From: an uncultured candidatus Porisulfidus sp.
GTDB lineage: Bacteria; Pseudomonadota; Gammaproteobacteria; Poriferisulfidales; Oxydemutatoraceae
DNA: 64,000 nt
Direction: 5' to 3'
Assembly: GCA_965215125.1 (NCBI GenBank)
Contig: OZ244052.1
Location: 1,504,001 to 1,568,000 of the forward strand
The notes below the pieces were generated by a model. The model did not search any database and had not been told where the DNA came from. It saw only the letters and a list, made by a program, of their open reading frames with translations. Both the position numbers and the translations under genes were made by a program. Positions 1 to 64,000 of this stretch are shown one piece after another (positions within the stretch are counted from its first letter, which is position 1; the number at the start of each line of letters is the position of its first letter).

Positions 1-1
1 C

Positions 2-97
2 TATGAAACTAACAAAGACCTCCGCATAATCGGTTGCGAGTACGCTCTCAAAGGCGACACCACCCTAGACGAAGTCATCGCCGTCACCCTAGAATAG
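2..97 (+). CDS. 3' end (partial) of GspE/PilB-family secretion ATPase
   Basis: Frame 2 reads YETNKDLRIIGCEYALKGDTTLDEVIAVTLE*, resembling the G-x-TTLEEV-x-x-VT C-terminus of GspE/PilB ATPases. Only 31 aa are visible. Confidence 0.6.
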   Translation, partial: YETNKDLRIIGCEYALKGDTTLDEVIAVTLE

Positions 98-114
98 ACC
101 CCCCCTAACACGAC

Positions 115-222
115 GAACTATTCCCCGCCTATGGAGGGGTGGCAGGCGCAGCCTGACGGGGTGGTTGTGAAAGTATCTGCACAATGTTACGCCGATTAAC
201 CTACCAACCCAATCGACGATTT
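115..222 (+). repeat. Intergenic composite repeat copy 1 (module A + module B)
   Basis: Module A ttccccgcctatggaggggtggcaggcgcagcctgacggggtggtt (121-166) and module B gttacgccgattaacctacc..aatcgacg (186-221). Both recur elsewhere in the window. Confidence 0.85.
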
Positions 223-296
223 TATTCGTACGGAACATCCTAAAAAATGATATAATCACATTCTAAGTTAAATTATAAATTTAAAGGGATAGTTAA

Positions 297-707
297 ATGC
301 CTATACTGAAAAAAAGCATTAAGGATTTTTTAGAAGAAGCTATGAAAAATGTTGTGGCGTTGAAAATAGACGATGCAAAAAAAATAGTTGCAGATGACGA
401 TGTGCAATTCGTTGATGTTCGCGATCCGAATGAATGGGCGAGTAGCGGAGTGATAAAAAACGCGGTCGGCGCGTCAAGAGGCATGCTTGAGTTTATGGCC
501 GACCCCGACAGTCCATACTACAACGAGGTTTTTGATCCGAATAAACGTTTGATTCTATATTGTGCAAAGGGACCTCGCTCGGCATTGGCGGCATGGCGTC
601 TGAAGCAAATGGGCTTTGATAATGTTTGCTATCTCAGCGGCGGATTGAACGCATGGCTGGGTGCCGGCGAAGAAACAACCCATTATGCAGGCACTCCCGA
701 ATCATGA
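297..707 (+). CDS. Rhodanese-like domain protein
   Basis: VDVRDPNEW, active-site loop LYCAKGPRSALAA, YLSGGLNAW. Confidence 0.9.
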   Translation: MPILKKSIKDFLEEAMKNVVALKIDDAKKIVADDDVQFVDVRDPNEWASSGVIKNAVGASRGMLEFMADPDSPYYNEVFDPNKRLILYCAKGPRSALAAWRLKQMGFDNVCYLSGGLNAWLGAGEETTHYAGTPES

Positions 708-788
708 AAGACAGGCAATTTATCAACCATGCCGAACTTTGGCATAAACGGGATACTGCTTGCTTTGTCGGAATAAAAGGCGGTTTTG

Positions 789-817
789 TTGACAGTTTCA
801 ACGAAGCATGGTATTAT
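789..817 (+). promoter_or_regulatory. Predicted sigma70 promoter for adaptor/giant operon 1
   Basis: TTGACA (789-794), 17-bp spacer, TATTAT (812-817) with extended -10 TG at 809-810. Confidence 0.55.
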
Positions 818-1011
818 TGCCGTAGATATAGTAATGAAAAAACCACTTTTTATATATTGATTATCACATAAAAAGGATATAATAACGACATGGTGACCCG
901 AAGTAATAATACATATGACCTCTTAAATAACAAAACAGCTTTGAGAAAGTTGCGAGGGCATTCAATAGCTATAACCTTTCATACATTTGATAGATAAACA
1001 GGAGCAATAAT

Positions 1012-2001
1012 ATGCAAAGATTAAAATTAATTCGTTCGTTGTGCTTGCTATCGGCTTTGATGGTGGGAGTGGTTCCGAGTATTGCAACTGCGCAAGAGTC
1101 ACCTATGCAGGAAAGAATAAATGAAGTTCTACCTACTCAGGATCCTTATTGCACTGCTGATGGAGATGGTCAATATCCGAACTTGCCCTCTACAGGTGCC
1201 ATAAATACGGATGCGTTTGCCGATGATTCAGCGTTATGTAGTGCTGTCACAATATCGGGAACTTCAGTCCCTGCAGGAGTCGTTGACTGGGTATTGGTTG
1301 AATTGAGGGTGGCAGTGCGCTCGGGAGGTACTCCTAATTCGGACGACGCGAATATTTTTACAGAGATTGGAAGCACTGGCGTGACAAGATCTACAGTCAT
1401 AGCTCGAAAACCGGCCTTCTTATTAAATAATGGTAGAATTGTAGATGCAGTAGCATATGCGGACCTAGGTAGTCATACCTCAGACACTCCGGATTCCTGT
1501 AATTTAAGTGAAGATGTGGTTGCTAACTTAGAGGAGAGTAACAACTGTCCTGATCTCATATTTGATGCAGACAATATAGCCGATCGTCTTGACACCAATT
1601 CAGATGGTACCGATGACGATTTATATTTGGTGATCCGCCATAGAAACCATATAGATATTATGTCTAGTACCCCACTAACCGAAAGCTCAGGGGTATACAC
1701 TTATGATTTTATTAGCAACGTAGCTAATGCTAAAGATAATGAAGGGGCAGCTGGAATAAAGGCTAATGCTGGGCCAGGAAATAATAGAGTGGCAATGTTT
1801 TCTGGTGATTCTGATTATAACAATGATATTGATATAGGTGATTATAATAATGCCATAGCGTTGCCGAATGTAGACCGAGGTGATGCAGCTAACCTAGTCT
1901 ATAGGCGTGCAGACAACGACTATAATGGTCAAGTTGATATAAGTGATTACAATGAGTCTATAAGAATCAATCGTGCCCTTTCAGCCGTACTACCAAGATA
2001 A
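1012..2001 (+). CDS. Secreted 'adaptor' protein 1: DWVLVELR/RHRNH beta-domain plus C-terminal dockerin-like double Ca-binding loop
   Basis: Signal peptide (..SIATA|Q). Motifs LPTQDPY, VVDWVLVELR, ARKPAFLL, LYLVIRHRNH, YTYDF. Ends GDSDYNNDIDIGD...ADNDYNGQVDISD. AGGAG RBS upstream. Paralog of 40854-41684. Confidence 0.8.
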   Translation: MQRLKLIRSLCLLSALMVGVVPSIATAQESPMQERINEVLPTQDPYCTADGDGQYPNLPSTGAINTDAFADDSALCSAVTISGTSVPAGVVDWVLVELRVAVRSGGTPNSDDANIFTEIGSTGVTRSTVIARKPAFLLNNGRIVDAVAYADLGSHTSDTPDSCNLSEDVVANLEESNNCPDLIFDADNIADRLDTNSDGTDDDLYLVIRHRNHIDIMSSTPLTESSGVYTYDFISNVANAKDNEGAAGIKANAGPGNNRVAMFSGDSDYNNDIDIGDYNNAIALPNVDRGDAANLVYRRADNDYNGQVDISDYNESIRINRALSAVLPR

Positions 2002-2012
2002 GGAAGAGAGAA

Positions 2013-5000
2013 ATGAATAAAATTTTATTTGTAATAAGCTTACTATTGTTTGCAATTACTAACATCAGTGCTCAAACATTAACCTTACCACAAAGTAGGT
2101 TCACATCGTCCCTTGCGAACAATAATAGAACTTTCCCATCTGATGATGGATTTCTTCATTTTCGGTTTGAACCCGGTGAAACTGAAATCGTGACGCAAGA
2201 TATTGGTGGAGTTGCCACAAAACGTCTCAAATTCACTGTTCAGGCAAGAGTACTTTCAACTACAGATATTCCGATGAGTTATGTAGTAGGATTTTTGAGA
2301 ATTGATTATAGTACTGATGCGTTTGGTGATTTACTTGATCCACCGTTGACTAGAGCGGGGCGAGTAAATCCTGCCGGAAAATGTTCTGTTGGACGTTCAG
2401 CTATATTTGAAACTGAAGGTACAGCAAGCTATACTCTAGGCATTCAGGCAACTGATAATAATACTATGCTTGTTGAAGAGACTAGTACTGCCTTCTCTAA
2501 TCCGTCCGCTGAGGCTGAGGCCTTTGGGTTTTTAACAAACCAGTTTAAGCCATATATAACATTGACATGTACAATCGTTAATGACACAATGGACGCAAAC
2601 ATTTCAATCAATGGTTCAAATGCCTCAGGCAACTCTATTCGCAGAGATTATCCTGACCCTCAGGACTTTTCCGCTCCTGCTGCTAATCAACGTTCCATCC
2701 TTCCAATAGCAGACAATGATATCCGCGGCTTTCGTTTAGATGGCAAGACTTGGGTTGAGGATTATGTGCGATATGAAAATGGACGTGGCGTTCGGCTTAA
2801 GTTTTCCAAAGGGATTAGAACGGAGTTAACTAAAGATCACTTTAGCATTGAATCAGTGTCACTTGATGATAGTGCGATAAGTACAGTGACCCATGTGGTA
2901 GGCACCCCTTATGTTGAAATTGATTTTAATCAAGTGGTGGGTACAAATTTCGATGTGAACAACATAGCAACTGACATATTAAGAATTAGTACCGACACCA
3001 TTGTAGATATGGATGGCAATAATTTGGCTGATGGTAATTTTGCGGCAGCACTATATTATGATGCAGCGGCACCTAAGGTCACCGAAATTATCCCTAATGA
3101 AGATGGCGATGAATTTACACTGACTTTCAGTAGTGCAATTGCTCCTAACACCGTTACTAAAGAGAGTTTATGTGTAACTGAGCCAAACGGAATATGTGTA
3201 GCAGAAGAAACGACCCCAACGGTACCCATTCTTAGTGTAACAACGCATGGTGATATGCCGACCACACTCACAGTGGTTGTTGCTCAGCCCGAACGTGCTA
3301 AAGTAGGCGGCACACGGTCTATAGAATTTAGGCGCAATGCTGTTCTTGGTGATTTTAGCATTACTGGGCCTCTGAGAACAGTAGAAGATTACCAAACCGT
3401 ATTAAGAGACGCACTGATGTTGCAAGACACGATTGGTCCGGAGATTACAGTGGCTAGAGTGACTGCAGGGGGCAACTTGGCATCGGGCAATCTCACCCCG
3501 TCGAGCGGAGATTATACTATGTACTTTAGGGTAACTGCCGATGAAGATGTACCAGAATTAAGTACCACGGCTGCTTATCAGTTGGAAGATAGTAATGGCG
3601 ACTTAGTTAATGCCACCGCAGCAATACAGACTGTTGTAACACAAAACAGAGATGTGATACTTCAGTACACCGTTGAGGTTGGCAATACTCCAGCTAATGC
3701 AACATACTTCACATTGGCTCGTAGTAGTACTAATCCGGCAGATCTGCAAGATGCATCAGGTAATGATCCGATTATACCTGGCAGTATAGATGACGATAAC
3801 CCAACTGGGATAGAGATAGCTGCCGGCGCAGAAATAACAGCTGACGCGTCTGCTCGAGCACCAAGAGATACAACTGCACCGTCAATCACTGTGGACATGG
3901 CAACCGTTGTGCCAAGCAATAATGGTTTAACATATAATGTAACATTTGAGCTCTCTTCAAACGAAGCTATTCCAAATATCGGGAATGAGAGTTCTTATAC
4001 GGTGACAAGAGACGGTGGTTCTGCTCCGTCAGGTTCTGCTAGGATAGTAAGCGTAAATGCTAATGCTGCTACGACTGGTGCAACAGTAATTTATACTGCT
4101 CAATTCGGAAATAACCAATACAATGCTGTGCGACCCGTAAGAGGCTGGAGACTAGACTTCGTATCGGGAGAATTATTGGATCAAGACGGTAATCAAGCTA
4201 GATTCCCGGACGCGGCAGCAAGAACGGCAGAAAGAGACGACGATAGTCCTATAATCACGATAGAAGGTAATCCGACGCTGACTGTAGTTCCCGGCATTGG
4301 CGGCAACTCTACCGTAACTGTGAGTTTTGTGGTGGCTTCCGATGAAGATGTACCAACTTTGGATGAGGCGGCATCGTATAGTTTAAGAAGATATTCAGAC
4401 AGAGCTGGAAATAATGCCTTATCTTTTTCAGGAGAAACTATAACAGTTATGGGCAACGATAGACAAGCAATGTTCACTGCTGTGATACCACTTAGTCAAA
4501 GCCAGTTGAGAGAAACAGCGGCATTCGGCTTGAACCGTGCTCTTGGCGACACCAGGTTGTTGGATACTTCCGGCAATCCACCAAATATATCTCCCGGTTT
4601 TGGGATAGATGACAACAAGTTTGCCCTCAGGGAGACTGATGGTGCAGTGGTTACAGTAGTAAGAGTAGATAATGTCCCTACAGATAATGATGTTGAGGCA
4701 AGGCCGGATGATAACAATGGGAACCGGTACGCCATAGGCTTCACAATCACGAACACCGAGCACGACACTAAGCCTATTAGCGATCTTGCTGATCCAAATT
4801 CTTATATGATATTGCGCAGAAGTGGAACTTCCAACACGACTGATGTGACAGTGATGAGTTCTGGCGTTACTGATGGAGTGAACAGTGTGGTACTGAATTT
4901 TAATGTGACAATAAATAATCAAGATGATACCGAGATGACAAACGGCTTCGTGCTGGCGCGTGCTAATGATCCCAACGCATTACTGGATAGTAATGGCAAC

Positions 5001-8000
5001 GCGCTTAGATTTGGTTCTGTCACCCCTGTCACCATTGGTGTAGGGGAGGCAATCAGCAGTGCAGGTACAGCAGTAGCACGCCGAGATACAACTAAACCAA
5101 ATCTAACGGTATCACCGGGCGAAGCTGAAACATCAGATGGTAATATCTACACTGTTAGATTCACGGTAACACCCAGCGAAGAAAATGTTCGTGGTATTAG
5201 TACTACTACTTCGTATTCTCTATTAGTTGCAGAAGAGGAAAATCAGGTAATGACAGGATTCCGAACGGCAACTAGTATTAGCCCGATGAGTATAACAGAG
5301 AATAGTGGTTCTCAAGTAGTCACTTATACAGTAAACATAGCCACCCTCCAAGCTGGTCGTCCAGTTACTTTCCCCTATGGACTTATGCTAGGTCGTGCGA
5401 ACGACGGCTTGCGAGACTTGTCAAATAATGATCCGATTCAGACTGCTACAAACGGAAGTAGAACGAATACCGAAGTAGCTAACGGACAACCATTGCAATC
5501 AGGTCAGGTAGTATTATTAGATAGAGTGTCGCCAAGTATTACGGTGACAGCAAACAGCATTGCGCCGGTGCCCGCTAACCCTGGCCGATACACGATGTCA
5601 TTTACAACAACAGCAACCGAAGACGTAAGGAATATAGGGAATGCAAGTTCATACCGGCTGATGCGTGTAGAAACCGATGACACTTGGGGGGCAGCATCAT
5701 TAACTGCTTCGCAAGATTCAGTGACCGTTAATGATAATGAAGTTGGTGGATTAGGGACTTCGGCGACATTCACCTATACCATTACTTTCACCGGTAACGT
5801 TGCAACTAGGCTTGCAAACATAAGAGGGACACGAGGGTTCACGCTGGCACTGGTTAGCGGACCAAATCAAATAAATTTACAGGATGTTGCAACTAACCTG
5901 CCGGTAAAAAGCAATGGTGACAATATATATGATACTGATGGGACGACCTTGCTGAATGACGGAATAATAGCACCGATATCAGGTGGTGTGATTGCCTCAA
6001 GTGCGGTAGCAGCGAGAGACACGACAGGCCCTGCTTTAACGGTGACTAGTGGCAATGCTACTCCGGCCACACCTACGACATATACAGGAAGTTTCAACAT
6101 TGCTGCAACGGAAAATATACGAGGTATAAATGATGAGGCTTTATATAGCTTGCTTCGTATACCGCTAGTCAGTGGAACTACTAATCCGGATAATGCAAAT
6201 GCAGTGGTAGAGACTGATGCGACTATCACTGTGACAAGCGGAACGAATTTAAGTCAGAGTGCGACAATTAACTTTACTGCTACCCTTGACAATGTGGCAC
6301 AAGCTCGAGGCACCTATGGGTTCACATTAGCGAGAGCGAGCGATGGATTACGAGATATATGGGACAATGCGGTCACTGTAGTCTCGGGTCAACAAAACAG
6401 GCTGACAGCTGGCAATGGAGCAGTTGCTAATAGAGACATAGCTAGTCCTCGAATCACAATAACAGCAACTACTAGTGCCACTGCGGTTTCGCTTGATATA
6501 TATGAGATGGATTTCACAATAAGCAGTAACGAAGATGTTGCAAGTATAGGTGATTCAGCTTCATATCAAGTAGTGCGTGTGCTCAATGATAATACTACGA
6601 CTACGGCAATCAATTCCTCAATGGAACCGATACAAATAAATACTGCAAACCGAAATGTAACAATTCCTGTTCGGATTGATTTATCAGAAGTGTCAAGAGC
6701 GCAAATAATGCAGACCAGAGGATTTACACTACTTCGTGCTAATAATAGTTTAATAGACAGCTCCGGCAATCTTCCGGTTAAGCGTGATGGTTCTACCGAC
6801 ATAGCTAACAATGGCATTATAGGTCCTATAACCGCAGGGAGAATTGACGACTTAGCGTTAGCATTGAGAGAACAAGCTCCACCAGTAATTACGGTTACGC
6901 CAGAACCAGGAGGAGCCGTTGTAACTTCAGGTCAAATAAGAAGATATACGGGAGCTTTTCTAGTAACGAGTAGTGAACCAACTCGGGGTATAAATATGGA
7001 TGATTCATATCAGCTAATGCGTGTGCTAAGAAATAATAACAGAGAGATATTCACCGGGGAGAGTGTTGATCTATCTGTTCAAAATGATGTCCGCAATGTT
7101 GCTAGCGAGAGTCAAGTAATTACCTTTGTAGCCATTTTCTCTGATACTACCAATGTTCGAACCGTTATAAGGGATACACTCGGTTTCACATTGGCGCGTA
7201 GCAACGACCCGAATGACTTAATAGATAATGCCGGCAATGCGGCAGCAAGTCCAAATGCACCATTAGATACAGACTCAACAGCAGTGGCAATGATAAACAA
7301 GGATCAACCGAGGTTTACGGTGACGGCAAATACAGGGGCTAATCCTGATCCTGTCAATGGTAATCAATATACAGCAGGCTTCACCGTGGCTGCCGATCAA
7401 AACATAGTCGGCATAGGCAGTGAGAGTTCGTATGTCGTATTGCGTTCGAGCACACCCACCAGTTTGGGATTAGTGCCTATTGATAGTAGTCTCTATAACA
7501 TAAGGCGAACGAGCGTCGGTTCCGTAGACGGGACGACAGCAACCTTTGAAATTACTGTTACTTATACCGGTATAGCCGATACACAGGGGACTGCCGGATT
7601 TACCTTAGGGCTTGCCGGTGATGGGGATGAATGTAATCTGTGCGACAACCGAAGCAACCTACCGGCGAGAAGCGATGGAACCACTATAAACGAGGATATG
7701 AGCATAGATGATCGCCCGGCAGCTGTTGCAGAAAGAGATACGGTTCCGCCGTTTATAAACGTAATCAGTGGTATTACTGAAGGGGGTGCAGATGTCGCTG
7801 GTGGGGGATGGCGGTTATCATTTAAGATGGACGGTTTTTCTAGCGATGATATCCAAGGATTAGATAACCCGGCTTCCTATAGGATATTGGGTAAAAACTT
7901 TGACGGTAGTTATACTATTTTGCCTTCGGCAAGTAATCCGTATACATTTCCGTCAGTTACCGGGAGAGTGCCATGCAGTGATACAGAAGTTGCTGCTATA

Positions 8001-11000
8001 CAACAATTTCTTGAGACAGGATTGTCTAATTGTCGGGTAATAACTACACGGGATACAACAAGACTCGATATACCCGCAAGTCAGGCGAGGAACATAGAAA
8101 GCTTTGTGCTAGGTCGTGCGCCCGGTGCGCTTCGCGATCGGTCAAACAATGACCCGGTCGTTGCCAACGACAGTCAAACTTCCCCTCGAATAGTAGGGAC
8201 AGGACCTGACGGAGATGGGCGGACTGTTTTGCCACTAGACCTGATCGGTTATGAGTTTACGCTGGACAGAAATAGCCCGTCAATCACGGTGAGACCCGAG
8301 GATTTAAGCCGACGTGGCAACAGCATATCGGGAGCTTTTGCCGTAAGTAGTAGTGATATAATCGACGAAATAAGAAATCCAAGTTCTTATGTGTTGTTGC
8401 GTGTAGCAACAGGTGGCAGCACAACGACGGTAATAAACAACGCAATAACCGGATCTGGATCAGGTGATGCCCGATCGGCAACGATTAGATTTAGTATTAC
8501 CGACAATACCCCCAATCTAGCAGTGAACTTTCAATACACGCTGGGTCGTCTCGCCAACTTATCCGACAAAGCAGGCAATCCGCTTGTCTATGCCGGCACC
8601 ACCGACATGGTATCAACAAACACTCGCATAGACAGAAGTACAACTGCGCTTGCAGACATACCGGCCGAGGACACCATGAACCCGATCGTCACCCTAGAAG
8701 CGACGACACCCCAAGCCAACCCCGATGAAAATAATGAGTTAAGATTTACCGGGGCCTTCGTGGTGAATTCCGATGAAGAAATTCCCGCCATAGGACAGTC
8801 AGGATCCTATCAGTTGCTTCGTGTCCTCAGTGGCAATGCTACTACTACTACCGGTATTGCCAATGTCAGCTTCACTTTTAGCAATGGCACAACAAGTTCG
8901 GTAACAATCAATTTTGCCGTAACCCTTGCCGGTATAACTCAAGTGCAAGCTACAACCGGTTTCACATTAGAGCCTACTGCCAACTTTGTAGATGGCGGAG
9001 GCAACGGGCCACTAAACAATGAATTTATTGCTAACGCCGATGATGACCCCACAGTCGCAATGCGAGAAGACGATTCTCCGAGACTATCGGCATTGGCGCA
9101 AACCGGTCAACAACCGACTTTTGCTAGCGGCCCGCGTGTCATGACCCCGGCATTTAGAGTTAATGTAGAGAGTCCAGTCGAAACTATTAGAGGGATAAAT
9201 CAACCGAATTCATATCAAATATTGCGCCTTGTAGGCACTGCAGACAGTCAGACAGTGGAACCGTTCAACGGTACCGAAGTCGTCAGCATAGGTAGTAGCA
9301 ATGCAGATGGACAGCTAGTTTCTGTTACAGTGACATTTGATAACATACAAGATGCGAGAAACACTTATGGCTTCGCATTAGCTCGCAGAGGCAATCTGCG
9401 CGACTTATCCGGCAACGATCCCTTAAGTACCGCTGCAGATGGAACGACCGGGACAGCAGTGGAACTGAGTTCTCGTATAGATTTAAGAGACAGTGCCGTA
9501 TGGGTCAGAACGGATAGAACACAACCGAATATCACGGTGGTTGCACAAGGCCCCGAAGGTCAAGAAGCACAACCTGTTTCATCCAATCCGGTCGTTTATA
9601 CGGGAAGTTTTCGTATAAGTTCCGGCGATGTTATCAGAAACATCAACTCCCCAAGTGCATATCAGTTGCTGCGTCAAACAATGGGCGGTTCCTTAAGCAA
9701 TATTGACGCAACAATAAGCGTTAGTAATTTGGCCGGAACTCCCTCAGCTGGTTTCACTGCAGCAACCGTCGCATTTAGAACAACCCTAACTGCACCAATA
9801 CTAAGAGCTACCGGGAGCTCTGCGACAGCAGGATTCATCTTAGCGAATGCTTCAACAGATATCAGCGGGCTACACGATATTGCAGGTAATTTACCGGTGA
9901 CAGATAATGCCGATTCCTTGTCAAATACAGAAGCCTCTATCGCCGCAAGAGACACAACTCCGCCGACGATTACGGTGGTTGCATTAGGTCAGGGGGCTAT
10001 GCCTGCACGGAACAACCCGCTCGTTTATACGGGAAGTTTCCGTGTAAGTTCTACGCCTACCGAAGCTATCAGAAACCTAAACCGACCGGCATCCTATAAT
10101 TTATTACTTATAACTAACGCAGGTGCAATACGCCCGTTTAGCGCAAGTAGCACAACGATAACAGTTGGTGCAACAACATTCGCTCCTATAGGAATCCCAA
10201 CGGCAGCGACGGTTAATTTCGAGGCAAGTCTAAGCGAGTCTATCGTAACGGCTACAGGCAACGATGCAATAATGGGCTTTACTCTGGCCAGTGCTACATC
10301 AACGGGCCTTGACGGATTGCGAGATATTGCATCTAATGAACCAGTACTATTTAGTGAGAGACGTTTAAGCAATCAATCCGAGGCGATAGCGGAAATAGAA
10401 ATGGATGCACCGGTAATAACGGTGATTGCGGAAGGCGAGGAAGCTCAACCCGATCCGGATAATCCGCTGGTTTACAGAGGAACTTTCGTAGTAACCGCGC
10501 CTGTCGATGATCCGGTCAGAAACTTAAACGATCCGGCAGTGTATAGGTTATTGCGTCTAACTACTGCAGGCGTTATAAATGGAATTGCTTCAACGTTGAC
10601 CATCAGCAGTTTCGTAGAAAGTGCCACTCCAGCCTATTACACTTCGGCAACAGTCATGTTTGAAACGGTTTTAGCCAATACAGACCAGTTAGAAAACACA
10701 GCAGGCTTCACATTGGGTGAGAATCGAGTAAGCGGCTTAGGTGGTCTGCAAGATAATGCCGGTAACCGACCGCGTAATACGCCGCCACTGAGACGCTTAG
10801 ATTCTGCCGACACTGCGATAGCAAGGATTCAAGTAACACGCATAGAATGTGCAGCATTCTATCGCGACATAGGTCAAAACGAGCTGTTCTTCAGAGTACA
10901 AAGTGAAGATGCGCTTAATCTGGCAGGATTGCAATTAACCCAGTCAGGTTCCAGTTTGGCTATTGACGGTCCGGTTGAGCAAATAGGAACAACACCGTCA

Positions 11001-14000
11001 ACAGTTGAAAATGTCTCAATAATTAAAGCGACATTAGCTAATGAAATCACAAGTAACGACGATATTACAGTTGCTTACACTTTATCGGAACAGGATGCCT
11101 TCCCGGCCAATGCTACTTGCGAAGCTAGCTTGACCAGCAATATAGACAACGATGCTCGTGTAGACATAGTTGATAATAACCCATTTGATGCAACCGACTT
11201 GGCAGTGAACACAAATGTTGCAGCAACCGGGCCTGCAACACCGCACAACATAGAAAGAGATACCTTCTACAGCCGTGATGTATTGGTGCGTAGCCTGATA
11301 CGAGAGTCATTTACTTATGTAGAAGCAGGCATGAAAAAGCAGTTCACCACACCTATGACCGCAAACGAATATTTCGGTATAGAGCCTAACGACAATACCG
11401 AAGTATTTACCATTGCCTTTGAAGCCGAGGATGCGGATTGTAGAGAGATATTACAGGCTTCTAGAGACTATAACCTGAGCAAAGTTAAGCTAGATGAGTT
11501 TTGTAATATAGGGAACGGTACGATTGATTTTCTCGAGCAACCGATAGAGAGTTTCCTAAGCTATGTATGGGCGGATATTGAGAATGAACGCTTGGCGGGT
11601 GGCAATTACACGACTTACGACATTCGCATACTGGCGGAGATAAACTTCTCGGGACAATCGTCTTATATATATACTAAAGAGACCACAAAAACTGTCGTTG
11701 TCTCAGCTTATAGCGACACCCTCCCAATAGTGATTCAATCCCTTATCAGGAGCCAATCGGACGAAGGCAGAATGTTTGATGATGAACTGTTAACATTCAT
11801 AAATCCGGACCCAACAAATATTAATAGTGGCATTCTTAGCGGCACTTATAATGTGAGTGAATATAGGAAGCATCCGCAACCGGGAGAGACTATTACTCAC
11901 TGGATGAGCACTACCACTGGAGTATGGGCTCCTACCGAAGCGACTTTAGAACCACGGCAAGGAGGTTATAATTTTGGTGGTGATGTATTGAGCGCAGTAG
12001 GTACCGATAACCACATTGATGTTAGAGTAGCAAGAGACGGCGATAGCGAACCTATCACTAGAATAAACCAGATACTGCTATACGATGTTGCCGGACCGTC
12101 GCCGATAAGAGTCAACTCTATGGTTGCAGACCGCGATTATTATGTGATAGCGGACGTGACTACAAATGAATCGGATGTACAAGCTGTAGTGGCAACTCAA
12201 TTTATAGATGGATATACCGAGATCATAACGACGAGCACAACGATTGATCGCATCCAAAGCGCAGGACACTTGATTGAACAGGAGGATTTTGAAGTTATTG
12301 CGCTAAGTGTAGAAGACAATTTTACAACTACGGGAACGATTACCGTAGGGTGGGACAGCATAAATAGTGCGCAGAATGTTATTGCAACCTATCTTGTAAC
12401 ACCTACGCCACCGAGCAATTATGCGTTTTCAGATAGTGACGGCGACCGTATCCATGATGCTGTTGATTTTGCGCCTGGCGACAACACAAGATTACAAGTT
12501 GCCGTCGGAGGTGTTATACAGGGTAATATTGATTATTTAAGAGCGCATAATGATGGGCAACCGCTGTATGCCTCCGATGAAGTACTGATTATAGCTGCCG
12601 GTAGCAACAATCGTTTAGATTATTCGGTAGCAAATATAAGTACCGCAACGGCAGTTGGTTTGGAATTGGACGATGTTGAGGGTGGCAACACAATAAATAC
12701 AATCGCAACATTCGGTATCCGTTCGGTAGATTATGCTTATACTCAAGATGATCCTCAAAGCGATGCTGTAGCGGAAGGCGGTATGGCACATGTGACTTTC
12801 CCGATACCGGCAGGTATCCTCAATGAGGTTCAATATATCAGTCAGTATAATTCGGAGTCCGAGCGATGGGGGCGTTTTGAAAGAGGTACTAATAGAGGCG
12901 GCTTTGCAGATACCTGGTATGTGATAGATAGACCGAGTGGAGAAGCATGTCCGAGGGATATTCAGCTATATAAGAATGTGCATCAAGCCACCGGAGACAG
13001 CGACATGGGCTTTACGGCAAATACGCCGAGGTGCATAATGTTGTCAATTACCGACGGAGGTCCTTACGATGGAGGTTCTATGGGTCAGGGAGTTGCAGAT
13101 GACGAGCGCGGTGCAGATGGAAGAATCAATAGTCTAATAGGTATAGGAACGCAACTAAACCCCCCCTCGCCAAGTTTCGAGTGTGCGGCTATCTATCCTA
13201 ATATAGGCCAAACCGAATTGTTCTTTGAAATAGAAGGGATTCCAACCGGTGGCACGTTTGAAATAAGCGGTGCTACTATACAAGACTTTAGTTTTGTTCC
13301 CGTGATCAAAGTAACATTAAGGGAAGAGATTACAGATCGTATGCTTTTGGTGAATTATACGACAGCTAACGGCGAGGTCAACGCAACAATGTGTATGGCT
13401 AGCCTGACGAAAGACAGCGACCTTGACGGTGTGATAGACATAGCCGATGCTTCACCGTTTGATCCAACTGATGCCACGCGAAATCCAGACACTACTACGC
13501 AAACGCAAACTACCACGCTTGCCGAGGTGAACGAATGGTATAGCCGTGATGTGGTGATACGCAGCCTGCTAAGAGACGAAGAATTTGATTTTATAGAAGA
13601 AGTGGTAAATGGCGAAGATATCGGAGGAACATTTACTGGAACATTTACTGCGCATATGGCAATGAATTGGGAAGCATATTTTGGTATAAATGCTAACGCT
13701 AACACCCAAATATTCAGAATCGACAGTGGCTCGGAATGTGATCTCATATTAGCAGCTGCTAAGGATAATAATCTAAATGCAGTGAATATAGATGAGTTTG
13801 ACAGTTGCGATGAAAGAGTGATCGACTTTGCTACCGAACCGGTTACTCCGAGTGGCAGCCAGCGATATGTTTGGGCAGATGTTAGGGATGGGCGACTCGT
13901 AGCAAGCGACTACCCCGATTATAATCTGAAGATAGTACCTGAAATAAACTTCTCGGGACAACCCACCTATATATTCCCCGAACCCACTACCAGAACGGTA

Positions 14001-15635
14001 CTTATTTCGGCTTATATCGGCAATGATTCGAATGCACCTACACCGTTGGTCAGAGTCAGAGCTCAATCTCGACTTGATGGCTATGATGAAGATGACATCG
14101 AAGTATTGCGAACTGTTTCTCAAGGAACAATTAGCTATGACTACGATATAACTTCTCACGGAGAGCACCCTGAACCGGGAGAAACCATTGTTCGCTGGTT
14201 AGCTCCTGCACGTGGAACATGGGCTCCTACCAGCACCACATTGGCGGTACGCTCGGGTGGATACAATCTTAGGGACATCAACTATGCGATAGGTGTTGAT
14301 AACCATATCAATGTTAGAGTGGCGGATCCTGAAGATGAAGAGGTTACTCGTATACGCCAGATATTGCTATACGAGAACGCTCAAGGTGGGCTTGAGAGAG
14401 TTACATCTGTAATAGCAGGCACAAGCTACTATGTCGTTGCCGATTATGATACGAATACAAGCGATGGCATAAGTGCAGATGATATAGAAGTTAGTGAAGG
14501 TTTAGCAGAAAACTCTCCCTATACAATAATAAGTACGGCTACCGAAGTTGCTTTGATGAGTGTGCGTACCGCAGGAGATCTTAAAGGAAGCTATTTGGAT
14601 ATTATAGAAATTATGACAGGTAGCATTACCGATACGGGTATAATCACTGTCGGTTGGGATAATATCGGTGCTGTAGAAGACATAAGAGCAACTTATCTAA
14701 TAACAGGTGCCGAACCATCAACTTATAGGATTGCAGATTCCACAGAAGACCTATTTACAGATGGTACTATGTTCACCACCACACGAACTGCTCTACCTGT
14801 TGCTATAGGGAACGAACCACTAAGCGATAATCATATTTTAACAACCCATGATGGACAATTACCGGTATTCTTTACTCATGTAGGTATTGCAATAGCCGAA
14901 GCTAGAAATGCTGAAGTCGGTGTAATGGGTCTTCATTATTCGGCATCAAATATTAAATATGACGATATAAGCACGGATACTAGAACACTGCTCCAGCTTC
15001 AAGGCAGAAATGATGATTTGATAGAATCAATTGCAACATTCGGTATTTCCGATGTGGCGTATGGTTTCAACTTGAATGAAGACGGACTAACCGAGGTGAT
15101 AGGAGGTGCCGTCTATGTGACATTCCCGATAACAGTAGATGTTTCCACCTCAATGGCCGACGACAATATCCGATATCTCGCGAAACACAATAATAGGGAC
15201 GATACCCCACGCTGGGAAAATTTTGAAAGAGATGATGGTGGAAATACTTGGTATGCTATAGAACGCACGAATATCGGAGTAGCATGTCCGACGGATATAC
15301 AGGTATATATAAACGAACATGAGCCTGCCGGAAACCAGGATATGGGCTTCACGGCAAGTGCAAATAATTGTATTATGTTGGTTATCATTGACGGCGATGC
15401 TTATGATGCAAGTAGTTTAGACAGCAGAGTCATTGACCCGGTTGGCATAACAACTGCCCAAATACCTGAACCCGAGGAACCTGTGGAACCTGTGGAACCC
15501 GAGGAACCTGCGGAACGTCGTAGAGGTGGTGGCGGTGGTGCCGTCGGTATTAGTGATGCTCTACTGTTAATAGGAGCAATTACACTGCTACTAATTGCAA
15601 TAGCCGGGCGTCGTCGCAAAACACCACCAATTTAA
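2013..15635 (+). CDS. Giant (4540 aa) surface protein 1: Ig-like repeats, GlyGly-CTERM anchored
   Basis: Signal peptide (ISA|Q). About 19 modules starting (R)DTxxPx(I/L)TV and containing L.D..GN.P. TSP3-like DSDGD motifs. Two choice-of-anchor-U-like segments (CIML.I.DG..YD). Pro/Glu linker, then GGGGGA + TM helix + RRRK. Confidence 0.9.
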   Translation: MNKILFVISLLLFAITNISAQTLTLPQSRFTSSLANNNRTFPSDDGFLHFRFEPGETEIVTQDIGGVATKRLKFTVQARVLSTTDIPMSYVVGFLRIDYSTDAFGDLLDPPLTRAGRVNPAGKCSVGRSAIFETEGTASYTLGIQATDNNTMLVEETSTAFSNPSAEAEAFGFLTNQFKPYITLTCTIVNDTMDANISINGSNASGNSIRRDYPDPQDFSAPAANQRSILPIADNDIRGFRLDGKTWVEDYVRYENGRGVRLKFSKGIRTELTKDHFSIESVSLDDSAISTVTHVVGTPYVEIDFNQVVGTNFDVNNIATDILRISTDTIVDMDGNNLADGNFAAALYYDAAAPKVTEIIPNEDGDEFTLTFSSAIAPNTVTKESLCVTEPNGICVAEETTPTVPILSVTTHGDMPTTLTVVVAQPERAKVGGTRSIEFRRNAVLGDFSITGPLRTVEDYQTVLRDALMLQDTIGPEITVARVTAGGNLASGNLTPSSGDYTMYFRVTADEDVPELSTTAAYQLEDSNGDLVNATAAIQTVVTQNRDVILQYTVEVGNTPANATYFTLARSSTNPADLQDASGNDPIIPGSIDDDNPTGIEIAAGAEITADASARAPRDTTAPSITVDMATVVPSNNGLTYNVTFELSSNEAIPNIGNESSYTVTRDGGSAPSGSARIVSVNANAATTGATVIYTAQFGNNQYNAVRPVRGWRLDFVSGELLDQDGNQARFPDAAARTAERDDDSPIITIEGNPTLTVVPGIGGNSTVTVSFVVASDEDVPTLDEAASYSLRRYSDRAGNNALSFSGETITVMGNDRQAMFTAVIPLSQSQLRETAAFGLNRALGDTRLLDTSGNPPNISPGFGIDDNKFALRETDGAVVTVVRVDNVPTDNDVEARPDDNNGNRYAIGFTITNTEHDTKPISDLADPNSYMILRRSGTSNTTDVTVMSSGVTDGVNSVVLNFNVTINNQDDTEMTNGFVLARANDPNALLDSNGNALRFGSVTPVTIGVGEAISSAGTAVARRDTTKPNLTVSPGEAETSDGNIYTVRFTVTPSEENVRGISTTTSYSLLVAEEENQVMTGFRTATSISPMSITENSGSQVVTYTVNIATLQAGRPVTFPYGLMLGRANDGLRDLSNNDPIQTATNGSRTNTEVANGQPLQSGQVVLLDRVSPSITVTANSIAPVPANPGRYTMSFTTTATEDVRNIGNASSYRLMRVETDDTWGAASLTASQDSVTVNDNEVGGLGTSATFTYTITFTGNVATRLANIRGTRGFTLALVSGPNQINLQDVATNLPVKSNGDNIYDTDGTTLLNDGIIAPISGGVIASSAVAARDTTGPALTVTSGNATPATPTTYTGSFNIAATENIRGINDEALYSLLRIPLVSGTTNPDNANAVVETDATITVTSGTNLSQSATINFTATLDNVAQARGTYGFTLARASDGLRDIWDNAVTVVSGQQNRLTAGNGAVANRDIASPRITITATTSATAVSLDIYEMDFTISSNEDVASIGDSASYQVVRVLNDNTTTTAINSSMEPIQINTANRNVTIPVRIDLSEVSRAQIMQTRGFTLLRANNSLIDSSGNLPVKRDGSTDIANNGIIGPITAGRIDDLALALREQAPPVITVTPEPGGAVVTSGQIRRYTGAFLVTSSEPTRGINMDDSYQLMRVLRNNNREIFTGESVDLSVQNDVRNVASESQVITFVAIFSDTTNVRTVIRDTLGFTLARSNDPNDLIDNAGNAAASPNAPLDTDSTAVAMINKDQPRFTVTANTGANPDPVNGNQYTAGFTVAADQNIVGIGSESSYVVLRSSTPTSLGLVPIDSSLYNIRRTSVGSVDGTTATFEITVTYTGIADTQGTAGFTLGLAGDGDECNLCDNRSNLPARSDGTTINEDMSIDDRPAAVAERDTVPPFINVISGITEGGADVAGGGWRLSFKMDGFSSDDIQGLDNPASYRILGKNFDGSYTILPSASNPYTFPSVTGRVPCSDTEVAAIQQFLETGLSNCRVITTRDTTRLDIPASQARNIESFVLGRAPGALRDRSNNDPVVANDSQTSPRIVGTGPDGDGRTVLPLDLIGYEFTLDRNSPSITVRPEDLSRRGNSISGAFAVSSSDIIDEIRNPSSYVLLRVATGGSTTTVINNAITGSGSGDARSATIRFSITDNTPNLAVNFQYTLGRLANLSDKAGNPLVYAGTTDMVSTNTRIDRSTTALADIPAEDTMNPIVTLEATTPQANPDENNELRFTGAFVVNSDEEIPAIGQSGSYQLLRVLSGNATTTTGIANVSFTFSNGTTSSVTINFAVTLAGITQVQATTGFTLEPTANFVDGGGNGPLNNEFIANADDDPTVAMREDDSPRLSALAQTGQQPTFASGPRVMTPAFRVNVESPVETIRGINQPNSYQILRLVGTADSQTVEPFNGTEVVSIGSSNADGQLVSVTVTFDNIQDARNTYGFALARRGNLRDLSGNDPLSTAADGTTGTAVELSSRIDLRDSAVWVRTDRTQPNITVVAQGPEGQEAQPVSSNPVVYTGSFRISSGDVIRNINSPSAYQLLRQTMGGSLSNIDATISVSNLAGTPSAGFTAATVAFRTTLTAPILRATGSSATAGFILANASTDISGLHDIAGNLPVTDNADSLSNTEASIAARDTTPPTITVVALGQGAMPARNNPLVYTGSFRVSSTPTEAIRNLNRPASYNLLLITNAGAIRPFSASSTTITVGATTFAPIGIPTAATVNFEASLSESIVTATGNDAIMGFTLASATSTGLDGLRDIASNEPVLFSERRLSNQSEAIAEIEMDAPVITVIAEGEEAQPDPDNPLVYRGTFVVTAPVDDPVRNLNDPAVYRLLRLTTAGVINGIASTLTISSFVESATPAYYTSATVMFETVLANTDQLENTAGFTLGENRVSGLGGLQDNAGNRPRNTPPLRRLDSADTAIARIQVTRIECAAFYRDIGQNELFFRVQSEDALNLAGLQLTQSGSSLAIDGPVEQIGTTPSTVENVSIIKATLANEITSNDDITVAYTLSEQDAFPANATCEASLTSNIDNDARVDIVDNNPFDATDLAVNTNVAATGPATPHNIERDTFYSRDVLVRSLIRESFTYVEAGMKKQFTTPMTANEYFGIEPNDNTEVFTIAFEAEDADCREILQASRDYNLSKVKLDEFCNIGNGTIDFLEQPIESFLSYVWADIENERLAGGNYTTYDIRILAEINFSGQSSYIYTKETTKTVVVSAYSDTLPIVIQSLIRSQSDEGRMFDDELLTFINPDPTNINSGILSGTYNVSEYRKHPQPGETITHWMSTTTGVWAPTEATLEPRQGGYNFGGDVLSAVGTDNHIDVRVARDGDSEPITRINQILLYDVAGPSPIRVNSMVADRDYYVIADVTTNESDVQAVVATQFIDGYTEIITTSTTIDRIQSAGHLIEQEDFEVIALSVEDNFTTTGTITVGWDSINSAQNVIATYLVTPTPPSNYAFSDSDGDRIHDAVDFAPGDNTRLQVAVGGVIQGNIDYLRAHNDGQPLYASDEVLIIAAGSNNRLDYSVANISTATAVGLELDDVEGGNTINTIATFGIRSVDYAYTQDDPQSDAVAEGGMAHVTFPIPAGILNEVQYISQYNSESERWGRFERGTNRGGFADTWYVIDRPSGEACPRDIQLYKNVHQATGDSDMGFTANTPRCIMLSITDGGPYDGGSMGQGVADDERGADGRINSLIGIGTQLNPPSPSFECAAIYPNIGQTELFFEIEGIPTGGTFEISGATIQDFSFVPVIKVTLREEITDRMLLVNYTTANGEVNATMCMASLTKDSDLDGVIDIADASPFDPTDATRNPDTTTQTQTTTLAEVNEWYSRDVVIRSLLRDEEFDFIEEVVNGEDIGGTFTGTFTAHMAMNWEAYFGINANANTQIFRIDSGSECDLILAAAKDNNLNAVNIDEFDSCDERVIDFATEPVTPSGSQRYVWADVRDGRLVASDYPDYNLKIVPEINFSGQPTYIFPEPTTRTVLISAYIGNDSNAPTPLVRVRAQSRLDGYDEDDIEVLRTVSQGTISYDYDITSHGEHPEPGETIVRWLAPARGTWAPTSTTLAVRSGGYNLRDINYAIGVDNHINVRVADPEDEEVTRIRQILLYENAQGGLERVTSVIAGTSYYVVADYDTNTSDGISADDIEVSEGLAENSPYTIISTATEVALMSVRTAGDLKGSYLDIIEIMTGSITDTGIITVGWDNIGAVEDIRATYLITGAEPSTYRIADSTEDLFTDGTMFTTTRTALPVAIGNEPLSDNHILTTHDGQLPVFFTHVGIAIAEARNAEVGVMGLHYSASNIKYDDISTDTRTLLQLQGRNDDLIESIATFGISDVAYGFNLNEDGLTEVIGGAVYVTFPITVDVSTSMADDNIRYLAKHNNRDDTPRWENFERDDGGNTWYAIERTNIGVACPTDIQVYINEHEPAGNQDMGFTASANNCIMLVIIDGDAYDASSLDSRVIDPVGITTAQIPEPEEPVEPVEPEEPAERRRGGGGGAVGISDALLLIGAITLLLIAIAGRRRKTPPI
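15525..15635 (+). other. GlyGly-CTERM sorting signal
   Basis: GGGGGAVGISDALLLIGAITLLLIAIAGRRRKTPPI*: Gly run, hydrophobic helix, basic cluster. The rhombosortase is the next gene. Confidence 0.85.
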
Positions 15636-15650
15636 TTTCCTAAACCACTT

Positions 15651-15920
15651 GTAAGGGCGGATATTACATTTTGTAATGTACGAATCTAGCAATCGCGTTA
15701 AGGAGGGCTGTTGAAAAACTATACACAAACTGTAGGGACGGTACATTCCCCTCCTTTGGAGGGGTGGCAGGCTTCGCCTGACAGGGTGGTTGTCAAATAT
15801 GGAAACCATCATCGGGTGGCGCAAAGCGATTGGATTTGTGCAAGTATTAAACTTTGGGGTAAATCATAGTTGCCGATTGACCTACCGGTTCAATCGGCGA
15901 TTATGATTTGCCCGCCCTTA
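15651..15920 (+). repeat. Intergenic composite repeat copy 2
   Basis: gtaagggcgg...ccgccctta flanks, gggctgttgaaaaa, module A (15746-15791) and module B (about 15869-15903). Confidence 0.8.
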
Positions 15921-16015
15921 AGTACCGTTTTTGTACGACCTAACCGCTTCGCCCCACAATTCCACAAACCGCCCGGCGAACGAATATCTGAACCGTATGA
16001 TTTATAGTAGCTTTA

Positions 16016-16612
16016 ATGTTTACTTCCAAACTTTATAACTATTATTATGTAGCGTTGCTTACTCTTGCTGCGATTATCTGCACATACTATCAAGAACTCT
16101 TCATATATCAAAAGCAGTTACTGGAACAAGGGCAATTATGGCGTTTATTTAGCGGCCATTTTGTACATCTAAACGATAAACATCTCATATTAAACTTGAT
16201 TGCTTGGATTATTATTTTCTTTTTAGGTCTCAATTATCTATCACTTTTAAGATGGGTTGTTTTATTGTTTATATTGACATTATCAATCTCGGTGAGCTTA
16301 TATCACTTTGCTTCTGATATCTTATATTACGGTGGATTATCGGGTGTTTTACATGGTTACTTTGCTTATATCCTAGTGGAATGGATCAAAAACAAACAGA
16401 AGTTTGCGTGGATTATTTTGTTATTATTGATCGCAAAAACACTAATAGAAAACTTCTCGGATATAGGGTCTTCTACAGCCGAATATCTAGATCTCCGAGT
16501 TGTCACGGAAGTACATCTAATAGGCGTTTTTACTGGTATTCTCGTTGCACTATTAACTTTACATCGGGAGAGGAAATTCAAGCAATCAAGCAATTTCGGC
16601 ATTAATATTTGA
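16016..16612 (+). CDS. rrtA: Rhombosortase (rhomboid-family GlyGly-CTERM processing protease)
   Basis: GQLWRLFSGHFVHLN..HL..N, YGGLSGVLHG (catalytic Ser), K..IE, H.IG. Adjacent to a GlyGly-CTERM substrate. Confidence 0.85.
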   Translation: MFTSKLYNYYYVALLTLAAIICTYYQELFIYQKQLLEQGQLWRLFSGHFVHLNDKHLILNLIAWIIIFFLGLNYLSLLRWVVLLFILTLSISVSLYHFASDILYYGGLSGVLHGYFAYILVEWIKNKQKFAWIILLLLIAKTLIENFSDIGSSTAEYLDLRVVTEVHLIGVFTGILVALLTLHRERKFKQSSNFGINI

Positions 16613-16747
16613 AAAAACAAATGGATATACAAGTACTCCGATATGTTTTCTTAACTAAAATTTGCTAGCCCGATATTACTTTATAACCCCCCTTTGACTA
16701 TAAAACGGGTATAATACCCTCTTATAATTTATTAGGAGGACTTGATA

Positions 16748-17257
16748 ATGGCCACTATCTCTTTACAAGGTAACGAAATACACACGAGCGGTAAGATACC
16801 CGCAGTCGGCACACAAGCACCGGATTTCTTATTGGTGAATAAGGATTTAGAAGATATTTCTCTCTCCAACTTTAAGGGCAAGAAAAAACTAATATCCATA
16901 GTTCCTAGTTTGGATACACCGGTTTGTGCGACTTCCACTAAGAAATTTAACCAAGCTATGGGTGAACTCGAAGACAGTGTCTGTATAGTTGTGTCTGCCG
17001 ACCTACCTTTTGCGATGTCGCGTTTTTGTGATGCTGAATCACAAGCAAATATTATGCCACTTTCTATGATGCGCTCTAGAAGTTTTGCCAAAGATTACGG
17101 TGTTCTGATTGAAGACGGCCCTTTAGCAGGCATTACGGCGAGGGCAGTGGTAGTGCTAGATAAAGCCGATATAGTTCAACATGCAGAATTAGTCGATGAA
17201 ATCAGCAACGAACCCGACTACGACAAAGCACTACAAACCCTTAAAGAAGACTCGTAG
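16748..17257 (+). CDS. tpx: Thiol peroxidase (atypical 2-Cys peroxiredoxin)
   Basis: VPSLDTPVC, SADLPFAMSRFC, EPDYD. ATG at 16748 downstream of AGGAGG. Confidence 0.95.
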   Translation: MATISLQGNEIHTSGKIPAVGTQAPDFLLVNKDLEDISLSNFKGKKKLISIVPSLDTPVCATSTKKFNQAMGELEDSVCIVVSADLPFAMSRFCDAESQANIMPLSMMRSRSFAKDYGVLIEDGPLAGITARAVVVLDKADIVQHAELVDEISNEPDYDKALQTLKEDS

Positions 17258-17269
17258 AAAGAGATCATT

Positions 17270-17452
17270 CGGGGCAGTTCTATTGGCCTGCCACCCCGGC
17301 ACAGGGGGGAATAGACCACCCCATGAAAAGGCTTTGCATTTTGTAATATGTATCAAGACTCTGGACAACGTTACGCCGATTGACCTGCTGGTTCAATCGG
17401 CGGTTCTATTGCGCCTGCCACCCCTGCACAGGAGAGGGATATCCGCCCCCTA
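17270..17452. repeat. Intergenic composite repeat copy 3
   Basis: Two reverse-oriented module A fragments (gcctgccacccc) around the long module B (cattttgtaat...gttacgccgattgacctgctggttcaatcggcggttctatt). Confidence 0.75.
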
Positions 17453-17484
17453 AATATATCGGTTGTGTCGGGGTTGTTTAAGCA

Positions 17485-18657
17485 TCAGCCGATACTTCCT
17501 GCTCGGCGTATGAAGAAATTCTTTAATGTCGGCATTTGGTTGACTAATCGCAATCCGTTGGCTCGCATATAGGTGCATAAAGGCGAGTGATCGGAAAATA
17601 GCCACAGCAAGTTTTCCAATCCGATTTTCATACATTGATTATTGCCTTTGACCATGCGTTGATAGCGACGCAATAAAGGATAGTTCGGTTTCATAGAAGG
17701 GCTGTTATCCAGCAAGCTCAACAGCACATTCAGATCTGCGAAGCCTAGGTTTGCACCTTGCCCCGCTAAAGGATGAATGTTATGCGCTGCATCTCCTATC
17801 AACAACATACCCGGTGCAACATACTGATCAACATGGCCGCCACGAAGTTCAAAAGCACAGACTTCGCTCATCGCCGATAAAGCCCCGAAGTGCCCCTCCA
17901 TTTCTTGACTTGTTCTACTAATCAATTCTTCCGTGTCTAGTTCGGCAATTCGGTGCGCCAGCGCATTCGGGCACGACCATACGACGGCGCAGATCCGATC
18001 CGCTAACGGCAGAAACGCCAGCACTCCGTTGCCGGAGAAACGTTGCCATCCGGTAAATTGATGATTTTCGGTGGTGCGCACTATATAAGCGAAAGCGGTT
18101 TGGCGATAATCCTGAACCGACCATCGTACGTTCATCAATCGGCGTACTTGCGACCGCACTCCGTCGGCACCGATTATCAATGAAAACTGCCGATGTTCAT
18201 TATCATCACCGTTTAATTTTGCATCCAATACGCCGTCTTTTGATATATGTGCCGAAGCTATTTGCATATTGTCGTACTGAATAGAATTCAGTTGCTCTAT
18301 GCGTTGCCACAAGGCATTTATCAAGTATTTATGCTCGACGATGATGCCCAAACGTGGCGCACCGATGTCGCCGGCATCAAAATGTATACGACCACCACCG
18401 GCATCCCATACTTCTAAGGCTTCAAAATTTGAGTAGCGTGTAATAAGCGGCATCACTTGTGCCGCTTCTAAGAGAGCGACCGAGGCTTGACTCAGCGCAT
18501 AAGTACGCGCGTCGTAATGTCGTATATCGAAATCAGGTTTTTCGGGTCGCTTGGCAAATAGCTGTACTTTGATATTGCGCTGTGCTAAACAGATGGCACA
18601 ACTTAAACCGATAACACCGCCGCCTACCACGGCAACAGGTTGATCAAATTTTTGCAT
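17485..18657 (-). CDS. ubiI: UbiH/UbiF/UbiI(VisC)-family FAD hydroxylase, probably UbiI
   Basis: VVGGGVIG, GADGVRSQVR, LIGDAAHNIHPLAGQGANLG. Directly downstream of ubiH as in pepP-ubiH-ubiI. Confidence 0.75.
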   Translation of the reverse strand: MQKFDQPVAVVGGGVIGLSCAICLAQRNIKVQLFAKRPEKPDFDIRHYDARTYALSQASVALLEAAQVMPLITRYSNFEALEVWDAGGGRIHFDAGDIGAPRLGIIVEHKYLINALWQRIEQLNSIQYDNMQIASAHISKDGVLDAKLNGDDNEHRQFSLIIGADGVRSQVRRLMNVRWSVQDYRQTAFAYIVRTTENHQFTGWQRFSGNGVLAFLPLADRICAVVWSCPNALAHRIAELDTEELISRTSQEMEGHFGALSAMSEVCAFELRGGHVDQYVAPGMLLIGDAAHNIHPLAGQGANLGFADLNVLLSLLDNSPSMKPNYPLLRRYQRMVKGNNQCMKIGLENLLWLFSDHSPLCTYMRANGLRLVNQMPTLKNFFIRRAGSIG

Positions 18658-19867
18658 TGCGTGAAATCAGCGTTGTTCCACTTGCGAGGCGAGGCCAGGG
18701 CGGCGACAAGCCTAGGGTTTTGCGCACTAAAATACGTCTTATGAACGGTAGCATATCCAGCATGGTTAAACTTGCTCCCAGCAAAGGTGCGAACGGTTGC
18801 TTTAATCCGACACAGAGTTTGGCGAGCGAATGGGTAAAATACATCACTTTGCGTACATCGTTGGTCCTCTCGCGGCTATAGCTTCGGAGCAAATCCGATG
18901 CACCCGTATCGGGCGAGTTGTGCAGATGTTCCACTAAAAAGGCAATGTCGCGCAATGCAAGGTTCAACCCTTGACCACCGACCGGATGAATGGTTTGTGC
19001 GCTGTCGCCGAGTAATACCGTCCGTCCTATAGCGATGCGTTCGGCATAGCATAAAATCAACGGGTAGATAGCCCGTTTTCCTATTTCGCGTATTTTGCCG
19101 ATACGCTGCCCTAAATCTTGCTGCAATCTGTTTATAAAGTCGGTGTCGGATAGAGCCATTGCTTGTGATCCCGTCTCGCCTACATAAACTCTGCCGATAA
19201 TACGCTCTCCGGCGGGTTGATGAGGTAGTACTGCGATTAACCCATCCTCGGTAAATCGTTCGTGAGCAATATGTCGTTCGAGTGATTCGCTTCGTATGCG
19301 AGCGACGATAGCCGACTGCCGGTAGTCTTTGTGCCGAAAAGAGAACCCCAATGCCTCGCTGATATTGTTTTGTCGCCCGGATGCCAATATCAACAGCCGT
19401 GTTTTAATAGTGTGTTGTTTGTTCTTTTGTTTCAGCAACAACGATATGTAGGTGCCGTGGTCCCTTGCAGCTTCCACCGAAGTTGGCGAATATATCTTTA
19501 GATTATCTAATTTAGGCAGAGTTTGGTGCAAACCAGCCAATAAATCCGCGGCACGAATAACACAACCCAACGCGTCTATGCCTTCGTCTTCGGCACGGAT
19601 GCGGGTTGTGCCGAAAGCATCCTTGCGCGACACCCTAATCTCCCGTACCGCACAAGTACCGTCTTTAATAGTGTCCCATACATTGATATTTTGTAATATC
19701 CTGCGGCTACCGTCCGAGAGTGCAATTCCGCGTAGCGGTATTTTGTTGGCAGCATTCTTAATATCGTGTGCATCTATGATAGCGATAGAACTTGCGCAGT
19801 CTTGCAACGCGATCGCCGCTGTAGCTCCGGTGAGTCCGGCCCCTATAATAGCGATATCGTATTGCAT
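18644..19867 (-). CDS. ubiH: 2-octaprenyl-6-methoxyphenol hydroxylase
   Basis: IIGAGLTG, ERFTEDG..AVLP, LLGDSAQTIHPVGGQGLNLALRD. Follows pepP. Confidence 0.85.
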   Translation of the reverse strand: MQYDIAIIGAGLTGATAAIALQDCASSIAIIDAHDIKNAANKIPLRGIALSDGSRRILQNINVWDTIKDGTCAVREIRVSRKDAFGTTRIRAEDEGIDALGCVIRAADLLAGLHQTLPKLDNLKIYSPTSVEAARDHGTYISLLLKQKNKQHTIKTRLLILASGRQNNISEALGFSFRHKDYRQSAIVARIRSESLERHIAHERFTEDGLIAVLPHQPAGERIIGRVYVGETGSQAMALSDTDFINRLQQDLGQRIGKIREIGKRAIYPLILCYAERIAIGRTVLLGDSAQTIHPVGGQGLNLALRDIAFLVEHLHNSPDTGASDLLRSYSRERTNDVRKVMYFTHSLAKLCVGLKQPFAPLLGASLTMLDMLPFIRRILVRKTLGLSPPWPRLASGTTLISRNAKI

Positions 19868-19870
19868 TAT

Positions 19871-21193
19871 TTATTCCGCCTCGGACATTACCGATTCAAT
19901 GTCGTTCACATTTTTAACTAAATGTTTGCTGAGCACTTCGGGACCTCGGGTCGTTACCAGTACATCGTCTTCTATACGAATTCCGGTGTTGCGGAATTGT
20001 GCGGCGATATTACTTTGATTGCCTATATACAACCCCGGTTCTACGGTTAGCACCATGCCTGCTTCAAAACGCCGTGGTCTGCCCGATTTGTCCTTGTTAT
20101 GACCCATGGTGTCGTGCACATCCAGTCCCAGCCAGTGTCCGATCCCGTGCATATAAAAATCTCTGTAGGCAGCGCGTTTAAGCAAGGTAGGCAAAGAGCC
20201 TTTTAACAAGCCTGTGTCGATCAAGCCTCGAGTTAAGGCGCGCACCGCAGCGTTGTTGACATCGAGCCAGTTGTTACCGACTTGCACTTTAGCGATAGCT
20301 TTTAATTGTGCCTCCAAGACGACTTCGTAGAGTTCTTTTTGGTGGCTATTAAAACGTTTATTAACAGGAATAGTACGGGTTATATCGCTGGCATACATTC
20401 GGTATTCGGCTCCGGCATCTACAAGCAGCAAGGTTCCCGACTTCAGGCGGCTTTTATTATCCGTATAGTGCAGTACACATGCGTTGACTCCGCCGGCTAC
20501 TATCGAAGGGTAGGCGGGGTGTGTATGATGTTGGTGAAATATCTTCATAATCTCCGCATCAATTTCGTACTCGTATAGTCCCGGACGACACATTTGCATC
20601 ATCCGTTGGTGGGCGATGGTGGTGATAGCAACAGCCTTTTGCATCGTTTCAATTTCCAGCTTGGATTTCTTGAGGCGTAGTTCGCCGAGCAATACGCTTA
20701 TATCGGCGTAATAGCTAGGTATGGCGTGGTTTCGCCGATTACGGCGGGTTTGTCGGCATAGTGTTGCCAGTTGTAAGAAATTATCGGTGTCAGAAGTATC
20801 ACAGTATAGATATTGTTTGTTGTCGATCAATAAAGGAAAGATTTCGTCGAATTCATCTATAGGAAAAACTTTGTCTGCACCGAGCATGCGTTTTGCGCGG
20901 TTAAGACCTATACGCGCACCTTCCCATACAATAGTATGTTCGTCGTTCGGAGTACAGAACAAAATATAATCACCGAAAGGATGTCCGGGCACCAGTACCA
21001 TAATCATTTGATCTTCGACACTTCCATTTAGGTAATAGAAGTTACTATCTTGGCGATACGCATAATAAACATCGTTTGAATAGTTCTTTTGTTTCGCAGC
21101 AAACAAGCACACGACGGCATCGGATCCTGCCGCGCTTAAAACACGTTTTCGACGATTTTCCAGCTCTTTTTGAAAAATATTTTTTTTAGTCAA
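19871..21193 (-). CDS. pepP: Xaa-Pro aminopeptidase
   Basis: YRQDSNFYYL, DAGAEY..YASDITRT, HGIGHWLGLDVHD, TVEPGLY, GIRIEDDV. Confidence 0.95.
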   Translation of the reverse strand: MTKKNIFQKELENRRKRVLSAAGSDAVVCLFAAKQKNYSNDVYYAYRQDSNFYYLNGSVEDQMIMVLVPGHPFGDYILFCTPNDEHTIVWEGARIGLNRAKRMLGADKVFPIDEFDEIFPLLIDNKQYLYCDTSDTDNFLQLATLCRQTRRNRRNHAIPSYYADISVLLGELRLKKSKLEIETMQKAVAITTIAHQRMMQMCRPGLYEYEIDAEIMKIFHQHHTHPAYPSIVAGGVNACVLHYTDNKSRLKSGTLLLVDAGAEYRMYASDITRTIPVNKRFNSHQKELYEVVLEAQLKAIAKVQVGNNWLDVNNAAVRALTRGLIDTGLLKGSLPTLLKRAAYRDFYMHGIGHWLGLDVHDTMGHNKDKSGRPRRFEAGMVLTVEPGLYIGNQSNIAAQFRNTGIRIEDDVLVTTRGPEVLSKHLVKNVNDIESVMSEAE

Positions 21194-21480
21194 ATCTCTT
21201 TACTCACAAAATTGTTCCAACTCAAAACATCTATTATAGTGTTTAGATAAAATCCCACATCACTTTTATATGTAGTATAAAGACTTTGCATCGGCAGTTC
21301 AAAACATGGTTAAGCTATTGATAAATAGTGTTATTTTATCATTTTTCTTTTGTTTGTACACATTTTTACACTCATAATAACACCGAGCATTTTATGTTTT
21401 TTTTGAATCATGCTTATATAAAACCGTACTTTCATACTTCAATATTAAAAATCATCGTTCACATAACACAGAAAAAAAAC

Positions 21481-21508
21481 TTGACGTAGGGAAAAAAAGT
21501 TATATTAT
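21481..21508 (+). promoter_or_regulatory. Predicted sigma70 promoter for zapB-like/zapA
   Basis: TTGACG, 16-bp spacer, TATTAT, just upstream of the ATG at 21520. Confidence 0.45.
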
Positions 21509-21519
21509 CGGTACCTAAT

Positions 21520-21762
21520 ATGGATGAATTGATTTCTAACGAAGGTAATTTGAATTCTATATCGGAACTTGAAGCGCAAGTTTCAAGATTGCTTGATAGT
21601 CACGACAAACTAAAAGAAGAAAACAAATTGCTTCATCAACAAAACCAAGCCTTGGTTTCCGAGAACTCGGCATTAGCAGAGAAAAGCAGACAAGTAAAAA
21701 GCAAGATAGAATCGCTTTTAGGTCGTCTTAAGAATATGGAAGAGGAAGTTCCTTATGAATGA
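21520..21762 (+). CDS. Short coiled-coil ZapB-like/TIGR02449-type protein
   Basis: Heptad pattern (LEAQVSRLL..LKEEN..L) and KIESLLGRLKNME end. Overlaps the zapA start. Confidence 0.75.
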   Translation: MDELISNEGNLNSISELEAQVSRLLDSHDKLKEENKLLHQQNQALVSENSALAEKSRQVKSKIESLLGRLKNMEEEVPYE

Positions 21763-22105
21763 CGATAAGCGGAAAGTTGAAGTAAGTATTATGGGCAAAC
21801 TTTATTCCGTCCTATGCCCTCTGCAGCAACAAGAAGAGCTAGAGGAAGCGGTTTCATTCCTGAACAATCAAGCAGAAGATCTCAAGCATAGAGCCCAAGG
21901 CATGAAATCTTCGGAAGTGACCTGGAACCGAGACAATCTGCTGGCGGTAATCGCCCTAAATCTAAGCTATGAGCTAATAAAGCTCAATACTAGGGTTTCC
22001 GGCAAAGCAATGGAGGCTGAAAAGCTGGTCGAGCGGATTAAAAACAGTTTTGCGCAATCGGATGTTGACGATGCGGCGCATAAGATTTCTGAGATATCCC
22101 TGTGA
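21755..22105 (+). CDS. zapA: Cell division protein ZapA
   Basis: VEVSIMGKLYSVLCP, L..A...L, AVIALNLSYEL. Followed by 6S RNA. Confidence 0.85.
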   Translation: MNDDKRKVEVSIMGKLYSVLCPLQQQEELEEAVSFLNNQAEDLKHRAQGMKSSEVTWNRDNLLAVIALNLSYELIKLNTRVSGKAMEAEKLVERIKNSFAQSDVDDAAHKISEISL

Positions 22106-22276
22106 TGTACGTTAATCATCCATATAATCCTTTACCGTATTTAATACTTAAGGTGTGTTGCGATGATGCCGGTGTGCATGCTCAAACTAATGAGAAGCCT
22201 AAAGGTATTAGACGCAGCACCATTCCTATATCTGAGGGACTAGGATTCCGGGTGAAAACGGCATTGTCGGGGATGT
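22094..22276 (+). ncRNA. ssrS: 6S RNA
   Basis: 5' atccctgtgatgt pairs with 3' gcattgtcggggat. Internal tatttaatac and ggtgtgcatgctc..gagaagcct match conserved enterobacterial 6S segments. Canonical position after zapA. Confidence 0.85.
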
Positions 22277-22378
22277 CTCGCCTACTAGCGGCGACGGCAG
22301 TCGTGTTGTTTATCGAAAGATATACGACAAGACAGTCTAGCCGATTAACATTCTACAAAACTTAAAAGGGGATAGACA

Positions 22379-22768
22379 ATGGCTACGAAACGTAGAACTA
22401 TAAAAAGGCTAGTGAAGAAAAAGTCGGACGCTAATAAAAAGCGGTCGGTACTAGCCAAACGTAAAGCGGCGAGTGCCGCTCTGAAGAAGAAGGCTGCTCC
22501 TAAGACAAAGTCCACAACTAAGAAGAAGGCTGCTCCTAAGACAAAGTCCACAGCTAAGAAGAAGTCTACGACTAAGAAGAAGGCTGCTCCTAAGAAGAAG
22601 TCTACGACCAAGAAGAAGGCTGCTCCTAAGAAGAAGTCTACGACTAAGAAGAAGGCTGCTCCTAAGAAGAAGTCTACGACTAAGAAGAAGGCTGCTCCTA
22701 AGAAGAAGTCTACGACTAAGAAGAAGGCTGCTCCTAAGAAGAAGTCTACGACCAAGAAGAGAAGATAA
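22379..22768 (+). CDS. Histone H1-like Lys/Ala-rich DNA-binding protein
   Basis: Seven KKKAAPK(K/T)KST(T/A) units plus one half unit. GGGGA RBS upstream and a hairpin downstream. Confidence 0.8.
   Translation: MATKRRTIKRLVKKKSDANKKRSVLAKRKAASAALKKKAAPKTKSTTKKKAAPKTKSTAKKKSTTKKKAAPKKKSTTKKKAAPKKKSTTKKKAAPKKKSTTKKKAAPKKKSTTKKKAAPKKKSTTKKRR
22484..22753 (+). repeat. 36-bp coding tandem repeat
   Basis: aagaagaaggctgctcctaagaagaagtctacgact, about 7.5 copies. Confidence 0.95.
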
Positions 22769-22780
22769 TATCTCTTTTGT

Positions 22781-22811
22781 AATAAGCCCTGATGTCAAGT
22801 CAGGGCTTGTT
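22781..22811 (+). terminator. Hairpin, likely terminator
   Basis: aataagccctga-tgtcaag-tcagggcttgtt. Confidence 0.55.
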
Positions 22812-22833
22812 GCATATATAACCACTGATTGCT

Positions 22834-22909
22834 GGTACATTGCCCTCCCTGTAGGGGCGGACTTGCATGTCCGCCCTTAGGGTGGCAGGCGCAGCCTGAC
22901 GGTGTGGTT
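22834..22909 (+). repeat. Intergenic repeat copy 4: module A with nested GTAG-REP-like palindrome
   Basis: ccctccct[gtaggggcggacttgcatgtccgccctta]gggtggcaggcgcagcctgacggtgtggtt. Confidence 0.85.
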
Positions 22910-22924
22910 TGAGGGAATGTTTCC

Positions 22925-23950
22925 CTAAAATGTTAGCTGCCAGCCCAAGGTGTAAGCATAGTCGACCTCAAGCTGAGGTCCGTCCAAATGCTGGTAAAAA
23001 GGTAGTATAAATTCTGCCGCAAGGCGATGGCCTTTGAACATCCCGTGCGGTTGTATAAAGTTGATACCGATACCGAGTTCGGCGCGTTCGCCGCCGCGTA
23101 AATCCGTGCGTGCAGTAGGGACTGCTATTTCCATCATCTGTGGTATTCCCCTGTGTCGTCCAGATATATTGTTCCAAGATTTTCCGTTGAGGCGCACCGA
23201 AGCACTCAAATAATCGGAGTGTCGATATGCAACCCATGTGTTCGCATGGTATTCGTCTCCCAAGCGATAACCCTCATCGTTCTTACCCAATCGTTGCGTG
23301 GTTTTGAACTGCAACCCCCATGACCACTGCGGATTAAGACGAGTATAAGTTATGCCCATCATCGGGTCGTATGTGCCTGAACCGAGCTGCATCGGATAAG
23401 GCAAGATCACGTTCCTGTTTCCCATAGGCGTCGGTATTTCATCCATTTCGTCTGTATCGCCGGTAGGCAAACTCAAACCTAAATTTAGGTTCAAATTATG
23501 CGAAGATTCCTCGTCGAACTCTTCATCATAGAGTGTGTATATTCCCATTATTTTGGCATCACCTAAACCTTTGGAACGAGTTGTGAACCTCCCGAGCACA
23601 CGATGACGCAGATCCATAGATTTATCTACATAAGGCACCATTGCCATTAGGGTTAGGTTATTACCGACACCGTACATCGCGCCGAACATATGCATTTCCA
23701 TGGTCATTTCCAGTGGCGACACCGGGAACGACCTTAATACTTCGGCAGTGTTTATATTGCTGGAACCCGAACGATTACCGTCCATTTCCATACGCCTGTA
23801 GCGATAAGACAACATCAATTCTCCTTTTTTATGTCCGTGATCTCCCATGACCCCGATGGGTGCATGGCCATCGGGACGCGTCGGGGTGTCTGCATAAACG
23901 ATCTGTCCCACGCATATAGTAAGCAGAAATGTGATAAAAAGTATCTTCAT
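22925..23950 (-). CDS. Putative outer-membrane beta-barrel 'transporter' with His/Met-rich N-terminus
   Basis: Signal peptide, RPDGHAPIGVMGDH, LSLPTG, YPMQLGSG, C-terminal LGWQLTF (OMP terminal Phe). Confidence 0.7.
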   Translation of the reverse strand: MKILFITFLLTICVGQIVYADTPTRPDGHAPIGVMGDHGHKKGELMLSYRYRRMEMDGNRSGSSNINTAEVLRSFPVSPLEMTMEMHMFGAMYGVGNNLTLMAMVPYVDKSMDLRHRVLGRFTTRSKGLGDAKIMGIYTLYDEEFDEESSHNLNLNLGLSLPTGDTDEMDEIPTPMGNRNVILPYPMQLGSGTYDPMMGITYTRLNPQWSWGLQFKTTQRLGKNDEGYRLGDEYHANTWVAYRHSDYLSASVRLNGKSWNNISGRHRGIPQMMEIAVPTARTDLRGGERAELGIGINFIQPHGMFKGHRLAAEFILPFYQHLDGPQLEVDYAYTLGWQLTF

Positions 23951-24087
23951 TGAATAACTCCTGTTGTGTAGAAAAATTTAAGCGGTGTCAAATACATACT
24001 GACTTCTACAGAATCCGGTAATCCTGCCGGAAAAAGTATTTTTATTAGCGGGAAGCCCTATAAATAGTCTGCTATTATACACACGAA

Positions 24088-24786
24088 ATGGAATTTAGTA
24101 GTGCCTTGTATGAGTCCTTGTTGCGTCTGGTGAGCCTCGATCCCGACCTGCTGGAAATTATTTTACTGTCGTTGCGCGTCAGCCTGACTTCGGTGTTGAT
24201 TGCCTCCTTAATCGGCTGTCCGTTGGGCGCGTTGCTTGCAGTCGCCCGTTTCCCGACTCGGCACTTTTGGGTCAATTTGATAAATGCGTTTATGGGGCTT
24301 CCACCGGTTGTCGTCGGTTTGGTCGTCTACCTGCTATTGTCTCGTTCCGGCGCATTGGGAGTGTTGGAACTGATATATACACCGACTGCGATGATTATTG
24401 CCCAAACACTTTTGATATTGCCTATAATCACTGCGTTGGTGCGTCAAACCATAGATGATTTGTGGAGGCTCTACAGGGATCAATTGCTATCGTTGGGCAG
24501 TACCACGGTGGCTTCTATTCGCACTTTATTATGGGAGGCGCGCTTTAGTTTAATCACAGCGGTGCTGGCCGGCTTCGGACGTGGTATAGCGGAAGTTGGT
24601 GCGGTACTGATAGTCGGCGGCAATATCAACCATTCTACCCGGGTAATGACGACCACGATTGCACTGGAGACCAGCAAAGGTAATTTATCGTTGGCATTGG
24701 CACTGGGGATAATTTTGATAACCCTATCGTTGTTGATCACATCGGTTGCACAAATCGTTAAACGTTTTGAACCGATGTACCGTTAA
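24088..24786 (+). CDS. tupB: Tungstate ABC transporter permease
   Basis: NAFMGLPPVVVGL, LLSRSG, AGFGRGIAEVGA..IVGGNI..TRVMTT. Confidence 0.9.
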   Translation: MEFSSALYESLLRLVSLDPDLLEIILLSLRVSLTSVLIASLIGCPLGALLAVARFPTRHFWVNLINAFMGLPPVVVGLVVYLLLSRSGALGVLELIYTPTAMIIAQTLLILPIITALVRQTIDDLWRLYRDQLLSLGSTTVASIRTLLWEARFSLITAVLAGFGRGIAEVGAVLIVGGNINHSTRVMTTTIALETSKGNLSLALALGIILITLSLLITSVAQIVKRFEPMYR

Positions 24787-24801
24787 TTAGCGATAAAGAC
24801 G

Positions 24802-25503
24802 ATGGAACTTCAACTGCACCGCCTCAGCTACGATATCGGTAATCACCGTTTAATCGACAAGATTAATCTGCATAGTGCTACGCAACACTGCACCGCTTTA
24901 TTGGGTGAGAATGGTTCGGGCAAGACCTTGCTACTTTACTTATGCCACGGCTTGCTCAACCCGAGTGGTGGAGAAGTATTGTGGGCTATGCGTCCGCCGA
25001 GTGCTTGGCGAGGTGCAATTACGATGGTATTCCAAAAGCCGGTTTTGTTGCGGCGCAGTGCTTATAGCAATATAGATCACGCTTTGTACTTACAAGGTTT
25101 ACCGAAAGCGGCGCGCACCACACGCGTATTGGAAGCTCTGGATCAGGTCGGCATGACCGAATATAAGGAATGTCAGGCGCATGTGTTATCGGGCGGGCAG
25201 CAACGACGTCTTGCTATCGCCCGCGCTTGGGCATTACGCCCGTCGGTGATCCTCATGGACGAACCGACTGCCGATCTCGATATACATTCGGCAACGGCGG
25301 TGGAAGGCATTATCAAAAATATGCAGCGTAGCGGTATAAAAATAATGATTGCAACGCATAATTTGGCGCAAGTAAAACGATTATGCGACGAGGTCGTATT
25401 CATGGATCAAGGAAAACTGTTATGCCATTTAGGCAACGATGATTTTTTTGCAAAAGCAACCGAGCAGAAGATATGTACATTCATCAAATCGCAAGAATTT
25501 TAG
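24802..25503 (+). CDS. tupC: Tungstate ABC transporter ATPase
   Basis: GENGSGKT, MVFQKP, LSGGQQRR, MDEPTA. Lies between tupB and tupA. Confidence 0.85.
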   Translation: MELQLHRLSYDIGNHRLIDKINLHSATQHCTALLGENGSGKTLLLYLCHGLLNPSGGEVLWAMRPPSAWRGAITMVFQKPVLLRRSAYSNIDHALYLQGLPKAARTTRVLEALDQVGMTEYKECQAHVLSGGQQRRLAIARAWALRPSVILMDEPTADLDIHSATAVEGIIKNMQRSGIKIMIATHNLAQVKRLCDEVVFMDQGKLLCHLGNDDFFAKATEQKICTFIKSQEF

Positions 25504-26288
25504 TCGTTGTTTTAGCACTGAACACTTTCGTACAAGCCGAAGCGCGTCGCGTCGTATTGGCTTCCACGACATCTACCGATAATTCCGGTTTGTACGAGTA
25601 TTTGCTTCCCGAGTTTACCGCCGAGACCGGCATCAAAGTGGATGTGGTTGCGGTCGGCACCGGTCGCGCCCTAAAAATCGCCGAGCAAGGCGATGCCGAT
25701 TTGCTGATCGTACACGACGAACAGTCGGAATTGGCTCTCGTAGATTCCGGCTACGGCATAGATCGGCATACCTTTATGTATAACGATTACATACTCGTAG
25801 GTCCCGAGCAAGACACCATAGGAATAAGGAGTAGCGAGACGACTCGCATCGCACGAGCAATGCGAATGATCGCCGGCAACGCCGCACCTTTTATCTCGCG
25901 AGGCGACGACAGCGGCACGCATAAAAAGGAGTTGTCTTTGTGGGCTTTGTCGGGTGTAGACCTGAGTGCGCCGGGCGCATGGTATCGAGAAGTCGGTGCC
26001 GGTATGGGTGCTACGTTGAATATCGCAAACGAGTTATCCGCTTACACTTTGGCCGATCGTTCTACATGGATTAGCTTCAACAATAGAGACAATCTGGTAA
26101 TCGTCAAAGAAAACGACCCGTTGTTGTATAACTTCTACAGCATTATATTGGTTAATCCCGAGCGATGGCCGAAAATCAACTTCCGAGACGCGCGTCGTTT
26201 TTACCGTTGGTTGCTTTCGCCACAGGGTCTTGCGTTGATAGCGTCCTTTCGTGTTAACGGAAAGCAGCTTTTTTATCCGATAAAATAA
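25473..26288 (+). CDS. tupA: Tungstate ABC transporter substrate-binding protein
   Basis: LASTTSTDNSGL, VGTG.AL, FMYNDY, FISRGDDSGTHKKE. Confidence 0.9.
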   Translation: MYIHQIARILVVVLALNTFVQAEARRVVLASTTSTDNSGLYEYLLPEFTAETGIKVDVVAVGTGRALKIAEQGDADLLIVHDEQSELALVDSGYGIDRHTFMYNDYILVGPEQDTIGIRSSETTRIARAMRMIAGNAAPFISRGDDSGTHKKELSLWALSGVDLSAPGAWYREVGAGMGATLNIANELSAYTLADRSTWISFNNRDNLVIVKENDPLLYNFYSIILVNPERWPKINFRDARRFYRWLLSPQGLALIASFRVNGKQLFYPIK

Positions 26289-26445
26289 ACTGTTCGTCGG
26301 AAATTTTTGACGGCAAAGACGGGAAGAATATATAGTTAGCTTAAGCAAACTGTTTTAATAAATTATTATTTTATTGTTTAGAGTTTAGATATGATAAACT
26401 TTACCGGTTTAGAACCCACCGAAGATTGTATATGAGAGCTGAGTA

Positions 26446-28374
26446 ATGAGTGACTTTTTGAAAAACCTAGTTTTGTGGATTATCATCTCCGCCGTTATGA
26501 TGGCGGTCTTTAATACCTTTGTTGCTAAAAGAGAACCGCTATCGGATATCTCTTACTCGAGGTTTATTGCAGATGTAGAAAACCAGCAAGTGCGTAGCGC
26601 AGAGATTGATCCCGACAACCGAACGATCACCGGATATTATGTAGACAACCGACGCTTCGTCACCTATATGCCGCAAGACCCGCAACTCGTAACCCAATTA
26701 CTGGAGAACAATGTAGAGGTTATGACCAAACCGATAGAGAAGCCCTCTTTATTGGTTGATATTTTAATCAGTTGGTTCCCGATGTTGCTACTAATCGGGG
26801 TGTGGATTTTCTTTATGCGTCAGATGCAGGGTAGTATCGGACGCGGTGGTGCAATGTCTTTCGGAAAAAGCCGTGCGCGTTTGATGGAAGAGGATCAGAT
26901 CAAGGTAACATTCAAGGATGTCGCCGGTGTGGAGGAAGCCAAAGAAGAAGTGCTGGAATTGGTGGATTTCTTAAAAGACCCCGATAAGTTCCAAAAACTA
27001 GGCGGTCGTATTCCCAGAGGCGTAATGATGGTAGGATCTCCGGGCACCGGCAAAACGCTTTTAGCAAGGGCTATCGCCGGAGAAGCCAAGGTTCCGTATT
27101 TCTCTATCTCGGGTTCGGATTTTGTAGAAATGTTCGTCGGTGTGGGTGCTTCTAGAGTTAGAGATATGTTTGCTCAGGCGAAGAAACAAGCACCTTGCAT
27201 TATATTTATAGACGAGATCGATGCGGTCGGTCGTCATCGCGGAACAGGTTTAGGCGGCGGACACGACGAACGCGAACAAACCCTCAATCAGTTGCTGGTT
27301 GAGATGGACGGTTTTGAAGGTAACGAAGGCATCATCGTAATCGCTGCCACAAACCGTCCCGATGTGTTGGATCCGGCTTTGCTGAGGCCGGGACGTTTTG
27401 ATAGACAGGTCGTAGTGCCTCTGCCCGATGTGCGCGGCCGAGAGCAGATTCTAAAAGTACACATGCGCAAGGTGCCGTTGGCGGACGATGTGAAGTCGGA
27501 TTATTTGGCACGCGGCACGCCGGGCTTTTCAGGTGCCGATCTTGCCAACCTGGTCAACGAAGCCTCTTTATTCGCTGCCCGTTATGACAAGGAATATGTG
27601 GAGATGGAAGATTTTGAGCGCGCCAAAGATAAAATTATGATGGGGGCGGAGCGCAAGTCTATGGTGATGAGCGAGGAGGAAAAGAAATTAACCGCTTACC
27701 ACGAGTCGGGTCATGCCATCGTAGGTCGCTTGGTGCCGTCGCACGACCCGGTATATAAAGTAACGATTATTCCTAGAGGTAGAGCCTTAGGTGTGACGAT
27801 GTTTCTGCCGGAAGAAGATCGCTATAGCCACACGCGTCAGCGTCTCAATAGCCAAATATCCAGCTTATTCGGTGGCCGGGTTGCGGAAGAATTGATTTTC
27901 GGTTCGGAATCGGTGACTACCGGTGCTGCCAACGATATAGAACGGGCAACCGAGATTGCGCGTAATATGGTTACCAGATGGGGCTTATCCGATCGTATGG
28001 GGCCCTTAAACTATAGCGAGGAAGAAGGGCATCCGTTTTTAGGAAACAGAATGGCGCATCAACCAAAAATGTTCTCCGATCAAACCGCAAAGAATATAGA
28101 CGAGGAGACTTCTCGGATTATCTCCGAAAACTACGAGCGCACCAAAACCATTCTCGAGGAGAATATGGACAAATTGCACTTGATGGCGAAAGCACTCATG
28201 AAGTACGAGACCATAGACAGCAATCAAATCGACGATATCATGGAGGGCAAAGAACCGCGTCCGCCGGCAGGATGGTCGGACGACGGTGATATAGATAGAA
28301 CGCCGCCTAGAAAAGCACGACAAAGAAATCGGCGAAGCGAGGGTAAAATAGGAGGGCCGGCAAGTTCTCATTAG
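26446..28374 (+). CDS. ftsH: ATP-dependent Zn metalloprotease FtsH
   Basis: [21 protein letters not shown] region, HESGH. Confidence 0.98.
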
Positions 28375-28430
28375 AACGGCTTGTTTTTACACCTAAGGTT
28401 TATATGTTTATACGTTGATGAGCGAGGTGT

Positions 28431-29792
28431 ATGGCTTCGGCAACTAGGTTTTTCGGTACCGACGGCATCCGAGGACGCGTAGGTCAACCACCGATGGATC
28501 CCAACACCGTACTCAAATTGGGCTGGGCAATCGGCAAAACTTTAGGTGCCGAGCATAATGCAAAGGTACTGGTAGGTAAGGACACCCGCATTTCCGGTTA
28601 CATGTTTGAATCGGCTTTAGAGGCAGGGTTATCGTCTGCCGGTGCCGATATCGGTTTGCTAGGTCCCTTCCCGACACCCGGTATTGCCTATTTGGGCCAA
28701 GCACTGAAAGCCTGCGCAAGCATTGTCATCAGTGCATCGCACAACCCGTATCACGATAATGGGATTAAGATATTTTCCAATCGTGCGACTAAACTTTCCG
28801 ACGCTCAGGAATATGAAATAGAGTATTGTTTGAAGCAACCGCTCGAAGATATAGATATCTCAAGTCTAGGAAAAGCCTTTCGTGTTTTGGAGGCGGAAGA
28901 TCTCTATGTGAATTTTTGTAAGCATGCATTGACATCTGAAGTGAACTTAAGAGGGATCAGAATAGTGCTTGACTGTGCGCACGGTGCAAGCTATCACATC
29001 GCACCTAGAGTTTATTCCGAGTTGGGTGCCGATTTAGAAGTGATAGGTGCGAAGCCTAACGGTTTCAACATCAACGACGGCGTGGGAACGATGCATCCGC
29101 AAATGTTGCAACATCAGGTTATTGAAAATGAAGCCGATTTGGGTATTGCGTTTGACGGCGACGGCGACCGTTTGTTGATGGTAGATGCTTCGGGCAACCT
29201 TATAGACGGTGATCAACTGTTGTTTCTACTCGCCAAGCATGCACACCGAAAGAATTATCTAGACGGTGGAGTGGTGGGCACCACAATGAGTAATCTGGGG
29301 TTGGAACTTGCGCTAGCCGAGTGTCACATTCCGTTTGCGCGCGCCGAGGTGGGCGACCGACATGTGTTGCAAATGCTAAAGCAAAAGCAGTGGTCTTTGG
29401 GCGGAGAGACCTCGGGTCATATCGTATGTTTGGATAAAATGACTACCGGTGATGCGATTATTGCTTCGCTACTTGTGTTGCAAGCACTGATATTGGACGA
29501 CTGCACCTTGGCGGATGCAACCGCGCCTATGGAAAAATACCCACAAGCACTGATTAACATATCAATTGACAAACCCCACAACGGCGATATGCCGAAAATT
29601 GATCCGGAAATTGAGCGTATTATTGATCAGGCATGCAAAGCCTTGGATAAAGAGGGGCGGGTGTTGATTAGACCGTCGGGCACCGAACCGGTGTTGCGTA
29701 TTATGGTTGAATCGCATGCCGAAGATACCAGCCGATTATGGGCTGATCGTATCGCCGACGCTGCGCGCCGACATTTGCCAAGCACCCCCTAA
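28431..29792 (+). CDS. glmM: Phosphoglucosamine mutase
   Basis: FGTDGIRG, ISASHNP, FDGDGDR, GGETSGH, RPSGTEP. Confidence 0.97.
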   Translation: MASATRFFGTDGIRGRVGQPPMDPNTVLKLGWAIGKTLGAEHNAKVLVGKDTRISGYMFESALEAGLSSAGADIGLLGPFPTPGIAYLGQALKACASIVISASHNPYHDNGIKIFSNRATKLSDAQEYEIEYCLKQPLEDIDISSLGKAFRVLEAEDLYVNFCKHALTSEVNLRGIRIVLDCAHGASYHIAPRVYSELGADLEVIGAKPNGFNINDGVGTMHPQMLQHQVIENEADLGIAFDGDGDRLLMVDASGNLIDGDQLLFLLAKHAHRKNYLDGGVVGTTMSNLGLELALAECHIPFARAEVGDRHVLQMLKQKQWSLGGETSGHIVCLDKMTTGDAIIASLLVLQALILDDCTLADATAPMEKYPQALINISIDKPHNGDMPKIDPEIERIIDQACKALDKEGRVLIRPSGTEPVLRIMVESHAEDTSRLWADRIADAARRHLPSTP

Positions 29793-30562
29793 TGCAATCG
29801 GCGGTTAAGCCCATAGCGATTGCTAATTGGAAGTCGCACGGTAGCTTCAAAGAAAATAAGATATGGACAGAGCGGTTCCGTTCTAGTCGGTTGCCGGAAA
29901 ATATACATTTGGTCATTTGTCCGCCGTTCCCTTACATTCCACAACTACTTGGGCTGTGTGAAGGAATGCAAGTTGCGGTGGGTGCGCAGAACCTAAGTGC
30001 TTATGAACCCGGTGCCTATACCGGAGAAGTTTCGGCGGAAATGCTTAGAGATTTGGGCTGTGAATATGTTATTATCGGACATTCCGAACGGCGTACTCTG
30101 TATGCGGAAGACGATTTACAGCTTGTTAGGAAGTTAAAAAGGGCTTTTGAATGTGGTTTGACACCTATATTTTGTGTGGGAGAGGCATTGCAACAACGAG
30201 AGAGTTCGCAAACCGAAACGGTGTTGAGCCGACAATTATCGGCTGTTGTGTCGGTTCTTAAAAGCCGGTCGTTTGTGCTAGCATACGAGCCGGTTTGGGC
30301 GATAGGCACGGGAAAGAATGCTACACCCGAACAGGCACAGCAAGCGCATAACTTTTTGCGCGAGCAATTAACCGATTGCTTGGGTGAGGCGGCGGACGGT
30401 ATTAGGATTGTATACGGTGGTAGCGTCAATCCGAATAATGCAGAGGCATTGTTTGCCGAGCGCGATATAAACGGAGGATTAGTCGGCGGTGCGTCGCTTA
30501 AAGCCGAAGATTTTTTACAAATATGCAAAACTTTAGGAGAAACAAAGGAACAGACTGACTAG
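29792..30562 (+). CDS. tpiA: Triosephosphate isomerase
   Basis: ANWK, GHSERR, AYEPVWAIGTG, YGGSV, LVGGASL. Confidence 0.98.
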   Translation: MQSAVKPIAIANWKSHGSFKENKIWTERFRSSRLPENIHLVICPPFPYIPQLLGLCEGMQVAVGAQNLSAYEPGAYTGEVSAEMLRDLGCEYVIIGHSERRTLYAEDDLQLVRKLKRAFECGLTPIFCVGEALQQRESSQTETVLSRQLSAVVSVLKSRSFVLAYEPVWAIGTGKNATPEQAQQAHNFLREQLTDCLGEAADGIRIVYGGSVNPNNAEALFAERDINGGLVGGASLKAEDFLQICKTLGETKEQTD

Positions 30563-30570
30563 GTGTATCT

Positions 30571-31068
30571 ATGCTATACAATTTTTTACTCGGATTAGAG
30601 ACCATACTTTCAATTATCATCGTGGTATTGATTTTGTTGCATCGCGGACGAGGCTCCGAAGCGGGTGCCGTGTTCACCGGTAGTACTTCTGCCACGATGT
30701 CCGGTTCCAGAAGTTCTACATCCTTTTTGACCAAGTTGATTGCGTCACTTTCGTTTGTATTTATACTTAATAGCCTCAGTCTAGCTTATATTGCCAATCG
30801 TGATTTCGGAAGCGGTAGCGTGATATTGGAAGAAGTAACCGAAACCGAAGATCCGGCTATAGATGATCTTTTTATCGACGGCGAGGATGACTTGCCCGTA
30901 GACGACGAGATATTCGTCGACGAATTGATAGACGATATACCCGACGAGATTATAGATGCGGAACCTGAGGGTGATACCTCCGATATCCCTACTCTGGAGG
31001 AACCTGTCCAAGAAACCGAAGCCGAAACCAACCCTCCGTCGGATATTCCGAGCGACGAGAATCCTTGA
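30571..31068 (+). CDS. secG: Preprotein translocase SecG with long acidic tail
   Basis: Two TM segments with LLH.G.G..AGA.F and GS..S..FLTK. Located between tpiA and tRNA-Leu. Confidence 0.85.
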   Translation: MLYNFLLGLETILSIIIVVLILLHRGRGSEAGAVFTGSTSATMSGSRSSTSFLTKLIASLSFVFILNSLSLAYIANRDFGSGSVILEEVTETEDPAIDDLFIDGEDDLPVDDEIFVDELIDDIPDEIIDAEPEGDTSDIPTLEEPVQETEAETNPPSDIPSDENP

Positions 31069-31112
31069 CGTTTGAGAAAACTTTAAGTACTTTTTAGTAT
31101 GAAATAAACGAT

Positions 31113-31197
31113 GCCGATGTGGTGGAACTGGTAGACACGCTGTCTTGAGGGGGCAGTGGCAATAGCCGTGCCGGTTCGAGTCCGGCCATCGGCACCA
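31113..31197 (+). tRNA. tRNA-Leu(GAG)
   Basis: gccgatg acceptor, ctgtc-ttGAGgg-ggcag anticodon arm, long variable arm, ggttcgagtcc, encoded CCA. Confidence 0.97.
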
Positions 31198-31201
31198 TAG
31201 A

Positions 31202-31276
31202 AACTATTCCCCTCCTTGTAGGGGCGGACTCGTATGTCCGCCCTTAGGGTGGCAGGCGCAGCCTGACAGGGTGGTC
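31202..31276 (+). repeat. Intergenic repeat copy 5: module A with nested GTAG-REP-like palindrome
   Basis: aactattcccctcctt[gtaggggcggactcgtatgtccgccctta]gggtggcaggcgcagcctgacagggtggt. Confidence 0.85.
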
Positions 31277-31341
31277 GTGGCGTGTCCGGCAACTACAGTA
31301 AATATACGCGGAGCAGTTGTATAATCCTAAGGTACAGAATC

Positions 31342-32919
31342 ATGAAAGAACTCATCACCATTAAACAAGCCAGCCTATGGGCGAAAAAGTATTTGAACAA
31401 AAATGTTACAAGTTCGAATATAAGCTACTTGGTACAGTACGGTAAAATCCAAAAATATAACGATAACGGTATTACGACCGTTAACAAGTACGATTTAATT
31501 GATTATTATCAAAGCCGTTACGGACAAAGAGAATATCAATGGAGAGAAAAACTCGGCGACGATCTGAACTGGGCATTGTCTTTTGATACGCTAGAAGAAA
31601 AAGACACCACCAAACATGTCCATCGGTTACACCTTTATAAGGGTAAATTCATTCCTCAACTGGTAGAGTATTTTATAGATCACCATACCGACCGGTTTAA
31701 GACGCAAAGCTACTTCAAAAAGGGCGATATAATCCTAGATCCTTTTTCGGGAAGCGGTACGACACTGGTGCAGGCAAATGAACAGGGAATGCATGCAATA
31801 GGAATTGATATATCGGCATTTAATGTTCTGATAGCCAATGTTAAAGTAATTGAAGTTGACTTCAAAGACCTATACCGAGAAATACAGCGTATGACCGATA
31901 CTCTGCAAAAATTCATTTCCGAGAACAACAACCTGCATTTTGAACACGAACTGCTTGAAGCGTTGAATGTATTTAATAAACGATTTTTTCCTTCGCCGGA
32001 ATTTAAGATAAAGGCTAAAACAGGAAAAATAATAGTGAGCGAATATACATCGGAAAAAGAACGACAATTCGCCGAGATATTCGACAAGTTACAGAGCAAG
32101 TACGAAATAAACATTTATCAAAAACGCAACAATAATTTTCTAGAGAAGTGGTATTTAGAACCGGTAAAAAAAGAAATTTACTTTGCTTTTGAACAGTTGA
32201 AGAAAGTCAAAAATCCAATCACAAAGAAAGTAATCACCGTTATATTGAGTCGTACAATACGCTCGTGCAGAGCAACCACCCATGCGGATTTAGCCACACT
32301 TAAAGAACCGATCAGTAAAACCTACTACTGTAGAAAACACGGCAAGATATGCAAGCCTTTGTTTTCCATTTTCTCGTGGTGGAGACGCTACAGCACAGAC
32401 ACGATCAATCGTCTTTATCAGTTCAGTAAGCTACGTACCGGCACCTATCAAAAATGCCTGCAAGCAGATGCCAGAAATATAGATATCCTCTCAAAGTTGT
32501 CGGCTAAAGACCCTGCATTTGCCGCCCTTCTCGGAAAACAAAAGATAAGAGGTATTTTTTCTAGTCCTCCGTATGTCGGCTTGATAGACTACCACGAGCA
32601 ACATGCCTATGCTTATGATTTGTTTGGGTTTGAACGTAACGATACGCTGGAGATAGGTCCGCTATTCAAAGGACAAGGGAAACTAGCCCGAGCTTCTTAC
32701 ATCAACGGTATTGCACAAGTGCTGAATAACGCTAAGCCTTATTTGCAAGACCATTACGATATCTTTCTCGTTGCCAACGATAAATATAATATGTATCCGA
32801 CGATAGCCGAAAAATCGGGAATGAAGGTTGTCAACCGATATAAAAGACCCGTACTAAACAGAACCGAAAAAGATAAATCCGCTTATGCCGAGATTATATT
32901 TCATCTCAAAGAGGCATAA
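31342..32919 (+). CDS. Type II amino-DNA methyltransferase (likely m4C, M.MjaII-like)
   Basis: H.YKGKFIPQLV, motif I DPFSGSGTT before motif IV SSPPY. Coupled (TAATG) to a TdeIII-like endonuclease. ATG at 31342. Confidence 0.85.
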   Translation: MKELITIKQASLWAKKYLNKNVTSSNISYLVQYGKIQKYNDNGITTVNKYDLIDYYQSRYGQREYQWREKLGDDLNWALSFDTLEEKDTTKHVHRLHLYKGKFIPQLVEYFIDHHTDRFKTQSYFKKGDIILDPFSGSGTTLVQANEQGMHAIGIDISAFNVLIANVKVIEVDFKDLYREIQRMTDTLQKFISENNNLHFEHELLEALNVFNKRFFPSPEFKIKAKTGKIIVSEYTSEKERQFAEIFDKLQSKYEINIYQKRNNNFLEKWYLEPVKKEIYFAFEQLKKVKNPITKKVITVILSRTIRSCRATTHADLATLKEPISKTYYCRKHGKICKPLFSIFSWWRRYSTDTINRLYQFSKLRTGTYQKCLQADARNIDILSKLSAKDPAFAALLGKQKIRGIFSSPPYVGLIDYHEQHAYAYDLFGFERNDTLEIGPLFKGQGKLARASYINGIAQVLNNAKPYLQDHYDIFLVANDKYNMYPTIAEKSGMKVVNRYKRPVLNRTEKDKSAYAEIIFHLKEA

Positions 32920-33707
32920 TGACACCGGCAAAAGAGCAAGCTCAATCAATTGAAAAAATTATTGAAGACAGCTTACGAAAAAAACTGGAAACATATAATC
33001 CGGAACCTGCCGTTATGCCGTTTCATACTAGGTTGCTCGGAAAAGATCGGTTGGCTCTTTATTCGTTTATTCATTCTATAAACACAAATTTCGGCACCAG
33101 TATTTTTGAACCGGTGGCGGTTGAATTGGCTTCCTCTTCCCGCCGATTCCAATTTGTGGAACGCCATATAAAAGCGGTTTCCTTAATTAGTCAGCAAGCT
33201 CAGGATTAGATTCAAAATATAATGAACGGATTAACCGCTGCCAATTTAGAGCCGAGTAAGTATAAAGAAATTGAGGCGATACGCAAAGTTTGTCAATCCG
33301 GAGAGATTAGGCGGATAAAACCGACAATGGTAGATTTACATCTTAAAAAGAAAAGCGGGGAAATTTATTTGATAGATCTAAAAACGGCAAAACCTAATAG
33401 AGGTAACTTTAAGGAGTTTAAGCGAACTTTGCTGGAGTGGGTTGCAGTCGTGTTATATGAAAATCCAAAAGCAAAAATTGATACTTTGATAGCGATACCG
33501 TATAACCCTTCCGAACCTAAGCCATACGATCGCTGGACAATGGCGGGTATGCTTGACTTAAAGAATGAACTAAAAGTCGCAAAGGAGTTTTGGGATTTTC
33601 TGGGGGGAAACAATACATACGAACCACTGCTAGATTGTTTTGAACGAGTTGGTATAAGAATGAAAGATGAAATAAATAATTATTTTGAATGTAGAACCGC
33701 CGATTGA
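32919..33707 (+). pseudogene. TdeIII/MjaII-family type II restriction endonuclease interrupted by in-frame TAG
   Basis: ORFs 32919-33209 and 33222-33707 share a frame: ..QD*IQNIM.. (TAG at 33207-33209). Motifs MPFH..LLG, SF.HS..T.FG...FE, DL...IDLKT.KPN, IPYNP, FWDFLGG. Confidence 0.8.
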
Positions 33708-33830
33708 GCCAAATAACCGTTCCTTGTTGCAGTACCACAAGGAACATTACGTTATACGAGATTTAATTATTTATGGCTATTAGAAATAACACGAATGTCA
33801 AAGACAAACAGCGTGACATTATGCAGAAAT

Positions 33831-34052
33831 GGGGCTGTTGAAAAAGTATTCACGAACTTTAGGGACGGTACATTCCCCTCCTTTGGAGGGGTGGCCTATG
33901 CATTTTGCAATGCATGCGTTTAGCAGTCATGTTGAGGTTCTGAACAAAGTCACGCCGATTGACCTACCGGTTCAATCGGCGGTTCTATTCAGCCTGACGG
34001 GGTGGTCGCAGCGTATTCTGCACAAGTGTAGTATCTCCCCTTCAAAGGAGAG
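33831..34052 (+). repeat. Intergenic composite repeat copy 6 (module B inserted into module A)
   Basis: ggggctgttgaaaaagtatt, then ttcccctcctttggaggggtggc [module B insert] cagcctgacggggtggt. Confidence 0.8.
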
Positions 34053-34092
34053 GCATGGTTTGCTTCTAGGTTCGTAGTTTACGATGACTGGA

Positions 34093-34836
34093 TTATCGCT
34101 CAAAGTCCGAGCCTAAATAAATATCCCGAACTGTTTTGTTTCTTAGAATATCGTCGGGCACCCCTTGGGTTAGCACTTCGCCGGAGTGGATGATATAGGC
34201 ACGGTCGCAAATCTTTAGCGTTTCGCGCACATTGTGATCGGTAATCAATAGGCCGATTCCCTGCGCCTTAAATCGCAAGGTTAGCTTTTGCACTTCGCTG
34301 ATGGATATCGGGTCTATGCCGGCGAAGGGTTCGTCCAGCAACATAAAGGTGGGTTCTATCGCAAGCAATCGTGCAATCTCAACGCGTCGTCGTTCTCCTC
34401 CCGATAGCGATATTGCCGCTTGCTTGCGTACTCCGTGTAGCTGCAATTCGTCTATCAGTTTTTCGACTCTATGCGCTTTTTCGCGATCACTTAAATACGG
34501 CTGAATTTCTATAGCTGCCATGATATTCTCTTCTACGCTTAATTTTCTAAATACCGAGGCAGCTTGCGGCAGATAGCCTATACCCAGTCGGGCGCGCTGA
34601 TGTACCGGCAGTTCGGAGATCTCATATCCGTTTAATTTAATATGGCCTCGGTCTGCCTTGAGCAACCCCACGATGATATGAAAAGTAGTTGTTTTGCCCG
34701 AGCCGTTAGGTCCTAGTAGCCCTACTATTTCTCGGGTGCAAAGTTCTAAGGAAACCGATTTTACCGCTTGCAGGTGTTTGTATTTCTTAGCTAAATTTAT
34801 TAACTCCAGTCGGTCCTTATCGTTTGCGAGATCCAT
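34093..34836 (-). CDS. lptB: LPS export ABC ATPase
   Basis: GPNGSGKTT, LSGGERRRVEIAR, LLDEPFAGIDP, ITDHNVRETL. Confidence 0.97.
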   Translation of the reverse strand: MDLANDKDRLELINLAKKYKHLQAVKSVSLELCTREIVGLLGPNGSGKTTTFHIIVGLLKADRGHIKLNGYEISELPVHQRARLGIGYLPQAASVFRKLSVEENIMAAIEIQPYLSDREKAHRVEKLIDELQLHGVRKQAAISLSGGERRRVEIARLLAIEPTFMLLDEPFAGIDPISISEVQKLTLRFKAQGIGLLITDHNVRETLKICDRAYIIHSGEVLTQGVPDDILRNKTVRDIYLGSDFER

Positions 34837-34855
34837 GTCGGGGGACGGTGTTTAT

Positions 34856-35365
34856 CTAAGGTGTTTTTGTTTTGGGTTGGATTATGAGTTTGACTCGATT
34901 TTCCTTTTTTTCCATATCAACGGTTTTTTTTCGTATGTTGTAAATCGCATGATCCCCGGTCAACAATTTGCCGGCTTCTTTGATTCTAACCTTACCCAAA
35001 AAATCGACAATGCCTTGTGCCATTTTGTATTCAATGCGTTGGGCTTCAGCTTCTATCGCATGTTGTTCGTCTCGGCGTATTAATCGGCTCGGGTTGGCAG
35101 TGGCGATCAGTTTGCTAACCTCGTCATCGATAGTATGCACTTCAACCACATCGCCTTTCAACACGATATTCCCTTGAGAGATTCTAACGTTGCCGTGATA
35201 GATGGCAACACCGGTTTTGTTGTCGTAGCTTGCGCTATCGGCTTCCAGTTCCAGTGCATCGTCGGCGCGGCTAATATCTGCGGCGGACAATAACACAGAG
35301 CATAGCATCGCCAAGGCGATATTATTTGTTCCGACCCGCATTGTCGTTTTGAATTTAGCGAACAT
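34856..35365 (-). CDS. lptA: LPS transport periplasmic protein
   Basis: LEADSA, GNVRISQG, OstA-like beta-jellyroll pattern, RVKLIIQP. Upstream of lptB. Confidence 0.85.
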   Translation of the reverse strand: MFAKFKTTMRVGTNNIALAMLCSVLLSAADISRADDALELEADSASYDNKTGVAIYHGNVRISQGNIVLKGDVVEVHTIDDEVSKLIATANPSRLIRRDEQHAIEAEAQRIEYKMAQGIVDFLGKVRIKEAGKLLTGDHAIYNIRKKTVDMEKKENRVKLIIQPKTKTP

Positions 35366-35930
35366 TTAACACCTTAATATTGGATTTGAGTTTAATCGTT
35401 TGCGCCTCTAAGTCTACTACCATTCCGGTACCTTCGGTTATTCTTTTGTGTCTGCGGAAAGTTGCTTTGCTGTCGGTGTACGCTATCTTTCGATTAAGGT
35501 CAACCGTTGCGTCGTCGGTGTATAGATACTCGGGCATGCTGTTATCCGGATTAATATGGAAAAGATTAACATCTCCGAGCAATTCAATAAGCGCAGAGTT
35601 ATTTCCCATAGATCCTTTTGCCGCCGATAGTTGCAACGGCACCTTTGCGGGAGTTTGATAGCTAAACTTGGGTTGCTCAAACTCAAAGCCTGTGCTTCGG
35701 CGATAATATATTATCGGACTACTCAGGCGGTAGAGCAAGTTCGTTGTACTGTCGTAGGCATTAATAGTTGCGTCTTCAAATTGGCCGTTGTTTTGGTTTT
35801 TGGATATAGATCTTTTGTCTATCTTAAAGTCGGATTGCAAGGAGGCACCGAACATAGCAATCAGACTCAATAAGGCGCAATATGCGATAAATGACAGTTG
35901 TTTATACAATGTTTTTATGCGTTGATTCAT
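35355..35930 (-). CDS. lptC: LPS export protein LptC
   Basis: N-terminal TM, beta-jellyroll (A.KG, L.GDV, G.GM..DL). Start taken at ATG 35930. Confidence 0.8.
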   Translation of the reverse strand: MNQRIKTLYKQLSFIAYCALLSLIAMFGASLQSDFKIDKRSISKNQNNGQFEDATINAYDSTTNLLYRLSSPIIYYRRSTGFEFEQPKFSYQTPAKVPLQLSAAKGSMGNNSALIELLGDVNLFHINPDNSMPEYLYTDDATVDLNRKIAYTDSKATFRRHKRITEGTGMVVDLEAQTIKLKSNIKVLNVR

Positions 35931-35953
35931 GGTTCGAAAAAAACAATATGGAA

Positions 35954-36622
35954 TCAATCCGGTGCCGGTGAGATCAGCGTATCGTAAGAGTTGAAGATTC
36001 TGCAGAATATATCTGCCGTAACTTGCGCATCGTAAAGTGCCGAATGTGCCGCATCGGAATCCCATTGATAACCGGCGGCTTCTGCGATCCTCGATAATAC
36101 GGTGTTTTGATAGGCGAGTGCACCCAGAGTAGCCGTATCCAGACTACTGAATTTGTGGAAAGGATTGTTTCTAATTTTGCAGCGACTGATTGCCTCATTC
36201 ATAAATTTGAGGTCGAAGAAAGAGTTGTGACCGACGAGAACTGCTCGTGTACACTGATAATTCCTGAGAGATTCTCGTATTTTCTTAAAAACCGCATTTA
36301 GTACTTCGCACTCGTCGAGAGCTAAGCGTAAGGCACTATAAGGATTAATGCCGTTAACCTTCAAGGCCTCATTGTCTATATTAGCTCCTTCAAACGGTTT
36401 TATATGGTAGTGTATGGTTTTCTCTTTATATAGATTAAAGTTTTGATCAACGCCGATGACAATCGCTGCAAGTTCCAATAAGGCGTCGGTTTTTTCATTG
36501 CATCCGCCGGTTTCTATATCAACCACCACCGGTAAAAAGGAGCGAAATCTTTCCTGTAGCCAACTGATTCGTTCAATGCGCCTGGTGTCTATGTTGACCT
36601 TTACCAAAGTTGGATTATCCAC
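35954..36622 (-). CDS. rnt: Ribonuclease T
   Basis: RFRSFLPVVVDIETGG, LVGHN..FD, NPFH.FS..DT, AHSALYD. Probable GTG start overlapping the pyrC stop. Confidence 0.93.
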   Translation of the reverse strand: MDNPTLVKVNIDTRRIERISWLQERFRSFLPVVVDIETGGCNEKTDALLELAAIVIGVDQNFNLYKEKTIHYHIKPFEGANIDNEALKVNGINPYSALRLALDECEVLNAVFKKIRESLRNYQCTRAVLVGHNSFFDLKFMNEAISRCKIRNNPFHKFSSLDTATLGALAYQNTVLSRIAEAAGYQWDSDAAHSALYDAQVTADIFCRIFNSYDTLISPAPD

Positions 36623-37652
36623 TCTCAATACTCCATTCAAGTTTCTGTCCCGCCAACATGGGGACGATTTCTTCGTCGCCGATAGTTTCCGCAACGTGTT
36701 CCGTTTTTTTAACTAGCCTAATTTGTTTTTTATTAATCGGTAGCTTATAAAAACGCGGCCCGTTGATACAAGCAAACTGTTCCAGTTTGTCCAGTTTTTG
36801 ATTTTCCTCGAATATCCTTGCGTAAACCCCCATTGCGACCGGTGCATTGAATATGCCTGCACAACCACAGCTACTTTCTTTTTCCGAGCGCGCGTGCGGT
36901 GCGCTATCGGTGCCTAAGAAAAAGCACTTGTGACCACTGCATGCAGCCTGTACTAAAGTTGTGCGATGTCTCTCGCGTTGTGGAAGTGGCAAGCAATAAC
37001 GATGCGGGCGCAATCCGTCTTCAAATAGATCGCTGCGCGTGTATAACAAGTGATGTGGTGTGATCGTCGCCGCCATGTATGCGTCGTTGTCTTCCACATA
37101 CTGTACGGCATCACTCGTCGTGATGTGTTCAAACACAATTCTCAATTCGGGAAATTGTTTTCTTATAGTCATAAAACTGTGTTCTATAAAATGTTTCTCG
37201 CGATCAAATACATCTAAGGATGTATCCGTACTTTCTCCATGCACCAACAACGGCATATCGAATTTTTGCATCACTTCTAAAACGCGATGTATCGCTTCAA
37301 TCGATGTAACACCTTGATTGGAATGTGTTGTTACCCCTCGAGGGTATAGTTTAACGCCATGAATAAAATCGCAGGTTGCGGCATCCTTTATTGTTTGTGC
37401 CGGCAGGTCTTCGGTCATATAGAGCGTCATCAAAGGTTCAAATTTCGGTACTGCTTCTATAATTCTATCTCTATATGCTCGGCATTGCGCCACTGTGGTG
37501 ACGGGAGGTACTAGATTGGGCATGATAATCGCACGTTTGAATATCGTGGCACTAATCGGCGCGACCGTTTGCATCGTGCGACCGTCTCTTAAATGCAAGT
37601 GCCAATCGTCGGGCTGCAGAATCGTTAATTCGGATAATTTTTGAGTGACCAT
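36615..37652 (-). CDS. pyrC: Dihydroorotase (homodimeric type)
   Basis: PDDWHLHLRDG, MPNLVPP, KLYP, FEHITT, FLGTDSAPH. Confidence 0.97.
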   Translation of the reverse strand: MVTQKLSELTILQPDDWHLHLRDGRTMQTVAPISATIFKRAIIMPNLVPPVTTVAQCRAYRDRIIEAVPKFEPLMTLYMTEDLPAQTIKDAATCDFIHGVKLYPRGVTTHSNQGVTSIEAIHRVLEVMQKFDMPLLVHGESTDTSLDVFDREKHFIEHSFMTIRKQFPELRIVFEHITTSDAVQYVEDNDAYMAATITPHHLLYTRSDLFEDGLRPHRYCLPLPQRERHRTTLVQAACSGHKCFFLGTDSAPHARSEKESSCGCAGIFNAPVAMGVYARIFEENQKLDKLEQFACINGPRFYKLPINKKQIRLVKKTEHVAETIGDEEIVPMLAGQKLEWSIESG

Positions 37653-37735
37653 AACAACATTATATAAGTACAGCTTATAATATGCGGATTGACATTAATT
37701 TGATAGCTATATATGAAGAATTTTGAACAACATCC

Positions 37736-38944
37736 ATGGCAGATATATCTAAAATAGTATTGGCTTATTCCGGTGGTTTGGACACTTCCATCATACTCAA
37801 GTGGTTACAAGAGGAATACCGCGCCGAAGTTTATGCCTTTATCGCCGATGTAGGGCAAGGCGAGGAACTTCAACCTGCGGTGCAAAAAGCAAAGATGTTA
37901 GGGGCTACCGATGTTTTTGTTGAAGACCTACGGGAAATTTTCGTACGGGATTTTGTGTTTCCGATGTTCCGAGCGAACACGGTCTACGAAGGCGAGTACC
38001 TGTTGGGAACTTCCATTGCTCGTCCGCTGATTGCACAGTATTTGATTAAAGCGGCGGATGCGGTTGGTGCGGACGCTATTGCCCATGGGGCGACCGGCAA
38101 GGGCAACGATCAAGTGCGCTTTGAGTTAGCTGCTTATGCACTGAAGCCCGATATTCGGATTATTGCGCCTTGGCGGCAATGGCAACTTAATTCACGCAGT
38201 GCTCTGCTCGATTATGCTACGCAGCACGGTATTGCCGTAGACAAAGATGCCAGTGGTGAACCCCCTTATTCTATGGATGCGAACTTGCTGCATACCTCTT
38301 ACGAGGGAGGTCTATTAGAAGATCCATGGTGCGAACCTCGGCAAACGATGTGGCAAAGAACCGCAAGCCCGGAGACAGCCGTCGATACACCGGAGACTAT
38401 TACCTTGGATTTTGAAAAAGGCGACCCGTGTTCAATAGACGGTGAGACACTGGCTCCGGCAGAGATGTTGAGATGTCTAAACGAATTGGCAGGCAAGCAC
38501 GGCGTAGGCAGAACCGACTTGGTTGAAAATCGTTATGTGGGCATGAAATCCAGAGGCTGTTATGAAACGCCCGGCGGCACGCTATTGTTGAAAGCACATA
38601 GAGCAATGGAATCGCTCACTTTGGATAGAGAACTGGCGCACTTAAAAGATGAACTGATGCCTCGTTATGCCCGGCTCATTTATAACGGTTATTGGTGGAG
38701 CGAAGAGCGTAGCGCATTGCAACGGTTGATTGATTATAGCCAGTCCAATGTAACCGGCAAGGTGCGGATGAGACTCTACAAAGCAAATGTAGAAGTCACC
38801 GGCAGACAGGCACCGAATAGTCTGTTCGACAGTGCGGTTGCCAGCTTTGAAGACGACCAAGGCACATACGACCCACGCGACGCAGAAGGCTTTATTAAAC
38901 TCAACGCACTACGCTTACGTACTTCGGGTCCGATCAAGCCGTAG
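37736..38944 (+). CDS. argG: Argininosuccinate synthase
   Basis: [40 protein letters not shown]. Confidence 0.98.
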
Positions 38945-39056
38945 GGGTGGCAGGCATAGCCTGACGGGGTGGTTGATCGTATCTGCACAACTACATTGAC
39001 GTTTCTATTTATGCGATGCCAATACTTTTTCAACAGCCCCGGTGTGTCTGCACAAT
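38942..39056. repeat. Intergenic repeat copy 7
   Basis: ggggtggcaggcatagcctgacggggtggtt, plus aatactttttcaacagcccc (reverse complement of 33831-33850). Confidence 0.8.
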
Positions 39057-39183
39057 GTCATGATACAAGTGTCGGTTCTGGTATCGACAGCACCCCATTA
39101 CGACTTTGTGTTGACACATGTGAAACTATAGCTTGACATTAACAACATAGCATTTAATATATAATCCTTTTAACGATACCGTA

Positions 39184-39933
39184 ATGAGTAAAACAAAACA
39201 CTTTCTGTATTTATGCCTCGCCGTTCTGTTGAGCGGTTGTGCGGCGCAATCGAATAGTTTTAGCGATGCATCGGACACCGCCGACCCATGGGAAGGTTAT
39301 AACCGCTCGGTTTTTGCTTTCAACGAAAGCGTGGACAAGGCTGTGCTTAAGCCTGTCAGTACCGCTTATACTAAAGTATTCCCCTCTTTTGTGCGCGACC
39401 GCATAACCAGTTTTTTTGCAAACATTCAAGACATTCCGATTGCCGCAAATAATTTTCTGCAAGGCAACGCCGGTGCGGGCGGTGGTGATTTGTTACGAGT
39501 ATTGATAAATTCCACGGTCGGACTTGCCGGTTTATTCGATGTGGCATCCAAGGTAGACGGGCTTGAAAAGCACAACGAGGATTTTGGGCAAACGCTGGCT
39601 GTATGGGGCGTGGGATCCGGTCCTTATGTGATGATTCCGATTTTGGGCCCTAGTACCGCTCGTGATTTTCCGTCTCGTTTCGTAGATATTTTTATGAACC
39701 CACTGGTTTATGTAGGAGACGATGATTGGCGTGATGGCTTGCTGATAACCGAAGGCATCAACACCCGCGCCGGCTTTATACCTCTGGAGGGAGTCGTGAG
39801 AGCCATGTCTCCCGATTATTATGTTGCGCTCAGAGATTTCTATTTGAAACGCCGGCAAAATCTGATTGAAAATAACGAGGGAGAGGGAGACTCCGATACA
39901 CTCTATCGGGAACTTCTTTCGGAGTCCGAGTAA
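39184..39933 (+). CDS. mlaA: MlaA/VacJ lipoprotein
   Basis: Lipobox LSGC, DPWEGYNR..F.FN, NSTVGLAGLFD, EDFGQTL..WG, GPSTARD. Confidence 0.95.
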   Translation: MSKTKHFLYLCLAVLLSGCAAQSNSFSDASDTADPWEGYNRSVFAFNESVDKAVLKPVSTAYTKVFPSFVRDRITSFFANIQDIPIAANNFLQGNAGAGGGDLLRVLINSTVGLAGLFDVASKVDGLEKHNEDFGQTLAVWGVGSGPYVMIPILGPSTARDFPSRFVDIFMNPLVYVGDDDWRDGLLITEGINTRAGFIPLEGVVRAMSPDYYVALRDFYLKRRQNLIENNEGEGDSDTLYRELLSESE

Positions 39934-39994
39934 GCAAGTTTCGCAAAGAGTGCCCGGGTTTTGATTATATAAGTGAATTATTAGGAGAACGACT

Positions 39995-40612
39995 ATGACA
40001 AATAAACCTAAAAAACATCTTCACCCTATAGCCACCGAAAAGTCGGAGGGTAGCGGCGATCGTATCACTGAATTGGTCGGAGAATTATTATTGGAATTGG
40101 GCGAGGATGTCGAGCGCGAAGGTTTGATTAAAACCCCGCAACGTGTTGCCGATTCATTAAGATTTTTAGTCGCCGGCTATGGCCAGGATATCCGATCAAC
40201 GATAGATACCGCTTTATTCCGGGTGGAATGTAACGAGATGGTGATTGTTAAAGACATTGAGTTTTACTCTTTATGCGAACACCATTTGTTGCCTATCACC
40301 GGCAAAGCACATATCGGTTATTTGCCTAACGGTCAGGTAATTGGTCTTAGTAAGATGGCAAGGGTCGTCGATATTTTTGCGCGTCGTCTGCAAGTGCAAG
40401 AGCGTATGACGAACCAAATCGCCGACAGCCTAATGAAATATCTCAATGCGACCGGTGTCGGTGTAGTGGTAGAAGCCGTTCACTATTGCATGGTGATGCG
40501 CGGCGTGCAAAAACAGAACAGTAAGACGGTTACTAGCGCGATGCTTGGTTCTTTTAGAGAAGACCCGCGTACTCGAACCGAGTTCATGGAGCTCATCAAA
40601 AAATCTTTATAA
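39995..40612 (+). CDS. folE: GTP cyclohydrolase I
   Basis: [36 protein letters not shown]. Confidence 0.97.
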
Positions 40613-40725
40613 CTCGAATGTGAGGGTGGTTGCGTAATACACAAATGTGCATTTATACAGCCCTGAATCAAGCTGTTAAGCGTTATTTAGACTAAATATT
40701 TTATGTTTTAGGATTTATAAGTATA

Positions 40726-40754
40726 TTGACTAAATATGAATAATCATATATTAT
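40726..40754 (+). promoter_or_regulatory. Predicted sigma70 promoter for adaptor/giant operon 2
   Basis: TTGACT, 17-bp spacer, TATTAT. The direct repeat gactaaatat occurs at about 40690 and 40728. Confidence 0.5.
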
Positions 40755-40853
40755 GCAGTTGTAGTGGGTTGACTGCATACCCTCTTTACAGTTAATAACA
40801 CATGAATATACAAAAAATACAGGTTATAAGCATGGTGGAATTCCTATTATTTT

Positions 40854-41684
40854 ATGAATTTGGGGCGAAACGAAGCTATGATGATTAGAAAGATAATAGT
40901 AAATGCTTTGTTCTTTTTAGTGCTAATGATGCCGACGATTAGTACTGCACAAACTGAACAACCACTAAGAAGTAATAGCAATGTTGATAATACCGATCCT
41001 TATTGCGGTACTAATGGTTATCTTGAAGAAGCACTTGGTGTCAGTAGGCAATGTAGTATTACGAACACAAGCATACCTAATAACGTCTCTGATTGGGTAT
41101 TGCTTGAGTTGCGTGCAGTGGATAGCAGCAAGGGGGTAGAGGGTGCAACAACAGAAACGGTGGTCGCACGCAAGCCTGCTTTATTGCTACAGAACGGCTA
41201 TGTTGTAGACGCGGACAAATATGGTGGGACCGATACGTGCACCAACTTTAATGTAGCCGACCCGGACAACTGCCCTCTTGTAGAGTTTGATTTTCCCGAC
41301 AATACGCAGATATTGGGTAAGGATTTATATGTGGTCGTACGTCATATAAATCATCTAGACATTATTTCTAACGAAAAAATGTCAACAGCAACTACAAGCC
41401 TAGGGACAAGTTATACCTATGATTTCACAGTCCTTACGGCATCAGAAACAAACGCTGCCAGAGGAGGAAATCTTGGTTTGAAGATAGAAAACGGAACGGC
41501 GGCAATGTATGTGGGTGATGTAAATCACGACGCGAATATAAATGCTGCCGATTATCTACAAATATATAATGATGCGGGAACAACGTCTAAGAGGTCTGAC
41601 ATTGATTTCAACGGTACAGTGAATGCCGACGATGCCTCTTCCCGATTGGGTCAGAATTTAGGTCGAACAACGCAGCTGCCCTAG
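40854..41684 (+). CDS. Secreted 'adaptor' protein 2: DWVLLELR/RHINH beta-domain plus dockerin-like double Ca-loop
   Basis: Signal peptide (ISTA|Q; true start may be 40878). Motifs TDPY, DWVLLELR, ARKPALLLQNG, YVVVRHINH, YTYDF, GDVNHDANINAAD...SDIDFNGTVNADD. Confidence 0.8.
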   Translation: MNLGRNEAMMIRKIIVNALFFLVLMMPTISTAQTEQPLRSNSNVDNTDPYCGTNGYLEEALGVSRQCSITNTSIPNNVSDWVLLELRAVDSSKGVEGATTETVVARKPALLLQNGYVVDADKYGGTDTCTNFNVADPDNCPLVEFDFPDNTQILGKDLYVVVRHINHLDIISNEKMSTATTSLGTSYTYDFTVLTASETNAARGGNLGLKIENGTAAMYVGDVNHDANINAADYLQIYNDAGTTSKRSDIDFNGTVNADDASSRLGQNLGRTTQLP

Positions 41685-41688
41685 GATA

Positions 41689-44600
41689 ATGATTGCCAAA
41701 CAGAGAAACCCGATAAGAAAGATTTTTACGATATTGCTGTTGCTATTAGTCGGCAGTGCATTTGCACAAACCTCATTTGTCCAAAGTCGGTTTTCAGGTA
41801 TGCCGTCGGATGAAAATGAGATAGCCGGTGAATGTAATGACTGTCAGCCAAGCGTAGACGGCGTATTGGAATATAGGATTGCTATGGAGGAACTAGAAAG
41901 CGATAGAGTTAACACCACTGCCACCTATAACGTTCAAATGAGGATAATCGGAGGCAACACAATCACTAAAGGCGCGACCAGATTGGCATTTGCGTCGGCT
42001 AGATTAACATATAACACTGATGCGTTCGGCAAAAAGGCAAAAGAAAATAACAAATGCGACTATGATGTTGTCGGTGCTTTTGCGGAGCAAGGAAAAGGAT
42101 ATAGCTATACATTCAATGATACTACCGATGATAGCTTCACCATTACCGCCTACACTCCTGCTCGGACAACCACGGCATCTAATTTAGTGCAGCTTAGTGA
42201 AACATTTCAAGATTTTGTAAAAATCTCATGTAATATCGAAAATAGCGATCAAGATGCAGGCGTTGCAATTAGTGGAACCGACATCACGGCGAACATGATA
42301 TATGTCTACAGCGATGCAAATGAAACGAATACTAACATATCTGCTAGGCGTGGCATATTCCCGCTGGTTCACAATAGCCTTCGTGGTTTTCGTTTGGACG
42401 AGAAGACCTGGGTGAGGGATTACTCAAGATATGGAGATGGGCGTGGCGTGCGTCTTGAATTTTCTAAAGGTATTGACACTCAATTAACCGAAGCTAATTT
42501 TACGCTTGATGCAACCACCGCAACCACCGATTCGGTGATAAGCAAAGTGAATCATAACTCTGGTAGCAATTATGCCGAGATTGAGTTTAGTCAGGCTATA
42601 GGAGATGACATCTTGAGGCTAGTCAGTAGTAGTCCCACGGTTAAAGATGCAGATAATGGTGAATTAGCTGATGGCAATTTTGTTGCGGCTTTGTTTTATG
42701 ACTCGGTAGCACCTAGAGTTACCGCCATTGCTCAAAACACCGATTTCAGTGGCCCGGCAAATCGTACGGAATGGATACTGACTTTCAGTAGTGCGATTAG
42801 TCCTAGCACCGTCAATAAAGATAGTTTGTGTGTAGCCGAGATGAATGGAATATGTGTGGCAGAAGGAATGACGCCGACGATACCCATTATCGGTGTAAGG
42901 ACTGATGGAGATTCGCCGACTACACTCACAGTAGTTGTAGATCAGACTGCCGGATTCGCAACAGGTGGTATGCGGTCTATAGAATTTAGGCGCAATGCCA
43001 TTCAAGGCGCAACTAACTTCAAAGTAGTTGAAGATTATCAGCCGGCATTAAGAGACGCAGTGATTCTACAACAAGATACTACCGCCCCAGAGATTACAGT
43101 GGCTAGAGTAAGGTCGGATGGCACCCCGGCCTCGGCATCGGACAATCTTATCCCGGTGGGCGACAATTATGTGATGTACTTTCAGGTGACCGCCAATGAA
43201 GATGTAGAAAGTTTAGATGACCTAGATTCTTATCAGTTGCAAGACAATACCGGGACAGTAGTTGATGATGCCGTCGGTTCAATACATAGTGGCTCAGGGT
43301 CAAACAGAAGCGTAATACTTCGGTACACCATCCTAGTTAGCAGTGCAACTAGTGTGACGTATTTCACGGTGGTTCGTAGTAATGTTGCAACAAGCCTGCA
43401 AGATGTGGCAAGCAATCAGCCGGTTGATGTTGACCGCAATCCAATAGCGAATGGAGGCATCATAACCAATGCTCCGTCGGCTCGGGCACCAAGAGATACA
43501 ACCGGACCGATAATCACTGTGGGTACGACAACTATTATGCCGACCAGTAGTGGCTTAAAATATATCGTAACATTTGAGATTAATGCCAACGAATCTGTTC
43601 CGACTATAGCGGAAGTTAATTCTTATACGGTGACACGAGAGGGCGATGGAAATGAACCGTCGGTTACTGATACGGTAGATGTGGTGGCTAATGATGCCAT
43701 GACTGCTGCAACAGTGACCTATACTGCCGCCTTCGGTTCTGACCAATACGCCGATGTGCGAGCCACAACAGGCTGGACACTAGGCTTTGTATCGGGGGCA
43801 TTATTGGATGTAGATAGGAATGCGCCAACGTTACCGGATAGTCCGTTAGCAAGTAGAGATACCACTGCGCCGCAAATCACGATAGCAGGTTCTCCGACAC
43901 TGACTTTAGATGCCACCACCGCTACTGCGAGTTTTGTGGTGGTAGCAGATAAGGCTGTAGAGACCTTGGATGAAGGGGATTCATATCAGCTATACCGATT
44001 TGAAGGTGGCCCCGGTTCTCCGGTAAGCGGTGCCACGGCGGCGATTGATCCCCGTAGTGATAACCGCAGAACGACTCTGACTTATGTTGTGGCATTGAGT
44101 GATCAAGAGGTGATAGACACGGAGAGCTTTGGTTTATACCGAGCTGAAGATAATACGAAATTGTTGGATAATTCAGGCAATTTACCTGTGCAAGGTGATG
44201 GTTCGACATTAATAGCTACAGACACGGAGATAGACTCGACCCGGCGTGCCGTCAAGGAGACCGAGGGTGCGATGATTACGGTGGCTATCGTTGATCAAGT
44301 TGATGCAGATAATGATGTTGAGGCAGAACCGAATCCTAACGACGGAAGCCAATATACCATAGGTTTCACAATTACGAACACCGAGCACAGTACTAAGCCT
44401 ATTGGCGACCTTGCTACTACAACTTCTTATACGATACTGCGCAGAGTTGGGAGTAATAACTTGAATACCACTATCACGGTGGTTAGTGGGGCCGGTAGCG
44501 AGGATAGTGCAGGTGTAGCGACACTGGAGTTTGTGGTGAGCATAGCCGATCAAGCGACTACCGAGATGACGGACGGTTTTGTGCTGGCGCGTGCCAATAA

Positions 44601-47600
44601 TGCTGACGCCTTGCTGGATCGTAGCGGCAATCCTCCCAGACTGGGTACTACCCCCATTGGTGTAGGTGCGGTAATAGACGCTTCAGTCATCGCACGCCGA
44701 GATACGACAGCACCCAATCTGACGGTATCACCGAGCACGGCTGAAACAGACGATGGTAAGGTCTATACTTTTTCATTTGAAGTGACGAGAGAAGAAGCCG
44801 TTCGTGGTTTTAGTATTACGAGTTCATATTCCTTATTAGTCGCAGAAAAGGAAGAGAATGTAATGTCCGGGTTCCAAGTGGTAAGTGGCACTAATCCTAG
44901 TGTGGAGTTTTCCGAAGATAGACCTACGACTGCGGTAGTTAAATACAGCGTAGATGTAGATGACCTGCAAAGTAATCTTAGTATTGCTTCTACTTATGGG
45001 TTCATGCTCGGTCGTGCCGGCGGTGGTTTGCGAGACTTGGCGAACAATGACCCGGTGCAGAGCGATGCAGCCGGAGACAGGACGGCTACCGAAGTCGCCG
45101 ACGGACAACCACTGCAATTAGGTCAGGTAGTAGTATTAGATAGAGTGTCGCCAAGCATTACGGTATCGGCAGACAGCATTGCACCGGTGCCTGCTACCGT
45201 TGGTCGATACACGATGTCATTTACAACAACAGCGACCGAAGCCGTAAGGAATATAGCGCAAGCAGGTTCATACCGGTTAATGCGTGTCAGAACCGATAAT
45301 ACTTGGGAGGCAGCATCAGAAACTGCTATGCAAGAACAAGTATCCGTTGGTATGAATAATGAAGTCGACGGATTAGGGACTTCGGCGACATTCACCTATA
45401 CCATCACTTTCACCGGTGAAGCTCCAACTAGGCTTGCAAACATAAGAGGGACACGAGGGTTCACGCTGGCACTGGTTAGCGGGGAAAATCAAGTAAACTT
45501 ACGGGACATTGCAACTAACCTACCGGTGAAAAGCAATGGCGATGCGATATACGATACTGACGGGACGACCTTGCTGAATGACGGGATAATAGCACCGATA
45601 TCAGGTGGTGTGATTGTCGCAAGTGCGGTCGCAGCGAGAGACACGACAGGTCCTGATTTAACGGTAGCATCTATCGGCAATGCTGTCCCGGGTGCGACCG
45701 CTGTGGCATTGAGCGGGCGTTTCACGGTAGGTTCTACGGAAGCGATACGAGATATAAATAGTACGGCTTCATATAGCTTGCTTCGTATCCCGCTAAATAG
45801 TGATGGCAGTCCTAATGATGGGGGTGCGGTGTTAGAGAGCAGTGCGACTTTCACTGTGTCAAGCGGAAGCAATTTAAGTCAATCTGTGACAATTGACTTT
45901 ACTGCCGTGCTTGATGATGTTGTCCAAGTGCGAGGCACTTATGGTTTCACATTGGCGAGTGCGATTGTTGCGGGCGGTGGATTGCGAGACATATGGGGCA
46001 ATGCGGTGGTTGCGATTTCAGCCGAGCAGAACAGGCTGACAGCCGGCAATAATGCAGTGGTGGCAATAGAGAAAGTTCCCCCACAAATCACGATAGCAGG
46101 TTCTCCGACACTGACTTTAGATGCCGACACCGCTACTGCGACCTTTGTGGTGTTGGCAAGTGAGGATGTAGAGACCTTGGATGAAGGGGATTCATATCAG
46201 CTATACCGATTTGAAGGCGGCACCGGTTCTCCGGTAAGCGGTGCCACGGCGACGATTGATCCCCGTAGTGATAACCGCAGAACGACTCTGACTTATGTTG
46301 TGACATTGACTGCTCAAGAGGTGATGGACACGGAGAGCTTTGGTTTATACCGAGCTGAAGATAATACGAAATTGTTGGATAATTCAGGCAATTTACCTGT
46401 GCAAGGTGATGGTTCGACATTAATAGCTACAGGCACGGAGATAGACTCGACCCGGCGTGCCGTCAAGGAGACCGAGGGTGCGATGATTACGGTGGCTATC
46501 GTTGATCAAGTTGATGCAGATAATGATGTTGAGGCAGACCCGAATCCTAACGACGGAAACCAATATACCATAGGTTTCACGGTCACGAATACAGACCACG
46601 GCACTCAATCTATTAGCGATCTTGCTACTACAGCTTCTTATACGATACTGCGCAGAGTTGGGAATAGTAACTTGAATACCACTATCACGGTGGTTAGTGG
46701 GACCGGTAGCGATAATGGTGCAGGTGTGGCGACACTGGAGTTTGTGGTGAGCATAGCCGATCAAGCGACTACCGAGATGACGGACGGTTTTGTGCTGGCG
46801 CGTGCTAACAATGCTGACGCCTTGCTGGATAGTAGCGGCAATCCTCCCAGACTAGGTACTACCCCCATTGGTGTAGGTGCGGTAATAGACGCTTCAGTCA
46901 TCGCACGCCGAGATACGACAGCACCCAATCTGACGGTATCACCGAGCACCGCTGAAACAGACGATGGTAAGGTCTATACTTTTTCATTTGAAGTGACGAG
47001 AGAAGAAGCCGTTCGTGGTTTTAGTATTACGAGTTCATATTCCTTATTAGTCGCAGAAAAGGAAGAGAATGTAATGTCCGGGTTCCAAGTGGTAAGTGGC
47101 ACTAATCCTAGTGTGGAGTTTTCCGAAGATAGACCTACGACTGCGGTATTTGAATACAGCGTAGATGTAGATGACCTGCAAAGTAATCTTAGTATTGCTT
47201 CTACTTATGGGTTCATGCTCGGTCGTGCCGGCGGTGGTTTGCGAGACTTGGCGAACAATGACCCGGTGCAGAGCGATGCAGCCGGAGACAGGACGGCTAC
47301 CGAAGTCGCCGACGGACAACCACTGCAATTAGGTCAGGTAGTAGTATTAGATAGAGTGTCGCCAAGCATTACGGTATCGGCAGACAGCATTGCACCGGTG
47401 CCTGCTACCGTTGGTCGATACACGATGTCATTTACAACAACAGCGACCGAAGCCGTAAGGAATATAGCGCAAGCAGGTTCATACCGGTTAATGCGTGTCA
47501 GAACCGATAATACTTGGGAGGCAGCATCATTAACTGCTTCGCAAGAACCAGTATCCGTTGGTATGAATAATGAAGTTGACGGATTAGGGACTTCGGCGAC

Positions 47601-50600
47601 ATTCACCTATACCATCACTTTCACCGGTGAAGCTCCAACTAGGCTTGCAAACATAAGAGGGACACGAGGGTTCACGCTGGCACTGGTTAGCGGGGAAAAT
47701 CAAGTAAACTTACGAGACATTGCAACTAACCTACCGGTGAAAAGCAATGGCGATGCGATATACGATACTGACGGGACGACCTTGCTGGATGACGGGATAA
47801 TAGCCCCGATATCAGGTGGTGTGATTGTCGCAAGTGCGGTCGCAGCGAGAGACACGACAGGTCCTGATTTAACGGTAGCATCTATCGGCAATGCTGTCCC
47901 GGGTGCGACCGCTGTGGCATTGAGCGGGCGTTTCACGGTAGGTTCTACGGAAGCGATACGAGATATAAATAGTACGGCTTCATATAGCTTGCTTCGTATC
48001 CCGCTAAATAGTGATGGCAGTCCTAATGATGGGGGTGCGGTGTTAGAGAGCAGTGCGACTTTCACTGTGTCAAGCGGAAGCAATTTAAGTCAATCTGTGA
48101 CAATTGACTTTACTGCCGTGCTTGATGATGTTGTCCAAGTGCGAGGCACTTATGGTTTCACATTGGCGAGTGCGATTGTTGCGGGCGGTGGATTGCGAGA
48201 CATATGGGGCAATGCGGTGGTTGCGATTTCAGCCGAGCAGAACAGGCTGACAGCCGGCAATAATGCAGTGGTGGCAATAGAGAAAGTTCCCCCACAAATC
48301 ACGATAGCAGGTTCTCCGACACTGACTTTAGATGCCGACACCGCTACTGCGACCTTTGTGGTGTTGGCAAGTGAGGATGTAGAGACCTTGGATGAAGGGG
48401 ATTCATATCAGCTATACCGATTTGAAGGCGGCACCGGTTCTCCGGTAAGCGGTGCCACGGCGACGATTGATCCCCGTAGTGATAACCGCAGAACGACTCT
48501 GACTTATGTTGTGACATTGACTGCTCAACAAGTGATAGACACGGAGAGCTTTGGTTTATACCGAGCTGAAGATAATACGAAATTGTTGGATAATTCAGGC
48601 AATTTACCTGTGCAAGGTGATGGTTCGACATTAATAGCTACAGGCACGGAGATAGACTCGACCCGGCGTGCCGTCAAGGAGACCGAGGGTGCGATGATTA
48701 CGGTGGCTATCGTTGATCAAGTTGATGCAGATAATGATGTTGAGGCAGACCCGAATCCTAACGACGGAAACCAATATACCATAGGTTTCACGGTCACGAA
48801 TACAGACCACGGCACTCAACCTATTGACGATCTTGCTACTACAGCTTCTTATACGATACTGCGCAGAGTTGGGAATAGTAACTTGAATACTACTATCACG
48901 GTGGTTAGTGGGACCGGTAGCGATAATGGTGCAGGTGTGGCGACACTGGAGTTTGTGGTGAGCATAGCCGATCAAGCGACTACCGAGATGACGGACGGTT
49001 TTGTGCTGGCGCGTGCTAACAATGCTGACGCCTTGCTGGATAGTAGCGGCAATCCCCCTAGACTGGGTACTACCCCCATTGGTGTAGGTGCGGTAATAGA
49101 CGCTTCAGTCATCGCACGCCGAGATACGACAGCACCCAATCTGACGGTATCACCGAGCACCGCTGAAACAGACGATGGTAAGGTCTATACTTTTTCATTT
49201 GAAGTGACGAGAGAAGAAGCCGTTCGTGGTTTTAGTATTACGAGTTCATATTCCTTATTAGTCGCAGAAAAGGAAGAGAATGTAATGTCCGGGTTCCAAG
49301 TGGCAGGTGGCATTAATCCTAGTGTGGAGTTTTCCGAAGATAGACCTACGACTGCGGTATTTGAATACAGCGTAGATGTAGATGACCTGCAAAGTAATCT
49401 TAGTATTGTTTCTACTTATGGGTTCATGCTTGGTCGTGCCGGCGGTGGTTTGCGAGACTTGGCGAACAATGACCCGGTGCAGAGCGATGCAGCCGGAGAC
49501 AGGACGACGACCGAAGTCGCCGACGGACAACCATTGCAATTAGGTCAGGTAGTATTATTAGATAGAGTGTCGCCAAGCATTACGGTATCGGCAGACAGCA
49601 TTGCACCGGTGCCTGCTACCGTTGGTCGATACACGATGTCATTTACAACAACAGCGACCGAAGCCGTAAGGAATATAGCGCAAGCAGGTTCATACCGGTT
49701 AATGCGTGTCAGAACCGATAATACTTGGGAGGCAGCATCATTAACTGCTTCGCAAGAACCAGTATCCGTTGGTATGAATAATGAAGTTGACGGATTAGGG
49801 ACTTCGGCGACATTCACCTATACCATCACTTTCACCGGTGAAGCTCCAACTAGGCTTGCAAACATAAGAGGGACACGAGGGTTCACGCTGGCACTGGTTA
49901 GCGGGGAAAATCAAGTAAACTTACGAGACATTGCAACTAACCTACCGGTGAAAAGCAATGGCGATGCGATATACGATACTGACGGGACGACCTTGCTGGA
50001 TGACGGGATAATAGCACCGATATCAGGTGGTGTGATTGTCGCAAGTGCGGTCGCAGCGAGAGACACGACAGGTCCTGATTTAACGGTAGCATCTATCGGC
50101 AATGCTGTCCCGGGTGCGACCGCTGTGGCATTGAGCGGGCGTTTCACGGTAGGTTCTACGGAAGCGATACGAGATATAAATAGTACGGCTTCATATAGCT
50201 TGCTTCGTATCCCGCTAAATAGTGATGGCAGTCCTAATGATGGGGGTGCGGTGTTAGAGAGCAGTGCGACTTTCACTGTGTCAAGCGGAAGCAATTTAAG
50301 TCAATCTGTGACAATTGACTTTACTGCCGTGCTTGATGATGTTGTCCAAGTGCGAGGCACTTATGGTTTCACATTGGCGAGTGCGATTGTTGCGGGCGGT
50401 GGATTGCGAGACATATGGGGCAATGCGGTGGTTGCGATTTCAGCCGAGCAGAACAGACTGACAGCCGGCAATAATGCAGTGGTGGCAATAGAGAAAGTTC
50501 CACCACAAATCACGATAGCAGGTTCTCCGACACTGACTTTAGATGCCACCACCGCTACTGCGACCTTTGTGGTGTTGGCAAGTGAGGATGTAGAGACCTT

Positions 50601-53600
50601 GGATGAAGGGGATTCATATCAGCTATACCGATTTGAAGGTGGTAGTGGTTCTCCGGTAAGCGGTGCCACGGCGACGATTGATCCCCGTAGTGATAACCGC
50701 AGAACGACTCTGACTTATGTTGTGACATTGACTGCTCAACAAGTGATAGACACGGAGAGCTTTGGTTTATACCGAGCTGAAGATAATACGAAATTGTTGG
50801 ATAATTCAGGCAATTTACCTGTGCAAGGTGATGGTTCGACATTAATAGCTACAGGCACGGAGATAGACTCGACCCGGCGTGCCGTCAAGGAGACCGAGGG
50901 TGCGATGATTACGGTGGCTATCGTTGATCAAGTTGATGCAGATAATGATGTTGAGGCAGAACCGAATCCTAACGATGGAAACCAATATACCATAGGTTTC
51001 ACGGTCACGAATACAGACCACGGCACTCAACCTATTGACGATCTTGCTACTACAGCTTCTTATACGATACTGCGCAGAGTTGGGAATAGTAACTTGAATA
51101 CTACTATCACGGTGGTTAGTGGGACCGGTAGCGAGGATAGTGCAGGTGTGGCAACACTGGAGTTTGTGGTGAGCATAGCCGATCAAGCGACTACCGAGAT
51201 GACGGACGGTTTTGTGCTGGCGCGTGCTAACAATGCTGACGCCTTGCTGGATAGTAGCGGCAATCCCCCTAGACTGGGTACTACCCCCATTGGTGTAGGC
51301 GCGGTAATAGACGCTTCAGTCATCGCACGCCGAGATACGACAGCACCCAATCTGACGGTATCACCGAGCACCGCTGAAACAGACGATGGTAAGGTCTATA
51401 CTTTTTCATTTGAAGTGACGAGAGAAGAAGCCGTTCGTGGTTTTAGTATTACGAGTTCATATTCCTTATTAGTCGCAGAAAAGGAAGAGAATGTAATGTC
51501 CGGGTTCCAAGTGGCAGGTGGCATTAATCCTAGTGTGGAGTTTTCCGAAGATAGACCTACGACTGCGGTATTTGAATACAGCGTAGATGTAGATGACCTG
51601 CAAAGTAATCTTAGTATTGTTTCTACTTATGGGTTCATGCTCGGTCGTGCCGGCGGTGGTTTGCGAGACTTGGCGAACAATGACCCGGTGCAGAGCGATG
51701 CAGCCGGAGACAGGACGACGACCGAAGTCGCCGACGGACAACCATTGCAATTAGGTCAGGTAGTATTATTAGATAGAGTGTCGCCAAGCATTACGGTATC
51801 GGCAGACAGCATTGCACCGGTGCCTGCTACCGTTGGTCGATACACGATGTCATTTACAACAACAGCGACCGAAGCCGTAAGGAATATAGCGCAAGCAGGT
51901 TCATACCGGTTGATGCGTGTAAAAACCGATAATACTTGGGAGGCAGCATCAGAAACTGCTATGCAAGAACAAGTATCCGTTGGTATGAATAATGAAGTTG
52001 ACGGATTAGGGACTTCGGCGACATTCACCTATACCATCACTTTCACCGGTGAAGCTACAACTAGGCTTGCGAACATAAGAGACACACGAGGGTTCACGCT
52101 GGCACTGGTTAGCGGAGAAAATCAAGTAAACTTACGGGACATTGCAACTAACCTGCCGGTGAAAAGCAATGGTGACAATATATACGATGCTGATGGGACG
52201 ACCTTGCTGGATGACGGGATAATAGCCCCGATATCAGGTGGTGTGATTGTCGCAAGTGCGGTCGCAGCGAGAGACACGACAGGTCCTGATTTAACGGTAG
52301 CATCTATCGGCAATGCTGTCCCGGGTGCGACCGCTGTGGCATTGAGCGGGCGTTTCACGGTAGGTTCTACGGAAGCGATACGAGATATAAATAGTACGGC
52401 TTCATATAGCTTGCTTCGTATCCCGCTAAATAGTGATGGCAGTCCTAATGATGGGGGTGCGGTGTTAGAGAGCAGTGCGACTTTCACTGTGTCAAGCGGA
52501 ACCAATTTAAGTCAATCTGTGACAATTGACTTTACTGCCGTGCTTGATGATGTTGTCCAAGTGCGAGGCACTTATGGTTTCACATTGGCGAGTGCGATTG
52601 TTGCGGGCGGTGGATTGCGAGACATATGGGGCAATGCGGTGGTTGCGATTTCAGCCGAGCAGAACAGGCTGACAGCCGGCAATAATGCAGTGGTGGCAAT
52701 AGAGAAAGTTCCACCACAAATTAATGTGGTTGCCGACGGTGTAGCAGTTCCGGTAGCTGAGACTAACGGCACGGAATATACCGTTAGGTTTAATGTTGAT
52801 GTTCAAAACGCCGAAGAAGTTAAAGGACTAGGCGATACGAGTTCTTACAATGTAATCCGTATTGGAGATTCGGGGAATACCACAGCCACTGCAGTAAGTG
52901 GCAACTCCAATGCCGATAATACAACCGCAACCTTGGTTTATGAAGTGGCAGTAGCTTCTCCGGTAGGCATAACAGGTTTCACTTTAGCGGGTGGCAGCGA
53001 CGTAGAGGCATTGAGAGACAATTCGGGCAATTTAGCTGTTCAAGGTAGCAGTACTACTACCAAAATAGCTACCGGTGTGCGCATAGATGACGATGGGACG
53101 GCATTAGCGCAAAGAGATACGATGCCCCCGGCAATTACGGTGGTAGCGGGTGCTGATGATGCCGTTCTGCAAGCACAAGCAGAAGCAGGCAATACATACC
53201 GGATGATGTTCACGGTCACGGTTGCAGATGATGATAATGTGCCGAGCCTGAACACAACATCTTCTTACCAATTAGTGCGTATATTCAAGGATGGCAGGGT
53301 TCCCGAGTTAGTTCGTGGTGCTACGGTTGAGGCAGCCGACAATGTATTCACATACACGGCAATGCTGACGACAGACATTGAGGATACGGAAGGGTTTACA
53401 CTGGCGCGTTCTAGCGACGAGACCAGCTTATTGGATGCATCGGGCAATATGCCGGTTAAGAATGATGGAACCACCATGATAGCTATCGGGGATGTGATCG
53501 CTCCGATAGACGACGACGGACAAGTTGTGCGAAGTGCAATAGCACGAACGCCACGAAGTGACGACGATACCTTGATAGGCTTGGTGTTGAGAAACTTGAT

Positions 53601-54540
53601 AGCCTCTGCATTGACAGATATAGAACTTGATCCCGACTTTACCAAAGACCAAATAACTTATACGGCAAGTGTGATATTTAGTGTAAGCAGTGTGGAAGTG
53701 ACACCAACGGCGAATAGTGCTTATGCCACTATCATGGTTAACGGCGAGGAGTTGACTGATAGTACGAGCAATGTGGTATTAAACAATCCAGCCGAAATGG
53801 TAGAAACGGAAGTCGCAGTTAAAGTGATTGCTGAAGATGACATTACATCCCAAACTTATACTATAGCGATTATGCGGGCAGCAACGGAGAGCAGCGATGC
53901 AAGACTCAGAAGCTTATCATTAGACAATATCCCGTTTACCTTTAATCCCTCAACGAATACTTATAGTATAACGGTTAATCATGGGGTGGAAAAGACAACG
54001 GTGACGGCAATGGTATTTCATCCGGGAGCAAGGGTCACAAGGCTTACCTTAGACGGCACCTCGCAAAATGATCCCGCTATTGATTTGAAAGTGGGTTCCA
54101 ATGTAATTGCGATTAGAGTTATTGCCGAAGATACTTCACCGAGCACCTATACCATAACCATCACGCGTCTGGAAAACAACGATACAGGACTCAGAAGCTT
54201 ATCATTAGACAATATCCCGTTTACCTTTAATCCCTCAACGAGGACTTATGAGATAATGGTCGGAGAGGAGATAACCGAGACGACGGTGACGGCAGTGGTA
54301 TCTTTCAATGGAGCAATGATTACAGATCTTACGGTAAACGATAATGCACAGACTTTCACTGTCGGCACGAATATAGAAGAGAGTATCGCATTAAATACGG
54401 ATAATACTGTAATAGAGATCACCGTGACCGCAGCAAATAGTACTACAGACACTTATACCCTAACTATCACGCGTGCACAACCGCCGGTTTCCGACATTCG
54501 TCTCCGTATCAAGGTATTTCTTGAAGGCCCCTTGCAATAG
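41689..54540 (+). CDS. Giant (4283 aa) secreted Ig-like repeat protein 2 with 3 cadherin-like beta-sandwich domains and C-terminal KVFLEGP peptide
   Basis: Signal peptide (SAFA|Q). Collinear with the giant 1 N-terminal half. 4 x 737-aa repeat. Three L.SL.L..F.P....Y..TV...TYTITITR modules (about 53557-54480). No TM anchor; ends IRLRIKVFLEGPLQ*. Confidence 0.9.
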   Translation: MIAKQRNPIRKIFTILLLLLVGSAFAQTSFVQSRFSGMPSDENEIAGECNDCQPSVDGVLEYRIAMEELESDRVNTTATYNVQMRIIGGNTITKGATRLAFASARLTYNTDAFGKKAKENNKCDYDVVGAFAEQGKGYSYTFNDTTDDSFTITAYTPARTTTASNLVQLSETFQDFVKISCNIENSDQDAGVAISGTDITANMIYVYSDANETNTNISARRGIFPLVHNSLRGFRLDEKTWVRDYSRYGDGRGVRLEFSKGIDTQLTEANFTLDATTATTDSVISKVNHNSGSNYAEIEFSQAIGDDILRLVSSSPTVKDADNGELADGNFVAALFYDSVAPRVTAIAQNTDFSGPANRTEWILTFSSAISPSTVNKDSLCVAEMNGICVAEGMTPTIPIIGVRTDGDSPTTLTVVVDQTAGFATGGMRSIEFRRNAIQGATNFKVVEDYQPALRDAVILQQDTTAPEITVARVRSDGTPASASDNLIPVGDNYVMYFQVTANEDVESLDDLDSYQLQDNTGTVVDDAVGSIHSGSGSNRSVILRYTILVSSATSVTYFTVVRSNVATSLQDVASNQPVDVDRNPIANGGIITNAPSARAPRDTTGPIITVGTTTIMPTSSGLKYIVTFEINANESVPTIAEVNSYTVTREGDGNEPSVTDTVDVVANDAMTAATVTYTAAFGSDQYADVRATTGWTLGFVSGALLDVDRNAPTLPDSPLASRDTTAPQITIAGSPTLTLDATTATASFVVVADKAVETLDEGDSYQLYRFEGGPGSPVSGATAAIDPRSDNRRTTLTYVVALSDQEVIDTESFGLYRAEDNTKLLDNSGNLPVQGDGSTLIATDTEIDSTRRAVKETEGAMITVAIVDQVDADNDVEAEPNPNDGSQYTIGFTITNTEHSTKPIGDLATTTSYTILRRVGSNNLNTTITVVSGAGSEDSAGVATLEFVVSIADQATTEMTDGFVLARANNADALLDRSGNPPRLGTTPIGVGAVIDASVIARRDTTAPNLTVSPSTAETDDGKVYTFSFEVTREEAVRGFSITSSYSLLVAEKEENVMSGFQVVSGTNPSVEFSEDRPTTAVVKYSVDVDDLQSNLSIASTYGFMLGRAGGGLRDLANNDPVQSDAAGDRTATEVADGQPLQLGQVVVLDRVSPSITVSADSIAPVPATVGRYTMSFTTTATEAVRNIAQAGSYRLMRVRTDNTWEAASETAMQEQVSVGMNNEVDGLGTSATFTYTITFTGEAPTRLANIRGTRGFTLALVSGENQVNLRDIATNLPVKSNGDAIYDTDGTTLLNDGIIAPISGGVIVASAVAARDTTGPDLTVASIGNAVPGATAVALSGRFTVGSTEAIRDINSTASYSLLRIPLNSDGSPNDGGAVLESSATFTVSSGSNLSQSVTIDFTAVLDDVVQVRGTYGFTLASAIVAGGGLRDIWGNAVVAISAEQNRLTAGNNAVVAIEKVPPQITIAGSPTLTLDADTATATFVVLASEDVETLDEGDSYQLYRFEGGTGSPVSGATATIDPRSDNRRTTLTYVVTLTAQEVMDTESFGLYRAEDNTKLLDNSGNLPVQGDGSTLIATGTEIDSTRRAVKETEGAMITVAIVDQVDADNDVEADPNPNDGNQYTIGFTVTNTDHGTQSISDLATTASYTILRRVGNSNLNTTITVVSGTGSDNGAGVATLEFVVSIADQATTEMTDGFVLARANNADALLDSSGNPPRLGTTPIGVGAVIDASVIARRDTTAPNLTVSPSTAETDDGKVYTFSFEVTREEAVRGFSITSSYSLLVAEKEENVMSGFQVVSGTNPSVEFSEDRPTTAVFEYSVDVDDLQSNLSIASTYGFMLGRAGGGLRDLANNDPVQSDAAGDRTATEVADGQPLQLGQVVVLDRVSPSITVSADSIAPVPATVGRYTMSFTTTATEAVRNIAQAGSYRLMRVRTDNTWEAASLTASQEPVSVGMNNEVDGLGTSATFTYTITFTGEAPTRLANIRGTRGFTLALVSGENQVNLRDIATNLPVKSNGDAIYDTDGTTLLDDGIIAPISGGVIVASAVAARDTTGPDLTVASIGNAVPGATAVALSGRFTVGSTEAIRDINSTASYSLLRIPLNSDGSPNDGGAVLESSATFTVSSGSNLSQSVTIDFTAVLDDVVQVRGTYGFTLASAIVAGGGLRDIWGNAVVAISAEQNRLTAGNNAVVAIEKVPPQITIAGSPTLTLDADTATATFVVLASEDVETLDEGDSYQLYRFEGGTGSPVSGATATIDPRSDNRRTTLTYVVTLTAQQVIDTESFGLYRAEDNTKLLDNSGNLPVQGDGSTLIATGTEIDSTRRAVKETEGAMITVAIVDQVDADNDVEADPNPNDGNQYTIGFTVTNTDHGTQPIDDLATTASYTILRRVGNSNLNTTITVVSGTGSDNGAGVATLEFVVSIADQATTEMTDGFVLARANNADALLDSSGNPPRLGTTPIGVGAVIDASVIARRDTTAPNLTVSPSTAETDDGKVYTFSFEVTREEAVRGFSITSSYSLLVAEKEENVMSGFQVAGGINPSVEFSEDRPTTAVFEYSVDVDDLQSNLSIVSTYGFMLGRAGGGLRDLANNDPVQSDAAGDRTTTEVADGQPLQLGQVVLLDRVSPSITVSADSIAPVPATVGRYTMSFTTTATEAVRNIAQAGSYRLMRVRTDNTWEAASLTASQEPVSVGMNNEVDGLGTSATFTYTITFTGEAPTRLANIRGTRGFTLALVSGENQVNLRDIATNLPVKSNGDAIYDTDGTTLLDDGIIAPISGGVIVASAVAARDTTGPDLTVASIGNAVPGATAVALSGRFTVGSTEAIRDINSTASYSLLRIPLNSDGSPNDGGAVLESSATFTVSSGSNLSQSVTIDFTAVLDDVVQVRGTYGFTLASAIVAGGGLRDIWGNAVVAISAEQNRLTAGNNAVVAIEKVPPQITIAGSPTLTLDATTATATFVVLASEDVETLDEGDSYQLYRFEGGSGSPVSGATATIDPRSDNRRTTLTYVVTLTAQQVIDTESFGLYRAEDNTKLLDNSGNLPVQGDGSTLIATGTEIDSTRRAVKETEGAMITVAIVDQVDADNDVEAEPNPNDGNQYTIGFTVTNTDHGTQPIDDLATTASYTILRRVGNSNLNTTITVVSGTGSEDSAGVATLEFVVSIADQATTEMTDGFVLARANNADALLDSSGNPPRLGTTPIGVGAVIDASVIARRDTTAPNLTVSPSTAETDDGKVYTFSFEVTREEAVRGFSITSSYSLLVAEKEENVMSGFQVAGGINPSVEFSEDRPTTAVFEYSVDVDDLQSNLSIVSTYGFMLGRAGGGLRDLANNDPVQSDAAGDRTTTEVADGQPLQLGQVVLLDRVSPSITVSADSIAPVPATVGRYTMSFTTTATEAVRNIAQAGSYRLMRVKTDNTWEAASETAMQEQVSVGMNNEVDGLGTSATFTYTITFTGEATTRLANIRDTRGFTLALVSGENQVNLRDIATNLPVKSNGDNIYDADGTTLLDDGIIAPISGGVIVASAVAARDTTGPDLTVASIGNAVPGATAVALSGRFTVGSTEAIRDINSTASYSLLRIPLNSDGSPNDGGAVLESSATFTVSSGTNLSQSVTIDFTAVLDDVVQVRGTYGFTLASAIVAGGGLRDIWGNAVVAISAEQNRLTAGNNAVVAIEKVPPQINVVADGVAVPVAETNGTEYTVRFNVDVQNAEEVKGLGDTSSYNVIRIGDSGNTTATAVSGNSNADNTTATLVYEVAVASPVGITGFTLAGGSDVEALRDNSGNLAVQGSSTTTKIATGVRIDDDGTALAQRDTMPPAITVVAGADDAVLQAQAEAGNTYRMMFTVTVADDDNVPSLNTTSSYQLVRIFKDGRVPELVRGATVEAADNVFTYTAMLTTDIEDTEGFTLARSSDETSLLDASGNMPVKNDGTTMIAIGDVIAPIDDDGQVVRSAIARTPRSDDDTLIGLVLRNLIASALTDIELDPDFTKDQITYTASVIFSVSSVEVTPTANSAYATIMVNGEELTDSTSNVVLNNPAEMVETEVAVKVIAEDDITSQTYTIAIMRAATESSDARLRSLSLDNIPFTFNPSTNTYSITVNHGVEKTTVTAMVFHPGARVTRLTLDGTSQNDPAIDLKVGSNVIAIRVIAEDTSPSTYTITITRLENNDTGLRSLSLDNIPFTFNPSTRTYEIMVGEEITETTVTAVVSFNGAMITDLTVNDNAQTFTVGTNIEESIALNTDNTVIEITVTAANSTTDTYTLTITRAQPPVSDIRLRIKVFLEGPLQ
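43873..52716 (+). repeat. Four tandem near-identical 2211-bp (737-aa) coding repeats
   Basis: caaatcacgatagcaggttctccg recurs at 43873, 46084, 48295 and 50506. Antisense ORFs repeat with the same period. Confidence 0.97.
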
Positions 54541-54790
54541 TTAGGAGCTATACGCGCTTCCTAAAGCATAAGCATTGATGCAAACCCAATCACCGGTTAA
54601 GTCTAAGATTATATACGAGCAATCTATAACGAAGGTTCATGATTTCCTTAACGAACCTTGTCTGCTTGACGATGATTTATATCAAACTATGACATGTTGG
54701 ATTTCTCCCTCAAATGGAACCTAACATTGTGCCTAGCTATTAGAGTTTTATGCTATAATGCTTCTTTACTAAATAAGGATACATAAAATA

Positions 54791-55060
54791 ATGCCTTTGA
54801 ATAAAGAAGAGAAAAGCAAAGTAGTCAAGGAATACGCTCGCTCCGAAAAAGACACGGGTTCGGTTGAAGTTCAGGTTGCCCTATTGACAGAGCGCATCAA
54901 TGGTCTTCAAAATCACTTCGCAGAGCATAAGAAAGATACACACTCTAGAAGAGGTTTGCTTAGGATGGTGAACTCGCGTCGCCAGCTCCTTGATTACTTA
55001 AAATCCAAAGATAAAGATCGCTACCAAGTTCTAATATCTTCTCTAGGACTACGCCGCTAA
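54791..55060 (+). CDS. rpsO: 30S ribosomal protein S15
   Basis: [33 protein letters not shown]. Confidence 0.98.
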
Positions 55061-55085
55061 AGCGCGCTTGATAGAAAGAGGAAAT

Positions 55086-57173
55086 ATGTCCATAGTTAGG
55101 AAAACCTTCCAATATGGTGGCTATACGGTTTCATTGGAAACCGGTAGGATCGCCCGTCAAGCCGATAGTGCGGTGTTGGTGAATATGGAAGATACGGTCG
55201 TTCTGGCGAGTGTCACCAGCAAACGCGAACCTTCCGTTTATAGAGATTTCTTACCACTTTCCGTTTATTATCAGGAACGTGCCTATGCTGCGGGTAAAAT
55301 ACCTGGTGGTTTTTTCAAACGCGAAGGACGCCCGTCGGAGAAAGAAACTTTAATATCTAGATTAATAGATAGACCCATACGCCCTCTATTTTCGGAAGGA
55401 TTTTCGGATGAAGTACAAATTGTTGCGACGGTTTTATCGTTAAACCCTCAAGTTGATGCCGATATACCTGCTTTATTGGCGGCGTCTGCCGCAATTTCTA
55501 TTTCGGGTATACCGTTTAACGGACCTATCGGAGCAGCTCGTATAGGTTTTCAAGATGGAAATTATTTGCTTAACCCTACCCTAGATCAATTAGACGCTTC
55601 GGATTTAGATTTAGTTGTGGCAGGCACCGATAAGGCGGTGCTTATGGTAGAGTCGCAAGCCAAAGAATTGAGCGAAGAGCAGATGTTGGGAGCGGTGACC
55701 TTCGGGCACGAACAAATGCAATCGGCAATTGATGTTATTAAAGAAATGGTCGATGAAGTCGCTAACCCGAAATGGGACTGGCAACCTTTGGCAAATCTTG
55801 ATGAGATCAGTGAGGAATTGGAGAGACATTTGGGTTCCGAGTTGCGGGAGATTTATACCATCTCGGATAAAATTGAGCGTCACACAGCGGTTACGGCATT
55901 ACGCGATAAAGCATTAACCTTATTAACGACGGAAAATAGTGGAGACGAAGACACGGAAAGCCGAGAAATGCAGATATTGGGTGCGTTTTCGGCACTAGAG
56001 AAAAAGATTGTCCGAAATAAAATTATCAACGGAGAGCCGCGCATAGATGGTCGCAATACCCGTACGGTTAGACCCATCGCTATTGAAGTCGGGCAATTGC
56101 CGAGAGTACATGGAGATGCTTTATTCACCAGAGGTGAAACCCAAGCCATAGTTACCACAACATTGGGCACCGATAGAGATGCCCAAATTATTGACGGCAT
56201 AGAAAAAGAGTATAAAGAGCGTTTTATGTTGCACTATAATTTCCCCTCGTATTGTGTAGGTGAAGTCGGGTTTATGGGTTCTCCTAAGCGCCGTGAAATA
56301 GGGCACGGCCGTTTGGCAAAACGAGGTTTGTTGGCGGTGATGCCGGACGAAAGCGAATTTCCTTATGTGATACGCGTGGTTTCTGAAATCACCGAGTCAA
56401 ATGGTTCTAGTTCTATGGCATCGGTTTGTGGCACCAGTCTGGCGTTGATGGATGCCGGTGTGCCGCTCAAATCGCATGTGAGCGGTATTGCGATGGGATT
56501 GATCTTACAGGGCGATCGTTATGCAGTGTTGAGCGACATTATGGGAGACGAGGATCATTTCGGTGATATGGATTTCAAAGTGGCAGGTACCGAGAAAGGT
56601 GTTACGGCGCTTCAGATGGATATAAAAATAGAAGGTGTTACTCCCGAGATTATGCACGCTGCTTTAGAGCAGGCAAAAGAAGGGCGGTTGCATATTCTTG
56701 CCAAGATGACCGAAGCACTTGATAGTCCGAACCAATTTTCGGAATATGCCCCCAAACTGCTAACTTTGCAGGTGAATCAGAACAAAATTCGCGACATTAT
56801 AGGCAAAGGTGGGGCAACAATTCGTGCATTAACCGAAGAGACCGGTACCGTTATCAATGTAGAAGACGACGGAACTGTCGTTATCGCCTCGCCGGATGGT
56901 GAATCGGCCAATGAAGCTAAACGGCGCATTGAGGAATTGACCGCAGATGTGGAAATAGGACGAGTCTATAACGGCAAAGTAGTGCGTATTATGGACTTCG
57001 GTGCTTTTGTAACCATTCTACCGGGTAGAGACGGTTTATTACATGTTTCTCAAATTTGCGAGGAGCGTGTAAAGGATGTTAGAGATAAGCTAAACGAGGG
57101 CGACGAAGTTAGTGTGAAAGTATTGGATATAGATAAACAAGGGCGAATCCGATTGAGTATGAAAGCAGTCTAA
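55086..57173 (+). CDS. pnp: Polyribonucleotide nucleotidyltransferase
   Basis: [40 protein letters not shown] and S1 domains. ATG at 55086. Confidence 0.98.
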
Positions 57174-57231
57174 GTCATAGCTTTTCATACTGTAGAAAAA
57201 ACTATCAAATCTCCGATTCACACTCAATGCT

Positions 57232-57627
57232 ATGAATAAGCTAATTCAAAGCGATCAAGAATGGCGCAAACAACTTAGCGACGAGCAGTATCGCGTATGT
57301 CGGCAAAAAGGTACGGAACCTCCGTTTAGCGGACAATATTACGCTAACCAAATCAAAGGTATTTATCATTGCGTCTGTTGCGATACACCGATATTTTCAT
57401 CGCAAACCAAGTTTGATTCGGGCAGTGGTTGGCCTAGCTTCTACGCCCCTATAGATGAACAGGTAATAGAGAGTCGGGAGGACTACTCGCTGGGCATGAA
57501 ACGAACCGAGATTTTGTGTGCAATCTGCGATGCTCACTTAGGTCATGTGTTTGAAGATGGCCCACAACCCACAGCGTTGCGTTATTGTATCAATTCCGTA
57601 GCACTTCGTTTCCGGCCCGAAGAATAA
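57232..57627 (+). CDS. msrB: Peptide-methionine (R)-S-oxide reductase
   Basis: [34 protein letters not shown]. Confidence 0.97.
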
Positions 57628-57788
57628 ACGAACTACCGGAATACTCGGTAAATCTCGTATCCGACACTGTAGGTCTTAGTATTAAAACTTTCTAGCTCTA
57701 ATCCGTATGTTTATGATACAATGTAGGGTTATACGAGTAATACCCCCCCGAGGGTATTTGATTTCCAAGAATTTATGAGGAGATAATT

Positions 57789-57968
57789 ATGCAAGTTAAA
57801 TGGAATGAGAATACCTGTATACATGCAGGAAATTGCGTTAAGGGTTTACCGTCTGTTTTTAAGATAGTAGATGGTAAATTTGTTATTGATGAATCTGGCG
57901 CAAGTGAGGAGGCGATACGAGAGCAAGTGTCGGAGTGTCCTTCGGGTGCTTTGACCATTGAAGAATAA
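57789..57968 (+). CDS. Small divergent 4Fe-4S mono-cluster protein (YjdI/Fer4_19-like), not in ORF track
   Basis: MQVKWNENTCIHAGNCVKGLPSVF...CPSGALTIEE* (59 aa), with GAGGAG RBS. Confidence 0.85.
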   Translation: MQVKWNENTCIHAGNCVKGLPSVFKIVDGKFVIDESGASEEAIREQVSECPSGALTIEE

Positions 57969-57995
57969 ACTTTAACTCAACAGGAGGTATATAAG

Positions 57996-58658
57996 ATGAT
58001 TGGAGATCAATTAAGAAACCGTATGGTTTTATATGGTCATCCAAAGTGTATAAACACTGCTAAATGTTTACAGATGGCAGCCGAAAAAGGAGTTGATATA
58101 GAAGCTAAAGTGATAGATATGGACGGTGAAGGATTGGACAGTTCGGAGATTCGAGCATTGTCTCCTTTAGGTGTCGCCCCTATACTACAAGATATAGACT
58201 TTGTTATATACGGCGTATCGTGTGCACTTTCTTATTTAGACGATAAGGGTTTCGGTCCTTCACTGGTTCCTAGAAACGGTGTTATCAGAGCACTTATGTA
58301 TCAATGGATTGGCGTTGCGTCGGATATAGTTCAGCCTAAAATTGCAGCGGACGACGCATCGGGCATAGGCGATTCTTTAAGTCAATTGAACGCACAAATC
58401 ACAAATCCACCTAAAAAAGGTGATTATATATGCGGAGATTTCTCTATGGCCGACGTACACTGGTCTGCCTGTATTAACGCACTAATGATCAAAGGACACG
58501 GCGATTTAGTTGGGCAGCACGGGAAAGTGCAGGAGTGGTTTAACAAAGTAAAACAACATCCGAGCACGAGTAAGGAGAATATTATTCCCTATACCGCCGT
58601 GCCGACATCGGAGGATATGCAGAACGGCACGCTTAGGGATATTTCTATTAATGTCTGA
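57996..58658 (+). CDS. Glutathione S-transferase family protein
   Basis: LSPLGVAP.L.D..F, YLDD, YICGDFSMADVH, WF..V..HPS. AGGAGG RBS. Confidence 0.8.
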   Translation: MIGDQLRNRMVLYGHPKCINTAKCLQMAAEKGVDIEAKVIDMDGEGLDSSEIRALSPLGVAPILQDIDFVIYGVSCALSYLDDKGFGPSLVPRNGVIRALMYQWIGVASDIVQPKIAADDASGIGDSLSQLNAQITNPPKKGDYICGDFSMADVHWSACINALMIKGHGDLVGQHGKVQEWFNKVKQHPSTSKENIIPYTAVPTSEDMQNGTLRDISINV

Positions 58659-58722
58659 AATATCCGAGTAAGATTAAGCCTGCTGCTCACAAAGCACTTT
58701 GTGATGTGCTGTAAATATTATT

Positions 58723-59808
58723 ATGTTTATATTTGATTTATTTAAGCCAAGCAAAGAGCATAAAGCAACGATTAATCGGTCGGCTACGGTTACCGTACAA
58801 CCTAAAGAAAACTTGCTGGCAGCCGGTTTGGCGGCGGGATTAGCTTGGCCGCACGATTGTCGTGTCGGGAGTTGTGGCACCTGCCGTTGTTACCTAAAAA
58901 AGGGAAAAATCAAACCGCTTAACGATTTCTCTTATGTATTGACTCAGGATCAGCTCAATGCCGGGATGATTCTCGCTTGTCAGACATCCCTAAAATCGGA
59001 TGTTGAGATAGAAGTAGAACTTGATTCAGAGAGTAGCACTACAGAAATTGTTAATTGTGAAGGCACCTTGACGCAAGTACGCAATCTAACACACGACATT
59101 ATTGCAATGTTAATTAGCTGTGATAAAGATATGCCCGCCGATATGAAAGCCGGGCAGTACGCAGAAATATCGCATGAAAATTTAGAAAAACCTAGATCGT
59201 ACTCTTTTGCAAGCTCTCCACAGCAAGGCAATCCTCGAGAACTGCTATTTTTTGTTCGTCATGTACCGGGGGGGGAATTTACGGACTGGTTGTTTGAACG
59301 AGACCAAACGGGCACCCGTTTTAATATCGGTGTACCGTACGGCAATTTTTGGTTGCGTAACAGCGAAAAGCCTATGATTTGTATCGCCGGTGGTAGTGGC
59401 ATGAGTGCGCTCAAAGCAATTTTGGAACATGCTGCACATAACAAGATAAAGCGCGACGCATACTTCTTTTTCGGCGCACGAGCACAACGCGATTTATATT
59501 GCAGATCGGAGATGGAGGCGATTCGTGAAAACTGGACAGACGGCAAAACCTTCAAATTCATAGAAGTACTATCGGACGAGCCGGAAGATAGTGACTGGGA
59601 GGGACCGCGTGGTTTTGTCACCCAACACCTAAAAGAAGAATATATAGATAAAGGGGTGATGAACGCAAGTCAGTGTCAAGCGTATCTGTGTGGTCCTCCA
59701 CCGATGATAGATGCCGCTATTGCGGTACTTGCTGAAAATAATATGTCCGAGGATCAAATTTTCTACGACAAATTCTTAGATGCTTCAAGTATTCCCGGTG
59801 GTCGTTGA
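58723..59808 (+). CDS. 2Fe-2S/FAD/NAD reductase, XylA-like monooxygenase electron-transfer component
   Basis: PHDCRVGSCGTC..LACQ, RSYSFA, GG.F, CIAGGSG, YLCGPPPMID, DKF. Confidence 0.85.
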   Translation: MFIFDLFKPSKEHKATINRSATVTVQPKENLLAAGLAAGLAWPHDCRVGSCGTCRCYLKKGKIKPLNDFSYVLTQDQLNAGMILACQTSLKSDVEIEVELDSESSTTEIVNCEGTLTQVRNLTHDIIAMLISCDKDMPADMKAGQYAEISHENLEKPRSYSFASSPQQGNPRELLFFVRHVPGGEFTDWLFERDQTGTRFNIGVPYGNFWLRNSEKPMICIAGGSGMSALKAILEHAAHNKIKRDAYFFFGARAQRDLYCRSEMEAIRENWTDGKTFKFIEVLSDEPEDSDWEGPRGFVTQHLKEEYIDKGVMNASQCQAYLCGPPPMIDAAIAVLAENNMSEDQIFYDKFLDASSIPGGR

Positions 59809-59966
59809 TTATCCCACCATACAGAATTATCAACGGTGTAATTTTCATATGATTAACACGTCGCCCCAACCGAATTAGCAAATCATACAAGGATTATAAA
59901 CTCCTTGCATGTTATGAAGACATTGATATAATGCTACTCTTAATAGAGATAACTATGGGGTGAAAT

Positions 59967-60182
59967 ATGAAATTATTGATTACTATAGCATTGATGGTCG
60001 TGTGGTCCTTATTTATTGCCTATGCCATAAATATGGCTCCATTTTCCGACCATTTACATGACCCTCTGTGGAGTTTAGGTGCCGCCGTTGTTTTATTGAT
60101 CGGCTTGGTCGGTAACGTATGGATATTTTTCTTGATAATGAAAGATCGTCCGTGGTTATGGCACACCGACTCTAAACAATAG
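59967..60182 (+). CDS. Small two-TM membrane protein, unknown function
   Basis: Two hydrophobic segments and a GGGGTG RBS-like sequence. Confidence 0.6.
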   Translation: MKLLITIALMVVWSLFIAYAINMAPFSDHLHDPLWSLGAAVVLLIGLVGNVWIFFLIMKDRPWLWHTDSKQ

Positions 60183-60290
60183 AGGTAACTTAGATAAAAC
60201 ATTTCGGTTCTAGTGTCGCAAAGCCACTAGATAAAATTTTGTCCGTCTGTATAAAAGTCGGCAGTTTATCAATGTAAAAAAGAAATAACT

Positions 60291-60962
60291 ATGCAACAAG
60301 AATTTGAGATTAAAGCACAATCGCGCGATCAGTCCAATAGTAGTGCGAACCGCCGTATGCGGAAAGCAGGGCAGGTGCCTGCGGTCGTCTACGGTGGCAA
60401 TCGCCCGCCTGTATTACTTTCTATTAATCACAACGAACTAATACGGCATTTAGAAAACGAGGCTTTTTATTCGCACATTTTGACCTTAAAAGCCGTCGGT
60501 AGAAATGAAAAGGTTATTTTGCGTGATATACAACGCCATCCCAGCAAAGCACAAGTGTTACATATAGATTTCTTTAGAATTAGCGAAGATCAACAGATTA
60601 AGGTACATGTGCCGTTGCATTTTATCAACGAAGATATATGCGTGGGCGTCAAGCAGCAAGGAGGGATTATCAGCCATACGCAGACCGATGTGGAAGTATC
60701 GTGCTTGCCTAAAGATCTACCTGAATATCTAGACGTTGATGTTGCCGATTTGGGTTTAGGAAATTCTTTGCACTTGTCCGACCTTAAATTACCGGAAGAT
60801 ATTAGCTTGGTAGCATTGTCGCAAGGTGAAGCGAACGATTACGTACTCGTGTCGGTGATTATGCCGCGAGTGGCAGAGGTAGAAGCAGCAGCCGTAGTAG
60901 AAGAAGGTGAAGAACAACAACAAGCGGAAGATCAGAAAGAAGCGCAGGACGACAAAGAGTAA
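60291..60962 (+). CDS. rplY: 50S ribosomal protein L25/Ctc
   Basis: RRMRKAG.VPAVVYG, QRHP.K..VLHIDF, VPLHF, CLP..LPE. Confidence 0.97.
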   Translation: MQQEFEIKAQSRDQSNSSANRRMRKAGQVPAVVYGGNRPPVLLSINHNELIRHLENEAFYSHILTLKAVGRNEKVILRDIQRHPSKAQVLHIDFFRISEDQQIKVHVPLHFINEDICVGVKQQGGIISHTQTDVEVSCLPKDLPEYLDVDVADLGLGNSLHLSDLKLPEDISLVALSQGEANDYVLVSVIMPRVAEVEAAAVVEEGEEQQQAEDQKEAQDDKE

Positions 60963-61000
60963 TCGGATTTAGCTATTAGATCATCATCGTTTAGAAGTTT

Positions 61001-61585
61001 GTGGTTAGTCGGGCAGGCATTGATCTGATTGCAGGTTTAGGCAACCCCGGCACCGAGTACCGAAATAATCGACACAATGCAGGTTTTTGGTTCATAGATT
61101 ATTTAGCGAACATACACCGAGCACAATTCAGAGCGCATAATAAACTCAAAAGCACAATCTGCAGTATTATGCTTTCCGGTTGCCCCGTAAAACTGGTAAA
61201 ACCGAATGTGTTTATGAATGTTAGTGGTCAGGCACTCGCTGCCGTTATCCACTTTTATAAGCTAGACATGCAACGAATTTTAGTAGTTCACGACGAGATA
61301 GATTTTGAAACCGCAAAGATACGCATCAAATATGGCGGCGGACACGGAGGGCATAACGGATTATTGGATATTATTAGGCATCTGGGCAAGGATTTTTGGC
61401 GTTTGCGCATTGGTGTAGGACACCCCGGTTCTAAGGATAAAGTTGCGCCTTATGTTTTAGCAGACCCTAAAGCCGACGAGCGTCTCACAATAGACTCTTA
61501 TTTTCCGAAACTCTCCACCCTAGTTGAAGATATGGCAATGGGAGAATTTCAAAAAGCGATGGAAATTCTACATACGGAAGCATAG
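61001..61585 (+). CDS. pth: Peptidyl-tRNA hydrolase
   Basis: GLGNPG.EY..NRHNAG, FMN.SG, HDE, GGHNGL, RLRIGVG. Confidence 0.97.
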   Translation: MVSRAGIDLIAGLGNPGTEYRNNRHNAGFWFIDYLANIHRAQFRAHNKLKSTICSIMLSGCPVKLVKPNVFMNVSGQALAAVIHFYKLDMQRILVVHDEIDFETAKIRIKYGGGHGGHNGLLDIIRHLGKDFWRLRIGVGHPGSKDKVAPYVLADPKADERLTIDSYFPKLSTLVEDMAMGEFQKAMEILHTEA

Positions 61586-61607
61586 CAATGCGGATAACGA
61601 CAGGCTC

Positions 61608-62696
61608 ATGGGATTTAAGTGCGGTATTATAGGCTTGCCCAACGTAGGCAAATCTACTCTATTTAATGCGTTAACCGGTGCGGATATTCCGGCAGAGAAT
61701 TATCCTTTTTGTACGATAGACCCGAACACCGGTGTTGTGGAAGTTCCGGACGAGCGGCTGGATCAATTAGCAGGGTTGGCATCTTCCGCTAAAAAAGTGC
61801 CGACCACGATTGAATTCGTAGATATTGCCGGCCTCGTCAAAGGAGCTTCAAAAGGTGAAGGGCTCGGTAATCAATTCTTGTCTCATATCAGAGGCACACA
61901 TGCGATTGTTCAGGTGCTGAGATGTTTTCAGGGTGAAGTAAGCCATGTGGAAGGAAAGGTTGACCCGTTGTCGGATGCTGAGACCATCAATACGGAATTA
62001 CTGCTTTCCGATTTAGAAATAGTTGATCGTGCATGTCGGCGTATTGCTAAAAATGCAAAATCGGGGAATAAGGAGGAAATTCTGAAAAAGCAGATACTGA
62101 AACAATTATATGAACACCTAGCCGAAGGAAATAGCATTCGCGGTTTAGATCTCAACGAAGTGCAGAAAACGCAAGTTCGAGAATTGGACTTGCTGAGTTC
62201 CAAGCCGATGATGCTAATTGCCAACATAGACGATCAAAACCTGAGAGAAAATGCGTATCGCGATCAATTGGCCCGATACGCAGCCGAGCAAGATATGGTT
62301 CTCGTTGAGGTATGCGCGAAATTTGAAGCAGAGCTGGTCGGTTTGGATAGAGCGGAGCAGCAGGAATTTATAGAAGATATAGGTTTGGAAAAAACCGGTT
62401 TGGAACGCGTTGCACAAGCGGGCTATCGCCTACTCGATTTACTCACATTTTTTACCGCAGGCCCTAAAGAGGCCAGAGCATGGACGGTTGTTCGAGGTGT
62501 AACTGCACCGCGTGCAGCAGCTTGCATACACGGTGATTTTGAGAAAGGCTTTATCCGCGCCGAGGTTATTGCCTACGAGGATTATATAAATCACGGAGGA
62601 GAACAAGGTGCTAAGGATGCCGGCAAATGGCGTCTTGAAGGCAAAGATTACATAATGCAAGAAGCCGACGTTGTGCACTTCCGATTTAATGTTTAA
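61608..62696 (+). CDS. ychF: Redox-regulated ATPase YchF
   Basis: MGFKCGIIGLPNVGKST, NYPFCTIDPN, DIAGLV, FFTAGP.E, GFIRAE. Confidence 0.98.
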   Translation: MGFKCGIIGLPNVGKSTLFNALTGADIPAENYPFCTIDPNTGVVEVPDERLDQLAGLASSAKKVPTTIEFVDIAGLVKGASKGEGLGNQFLSHIRGTHAIVQVLRCFQGEVSHVEGKVDPLSDAETINTELLLSDLEIVDRACRRIAKNAKSGNKEEILKKQILKQLYEHLAEGNSIRGLDLNEVQKTQVRELDLLSSKPMMLIANIDDQNLRENAYRDQLARYAAEQDMVLVEVCAKFEAELVGLDRAEQQEFIEDIGLEKTGLERVAQAGYRLLDLLTFFTAGPKEARAWTVVRGVTAPRAAACIHGDFEKGFIRAEVIAYEDYINHGGEQGAKDAGKWRLEGKDYIMQEADVVHFRFNV

Positions 62697-62712
62697 GGCC
62701 GATGGTTTAGTG

Positions 62713-63702
62713 CTATCTAGAAGTTGTATACTGTTTCTTCGCTAAAAGTACTCTTTGATTATAGTATTTGTTTGGCATAATATATCTCTTTATCCTTCTG
62801 AGCTCGAAGAGTACTAATATAATTGCAAACCTTAACATGAGTTTTATTCTTTTACACATGGCAAGCTGCATCATGAGGGTTGTCCATTTATTTCGTATAA
62901 AAAAACTCAATAATTCTTCGTGCGGCAGTTTACTGGGGTTCGGGACAGGATCTCTTTGCTCAATTAAACTGTATTTCATATAAGTACTATTGGGTCTTAT
63001 GCAGGGGGGGGTTATAAGTTTGGTATCAACTTCGGATACGTCCTGATCTCCGGTGACATCATCTATATAAATGTAATTTTTGTACGCAAGAGCGATTTCC
63101 TTCAGCTTCTTTGCTGCGGATAATCTTATTAGATAGCCCAATGTCGATTTCGCGTGTTCTCTAATTTTGCCGATATAATGTCCTTCGCATATCTGTTCCG
63201 AGAAATTACCGGGTAGGGCACCTAAGGTATAATTGTCATAAAGGCGAAACCTCTTCTCTTTGATTTTAGCATGTTTATAATATGACTTTAGCAACTCGGC
63301 AACTATATTCGATTGATGTGCTAGTAATAAAATCCCCCATTCTTTCTGTTGCAATTTTTCGGAGTTTAGAACATCGGGGAAAGAGGGCAATAATTTTGCA
63401 TCATCTTCTAACACACAAGCCATCTTGTGGTTATTTTGAATGACTTGATTATAGAATTCTATATGACTTAGCAGGCAACCCAGAGCACTGAGTCGATCGG
63501 TATCACCTGTTTGGTATGGATTTTCCATATCGAGTACTTTCAACTTGGGTTCTTGAAAATTATAAGCATCTACGGCTTCTATCACCCGATATTTTAGGTT
63601 GTAGGCATCGAGTTGTCTTTGTATATGCAGTCTACGTTCGGGTGTTCGCCTTAGACTGATAATATAAATAGGGATAGTCTGCATGTTTTTGAAATTTATC
63701 AA
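62713..63702 (-). CDS. Glycosyltransferase family 25 (LPS/LOS biosynthesis type)
   Basis: IYIISL..T.ERR, AVD, GCLLSH, VLEDD, GYLI...AAKKL. Confidence 0.85.
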   Translation of the reverse strand: MINFKNMQTIPIYIISLRRTPERRLHIQRQLDAYNLKYRVIEAVDAYNFQEPKLKVLDMENPYQTGDTDRLSALGCLLSHIEFYNQVIQNNHKMACVLEDDAKLLPSFPDVLNSEKLQQKEWGILLLAHQSNIVAELLKSYYKHAKIKEKRFRLYDNYTLGALPGNFSEQICEGHYIGKIREHAKSTLGYLIRLSAAKKLKEIALAYKNYIYIDDVTGDQDVSEVDTKLITPPCIRPNSTYMKYSLIEQRDPVPNPSKLPHEELLSFFIRNKWTTLMMQLAMCKRIKLMLRFAIILVLFELRRIKRYIMPNKYYNQRVLLAKKQYTTSR

Positions 63703-63789
63703 TCCTTAGATAAGAATAACGATTATAACATTTTCCAATTCAAATTTTCGGGGAATTATCTCTGATAAAGTATAATTGTTTTCTACGGT

Positions 63790-63863
63790 GGCTATGTAGC
63801 TCAGTCGGTTAGAGCACGGCATTCATAATGCCGGGGTCGCTGGTTCAAGTCCAGCCATAGCCA
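63790..63863 (+). tRNA. tRNA-Met(CAT), elongator type
   Basis: ggctatg/catagcc acceptor, cggca-ttCATaa-tgccg anticodon arm, ggttcaagtcc. CCA is not encoded. Confidence 0.95.
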
Positions 63864-64000
63864 TTTTACGATTAGCCCTATCGGTATAGATCTTAGACAG
63901 CTATCGCATATTCACGACGAGTCAACACTTATCAACCTTGAAAACCATGAACGCGACTTTATCGGACAGTTGGCAATTTGTTCTCGGTACGCTACTGCGC

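Follow-up and report, generated by a model that had tools for sequence, protein, structure and literature searches.

A split sandwich-dockerin module, cohesin-fold giants and a rhombosortase in a gammaproteobacterial symbiont: a possible tag-and-catcher route for displaying surface proteins

The cellulosome of Clostridium thermocellum is anchored through SLH domains. In the CipA XDoc/type II cohesin complex of this organism (PDB 2b59), one of the closest described counterparts of the arrangement reported here, a β-sandwich module lies directly before a dockerin and the dyad plugs into a cohesin on an anchored protein. Completion of a fold by a borrowed strand belongs to a separate set of systems: in chaperone-usher pili, donor-strand complementation and exchange complete an Ig-like fold missing one strand, and the type V pili of Bacteroidia use a donated strand from the C terminus, whose groove is opened by removal of an N-terminal piece. 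The man-made tools SpyTag/SpyCatcher and split GFP also use a short terminal strand on a cargo that is captured by the remainder of the domain, the SpyTag bond being covalent. Sorting by rhombosortase goes together with the GlyGly-CTERM signal, which the work on VesB of Vibrio cholerae describes as a Gly/Ser-rich motif, a hydrophobic region and basic residues (PMC6219818).

We analyzed a 64,000-nt stretch of an uncultured candidatus Porisulfidus genome (contig OZ244052.1, positions 1,504,001 to 1,568,000), hereafter the window. As in CipA, a β-sandwich module directly before a dockerin is predicted to plug into a cohesin on an anchored protein. Several points set the arrangement apart from CipA: a host that is a Gram-negative symbiont of the Gammaproteobacteria, adhesin-like giants instead of enzymes as cargo, a GlyGly-CTERM-like anchor with a rhombosortase, and a sandwich-dockerin dyad made as a polypeptide of its own without its first strand, which sits on the cargo. 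As in type V pili, the tail is C-terminal; the N terminus of the acceptor would be made by signal-peptide cleavage. The differences from pili are that no chaperone, usher or pilin genes were found in the window, that the donor is a tag on dozens to hundreds of unrelated proteins, and that the acceptor carries a dockerin. Unlike for SpyTag, nothing suggests a covalent link, the first residue of the tail being K or R and that of the equivalent strand in single-chain proteins K, R, T, S or N. These features could describe a natural tag-and-catcher sorting system, in which a C-terminal strand of about 14 residues would be caught by a strand-deficient sandwich-dockerin adaptor that is plugged into a rhombosortase-anchored cohesin stalk, with head-to-tail chaining allowed; we put this reading, taken whole, a little short of an even chance.

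Paralogous adaptor-giant loci and their conservation

An earlier reading of the sequence alone had described the same layout twice, some 40 kb apart, and the open reading frames confirm two paralogous operons at that distance, each encoding a small secreted protein (the adaptor) followed by a giant (Table 1). The spacer between adaptor and giant is 11 nt in the first locus and 4 nt in the second. Adaptors 1 and 2 are paralogues (31% identity; E = 2e-34), and the first 600 aa of the two giants share 41% identity (E = 2e-123). A third adaptor-giant operon lies in the same genome (genome positions 109405-119941). Since this operon exists and the arrangement recurs in relatives, the two-locus layout is not a product of chance. 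The promoter candidates preceding both adaptors are consensus matches of a kind, sigma-70-like sites, whose count is no higher than in shuffled sequence.

TABLE 1 Features of the two loci; positions are those of the window
Feature	Position	Strand	Basis
Sigma-70-like promoter candidate before adaptor 1	789..817	+	TTGACA-17-TATTAT, 11/12 matches, TG before -10; consensus match only
Adaptor 1, 329 aa: signal peptide, predicted strand-less β-sandwich body, dockerin-like C-terminal end	1012..2001	+	Translation; paralogy to adaptor 2
Giant 1, 4540 aa, putative anchored stalk	2013..15635	+	ORF
Cohesin-fold head of giant 1 (predicted)	2082..2750	+	Head-profile match at genome 1506082-1506750, E = 1.5e-67; homologous to modeled giant 2 head
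GlyGly-CTERM-like tail of giant 1: glycine run, hydrophobic helix, RRRK	15510..15632	+	Read from translation
Rhombosortase	16016..16612	+	TIGR03902, E = 1.6e-39, 135.3 bits against cut-off of 84; also Pfam Rhomboid
Sigma-70-like promoter candidate before adaptor 2	40726..40754	+	TTGACT-17-TATTAT, 10/12 matches; consensus match only
Adaptor 2, 276 aa: signal peptide (~residues 1-32), predicted strand-less body, dockerin-like end (221-262)	40854..41684	+	Pfam, HMM, hhalign
Giant 2, 4283 aa: cohesin-fold head, repeats, cadherin-like domains, strand tail	41689..54540	+	ORF
Cohesin-fold head of giant 2 (predicted), residues 27-240	41767..42408	+	AlphaFold2 model and structure matches
Four tandem 2211-nt (737-aa) repeats of giant 2	43870..52713	+	Spacing 2211 start-to-start, three times; 94% identity over 300-nt reference; end extrapolated as four units
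Best of three Cadherin-like (PF12733) domains of giant 2	53905..54168	+	Protein E = 7.1e-29, three stretches, best residues 4073-4160
C-terminal strand tail of giant 2, IRLRIKVFLEGPLQ	54496..54537	+	Aligns on first strand of unsplit modules

The linkage of adaptor genes to such giants, on which the assembly proposed in that reading hung, persists in relatives: all 16 adaptors from six genomes (15 in five genomes of the genus and one in genome G006) are immediately followed by a cohesin-headed ORF. The trio of adaptor, cohesin-headed protein and rhombosortase is syntenic in each of these six genomes, and the rhodanese gene that precedes it in the window precedes it in G006 as well. Spacers of 4 to 11 nt separate adaptor and head gene in the six loci, of seven, where the next ORF was found.

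Such tight translational coupling, an adaptor gene that always precedes the head gene, and signal peptides on both adaptors and giants would suit a periplasmic chaperone or export helper that serves the N-terminal head of the downstream giant and is absent from the final surface structure, the tails being unrelated. We regard this explanation as quite improbable. The dockerin-like double calcium loop is conserved across the family and the head has a predicted cohesin fold, and a cohesin-dockerin pair is known for stable assembly, not for transient chaperoning; the match between the tail and the strand missing from the adaptor, described below, would also be left without explanation.

Cohesin-fold heads, dockerin-like ends and the anchor of giant 1

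The N-terminal domains of the giants had been likened to cohesins from a residue pattern, which turns out to be the consensus of 13 homologous heads. Structure comparison bears out the guess for giant 2. An AlphaFold2 model of its residues 27-240 (pLDDT 79.8; pTM 0.79) yielded 52 Foldseek matches at E ≤ 1e-3, nearly all of them cohesins. In a structure search independent of Foldseek, 19 of the top 20 rows were titled cohesin (Z 12.0-7.9), the remaining one being 2o4e, titled as a Clostridium perfringens GH84 interaction module; unrelated structures came next below the cohesins, at Z ≤ 7.7. Against 1ohz_A the model aligned over 139 of 140 residues (Z 11.1; rmsd 3.1 Å), and it can be superposed on cohesins of types I, II and III over the whole nine-stranded jelly-roll module. 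Unlike known cohesins, the heads are outside the Pfam Cohesin family by sequence: PF00963 matched none of 14 heads at E ≤ 10 and nothing genome-wide at E ≤ 1, and a head profile found no cohesin among the sequences of solved structures. As modeled, the head is a cohesin by fold and not by Pfam Cohesin sequence membership.

At the C-terminal end of the small proteins, the predicted dockerin is apparent as a pair of calcium loops (D.N.D...D) that recurs across the adaptor family, the family profile aligning to solved dockerins over both loops. Adaptor 2 matches Pfam Dockerin_1 (PF00404) over residues 221-262 with 23.2 bits against a gathering cut-off of 22.9; adaptor 1 has no Pfam match, Dockerin_1 included. 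PF00404 stands in the precomputed annotation of 14 of the 28 other proteins found. In an alignment of 19 adaptors, G221, D222, D233 and D260 are invariant, and N224, D226 and I229 are nearly so. The best match of the adaptor profile among sequences of solved structures is the CipA type II X-dockerin itself (2b59_B; E = 5e-4), over profile positions 210-265, the dockerin part only. The adaptor sandwich showed no fold match to the X module: a model of the adaptor alone (mean pLDDT 62.7, reaching 70-90 over residues ~70-200, with low-confidence dockerin helices) had no Foldseek match at E ≤ 1e-3, and its top score in a wide structural search was Z 3.7.

Between the two giants, only giant 1 has a membrane-anchor-like C-terminal end, as had been noticed before, and the gene next door encodes the rhombosortase. 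All three parts of a GlyGly-CTERM signal lie at the extreme C terminus, and the same three-part signal ends P0179, the G006 orthologue of giant 1. The last 60 aa matched no NCBIfam model at E ≤ 1, and a search of giant 1 as a whole against Pfam and NCBIfam returned nothing at E ≤ 0.1. A gene 4.8 kb before the window encodes a GspD of type II secretion, scoring above cut-off. In its three-part signal, adjoining rhombosortase and nearby GspD, the locus resembles GlyGly-CTERM sorting as described for VesB (PMC6219818); unlike VesB, a protease, the putative substrate is a stalk of 4,540 aa that bears a cohesin-fold head, and its tail lacks an NCBIfam match.

The C-terminal tail and the unsplit module

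A profile built from 19 adaptors was searched against 1.84 billion representative proteins and matched 7,860 at E ≤ 1e-3 and 2,759 at E ≤ 1e-10. Among the matches listed, 62 of 113 carry a KVFLEGP-like motif 30 to 75 aa before a DWVLVELR motif in the same chain; the strand motif is present in none of the 30 short adaptor-like matches listed. The longer proteins hold strand, β-sandwich and dockerin in one piece, which we call the unsplit module. It occupies the C-terminal end of GDSL lipase, CBM20/48, FG-GAP, S8 peptidase and Fib_succ_major proteins, and Bacteroidota is the commonest phylum among its Atlas rows. No Pfam family covers it, and its Atlas clusters are named "hypothetical protein."

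The new finding here is that, judged by sequence, the KVFLEGPLQ tail of the giants is the first strand of this widespread, uncatalogued C-terminal module, and the adaptors are the unsplit module minus that strand. In a MAFFT alignment, the last 15 residues of giant 2 fall on the strand of the unsplit module and the adaptors start right after it. With hhalign, the tail alignment maps to unsplit-module columns 161-175 (probability 82%; E = 1e-5; 15 columns) and the adaptor alignment to columns 208-386 (probability 100%; E = 5.3e-45), consecutively and without overlap. Similarly, in a 227-position HMM of the unsplit module with the strand at positions 8-16, adaptor 1 covers positions 51-224 and adaptor 2 positions 51-226 (E = 1e-36). 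In the adaptor-profile search, E values between adaptor (body and dockerin) and unsplit module run down to 1e-30 and better. For nine giants, the sole local match to this HMM (positions 3/6-16) is the last 11 to 14 residues, at -1.9 to -4.7 bits, which is not significant alone. What is one piece at the C-terminal end of a cargo elsewhere is thus divided here between cargo tail and adaptor, and as in donor-strand systems the acceptor is without a strand that its single-chain homologues possess. Because the tail is the strand that the adaptor lacks, the suggestion of the sequence-only reading that the tail acts as a donor gains a concrete basis.

Tails of this kind end 27 ORFs in the genome, 24 of them at least 1,493 aa long, and all 27 together make up 17.5% of its 2.2 Mb. 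The tailed giants range from 1,493 to 15,111 aa and share the consensus [IL]R[IV]R.[KR]VFLEGPLQ, followed at once by a stop. Strict DNA-pattern counts were 15 in G000, 14 in G001, 16 in G002, 34 in G003, 11 in G004, 214 in G006 and 2 in G014; the pattern was absent from the other 34 relatives and from 400 other sampled genomes of the class, and a reversed control gave zero everywhere. A relaxed pattern gave 8 in G007 and 6 in G014. In all seven genomes with strict matches, the stop codon lies exactly two residues past the motif. The 15 strict copies are all distinct in DNA, and nine identical KVFLEGPLQ-stop peptides are encoded by nine different DNA strings. The 214 tails of G006 are mostly on small proteins. 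Counted per genome, such a tag is shared by anything from dozens to over 200 secreted proteins that are otherwise unrelated.

A sister genome, G005, has the module undivided: large ORFs of 687 to 17,496 aa account for 25 matches, and in each of the seven examined the module begins in the strand, at HMM position 4-6, and finishes 3 to 76 aa ahead of the stop. A simple recent fission from a G005-like module is not borne out by the tree, in which the G005 module groups with outside unsplit modules (91/98) and not with the adaptors of the family. This unsplit form, and a tree that does not join it to the adaptors, would also fit tails that are inert remnants of whole modules lost from giants by deletion and spread through recombination, the adaptors then being small dockerin proteins of an old and unrelated lineage. 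We consider such an origin very improbable. A peptide kept while its DNA varies, the exact stop position, the 214 copies in G006 (mostly, as noted, on small proteins) and its absence from the 400 class genomes argue against remnants and point to purifying selection on a functional tag.

Proposed assembly and its reach

We propose that the tail completes the adaptor fold in trans, that the adaptor dockerin plugs into cohesin heads and that giant 1 anchors the assembly, a scheme that in our estimate stands about evenly between right and wrong. The cargo would be at least 24 Sec-exported giants, each ending in the conserved amphipathic strand. As connectors, three small secreted adaptors would provide the sandwich and dockerin-like module minus its first strand, their predicted mature N termini starting just past the place of the strand in the unsplit module. 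The receptors would be the giants with a predicted cohesin-fold head, each encoded 4 to 11 nt beyond an adaptor gene. By inserting into an adaptor as its missing strand, a cargo tail would give every tagged protein a dockerin, and this dockerin may in turn bind the cohesin heads. Giant 1, putatively processed by rhombosortase and probably exported through the nearby type II secretion system, would tether the assembly to the cell. Where a giant has a head as well as a tail, as do giant 2 and both giants encoded at the third locus, the assembly could be lengthened or branched, and giant 2 might polymerize head to tail.

An alternative explanation could be that some other machine (a protease, a secretion component or an outer-membrane receptor) reads the C-terminal tail as an independent signal for sorting or secretion, with the adaptors binding only the cohesin heads as caps, assembly factors or small cargo. 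Short proteome-wide C-terminal tags are a hallmark of sorting systems, G006 has one adaptor gene against its 214 tagged proteins, and the adaptor core can be modeled without the strand. Against this, the tail, as seen in giant 2, lacks the hydrophobic helix and the basic cluster of known CTERM signals, its sequence is that of the consensus first strand missing from the neighboring adaptors, and no candidate sorting machine was found beside tailed genes.

The distribution of adaptors and tails speaks to both readings. Co-occurrence of adaptors, tailed proteins and rhombosortase in related genomes, suggested as a check by the sequence-only reading, stood in part: strand-less adaptors are present in all eight tail-bearing genomes, but strand-less proteins of the family are also present in six genomes (G008, G009, G010, G012, G013 and G015) whose tail-pattern counts (0-2) are at the level of the control, and rhombosortase, found in 18 of the 19 genomes of the family, is uninformative as a marker of the system. 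Searches with Y/F and Q/E tail variants returned noise (G010, 0; G013, 1; G012, 1; G015, 0; G009, 2; control, 1). The "MTVFL" or "MTAYL" that follows the signal peptide in G010, G013, G015 and G009 was considered as a retained strand and rejected, the HMM alignment placing it on the next module element, M.T.L.N. As the proteins of G009, G010, G013 and G015 are strand-less too, the neat two-way co-occurrence of tail and adaptor is lost. With adaptors but no detectable tails in six genomes, a donated strand may be dispensable to the adaptor, or its donors may look different there, which suits an independent signal; the presence of strand-less adaptors in every tailed genome argues the other way. 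On balance, we think an independent signal unlikely.

If the tail does complement the adaptor, Gram-negative cells would have a new way to sort and display proteins, through a new class of proteome-wide sorting tag that acts by fold complementation and not by a sortase-type enzyme. One connector and one anchored stalk could then serve a large, fast-changing surface repertoire, like the 17.5% of the genome counted here or the 214 genes of the relative, which would account for how these sponge symbionts keep giant adhesin-like proteins on the cell. Complementation would also give a role to the uncatalogued C-terminal module, very widespread with its 7,860 representative proteins, and would offer protein engineering a natural, noncovalent tag/catcher pair. 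In the full-text literature we found no paper with both rhombosortase and dockerin or with the tail motif strings, and nothing relevant on sponge symbionts with cohesin/dockerin or giant dockerin proteins. Even without the split, these loci document a cohesin-dockerin pair, as predicted by fold and by calcium loops, joined to rhombosortase anchoring.

Adaptor and giant operons

The sequence-only reading had proposed that the window holds two paralogous operons, each a small secreted adaptor followed by a giant protein, and the ORFs bear this out: the two adaptors are 31% identical (E 2e-34), and the giants are 41% identical over their first 600 residues (E 2e-123). A good sigma-70-like site lies upstream of each operon, at a site frequency not above that in shuffles, and the stretch between the operons consists of ordinary housekeeping genes. 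Both giants flanking a third adaptor elsewhere in the genome (3,364 and 3,196 aa) have the same N-terminal domain, or head, as giants 1 and 2.

Coordinates of the adaptors, the giants, and the adjoining rhombosortase gene
Feature	Coordinates	Strand	Length	Remarks
Adaptor 1	window 1012-2001		329 aa	11-nt gap to giant 1
Giant 1	window 2013-15635		4,540 aa	
Rhombosortase	window 16016-16612			next gene after giant 1; TIGR03902, 135.3 bits (cut-off 84)
Adaptor 2	window 40854-41684		276 aa	4-nt gap to giant 2
Giant 2	window 41689-54540		4,283 aa	
Adaptor 3	genome 119096-119941	(-)		between two giants

The GlyGly-CTERM-like anchor claimed for giant 1 is likewise supported. The protein ends in a glycine run, a hydrophobic helix, and RRRK, which fit the three parts of the signal as described in a passage of PMC6219818, and a rhombosortase gene adjoins it; no NCBIfam model matched this end. 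A GspD secretin scoring above its cut-off lies 4.8 kb ahead of the window. A second protein with a GlyGly-CTERM-like end (genome 1831429-1837641, +; 2,070 aa), without a cohesin head, shares ~650-aa C-terminal modules with giant 1.

Giant tails and the strand absent from adaptors

Giant 2 ends in ...IRLRIKVFLEGPLQ, a short strand of the KVFLEGPLQ type (the tail). Searched against 1.84 billion representatives, a profile of the adaptor family retrieved 7,860 proteins (E <= 1e-3). In the long matches, homology covers a C-terminal module, which opens with ..L.LKVFLEGPF.. ~50 residues before DWVLVELR. Such unsplit modules, with strand, beta-sandwich, and dockerin in one chain, are seen in 62 of the 113 matches listed as P0066 to P0178, and the strand motif occurs in 0 of 30 short adaptor-like matches. 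MAFFT aligned the giant 2 tail exactly on the module's first strand, and the mature N-termini of the adaptors begin just past it. An HMM built from these 62 modules aligns adaptor 2 over positions 51 to 226 of 227 (E 1e-36). With hhalign, the tail alignment fell on unsplit-module columns 161-175 (probability 82%, E 1e-5) and the adaptor alignment on columns 208-386 (probability 100%, E 5.3e-45). By these alignments, the giants' tail is the first strand that the adaptors lack, which is the new point of our analysis.

Pfam has no family for the unsplit module, which occurs on lipases, starch-binding modules, and FG-GAP proteins, among others; its Atlas clusters carry the name "hypothetical protein," and Bacteroidota is the phylum most often represented among them. 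An adaptor modeled alone gave a fair core and no fold match in structure searches.

The tail or close variants end 27 ORFs of the 2.22-Mb genome, together 17.5% of it, and 24 of these encode 1,493 to 15,111 aa. Signal peptides were seen by eye on nearly all the tailed giants, and by a crude test on 18 of the 24. All 15 strict tails differ in DNA, and in nine of them as many different DNA strings specify one and the same nine-residue peptide with its stop codon. Matches to a degenerate DNA pattern covering tail and stop, with the reversed pattern as a control, were counted across genomes: 15 in the genome under study, 14, 16, 34, and 11 in the others of its genus (G001 to G004), and 214 and 2 in the further relatives G006 and G014. 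The pattern was absent from the remaining 34 relatives, and the control from all of these genomes; a sample of 400 further genomes from across the class also lacked the pattern. A relaxed pattern added G007 (8, ...FLEGALQ) and G014 (6). The tagged genes of G006 mostly encode 300- to 1,200-aa proteins in tandem arrays.

Five tandem paralogues of ~5,900 aa each (genome 350114-439624, -) all end in the variant RVFPEGLLR or RVFPEGFLR; separate tail classes might pair with separate adaptors. In many tailed giants (e.g., genome 244182-258374 and 350114-439624), the signal peptide is followed by a D.D.DGLI(E/D).C.L..LNA(I/V)RYQLDG element, an N-terminal EF-hand or dockerin-like calcium loop.

Dockerin-like ends, cohesin-fold heads, and a proposed assembly

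The adaptors had been read as dockerin-ended. Adaptor 2 barely exceeds the Pfam Dockerin_1 cut-off (23.2 against 22.9 bits), whereas adaptor 1 does not reach it. Across 19 aligned family members, the residues that form the two calcium loops vary little or not at all, and the 22 matches of the family profile to solved sequences at E <= 1 are mostly dockerins, the top one being the CipA type II X-dockerin chain 2b59_B (E 5e-4, profile positions 210-265). By these similarities, the adaptors end in a dockerin-like unit.

The heads had been likened to cohesin-like domains, and at the level of fold the comparison agrees. Thirteen homologous heads from five genomes were aligned, and giant 2 residues 27-240 were modeled with AlphaFold2 (mean pLDDT 79.8, pTM 0.79). 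Foldseek returned 52 PDB matches at E <= 1e-3, and cohesins of types I, II, and III account for nearly all of them. A search by a method other than Foldseek, covering 48,161 representative chains, gave entries titled as cohesins in 19 of its 20 best places (Z 12.0 to 7.9), the other being 2o4e, titled as a C. perfringens GH84 protein-protein interaction module; unrelated Ig-like adhesin domains ranked after the cohesins (Z <= 7.7). The alignments span entire cohesin chains (1ohz_A, 139 of 140 residues at 3.1 A). Pfam Cohesin matched 0 of 14 heads and nothing elsewhere in the genome, and a head profile found no cohesin among solved sequences. Because structure searches give cohesins and sequence searches none, the model supports a cohesin fold for the head, and sequence does not place it in the cohesin family.

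We propose that the tail of a giant would complete the adaptor's sandwich in trans, that the adaptor's dockerin end would bind cohesin heads, and that giant 1, perhaps exported by type II secretion and processed by rhombosortase, would tether the assembly to the cell. Giants that have a tail as well as a head could link into chains. The components, homologies, head fold, and synteny behind this proposal are shown here, and each binding step in it is inferred. Among the caveats to this mechanism, six genomes of the taxonomic family have strand-less adaptors without detectable tails, and G006 has one adaptor gene against 214 tails; the fair core modeled for an adaptor alone, without a fold match, and the tree (below) also count among them. 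In the articles searched, we found neither the tail motif strings nor a paper combining "rhombosortase" and "dockerin"; searches for sponge symbionts with cohesin or dockerin returned nothing relevant.

Gene linkage in relatives and other features of the window

Members of the adaptor family are present in 15 of the 18 other genomes from this taxonomic family; the 22 genomes examined from three neighboring families have none. In G005, all 25 matches lie within large ORFs, and the 7 examined are unsplit, strand first, ending 3 to 76 aa ahead of the stop. Small members in the other genomes are all strand-less; the tree gives no support for simple fission of the unsplit module.

The predicted linkage of adaptor genes to headed giants extends to relatives: a cohesin-head ORF lies directly downstream of all 15 genus adaptors and of the single one in G006, with a spacer of 4 to 11 nt in 6 of the 7 loci where a script located the next ORF. 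Conversely, 10 of 25 genus heads have no adaptor directly upstream. Each of the five genus genomes and G006 has one locus in which the pair is followed by rhombosortase. The G006 order (rhodanese, adaptor, 1,369-aa cohesin-headed protein, rhomboid) is that of the first window locus, and this protein ends in a glycine run, helix, and basic residues.

A 650-aa protein of G012 (sequence piece L008, 370-2319) seems to join, in one chain, an N-terminus similar to the cohesin head (CGDC motif) and the module in unsplit form, with strand, sandwich, and dockerin (HMM positions 6-213), which would make it a possible self-linking unit. Two giants (G001:C1:2346008-2351233, in a 3,724-aa ORF, and G004:C2:2063077-2068311, in a 5,945-aa ORF) each carry two cohesin-like modules ~4.6 kb apart, resembling a multi-cohesin scaffoldin. 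An adaptor copy at G001:C1:22948-23778 contains an in-frame TGA, which could mark a pseudogene or reflect an error in sequencing.

An 18/36-nt tandem repeat at window 22484-22760 (15.4 and 5.8 copies; the 36-nt unit has 98% matches) sits inside ORFs overlapping on both strands (22345-22840) and encodes a Lys/Ala/Thr-rich repeat. At window 31282-33707, the window's lowest-GC stretch (0.398), a DNA methylase (N6_N4_Mtase) adjoins a TdeIII-type restriction endonuclease ORF, which is probably truncated because its match is confined to profile positions 99-242 of 242.

What the first reader, a model, noticed from the sequence alone, without database searches (positions are those of the whole stretch)
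54496..54540. Giant protein 2 ends in the beta-strand that both adaptor proteins lack: a candidate split-domain / donor-strand coupling system
Seen: giant 2 has no TM or other anchor and terminates with IRLRIKVFLEGPLQ*, an alternating hydrophobic strand. The two small secreted proteins (1012-2001, 40854-41684) start, right after the signal peptide, with QESPMQERINEVLPTQDPY / QTEQPLRSNSNVDNTDPY, followed by DWVL.ELR, ARK.A.LL, Y..(I/V)RH.NH, YDF and a dockerin-like end. Recalled, not verified: many Bacteroidota/Ignavibacteria secreted proteins carry this as one contiguous C-terminal domain, KVFLEGPY...M...LP..(Q/E)PY...DWVLVELR...RHRNHL...GD.N.DG. Here it appears cut precisely after KVFLEGP, with the first strand on the cargo and the remainder as a free-standing protein. 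Inference: the tail acts as a tag that completes the adaptor fold, analogous to pilus donor-strand complementation, and captures cargo on the cell surface.
Basis: partly seen in the sequence, partly recalled or inferred. Interest (0 to 1): 0.92.

Follow-up and report, generated by a model that had tools for sequence, protein, structure and literature searches.

The report
Strand tag completing a split domain
About two dozen giant secreted proteins of this sponge-symbiont-like bacterium end in a short beta-strand that is the missing first strand of a docking domain made separately as three small secreted proteins, which looks like a natural tag-and-catcher system for coupling giant surface proteins.

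Summary
Giant 2 (41689-54540) ends in ...IRLRIKVFLEGPLQ*. About 24 large ORFs in the same 2.2-Mb genome end in this tail or a close variant. The tail is homologous to the first beta-strand of a roughly 225-aa C-terminal domain. In 70 of 70 readable loci from Bacteroidales, Chlorobiota, Ignavibacteria and others, that domain is one piece beginning (K/T)(V/A)(F/Y)LEGP(F/Y). A sister-genus genome carries it whole on 25 giants. Here and in related genera, the rest of the domain is made as free secreted proteins, each with its own signal peptide and no first strand. The genome has three of them. The whole domain models at pLDDT 97.9, and its nearest solved folds are cellulosomal X-module-dockerin dyads, a weak match. 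A complex model places the tail in the adaptor at score 0.83, against 0.07 for the best control. No binding experiment exists, and the receptor of the dockerin-like end is unknown. No Pfam or NCBIfam model covers the beta-sandwich. I read it as trans strand complementation, a new variant of a known principle.

The parts
54496..54540 (+). C-terminal tag IRLRIKVFLEGPLQ plus stop. It corresponds to beta-strand 1 of the split X-module/dockerin-like domain.
   Evidence: sequence. (the same strand opens the unsplit domain in 70 of 70 loci). (strand E4-9 in the model of the unsplit domain). (tail residues 17-32 form the modelled interface).
41689..54540 (+). Giant 2, 4283 aa. It has a signal-like N-terminus, four tandem copies of a 737-aa unit, three cadherin-like beta-sandwich stretches near the end, then the tag. 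No membrane anchor.
   Evidence: (PF12733, 3 stretches, best at aa 4073-4160). (no hydrophobic segment other than 12-31). (seed recurs at aa 728, 1465, 2202, 2939).
40854..41684 (+). Adaptor B (P0002, 276 aa). It has a signal peptide, a beta-sandwich lacking strand 1, four invariant Cys and a dockerin-like end (aa 221-262). Its stop lies 4 nt before the giant 2 start.
   Evidence: (PDB dockerins, E about 1e-3). (complex model). (model of the adaptor alone: pLDDT 71, low at 25-39 and 205-218).
1012..2001 (+). Adaptor A (P0001, 329 aa), a paralog with about 31% tblastn identity to P0002 (35% in alignment A1). It lies directly upstream of giant 1.
2013..15635 (+). Giant 1, 4540 aa. It shares the N-terminal domain of giant 2 but ends in a GlyGly-CTERM-like signal instead of the tag.
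   Evidence: (N-terminal alignment A4). (hydrophobic segment 4508-4534).
15516..15635 (+). GlyGly-CTERM-like tail of giant 1: a Gly run, a hydrophobic helix, then RRRK.
   Evidence: sequence and hydropathy. The tripartite definition comes from the abstract of PMC6219818 in the listing.
16016..16612 (+). Rhombosortase gene, directly after giant 1.
   Evidence: TIGR03902, 135.6 bits against a cut-off of 84, at G000:1520094-1520552 = window 16094-16552. (Pfam Rhomboid).

Best explanation
The last roughly 10-15 residues of giant 2, and of about 23 other large secreted proteins in this genome, are beta-strand 1 of a C-terminal domain of about 225 aa. That domain is a beta-sandwich followed by a dockerin-like calcium-binding module. 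In this lineage it has been split into two polypeptides. Everything after strand 1 is made as three free-standing, Sec-exported proteins, the adaptors.

After export, the tag inserts as a strand into the incomplete sandwich of an adaptor. This is strand complementation in trans, so many cargo proteins share a few adaptors. The adaptor's dockerin-like end then couples the complex to a receptor that has not been identified. The receptor is probably at the cell surface. One candidate is the rhombosortase-anchored giant encoded next to an adaptor.

Shown: the homology of the tag to strand 1, the exact cut point, the genome-wide tag, and the phyletic and syntenic association. Modelled only: the binding. 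Inferred: the surface anchoring and the receptor.
For: (a) Cut point. Unsplit homologs read ..L(K/T)(V/A)(F/Y)LEGP(F/Y)..M.T.L..LP..QPY..DWVLVELR... The tags end ..KVFLEGPLQ*. Mature adaptors begin at or just before the M.T.L/LP.QDPY segment. The G006 adaptor, for example, starts AQ|RSMNTGLSDFIPADDPYC.

(b) Strand 1 belongs to the fold. The unsplit domain models at pLDDT 97.9 and pTM 0.94, with strand E4-9 over the tag-equivalent residues.

(c) Scale. 16 large ORFs end in (K/R)(V/L)FLEG plus 3 residues (7 in one). 8 more carry variants (IRVFPEGLLR, VFLESPLQ, VLLEGLLPVGTE). Together they total about 128,500 aa, about 17% of the genome. There are only 3 adaptors.

(d) Phyletic pattern. The adaptor profile hits 16 of 18 other genomes of the family and 0 of 22 from other families of the order. 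The 10 genomes with at least 2 strict tag matches all have adaptor-profile matches in open frames of adaptor size, 265-353 aa, or 439 aa for the partial match in draft G018. Variant tags were then found in G010 and G013 (RIRVFLEGAVIP*, KVFLEGPYEYR*), G009 (VFLQGALQ*) and G012 (KVYLGGAVR*); G010 and G012 carry strandless free adaptors, while the G013 and G009 adaptor-profile matches sit in 294-412-aa open frames whose N-termini were not read. G005 has the domain only fused to giants: 25 hits inside ORFs of 687 to 17,496 aa, with no tags. G011 has neither adaptor nor strict tag.

(e) Natural fusion. A 650-aa G012 protein reads ..NVLLGGAVR-GSVP-STPYMTTDL..DPYC, which is a tag-like end joined to an adaptor-like start. 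It is the sister (SH-aLRT 99) of the neighbouring strandless adaptor.

(f) Synteny. Adaptor genes abut giants that share one N-terminal domain, in G000 (three loci; in one the adaptor starts about 25 nt after a tagged giant's stop), G007 and G010.

(g) Complex model. P0002 residues 33-276 plus the last 32 aa of giant 2 scored 0.83, 0.79 and 0.84, median 0.83. The best of 3 controls scored 0.07. In the tool's calibration the mark was reached by 58 of 80 solved complexes and 2 of 110 mismatched pairs; these counts hold only roughly, because my own alignments were used. The runs agree in at least 86% of contacts, and the partner's pLDDT is at least 59. The interface is tail residues 17-32 against adaptor strands 183-192 and 215-220, plus core residues 109-117 and 160-164.
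Against: No experiment exists, and no RNA run is on record.

The complex model may simply recall the unsplit domain family, so it is not independent of the homology argument. Nearby solved folds are only remote, so recall of a solved complex is less likely.

The adaptor alone still models as a largely folded sandwich (pLDDT 71), so an open groove is not demonstrated. Its lower confidence may only reflect the shallower alignment, 27 rows against 66.

Only adaptor B was modelled with a tag; A and C were not tested.

No Pfam cohesin is present in the genome at E <= 1. The N-terminal domain of the adaptor-linked giants shows no cohesin similarity. The anchoring half of the model therefore has no identified partner.

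Adaptor A sits beside a giant that has no tag.

The tree is a quick search with moderate support (SH-aLRT 84-90). It cannot say whether the split happened once.
Confidence: 0.6

Rival explanations
1. Complementation is real but transient. The adaptors would be periplasmic chaperones or pilots that cap the tag, keep giants export-competent and hand them to the type II secretion system. This resembles PapD-type chaperones, which donate a strand and are then displaced. They would not be permanent surface couplers.
For: Both partners carry Sec signals. A GspD secretin gene scoring 451 bits, above its cut-off, lies about 5 kb upstream of the window. The few-to-many ratio suits a recycling factor. 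No surface receptor was found.
Against: In the unsplit forms the same domain is a permanent C-terminal part of the protein, including 25 giants of G005. That fits a structural or anchoring role better than a chaperone role. The conserved dockerin-like module has no obvious role in a chaperone.
Confidence: 0.15
2. The tag is an independent C-terminal sorting or secretion signal read by some other machine. It would be a vestige of the lost domain that kept or gained this role. The strandless adaptors would fold and act on their own.
For: Many bacterial surface proteins carry short C-terminal sorting signals in many-to-one pairings (abstract of PMC3237569, listing). The adaptor alone is still modelled as a sandwich.
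Against: The tag has no hydrophobic helix or basic cluster, and the last 512 aa of giant 2 hit no NCBIfam sorting-domain model. The cut point matches the adaptor start exactly. Every genome in which tags were found also has adaptor-profile matches, shown to be free strandless adaptors where their N-termini were read (G000, G006, G007, G010, G012). The G012 fusion joins a tag-like end to an adaptor-like start.
Confidence: 0.12
3. The alternating hydrophobic tail mediates giant-to-giant association, for example edge-strand pairing or amyloid-like stacking. This would build an extracellular matrix without adaptors.
For: The tail has an alternating R/hydrophobic pattern typical of a beta-strand. 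It sits on proteins that together make up about 17% of the genome.
Against: This does not explain why the tail is homologous to strand 1 of a specific domain, nor why the remainder of that domain is kept as separate genes next to giants.
Confidence: 0.05

Closest known systems
Donor-strand complementation/exchange in chaperone-usher pili and type V pili (established knowledge, recalled)
   Same: An incomplete beta-sandwich is completed by a strand supplied by another polypeptide.
   Different: The donor here is the extreme C-terminus of many unrelated giant cargo proteins. The acceptor is a soluble adaptor with a dockerin-like module. No usher, chaperone or polymerisation is evident. The missing strand is the first one, not the last.
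Type II X-module-dockerin (XDoc) dyads of cellulosomal scaffoldins (PDB 4u3s_B, 4wi0_B, 2b59_B, 5k39_B)
   Same: These are the best structural matches to the unsplit domain: Foldseek E 1.4e-3, prob 1.00, TM 0.59 on target length. The architecture is the same, a beta-sandwich followed by a calcium-binding dockerin at the C-terminus of a large scaffold.
   Different: The sandwich here is larger: the aligned dyad is 156 aa, against about 225 aa. Sequence identity is 9-14%. No cohesin was found in the genome. XDoc is not known to be split between two proteins (recalled).
GlyGly-CTERM/rhombosortase and other short C-terminal sorting signals (PMC3237569, PMC6219818; abstracts seen in the listing)
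   Same: It is a short C-terminal signature shared by many surface proteins and paired with few partner genes. A genuine GlyGly-CTERM giant and a rhombosortase sit beside adaptor A.
   Different: The tag has no membrane helix or basic cluster. Its proposed partner is a binding protein that it completes, not a protease that removes it.
SpyTag/SpyCatcher-type engineered split domains (recalled)
   Same: A beta-sandwich domain is divided into a short strand tag and a larger catcher that reconstitute in trans.
   Different: Those are man-made and lock covalently through an isopeptide bond. This system is natural and presumably non-covalent. No isopeptide-forming triad was looked for.

Membership tests
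Unsplit KVFLEGP...DWVLVELR...RHRNHL...dockerin C-terminal domain (unnamed; no Pfam or NCBIfam model) | Conserved core motifs: DWVL.ELR, ..A.LL..G, (V/I).HRNH, YDF, GD.N.DG. | tested here: met
   Adaptor alignment A1 against unsplit alignment A3. tblastn-confirmed homology of 514 stretches to the adaptor profile.
Unsplit KVFLEGP...DWVLVELR...RHRNHL...dockerin C-terminal domain (unnamed; no Pfam or NCBIfam model) | Strand 1, (K/T)(V/A)(F/Y)LEGP(F/Y), lies 44-60 aa upstream of DWVL on the same polypeptide. | tested here: not met
   The strand is absent from all 27 adaptors in A1, which have a signal peptide instead. It is present at the C-terminus of the giants. This is the split itself.
Type II X-module-dockerin dyad | Dockerin with duplicated calcium-binding loop-helix segments. 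| tested here: inconclusive
   P0002 hits PF00404 at 23.2 bits against a cut-off of 22.9; P0001 has no hit. The A1 profile hits PDB dockerins at E 1e-3 to 0.04. Only 4 of 66 unsplit members hit PF00404.
Type II X-module-dockerin dyad | Ig-like X module packed against the dockerin. | tested here: inconclusive
   Foldseek best hits are XDoc chains, but at E 1.4e-3 to 0.14, with TM 0.43-0.45 on the query and 0.56-0.61 on the target.
Type II X-module-dockerin dyad | A cognate cohesin partner is encoded in the genome. | tested here: not met
   PF00963 has no match at E <= 1 in the 99%-complete genome. The N-terminal domain of the adaptor-linked giants does not match the cohesin-bearing protein P0033 (hhalign probability 0.1).
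Chaperone-usher donor-strand complementation | The acceptor fold lacks one strand, and another chain supplies it. | tested here: inconclusive
   Homology shows the missing strand. The donation is modelled only: score 0.83 against 0.07 for the best control.
Chaperone-usher donor-strand complementation | A dedicated periplasmic chaperone and an outer-membrane usher. | not tested
   No search for PapD/PapC-type genes was run.
Protease-processed C-terminal sorting signals (GlyGly-CTERM, PEP-CTERM, LPXTG type) | Tripartite signal: motif, hydrophobic helix, basic cluster. | tested here: not met
   Giant 2 has no hydrophobic segment after residue 31, and the tail ends PLQ. Giant 1 does meet the definition.
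T9SS C-terminal domains | Match to the NCBIfam T9SS sorting-domain models. That these models are in the library is recalled. | tested here: not met
   No NCBIfam family hits the last 512 aa of giant 2 or the adaptors, apart from chance-level hits. None hits the 66 unsplit domains either.
Outer-membrane beta-barrel C-terminal beta-signal | Terminal aromatic residue (recalled definition). | tested here: not met
   Tails end in Q, R, P or E.

The most novel reading that the evidence does not exclude
This would be a previously unrecognised kind of protein-sorting system: a natural, non-covalent tag-and-catcher. A genetically minimal C-terminal strand of about 10 residues licenses any secreted protein, up to 15,000 aa, to be plugged into a shared adaptor. 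The adaptor's dockerin would then mount it on a rhombosortase-anchored giant stalk. The result would be a cellulosome-like 'adhesome' on a sponge symbiont, with genus-specific tag/adaptor variants acting as orthogonal pairs.
Probability: 0.3. Interest if true: 0.9.

Novelty: new variant of a known kind. Interest (0 to 1): 0.85.

Why it matters
If the tag really completes the adaptor fold, this is a natural split-domain coupling system used at very large scale. About 24 proteins, some 17% of a 2.2-Mb genome, would depend on three small adaptors.

It would add a binding-based class of C-terminal signal to the protease-based classes (LPXTG, PEP-CTERM, GlyGly-CTERM).

It would give a function to a widespread, unannotated C-terminal domain of Bacteroidota, Chlorobiota, Ignavibacteria and Calditrichia proteins.

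It would explain how anchorless giant proteins of sponge-symbiont-like Gammaproteobacteria could be held or organised.

It would also supply natural, possibly orthogonal, peptide-tag/catcher pairs for protein engineering.

Tried and rejected
Lost-domain remnant. No frame downstream of giant 2 continues the domain; rpsO and pnp follow. Rejected.

Readthrough into the adaptor. At G000 position 119,9xx the adaptor starts about 25 nt after a tagged giant's stop, but it has its own signal peptide, and giant 2 is followed by rpsO. Rejected.

Cohesin receptor.
- Pfam cohesin is absent from the genome.
- The N-terminal domain shared by the adaptor-linked giants (A4) gives hhalign probability 0.1 against the cohesin protein P0033 and nothing in the PDB.
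- The ESM Atlas gave only scores of 0.80-0.83, below the tool's 0.9 lead threshold. One of those clusters has cohesin on 13% of its members.
- No support was obtained.

Strict DNA pattern as a phyletic marker. It gave false negatives for genera g2, g5 and g6, and a looser pattern was at control level. A tail-profile search followed by fetching the hits revealed variant tags with 4 or more residues after the Gly, or with YLGG/FLQG. G008, G015, G011 and G016 were not re-examined for variants.

Other searches.
- Tandem Repeats Finder found nothing in giant 2 because the unit is 2211 nt and the tool's longest period is 500. A seed search showed 4 copies.
- Expression: no RNA holder listed.
- Literature: searches for 'Porisulfidus', 'donor strand complementation' + 'dockerin', and split domain / strand complementation / C-terminal tag / adhesin found no description of this system. 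Subscription journals are not covered, and supplements were not opened.
- Papers used: passages of PMC9123188 and PMC12988363, and listing abstracts only for PMC3237569 and PMC6219818.

Full report
OBSERVATION

Window 54496-54540 (+) encodes IRLRIKVFLEGPLQ followed by TAG. It closes a 4283-aa ORF, 41689-54540. Giant 2 has one hydrophobic segment, residues 12-31, which looks like a signal peptide, and no other. Pfam sees three cadherin-like beta-sandwich stretches just before the tail. rpsO and pnp lie downstream, and no frame there continues a domain.

Both start with signal-like sequences and then ..QDPYC / ..TDPYC. Both carry DWVL.ELR, ARKPA.LL, (V/I)RH.NH and YDF. P0002 just passes Pfam Dockerin_1, at 23.2 bits against a cut-off of 22.9. 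P0001 has no Pfam hit. A profile of the family hits solved dockerins at E 1e-3 to 0.04. The best hit is the X-module-dockerin chain 2b59_B.

THE TAIL IS A GENOME-WIDE TAG

The window lies in a single 2.22-Mb contig. A six-frame scan for (K/R/V)(V/I/L)F(L/F)(E/Q)G in open frames of at least 80 aa gave 18 hits. 17 of them lie at the extreme C-terminus. In 16 the Gly is followed by exactly three residues and a stop, and in one by seven.

A fuller list has two groups:
- 16 large ORFs of 1,493-15,111 aa end in (K/R)(V/L)FLEG plus 3 residues, or 7 in one case.
- 8 more, of 2,410-6,243 aa, carry variants: five tandem giants of about 5,900 aa ending IRVFPEG(L/F)LR, one IRLFPEGLLNP, one IRVLLEGLLPVGTE and one VFLESPLQ.

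Measured from the first ATG, these 24 ORFs sum to about 128,500 aa, about 17% of the genome. Of 38 ORFs of at least 1,200 aa, only two end in a Gly-rich/hydrophobic/basic anchor instead. One of these is giant 1.

At the DNA level, the pattern for V-F-L-E-G-x-x-x-stop occurs 18 times in the genome, against 0 for the reversed control:
- 13 sites end large ORFs.
- One ends a 269-aa frame.
- Four end short frames of 27-72 aa that look like gene fragments.
- The 18 sites use all four Val codons and five Leu codons, so selection acts on the peptide, not on the DNA.

In 299 other genomes of the same class the pattern occurs 0-2 times. One genome has 5 copies in an internal repeat, mostly ending in TGG.

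THE TAIL IS STRAND 1 OF A DOMAIN THAT IS WHOLE ELSEWHERE

The adaptor family is small. A search among proteins of similar length gave 29 proteins at E <= 0.001. The only three distant hits all carry the adaptor-like region inside a longer protein, preceded by ..VKAKAFLEGAY....NAKVILEGPW.. and ..ANIKVFLEGPF.. (P0032, P0033, P0034).

The best 80 loci were kept.
- 8 of the 80 come from records titled 'uncultured candidatus Porisulfidus sp.'. All 8 have a signal-like N-terminus and no strand.
- The other 72 come from Bacteroidales, Chlorobiota, Ignavibacteriae, Calditrichia, KSB1, one Chromatiales MAG and others.
- In 70 of these 72 my script found the DWVL motif; L081 and L085 were dropped.
- 67 of the 70 matched a strand regular expression 44-60 aa upstream of DWVL. 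The remaining 3 show it by eye (TVNLEGPF twice, TVYLQGVY).

In most of these loci the domain ends the protein. No Pfam or NCBIfam model covers the sandwich. Among 66 unsplit domains, the only recurring Pfam hit is Dockerin_1, on 4 members.

With a 66-row alignment the unsplit domain models at mean pLDDT 97.9 and pTM 0.94. A strand at residues 4-9 lies over the tag-equivalent residues.

Foldseek against the PDB puts cellulosomal type II X-module-dockerin chains first: 4u3s_B at E 1.4e-3, prob 1.00, TM 0.43 on the query and 0.59 on the target, followed by 4wi0_B, 5k39_B, 2b59_B and 3kcp_A. No hit reaches E <= 0.001, so this is a resemblance and not a membership.

WITHIN THE FAMILY: FUSED, SPLIT AND FUSED AGAIN

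Among 40 relatives, the adaptor profile hits 16 of 18 genomes of the same family and 0 of 22 genomes from other families of the order.

In G005, of another genus, all 25 hits lie inside open frames of 687 to 17,496 aa. I fetched five sites. My script read four giant C-termini, and all four carry the whole domain, with strands such as VTVQARAYLQGAY. The fifth locus gave no motif. G005 has no strict tag, and the looser pattern is at control level there.

The 10 genomes with at least 2 strict tag matches are G000-G004, G006, G007, G014, G017 and G018, with 2 to 40 matches each. Their adaptor-profile matches all lie in open frames of 265-353 aa, apart from a partial match in a 439-aa frame of the draft genome G018; free, strandless adaptors were confirmed by reading the sequences in G000, G006 and G007.

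The strict pattern missed four other genomes with adaptor-profile matches. A profile of 19 tails found candidates there. Fetching them showed giants ending as follows:
- G010 and G013: RIRVFLEGAVIP*, RVFLEGAVIPSSAP*, KVFLEGPYEYR*.
- G009: LRVRVFLQGALQ*.
- G012: IRLRAKVYLGGAVR*.

G011 has neither adaptor nor strict tag. G008, G015, G011 and G016 were not examined for variant tags.

In G012, a 650-aa protein next to a strandless adaptor reads ..LVEINVLLGGAVR-GSVP-STPYMTTDLAEIKRLPLTDPYC. This is a tag-like end joined to an adaptor-like start. The neighbouring adaptor begins AQAQVTASTPSMTTELAKQDRLPADNPYC.

In a quick maximum-likelihood tree of 38 rows (SH-aLRT support only):
- The 18 strandless forms, together with this G012 fusion and its strandless neighbour, form one clade of 20 rows (support 90).
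- The G012 pair are sisters (99).
- The G005 fused domains form a separate clade (100).

Support for the deeper branches is moderate (84-90), and one row has a long branch. The number and direction of fission events therefore remain open.

SYNTENY

G000 has three adaptors.
- Adaptor A precedes giant 1.
- Adaptor B precedes giant 2.
- Adaptor C starts about 25 nt after the stop of a tagged 3,364-aa giant.

These giants share an N-terminal domain (alignment A4).

Giant 1 ends in a Gly run, a hydrophobic helix and RRRK. It is followed directly by a rhombosortase gene: TIGR03902 at 135.6 bits against a cut-off of 84, at window 16094-16552, with Pfam Rhomboid.

The arrangement of adaptor(s) followed by a GlyGly-CTERM-like giant recurs in G007 and G010. 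A GspD secretin gene lies about 5 kb upstream of the window.

According to abstracts seen in the listing (PMC3237569, PMC6219818), GlyGly-CTERM is a tripartite C-terminal signal processed by rhombosortase. The surface retention of such proteins in Vibrio is recalled from that literature and was not read here.

COMPLEX MODEL

The model used adaptor B residues 33-276 (27-row alignment) and the last 32 residues of giant 2 (19-row alignment of this genome's tails).
- It scored 0.83, 0.79 and 0.84, median 0.83.
- The best of three controls scored 0.07.
- In the tool's calibration the mark was reached by 58 of 80 solved complexes and 2 of 110 mismatched pairs. These counts hold only roughly here, because my own alignments were used.
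- The runs agree in at least 86% of contacts, and the partner's pLDDT is at least 59.

The interface uses tail residues 17-32. These touch adaptor strands 183-192 (..YTYDFT) and 215-220 (..AAMYVG), and core positions 109-117, 142-147 and 160-164. They also touch residues 37-41, just after the signal peptide.

This is the model's own confidence, not a measurement. No close solved complex exists, since the nearest folds are remote. The model may still have learned the unsplit domain from sequence, so a pass shows that the two halves are compatible with the ancestral fold, not that they bind.

The adaptor modelled alone has mean pLDDT 71, with low stretches at 25-39 and 205-218. The second stretch borders the modelled tag site. 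The shallower alignment could equally explain the lower confidence.

READING

The tag is strand 1 of a split sandwich-plus-dockerin domain. I rate that part as very likely.

I commit to trans strand complementation that couples about 24 giants to three adaptors, followed by docking through the dockerin-like end. My confidence in this is 0.6.

The main rival keeps the binding but makes it a transient chaperone or pilot step towards type II secretion (0.15). Two further rivals are an independent sorting signal read by another machine (0.12) and tail-to-tail self-association (0.05).

The weakest link is the receptor. No Pfam cohesin is present in the genome, and the shared N-terminal domain of the giants shows no cohesin signal.

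COMPARISON AND NOVELTY

The system works like donor-strand complementation and looks like an XDoc dyad. It fails defining tests for XDoc membership, because no cohesin is present and the fold and sequence scores are only marginal. It also fails the tests for protease-type sorting signals, T9SS C-terminal domains and outer-membrane beta-signals (see the membership table).

My literature searches found no description of this system.

The organism's nearest named relatives are 'Candidatus Porisulfidus' MAGs. One abstract calls this genus a known sponge symbiont (PMC12988363). Another paper uses it as an outgroup to SUP05 (PMC9123188, passage).

Earlier notes and a full-library profile search therefore could not be consulted.

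Noticed in passing
window 15516-15635 and 16016-16612: Giant 1 ends in a GlyGly-CTERM-like signal and is followed directly by a rhombosortase gene (TIGR03902, 135.6 bits). The adaptor-giant-rhombosortase order partly recurs in G007 and G010, as adaptor(s) plus a GlyGly-type giant.
   Followed up: partly
window 41689-54540: Giant 2 contains four near-identical tandem copies of a 737-aa (2211-nt) unit. A seed recurs at aa 728, 1465, 2202 and 2939. Tandem Repeats Finder missed it because its longest period is 500.
   Followed up: partly
G000:C1:350114-439624 (outside the window): Five tandem giants of about 5,760-5,970 aa all end in the variant tail IRVFPEG(L/F)LR. This may be a separate tag class, perhaps matched to a different adaptor.
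   Followed up: no
G000:C1 near 1293473, 1404069, 1829832 and 2081873: Four short open frames (27-72 aa) end in a perfect tag. They look like 3' fragments of giants, left by rearrangement or frameshift.
   Followed up: partly
L124 (G006:C3:513300-514400, minus strand): A tagged gene's 3' end plus its downstream spacer is repeated four times in tandem at 156-nt spacing. Each copy ends ..LRLRLRVFLEGPLR*.
   Followed up: partly
L009:2514-4466 (G012): A 650-aa protein joins a giant-type N-terminal domain, a tag-like strand (..NVLLGGAVR) and an adaptor-like remainder in one chain. It sits next to a strandless adaptor paralog and serves as a natural linked control for the split.
   Followed up: partly
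window 31282-33707: A DNA methylase (N6_N4_Mtase) sits next to a TdeIII-type restriction endonuclease fragment, which matches only profile positions 99-242 of 242.
   Followed up: no
G000:C1:1497497-1499245 (about 5 kb upstream of the window): A type II secretion secretin GspD gene scores 451 bits, above its cut-off. A second GspD-like frame at 181981-183129 contains an in-frame TGA.
   Followed up: no
A1 alignment (adaptors): Four Cys are invariant in all 27 adaptors (positions 51, 67, 129 and 140 of P0002), which suggests two disulfides. The unsplit FCB-group domains lack the DPYC cysteine and read QPY(N/S) instead.
   Followed up: no
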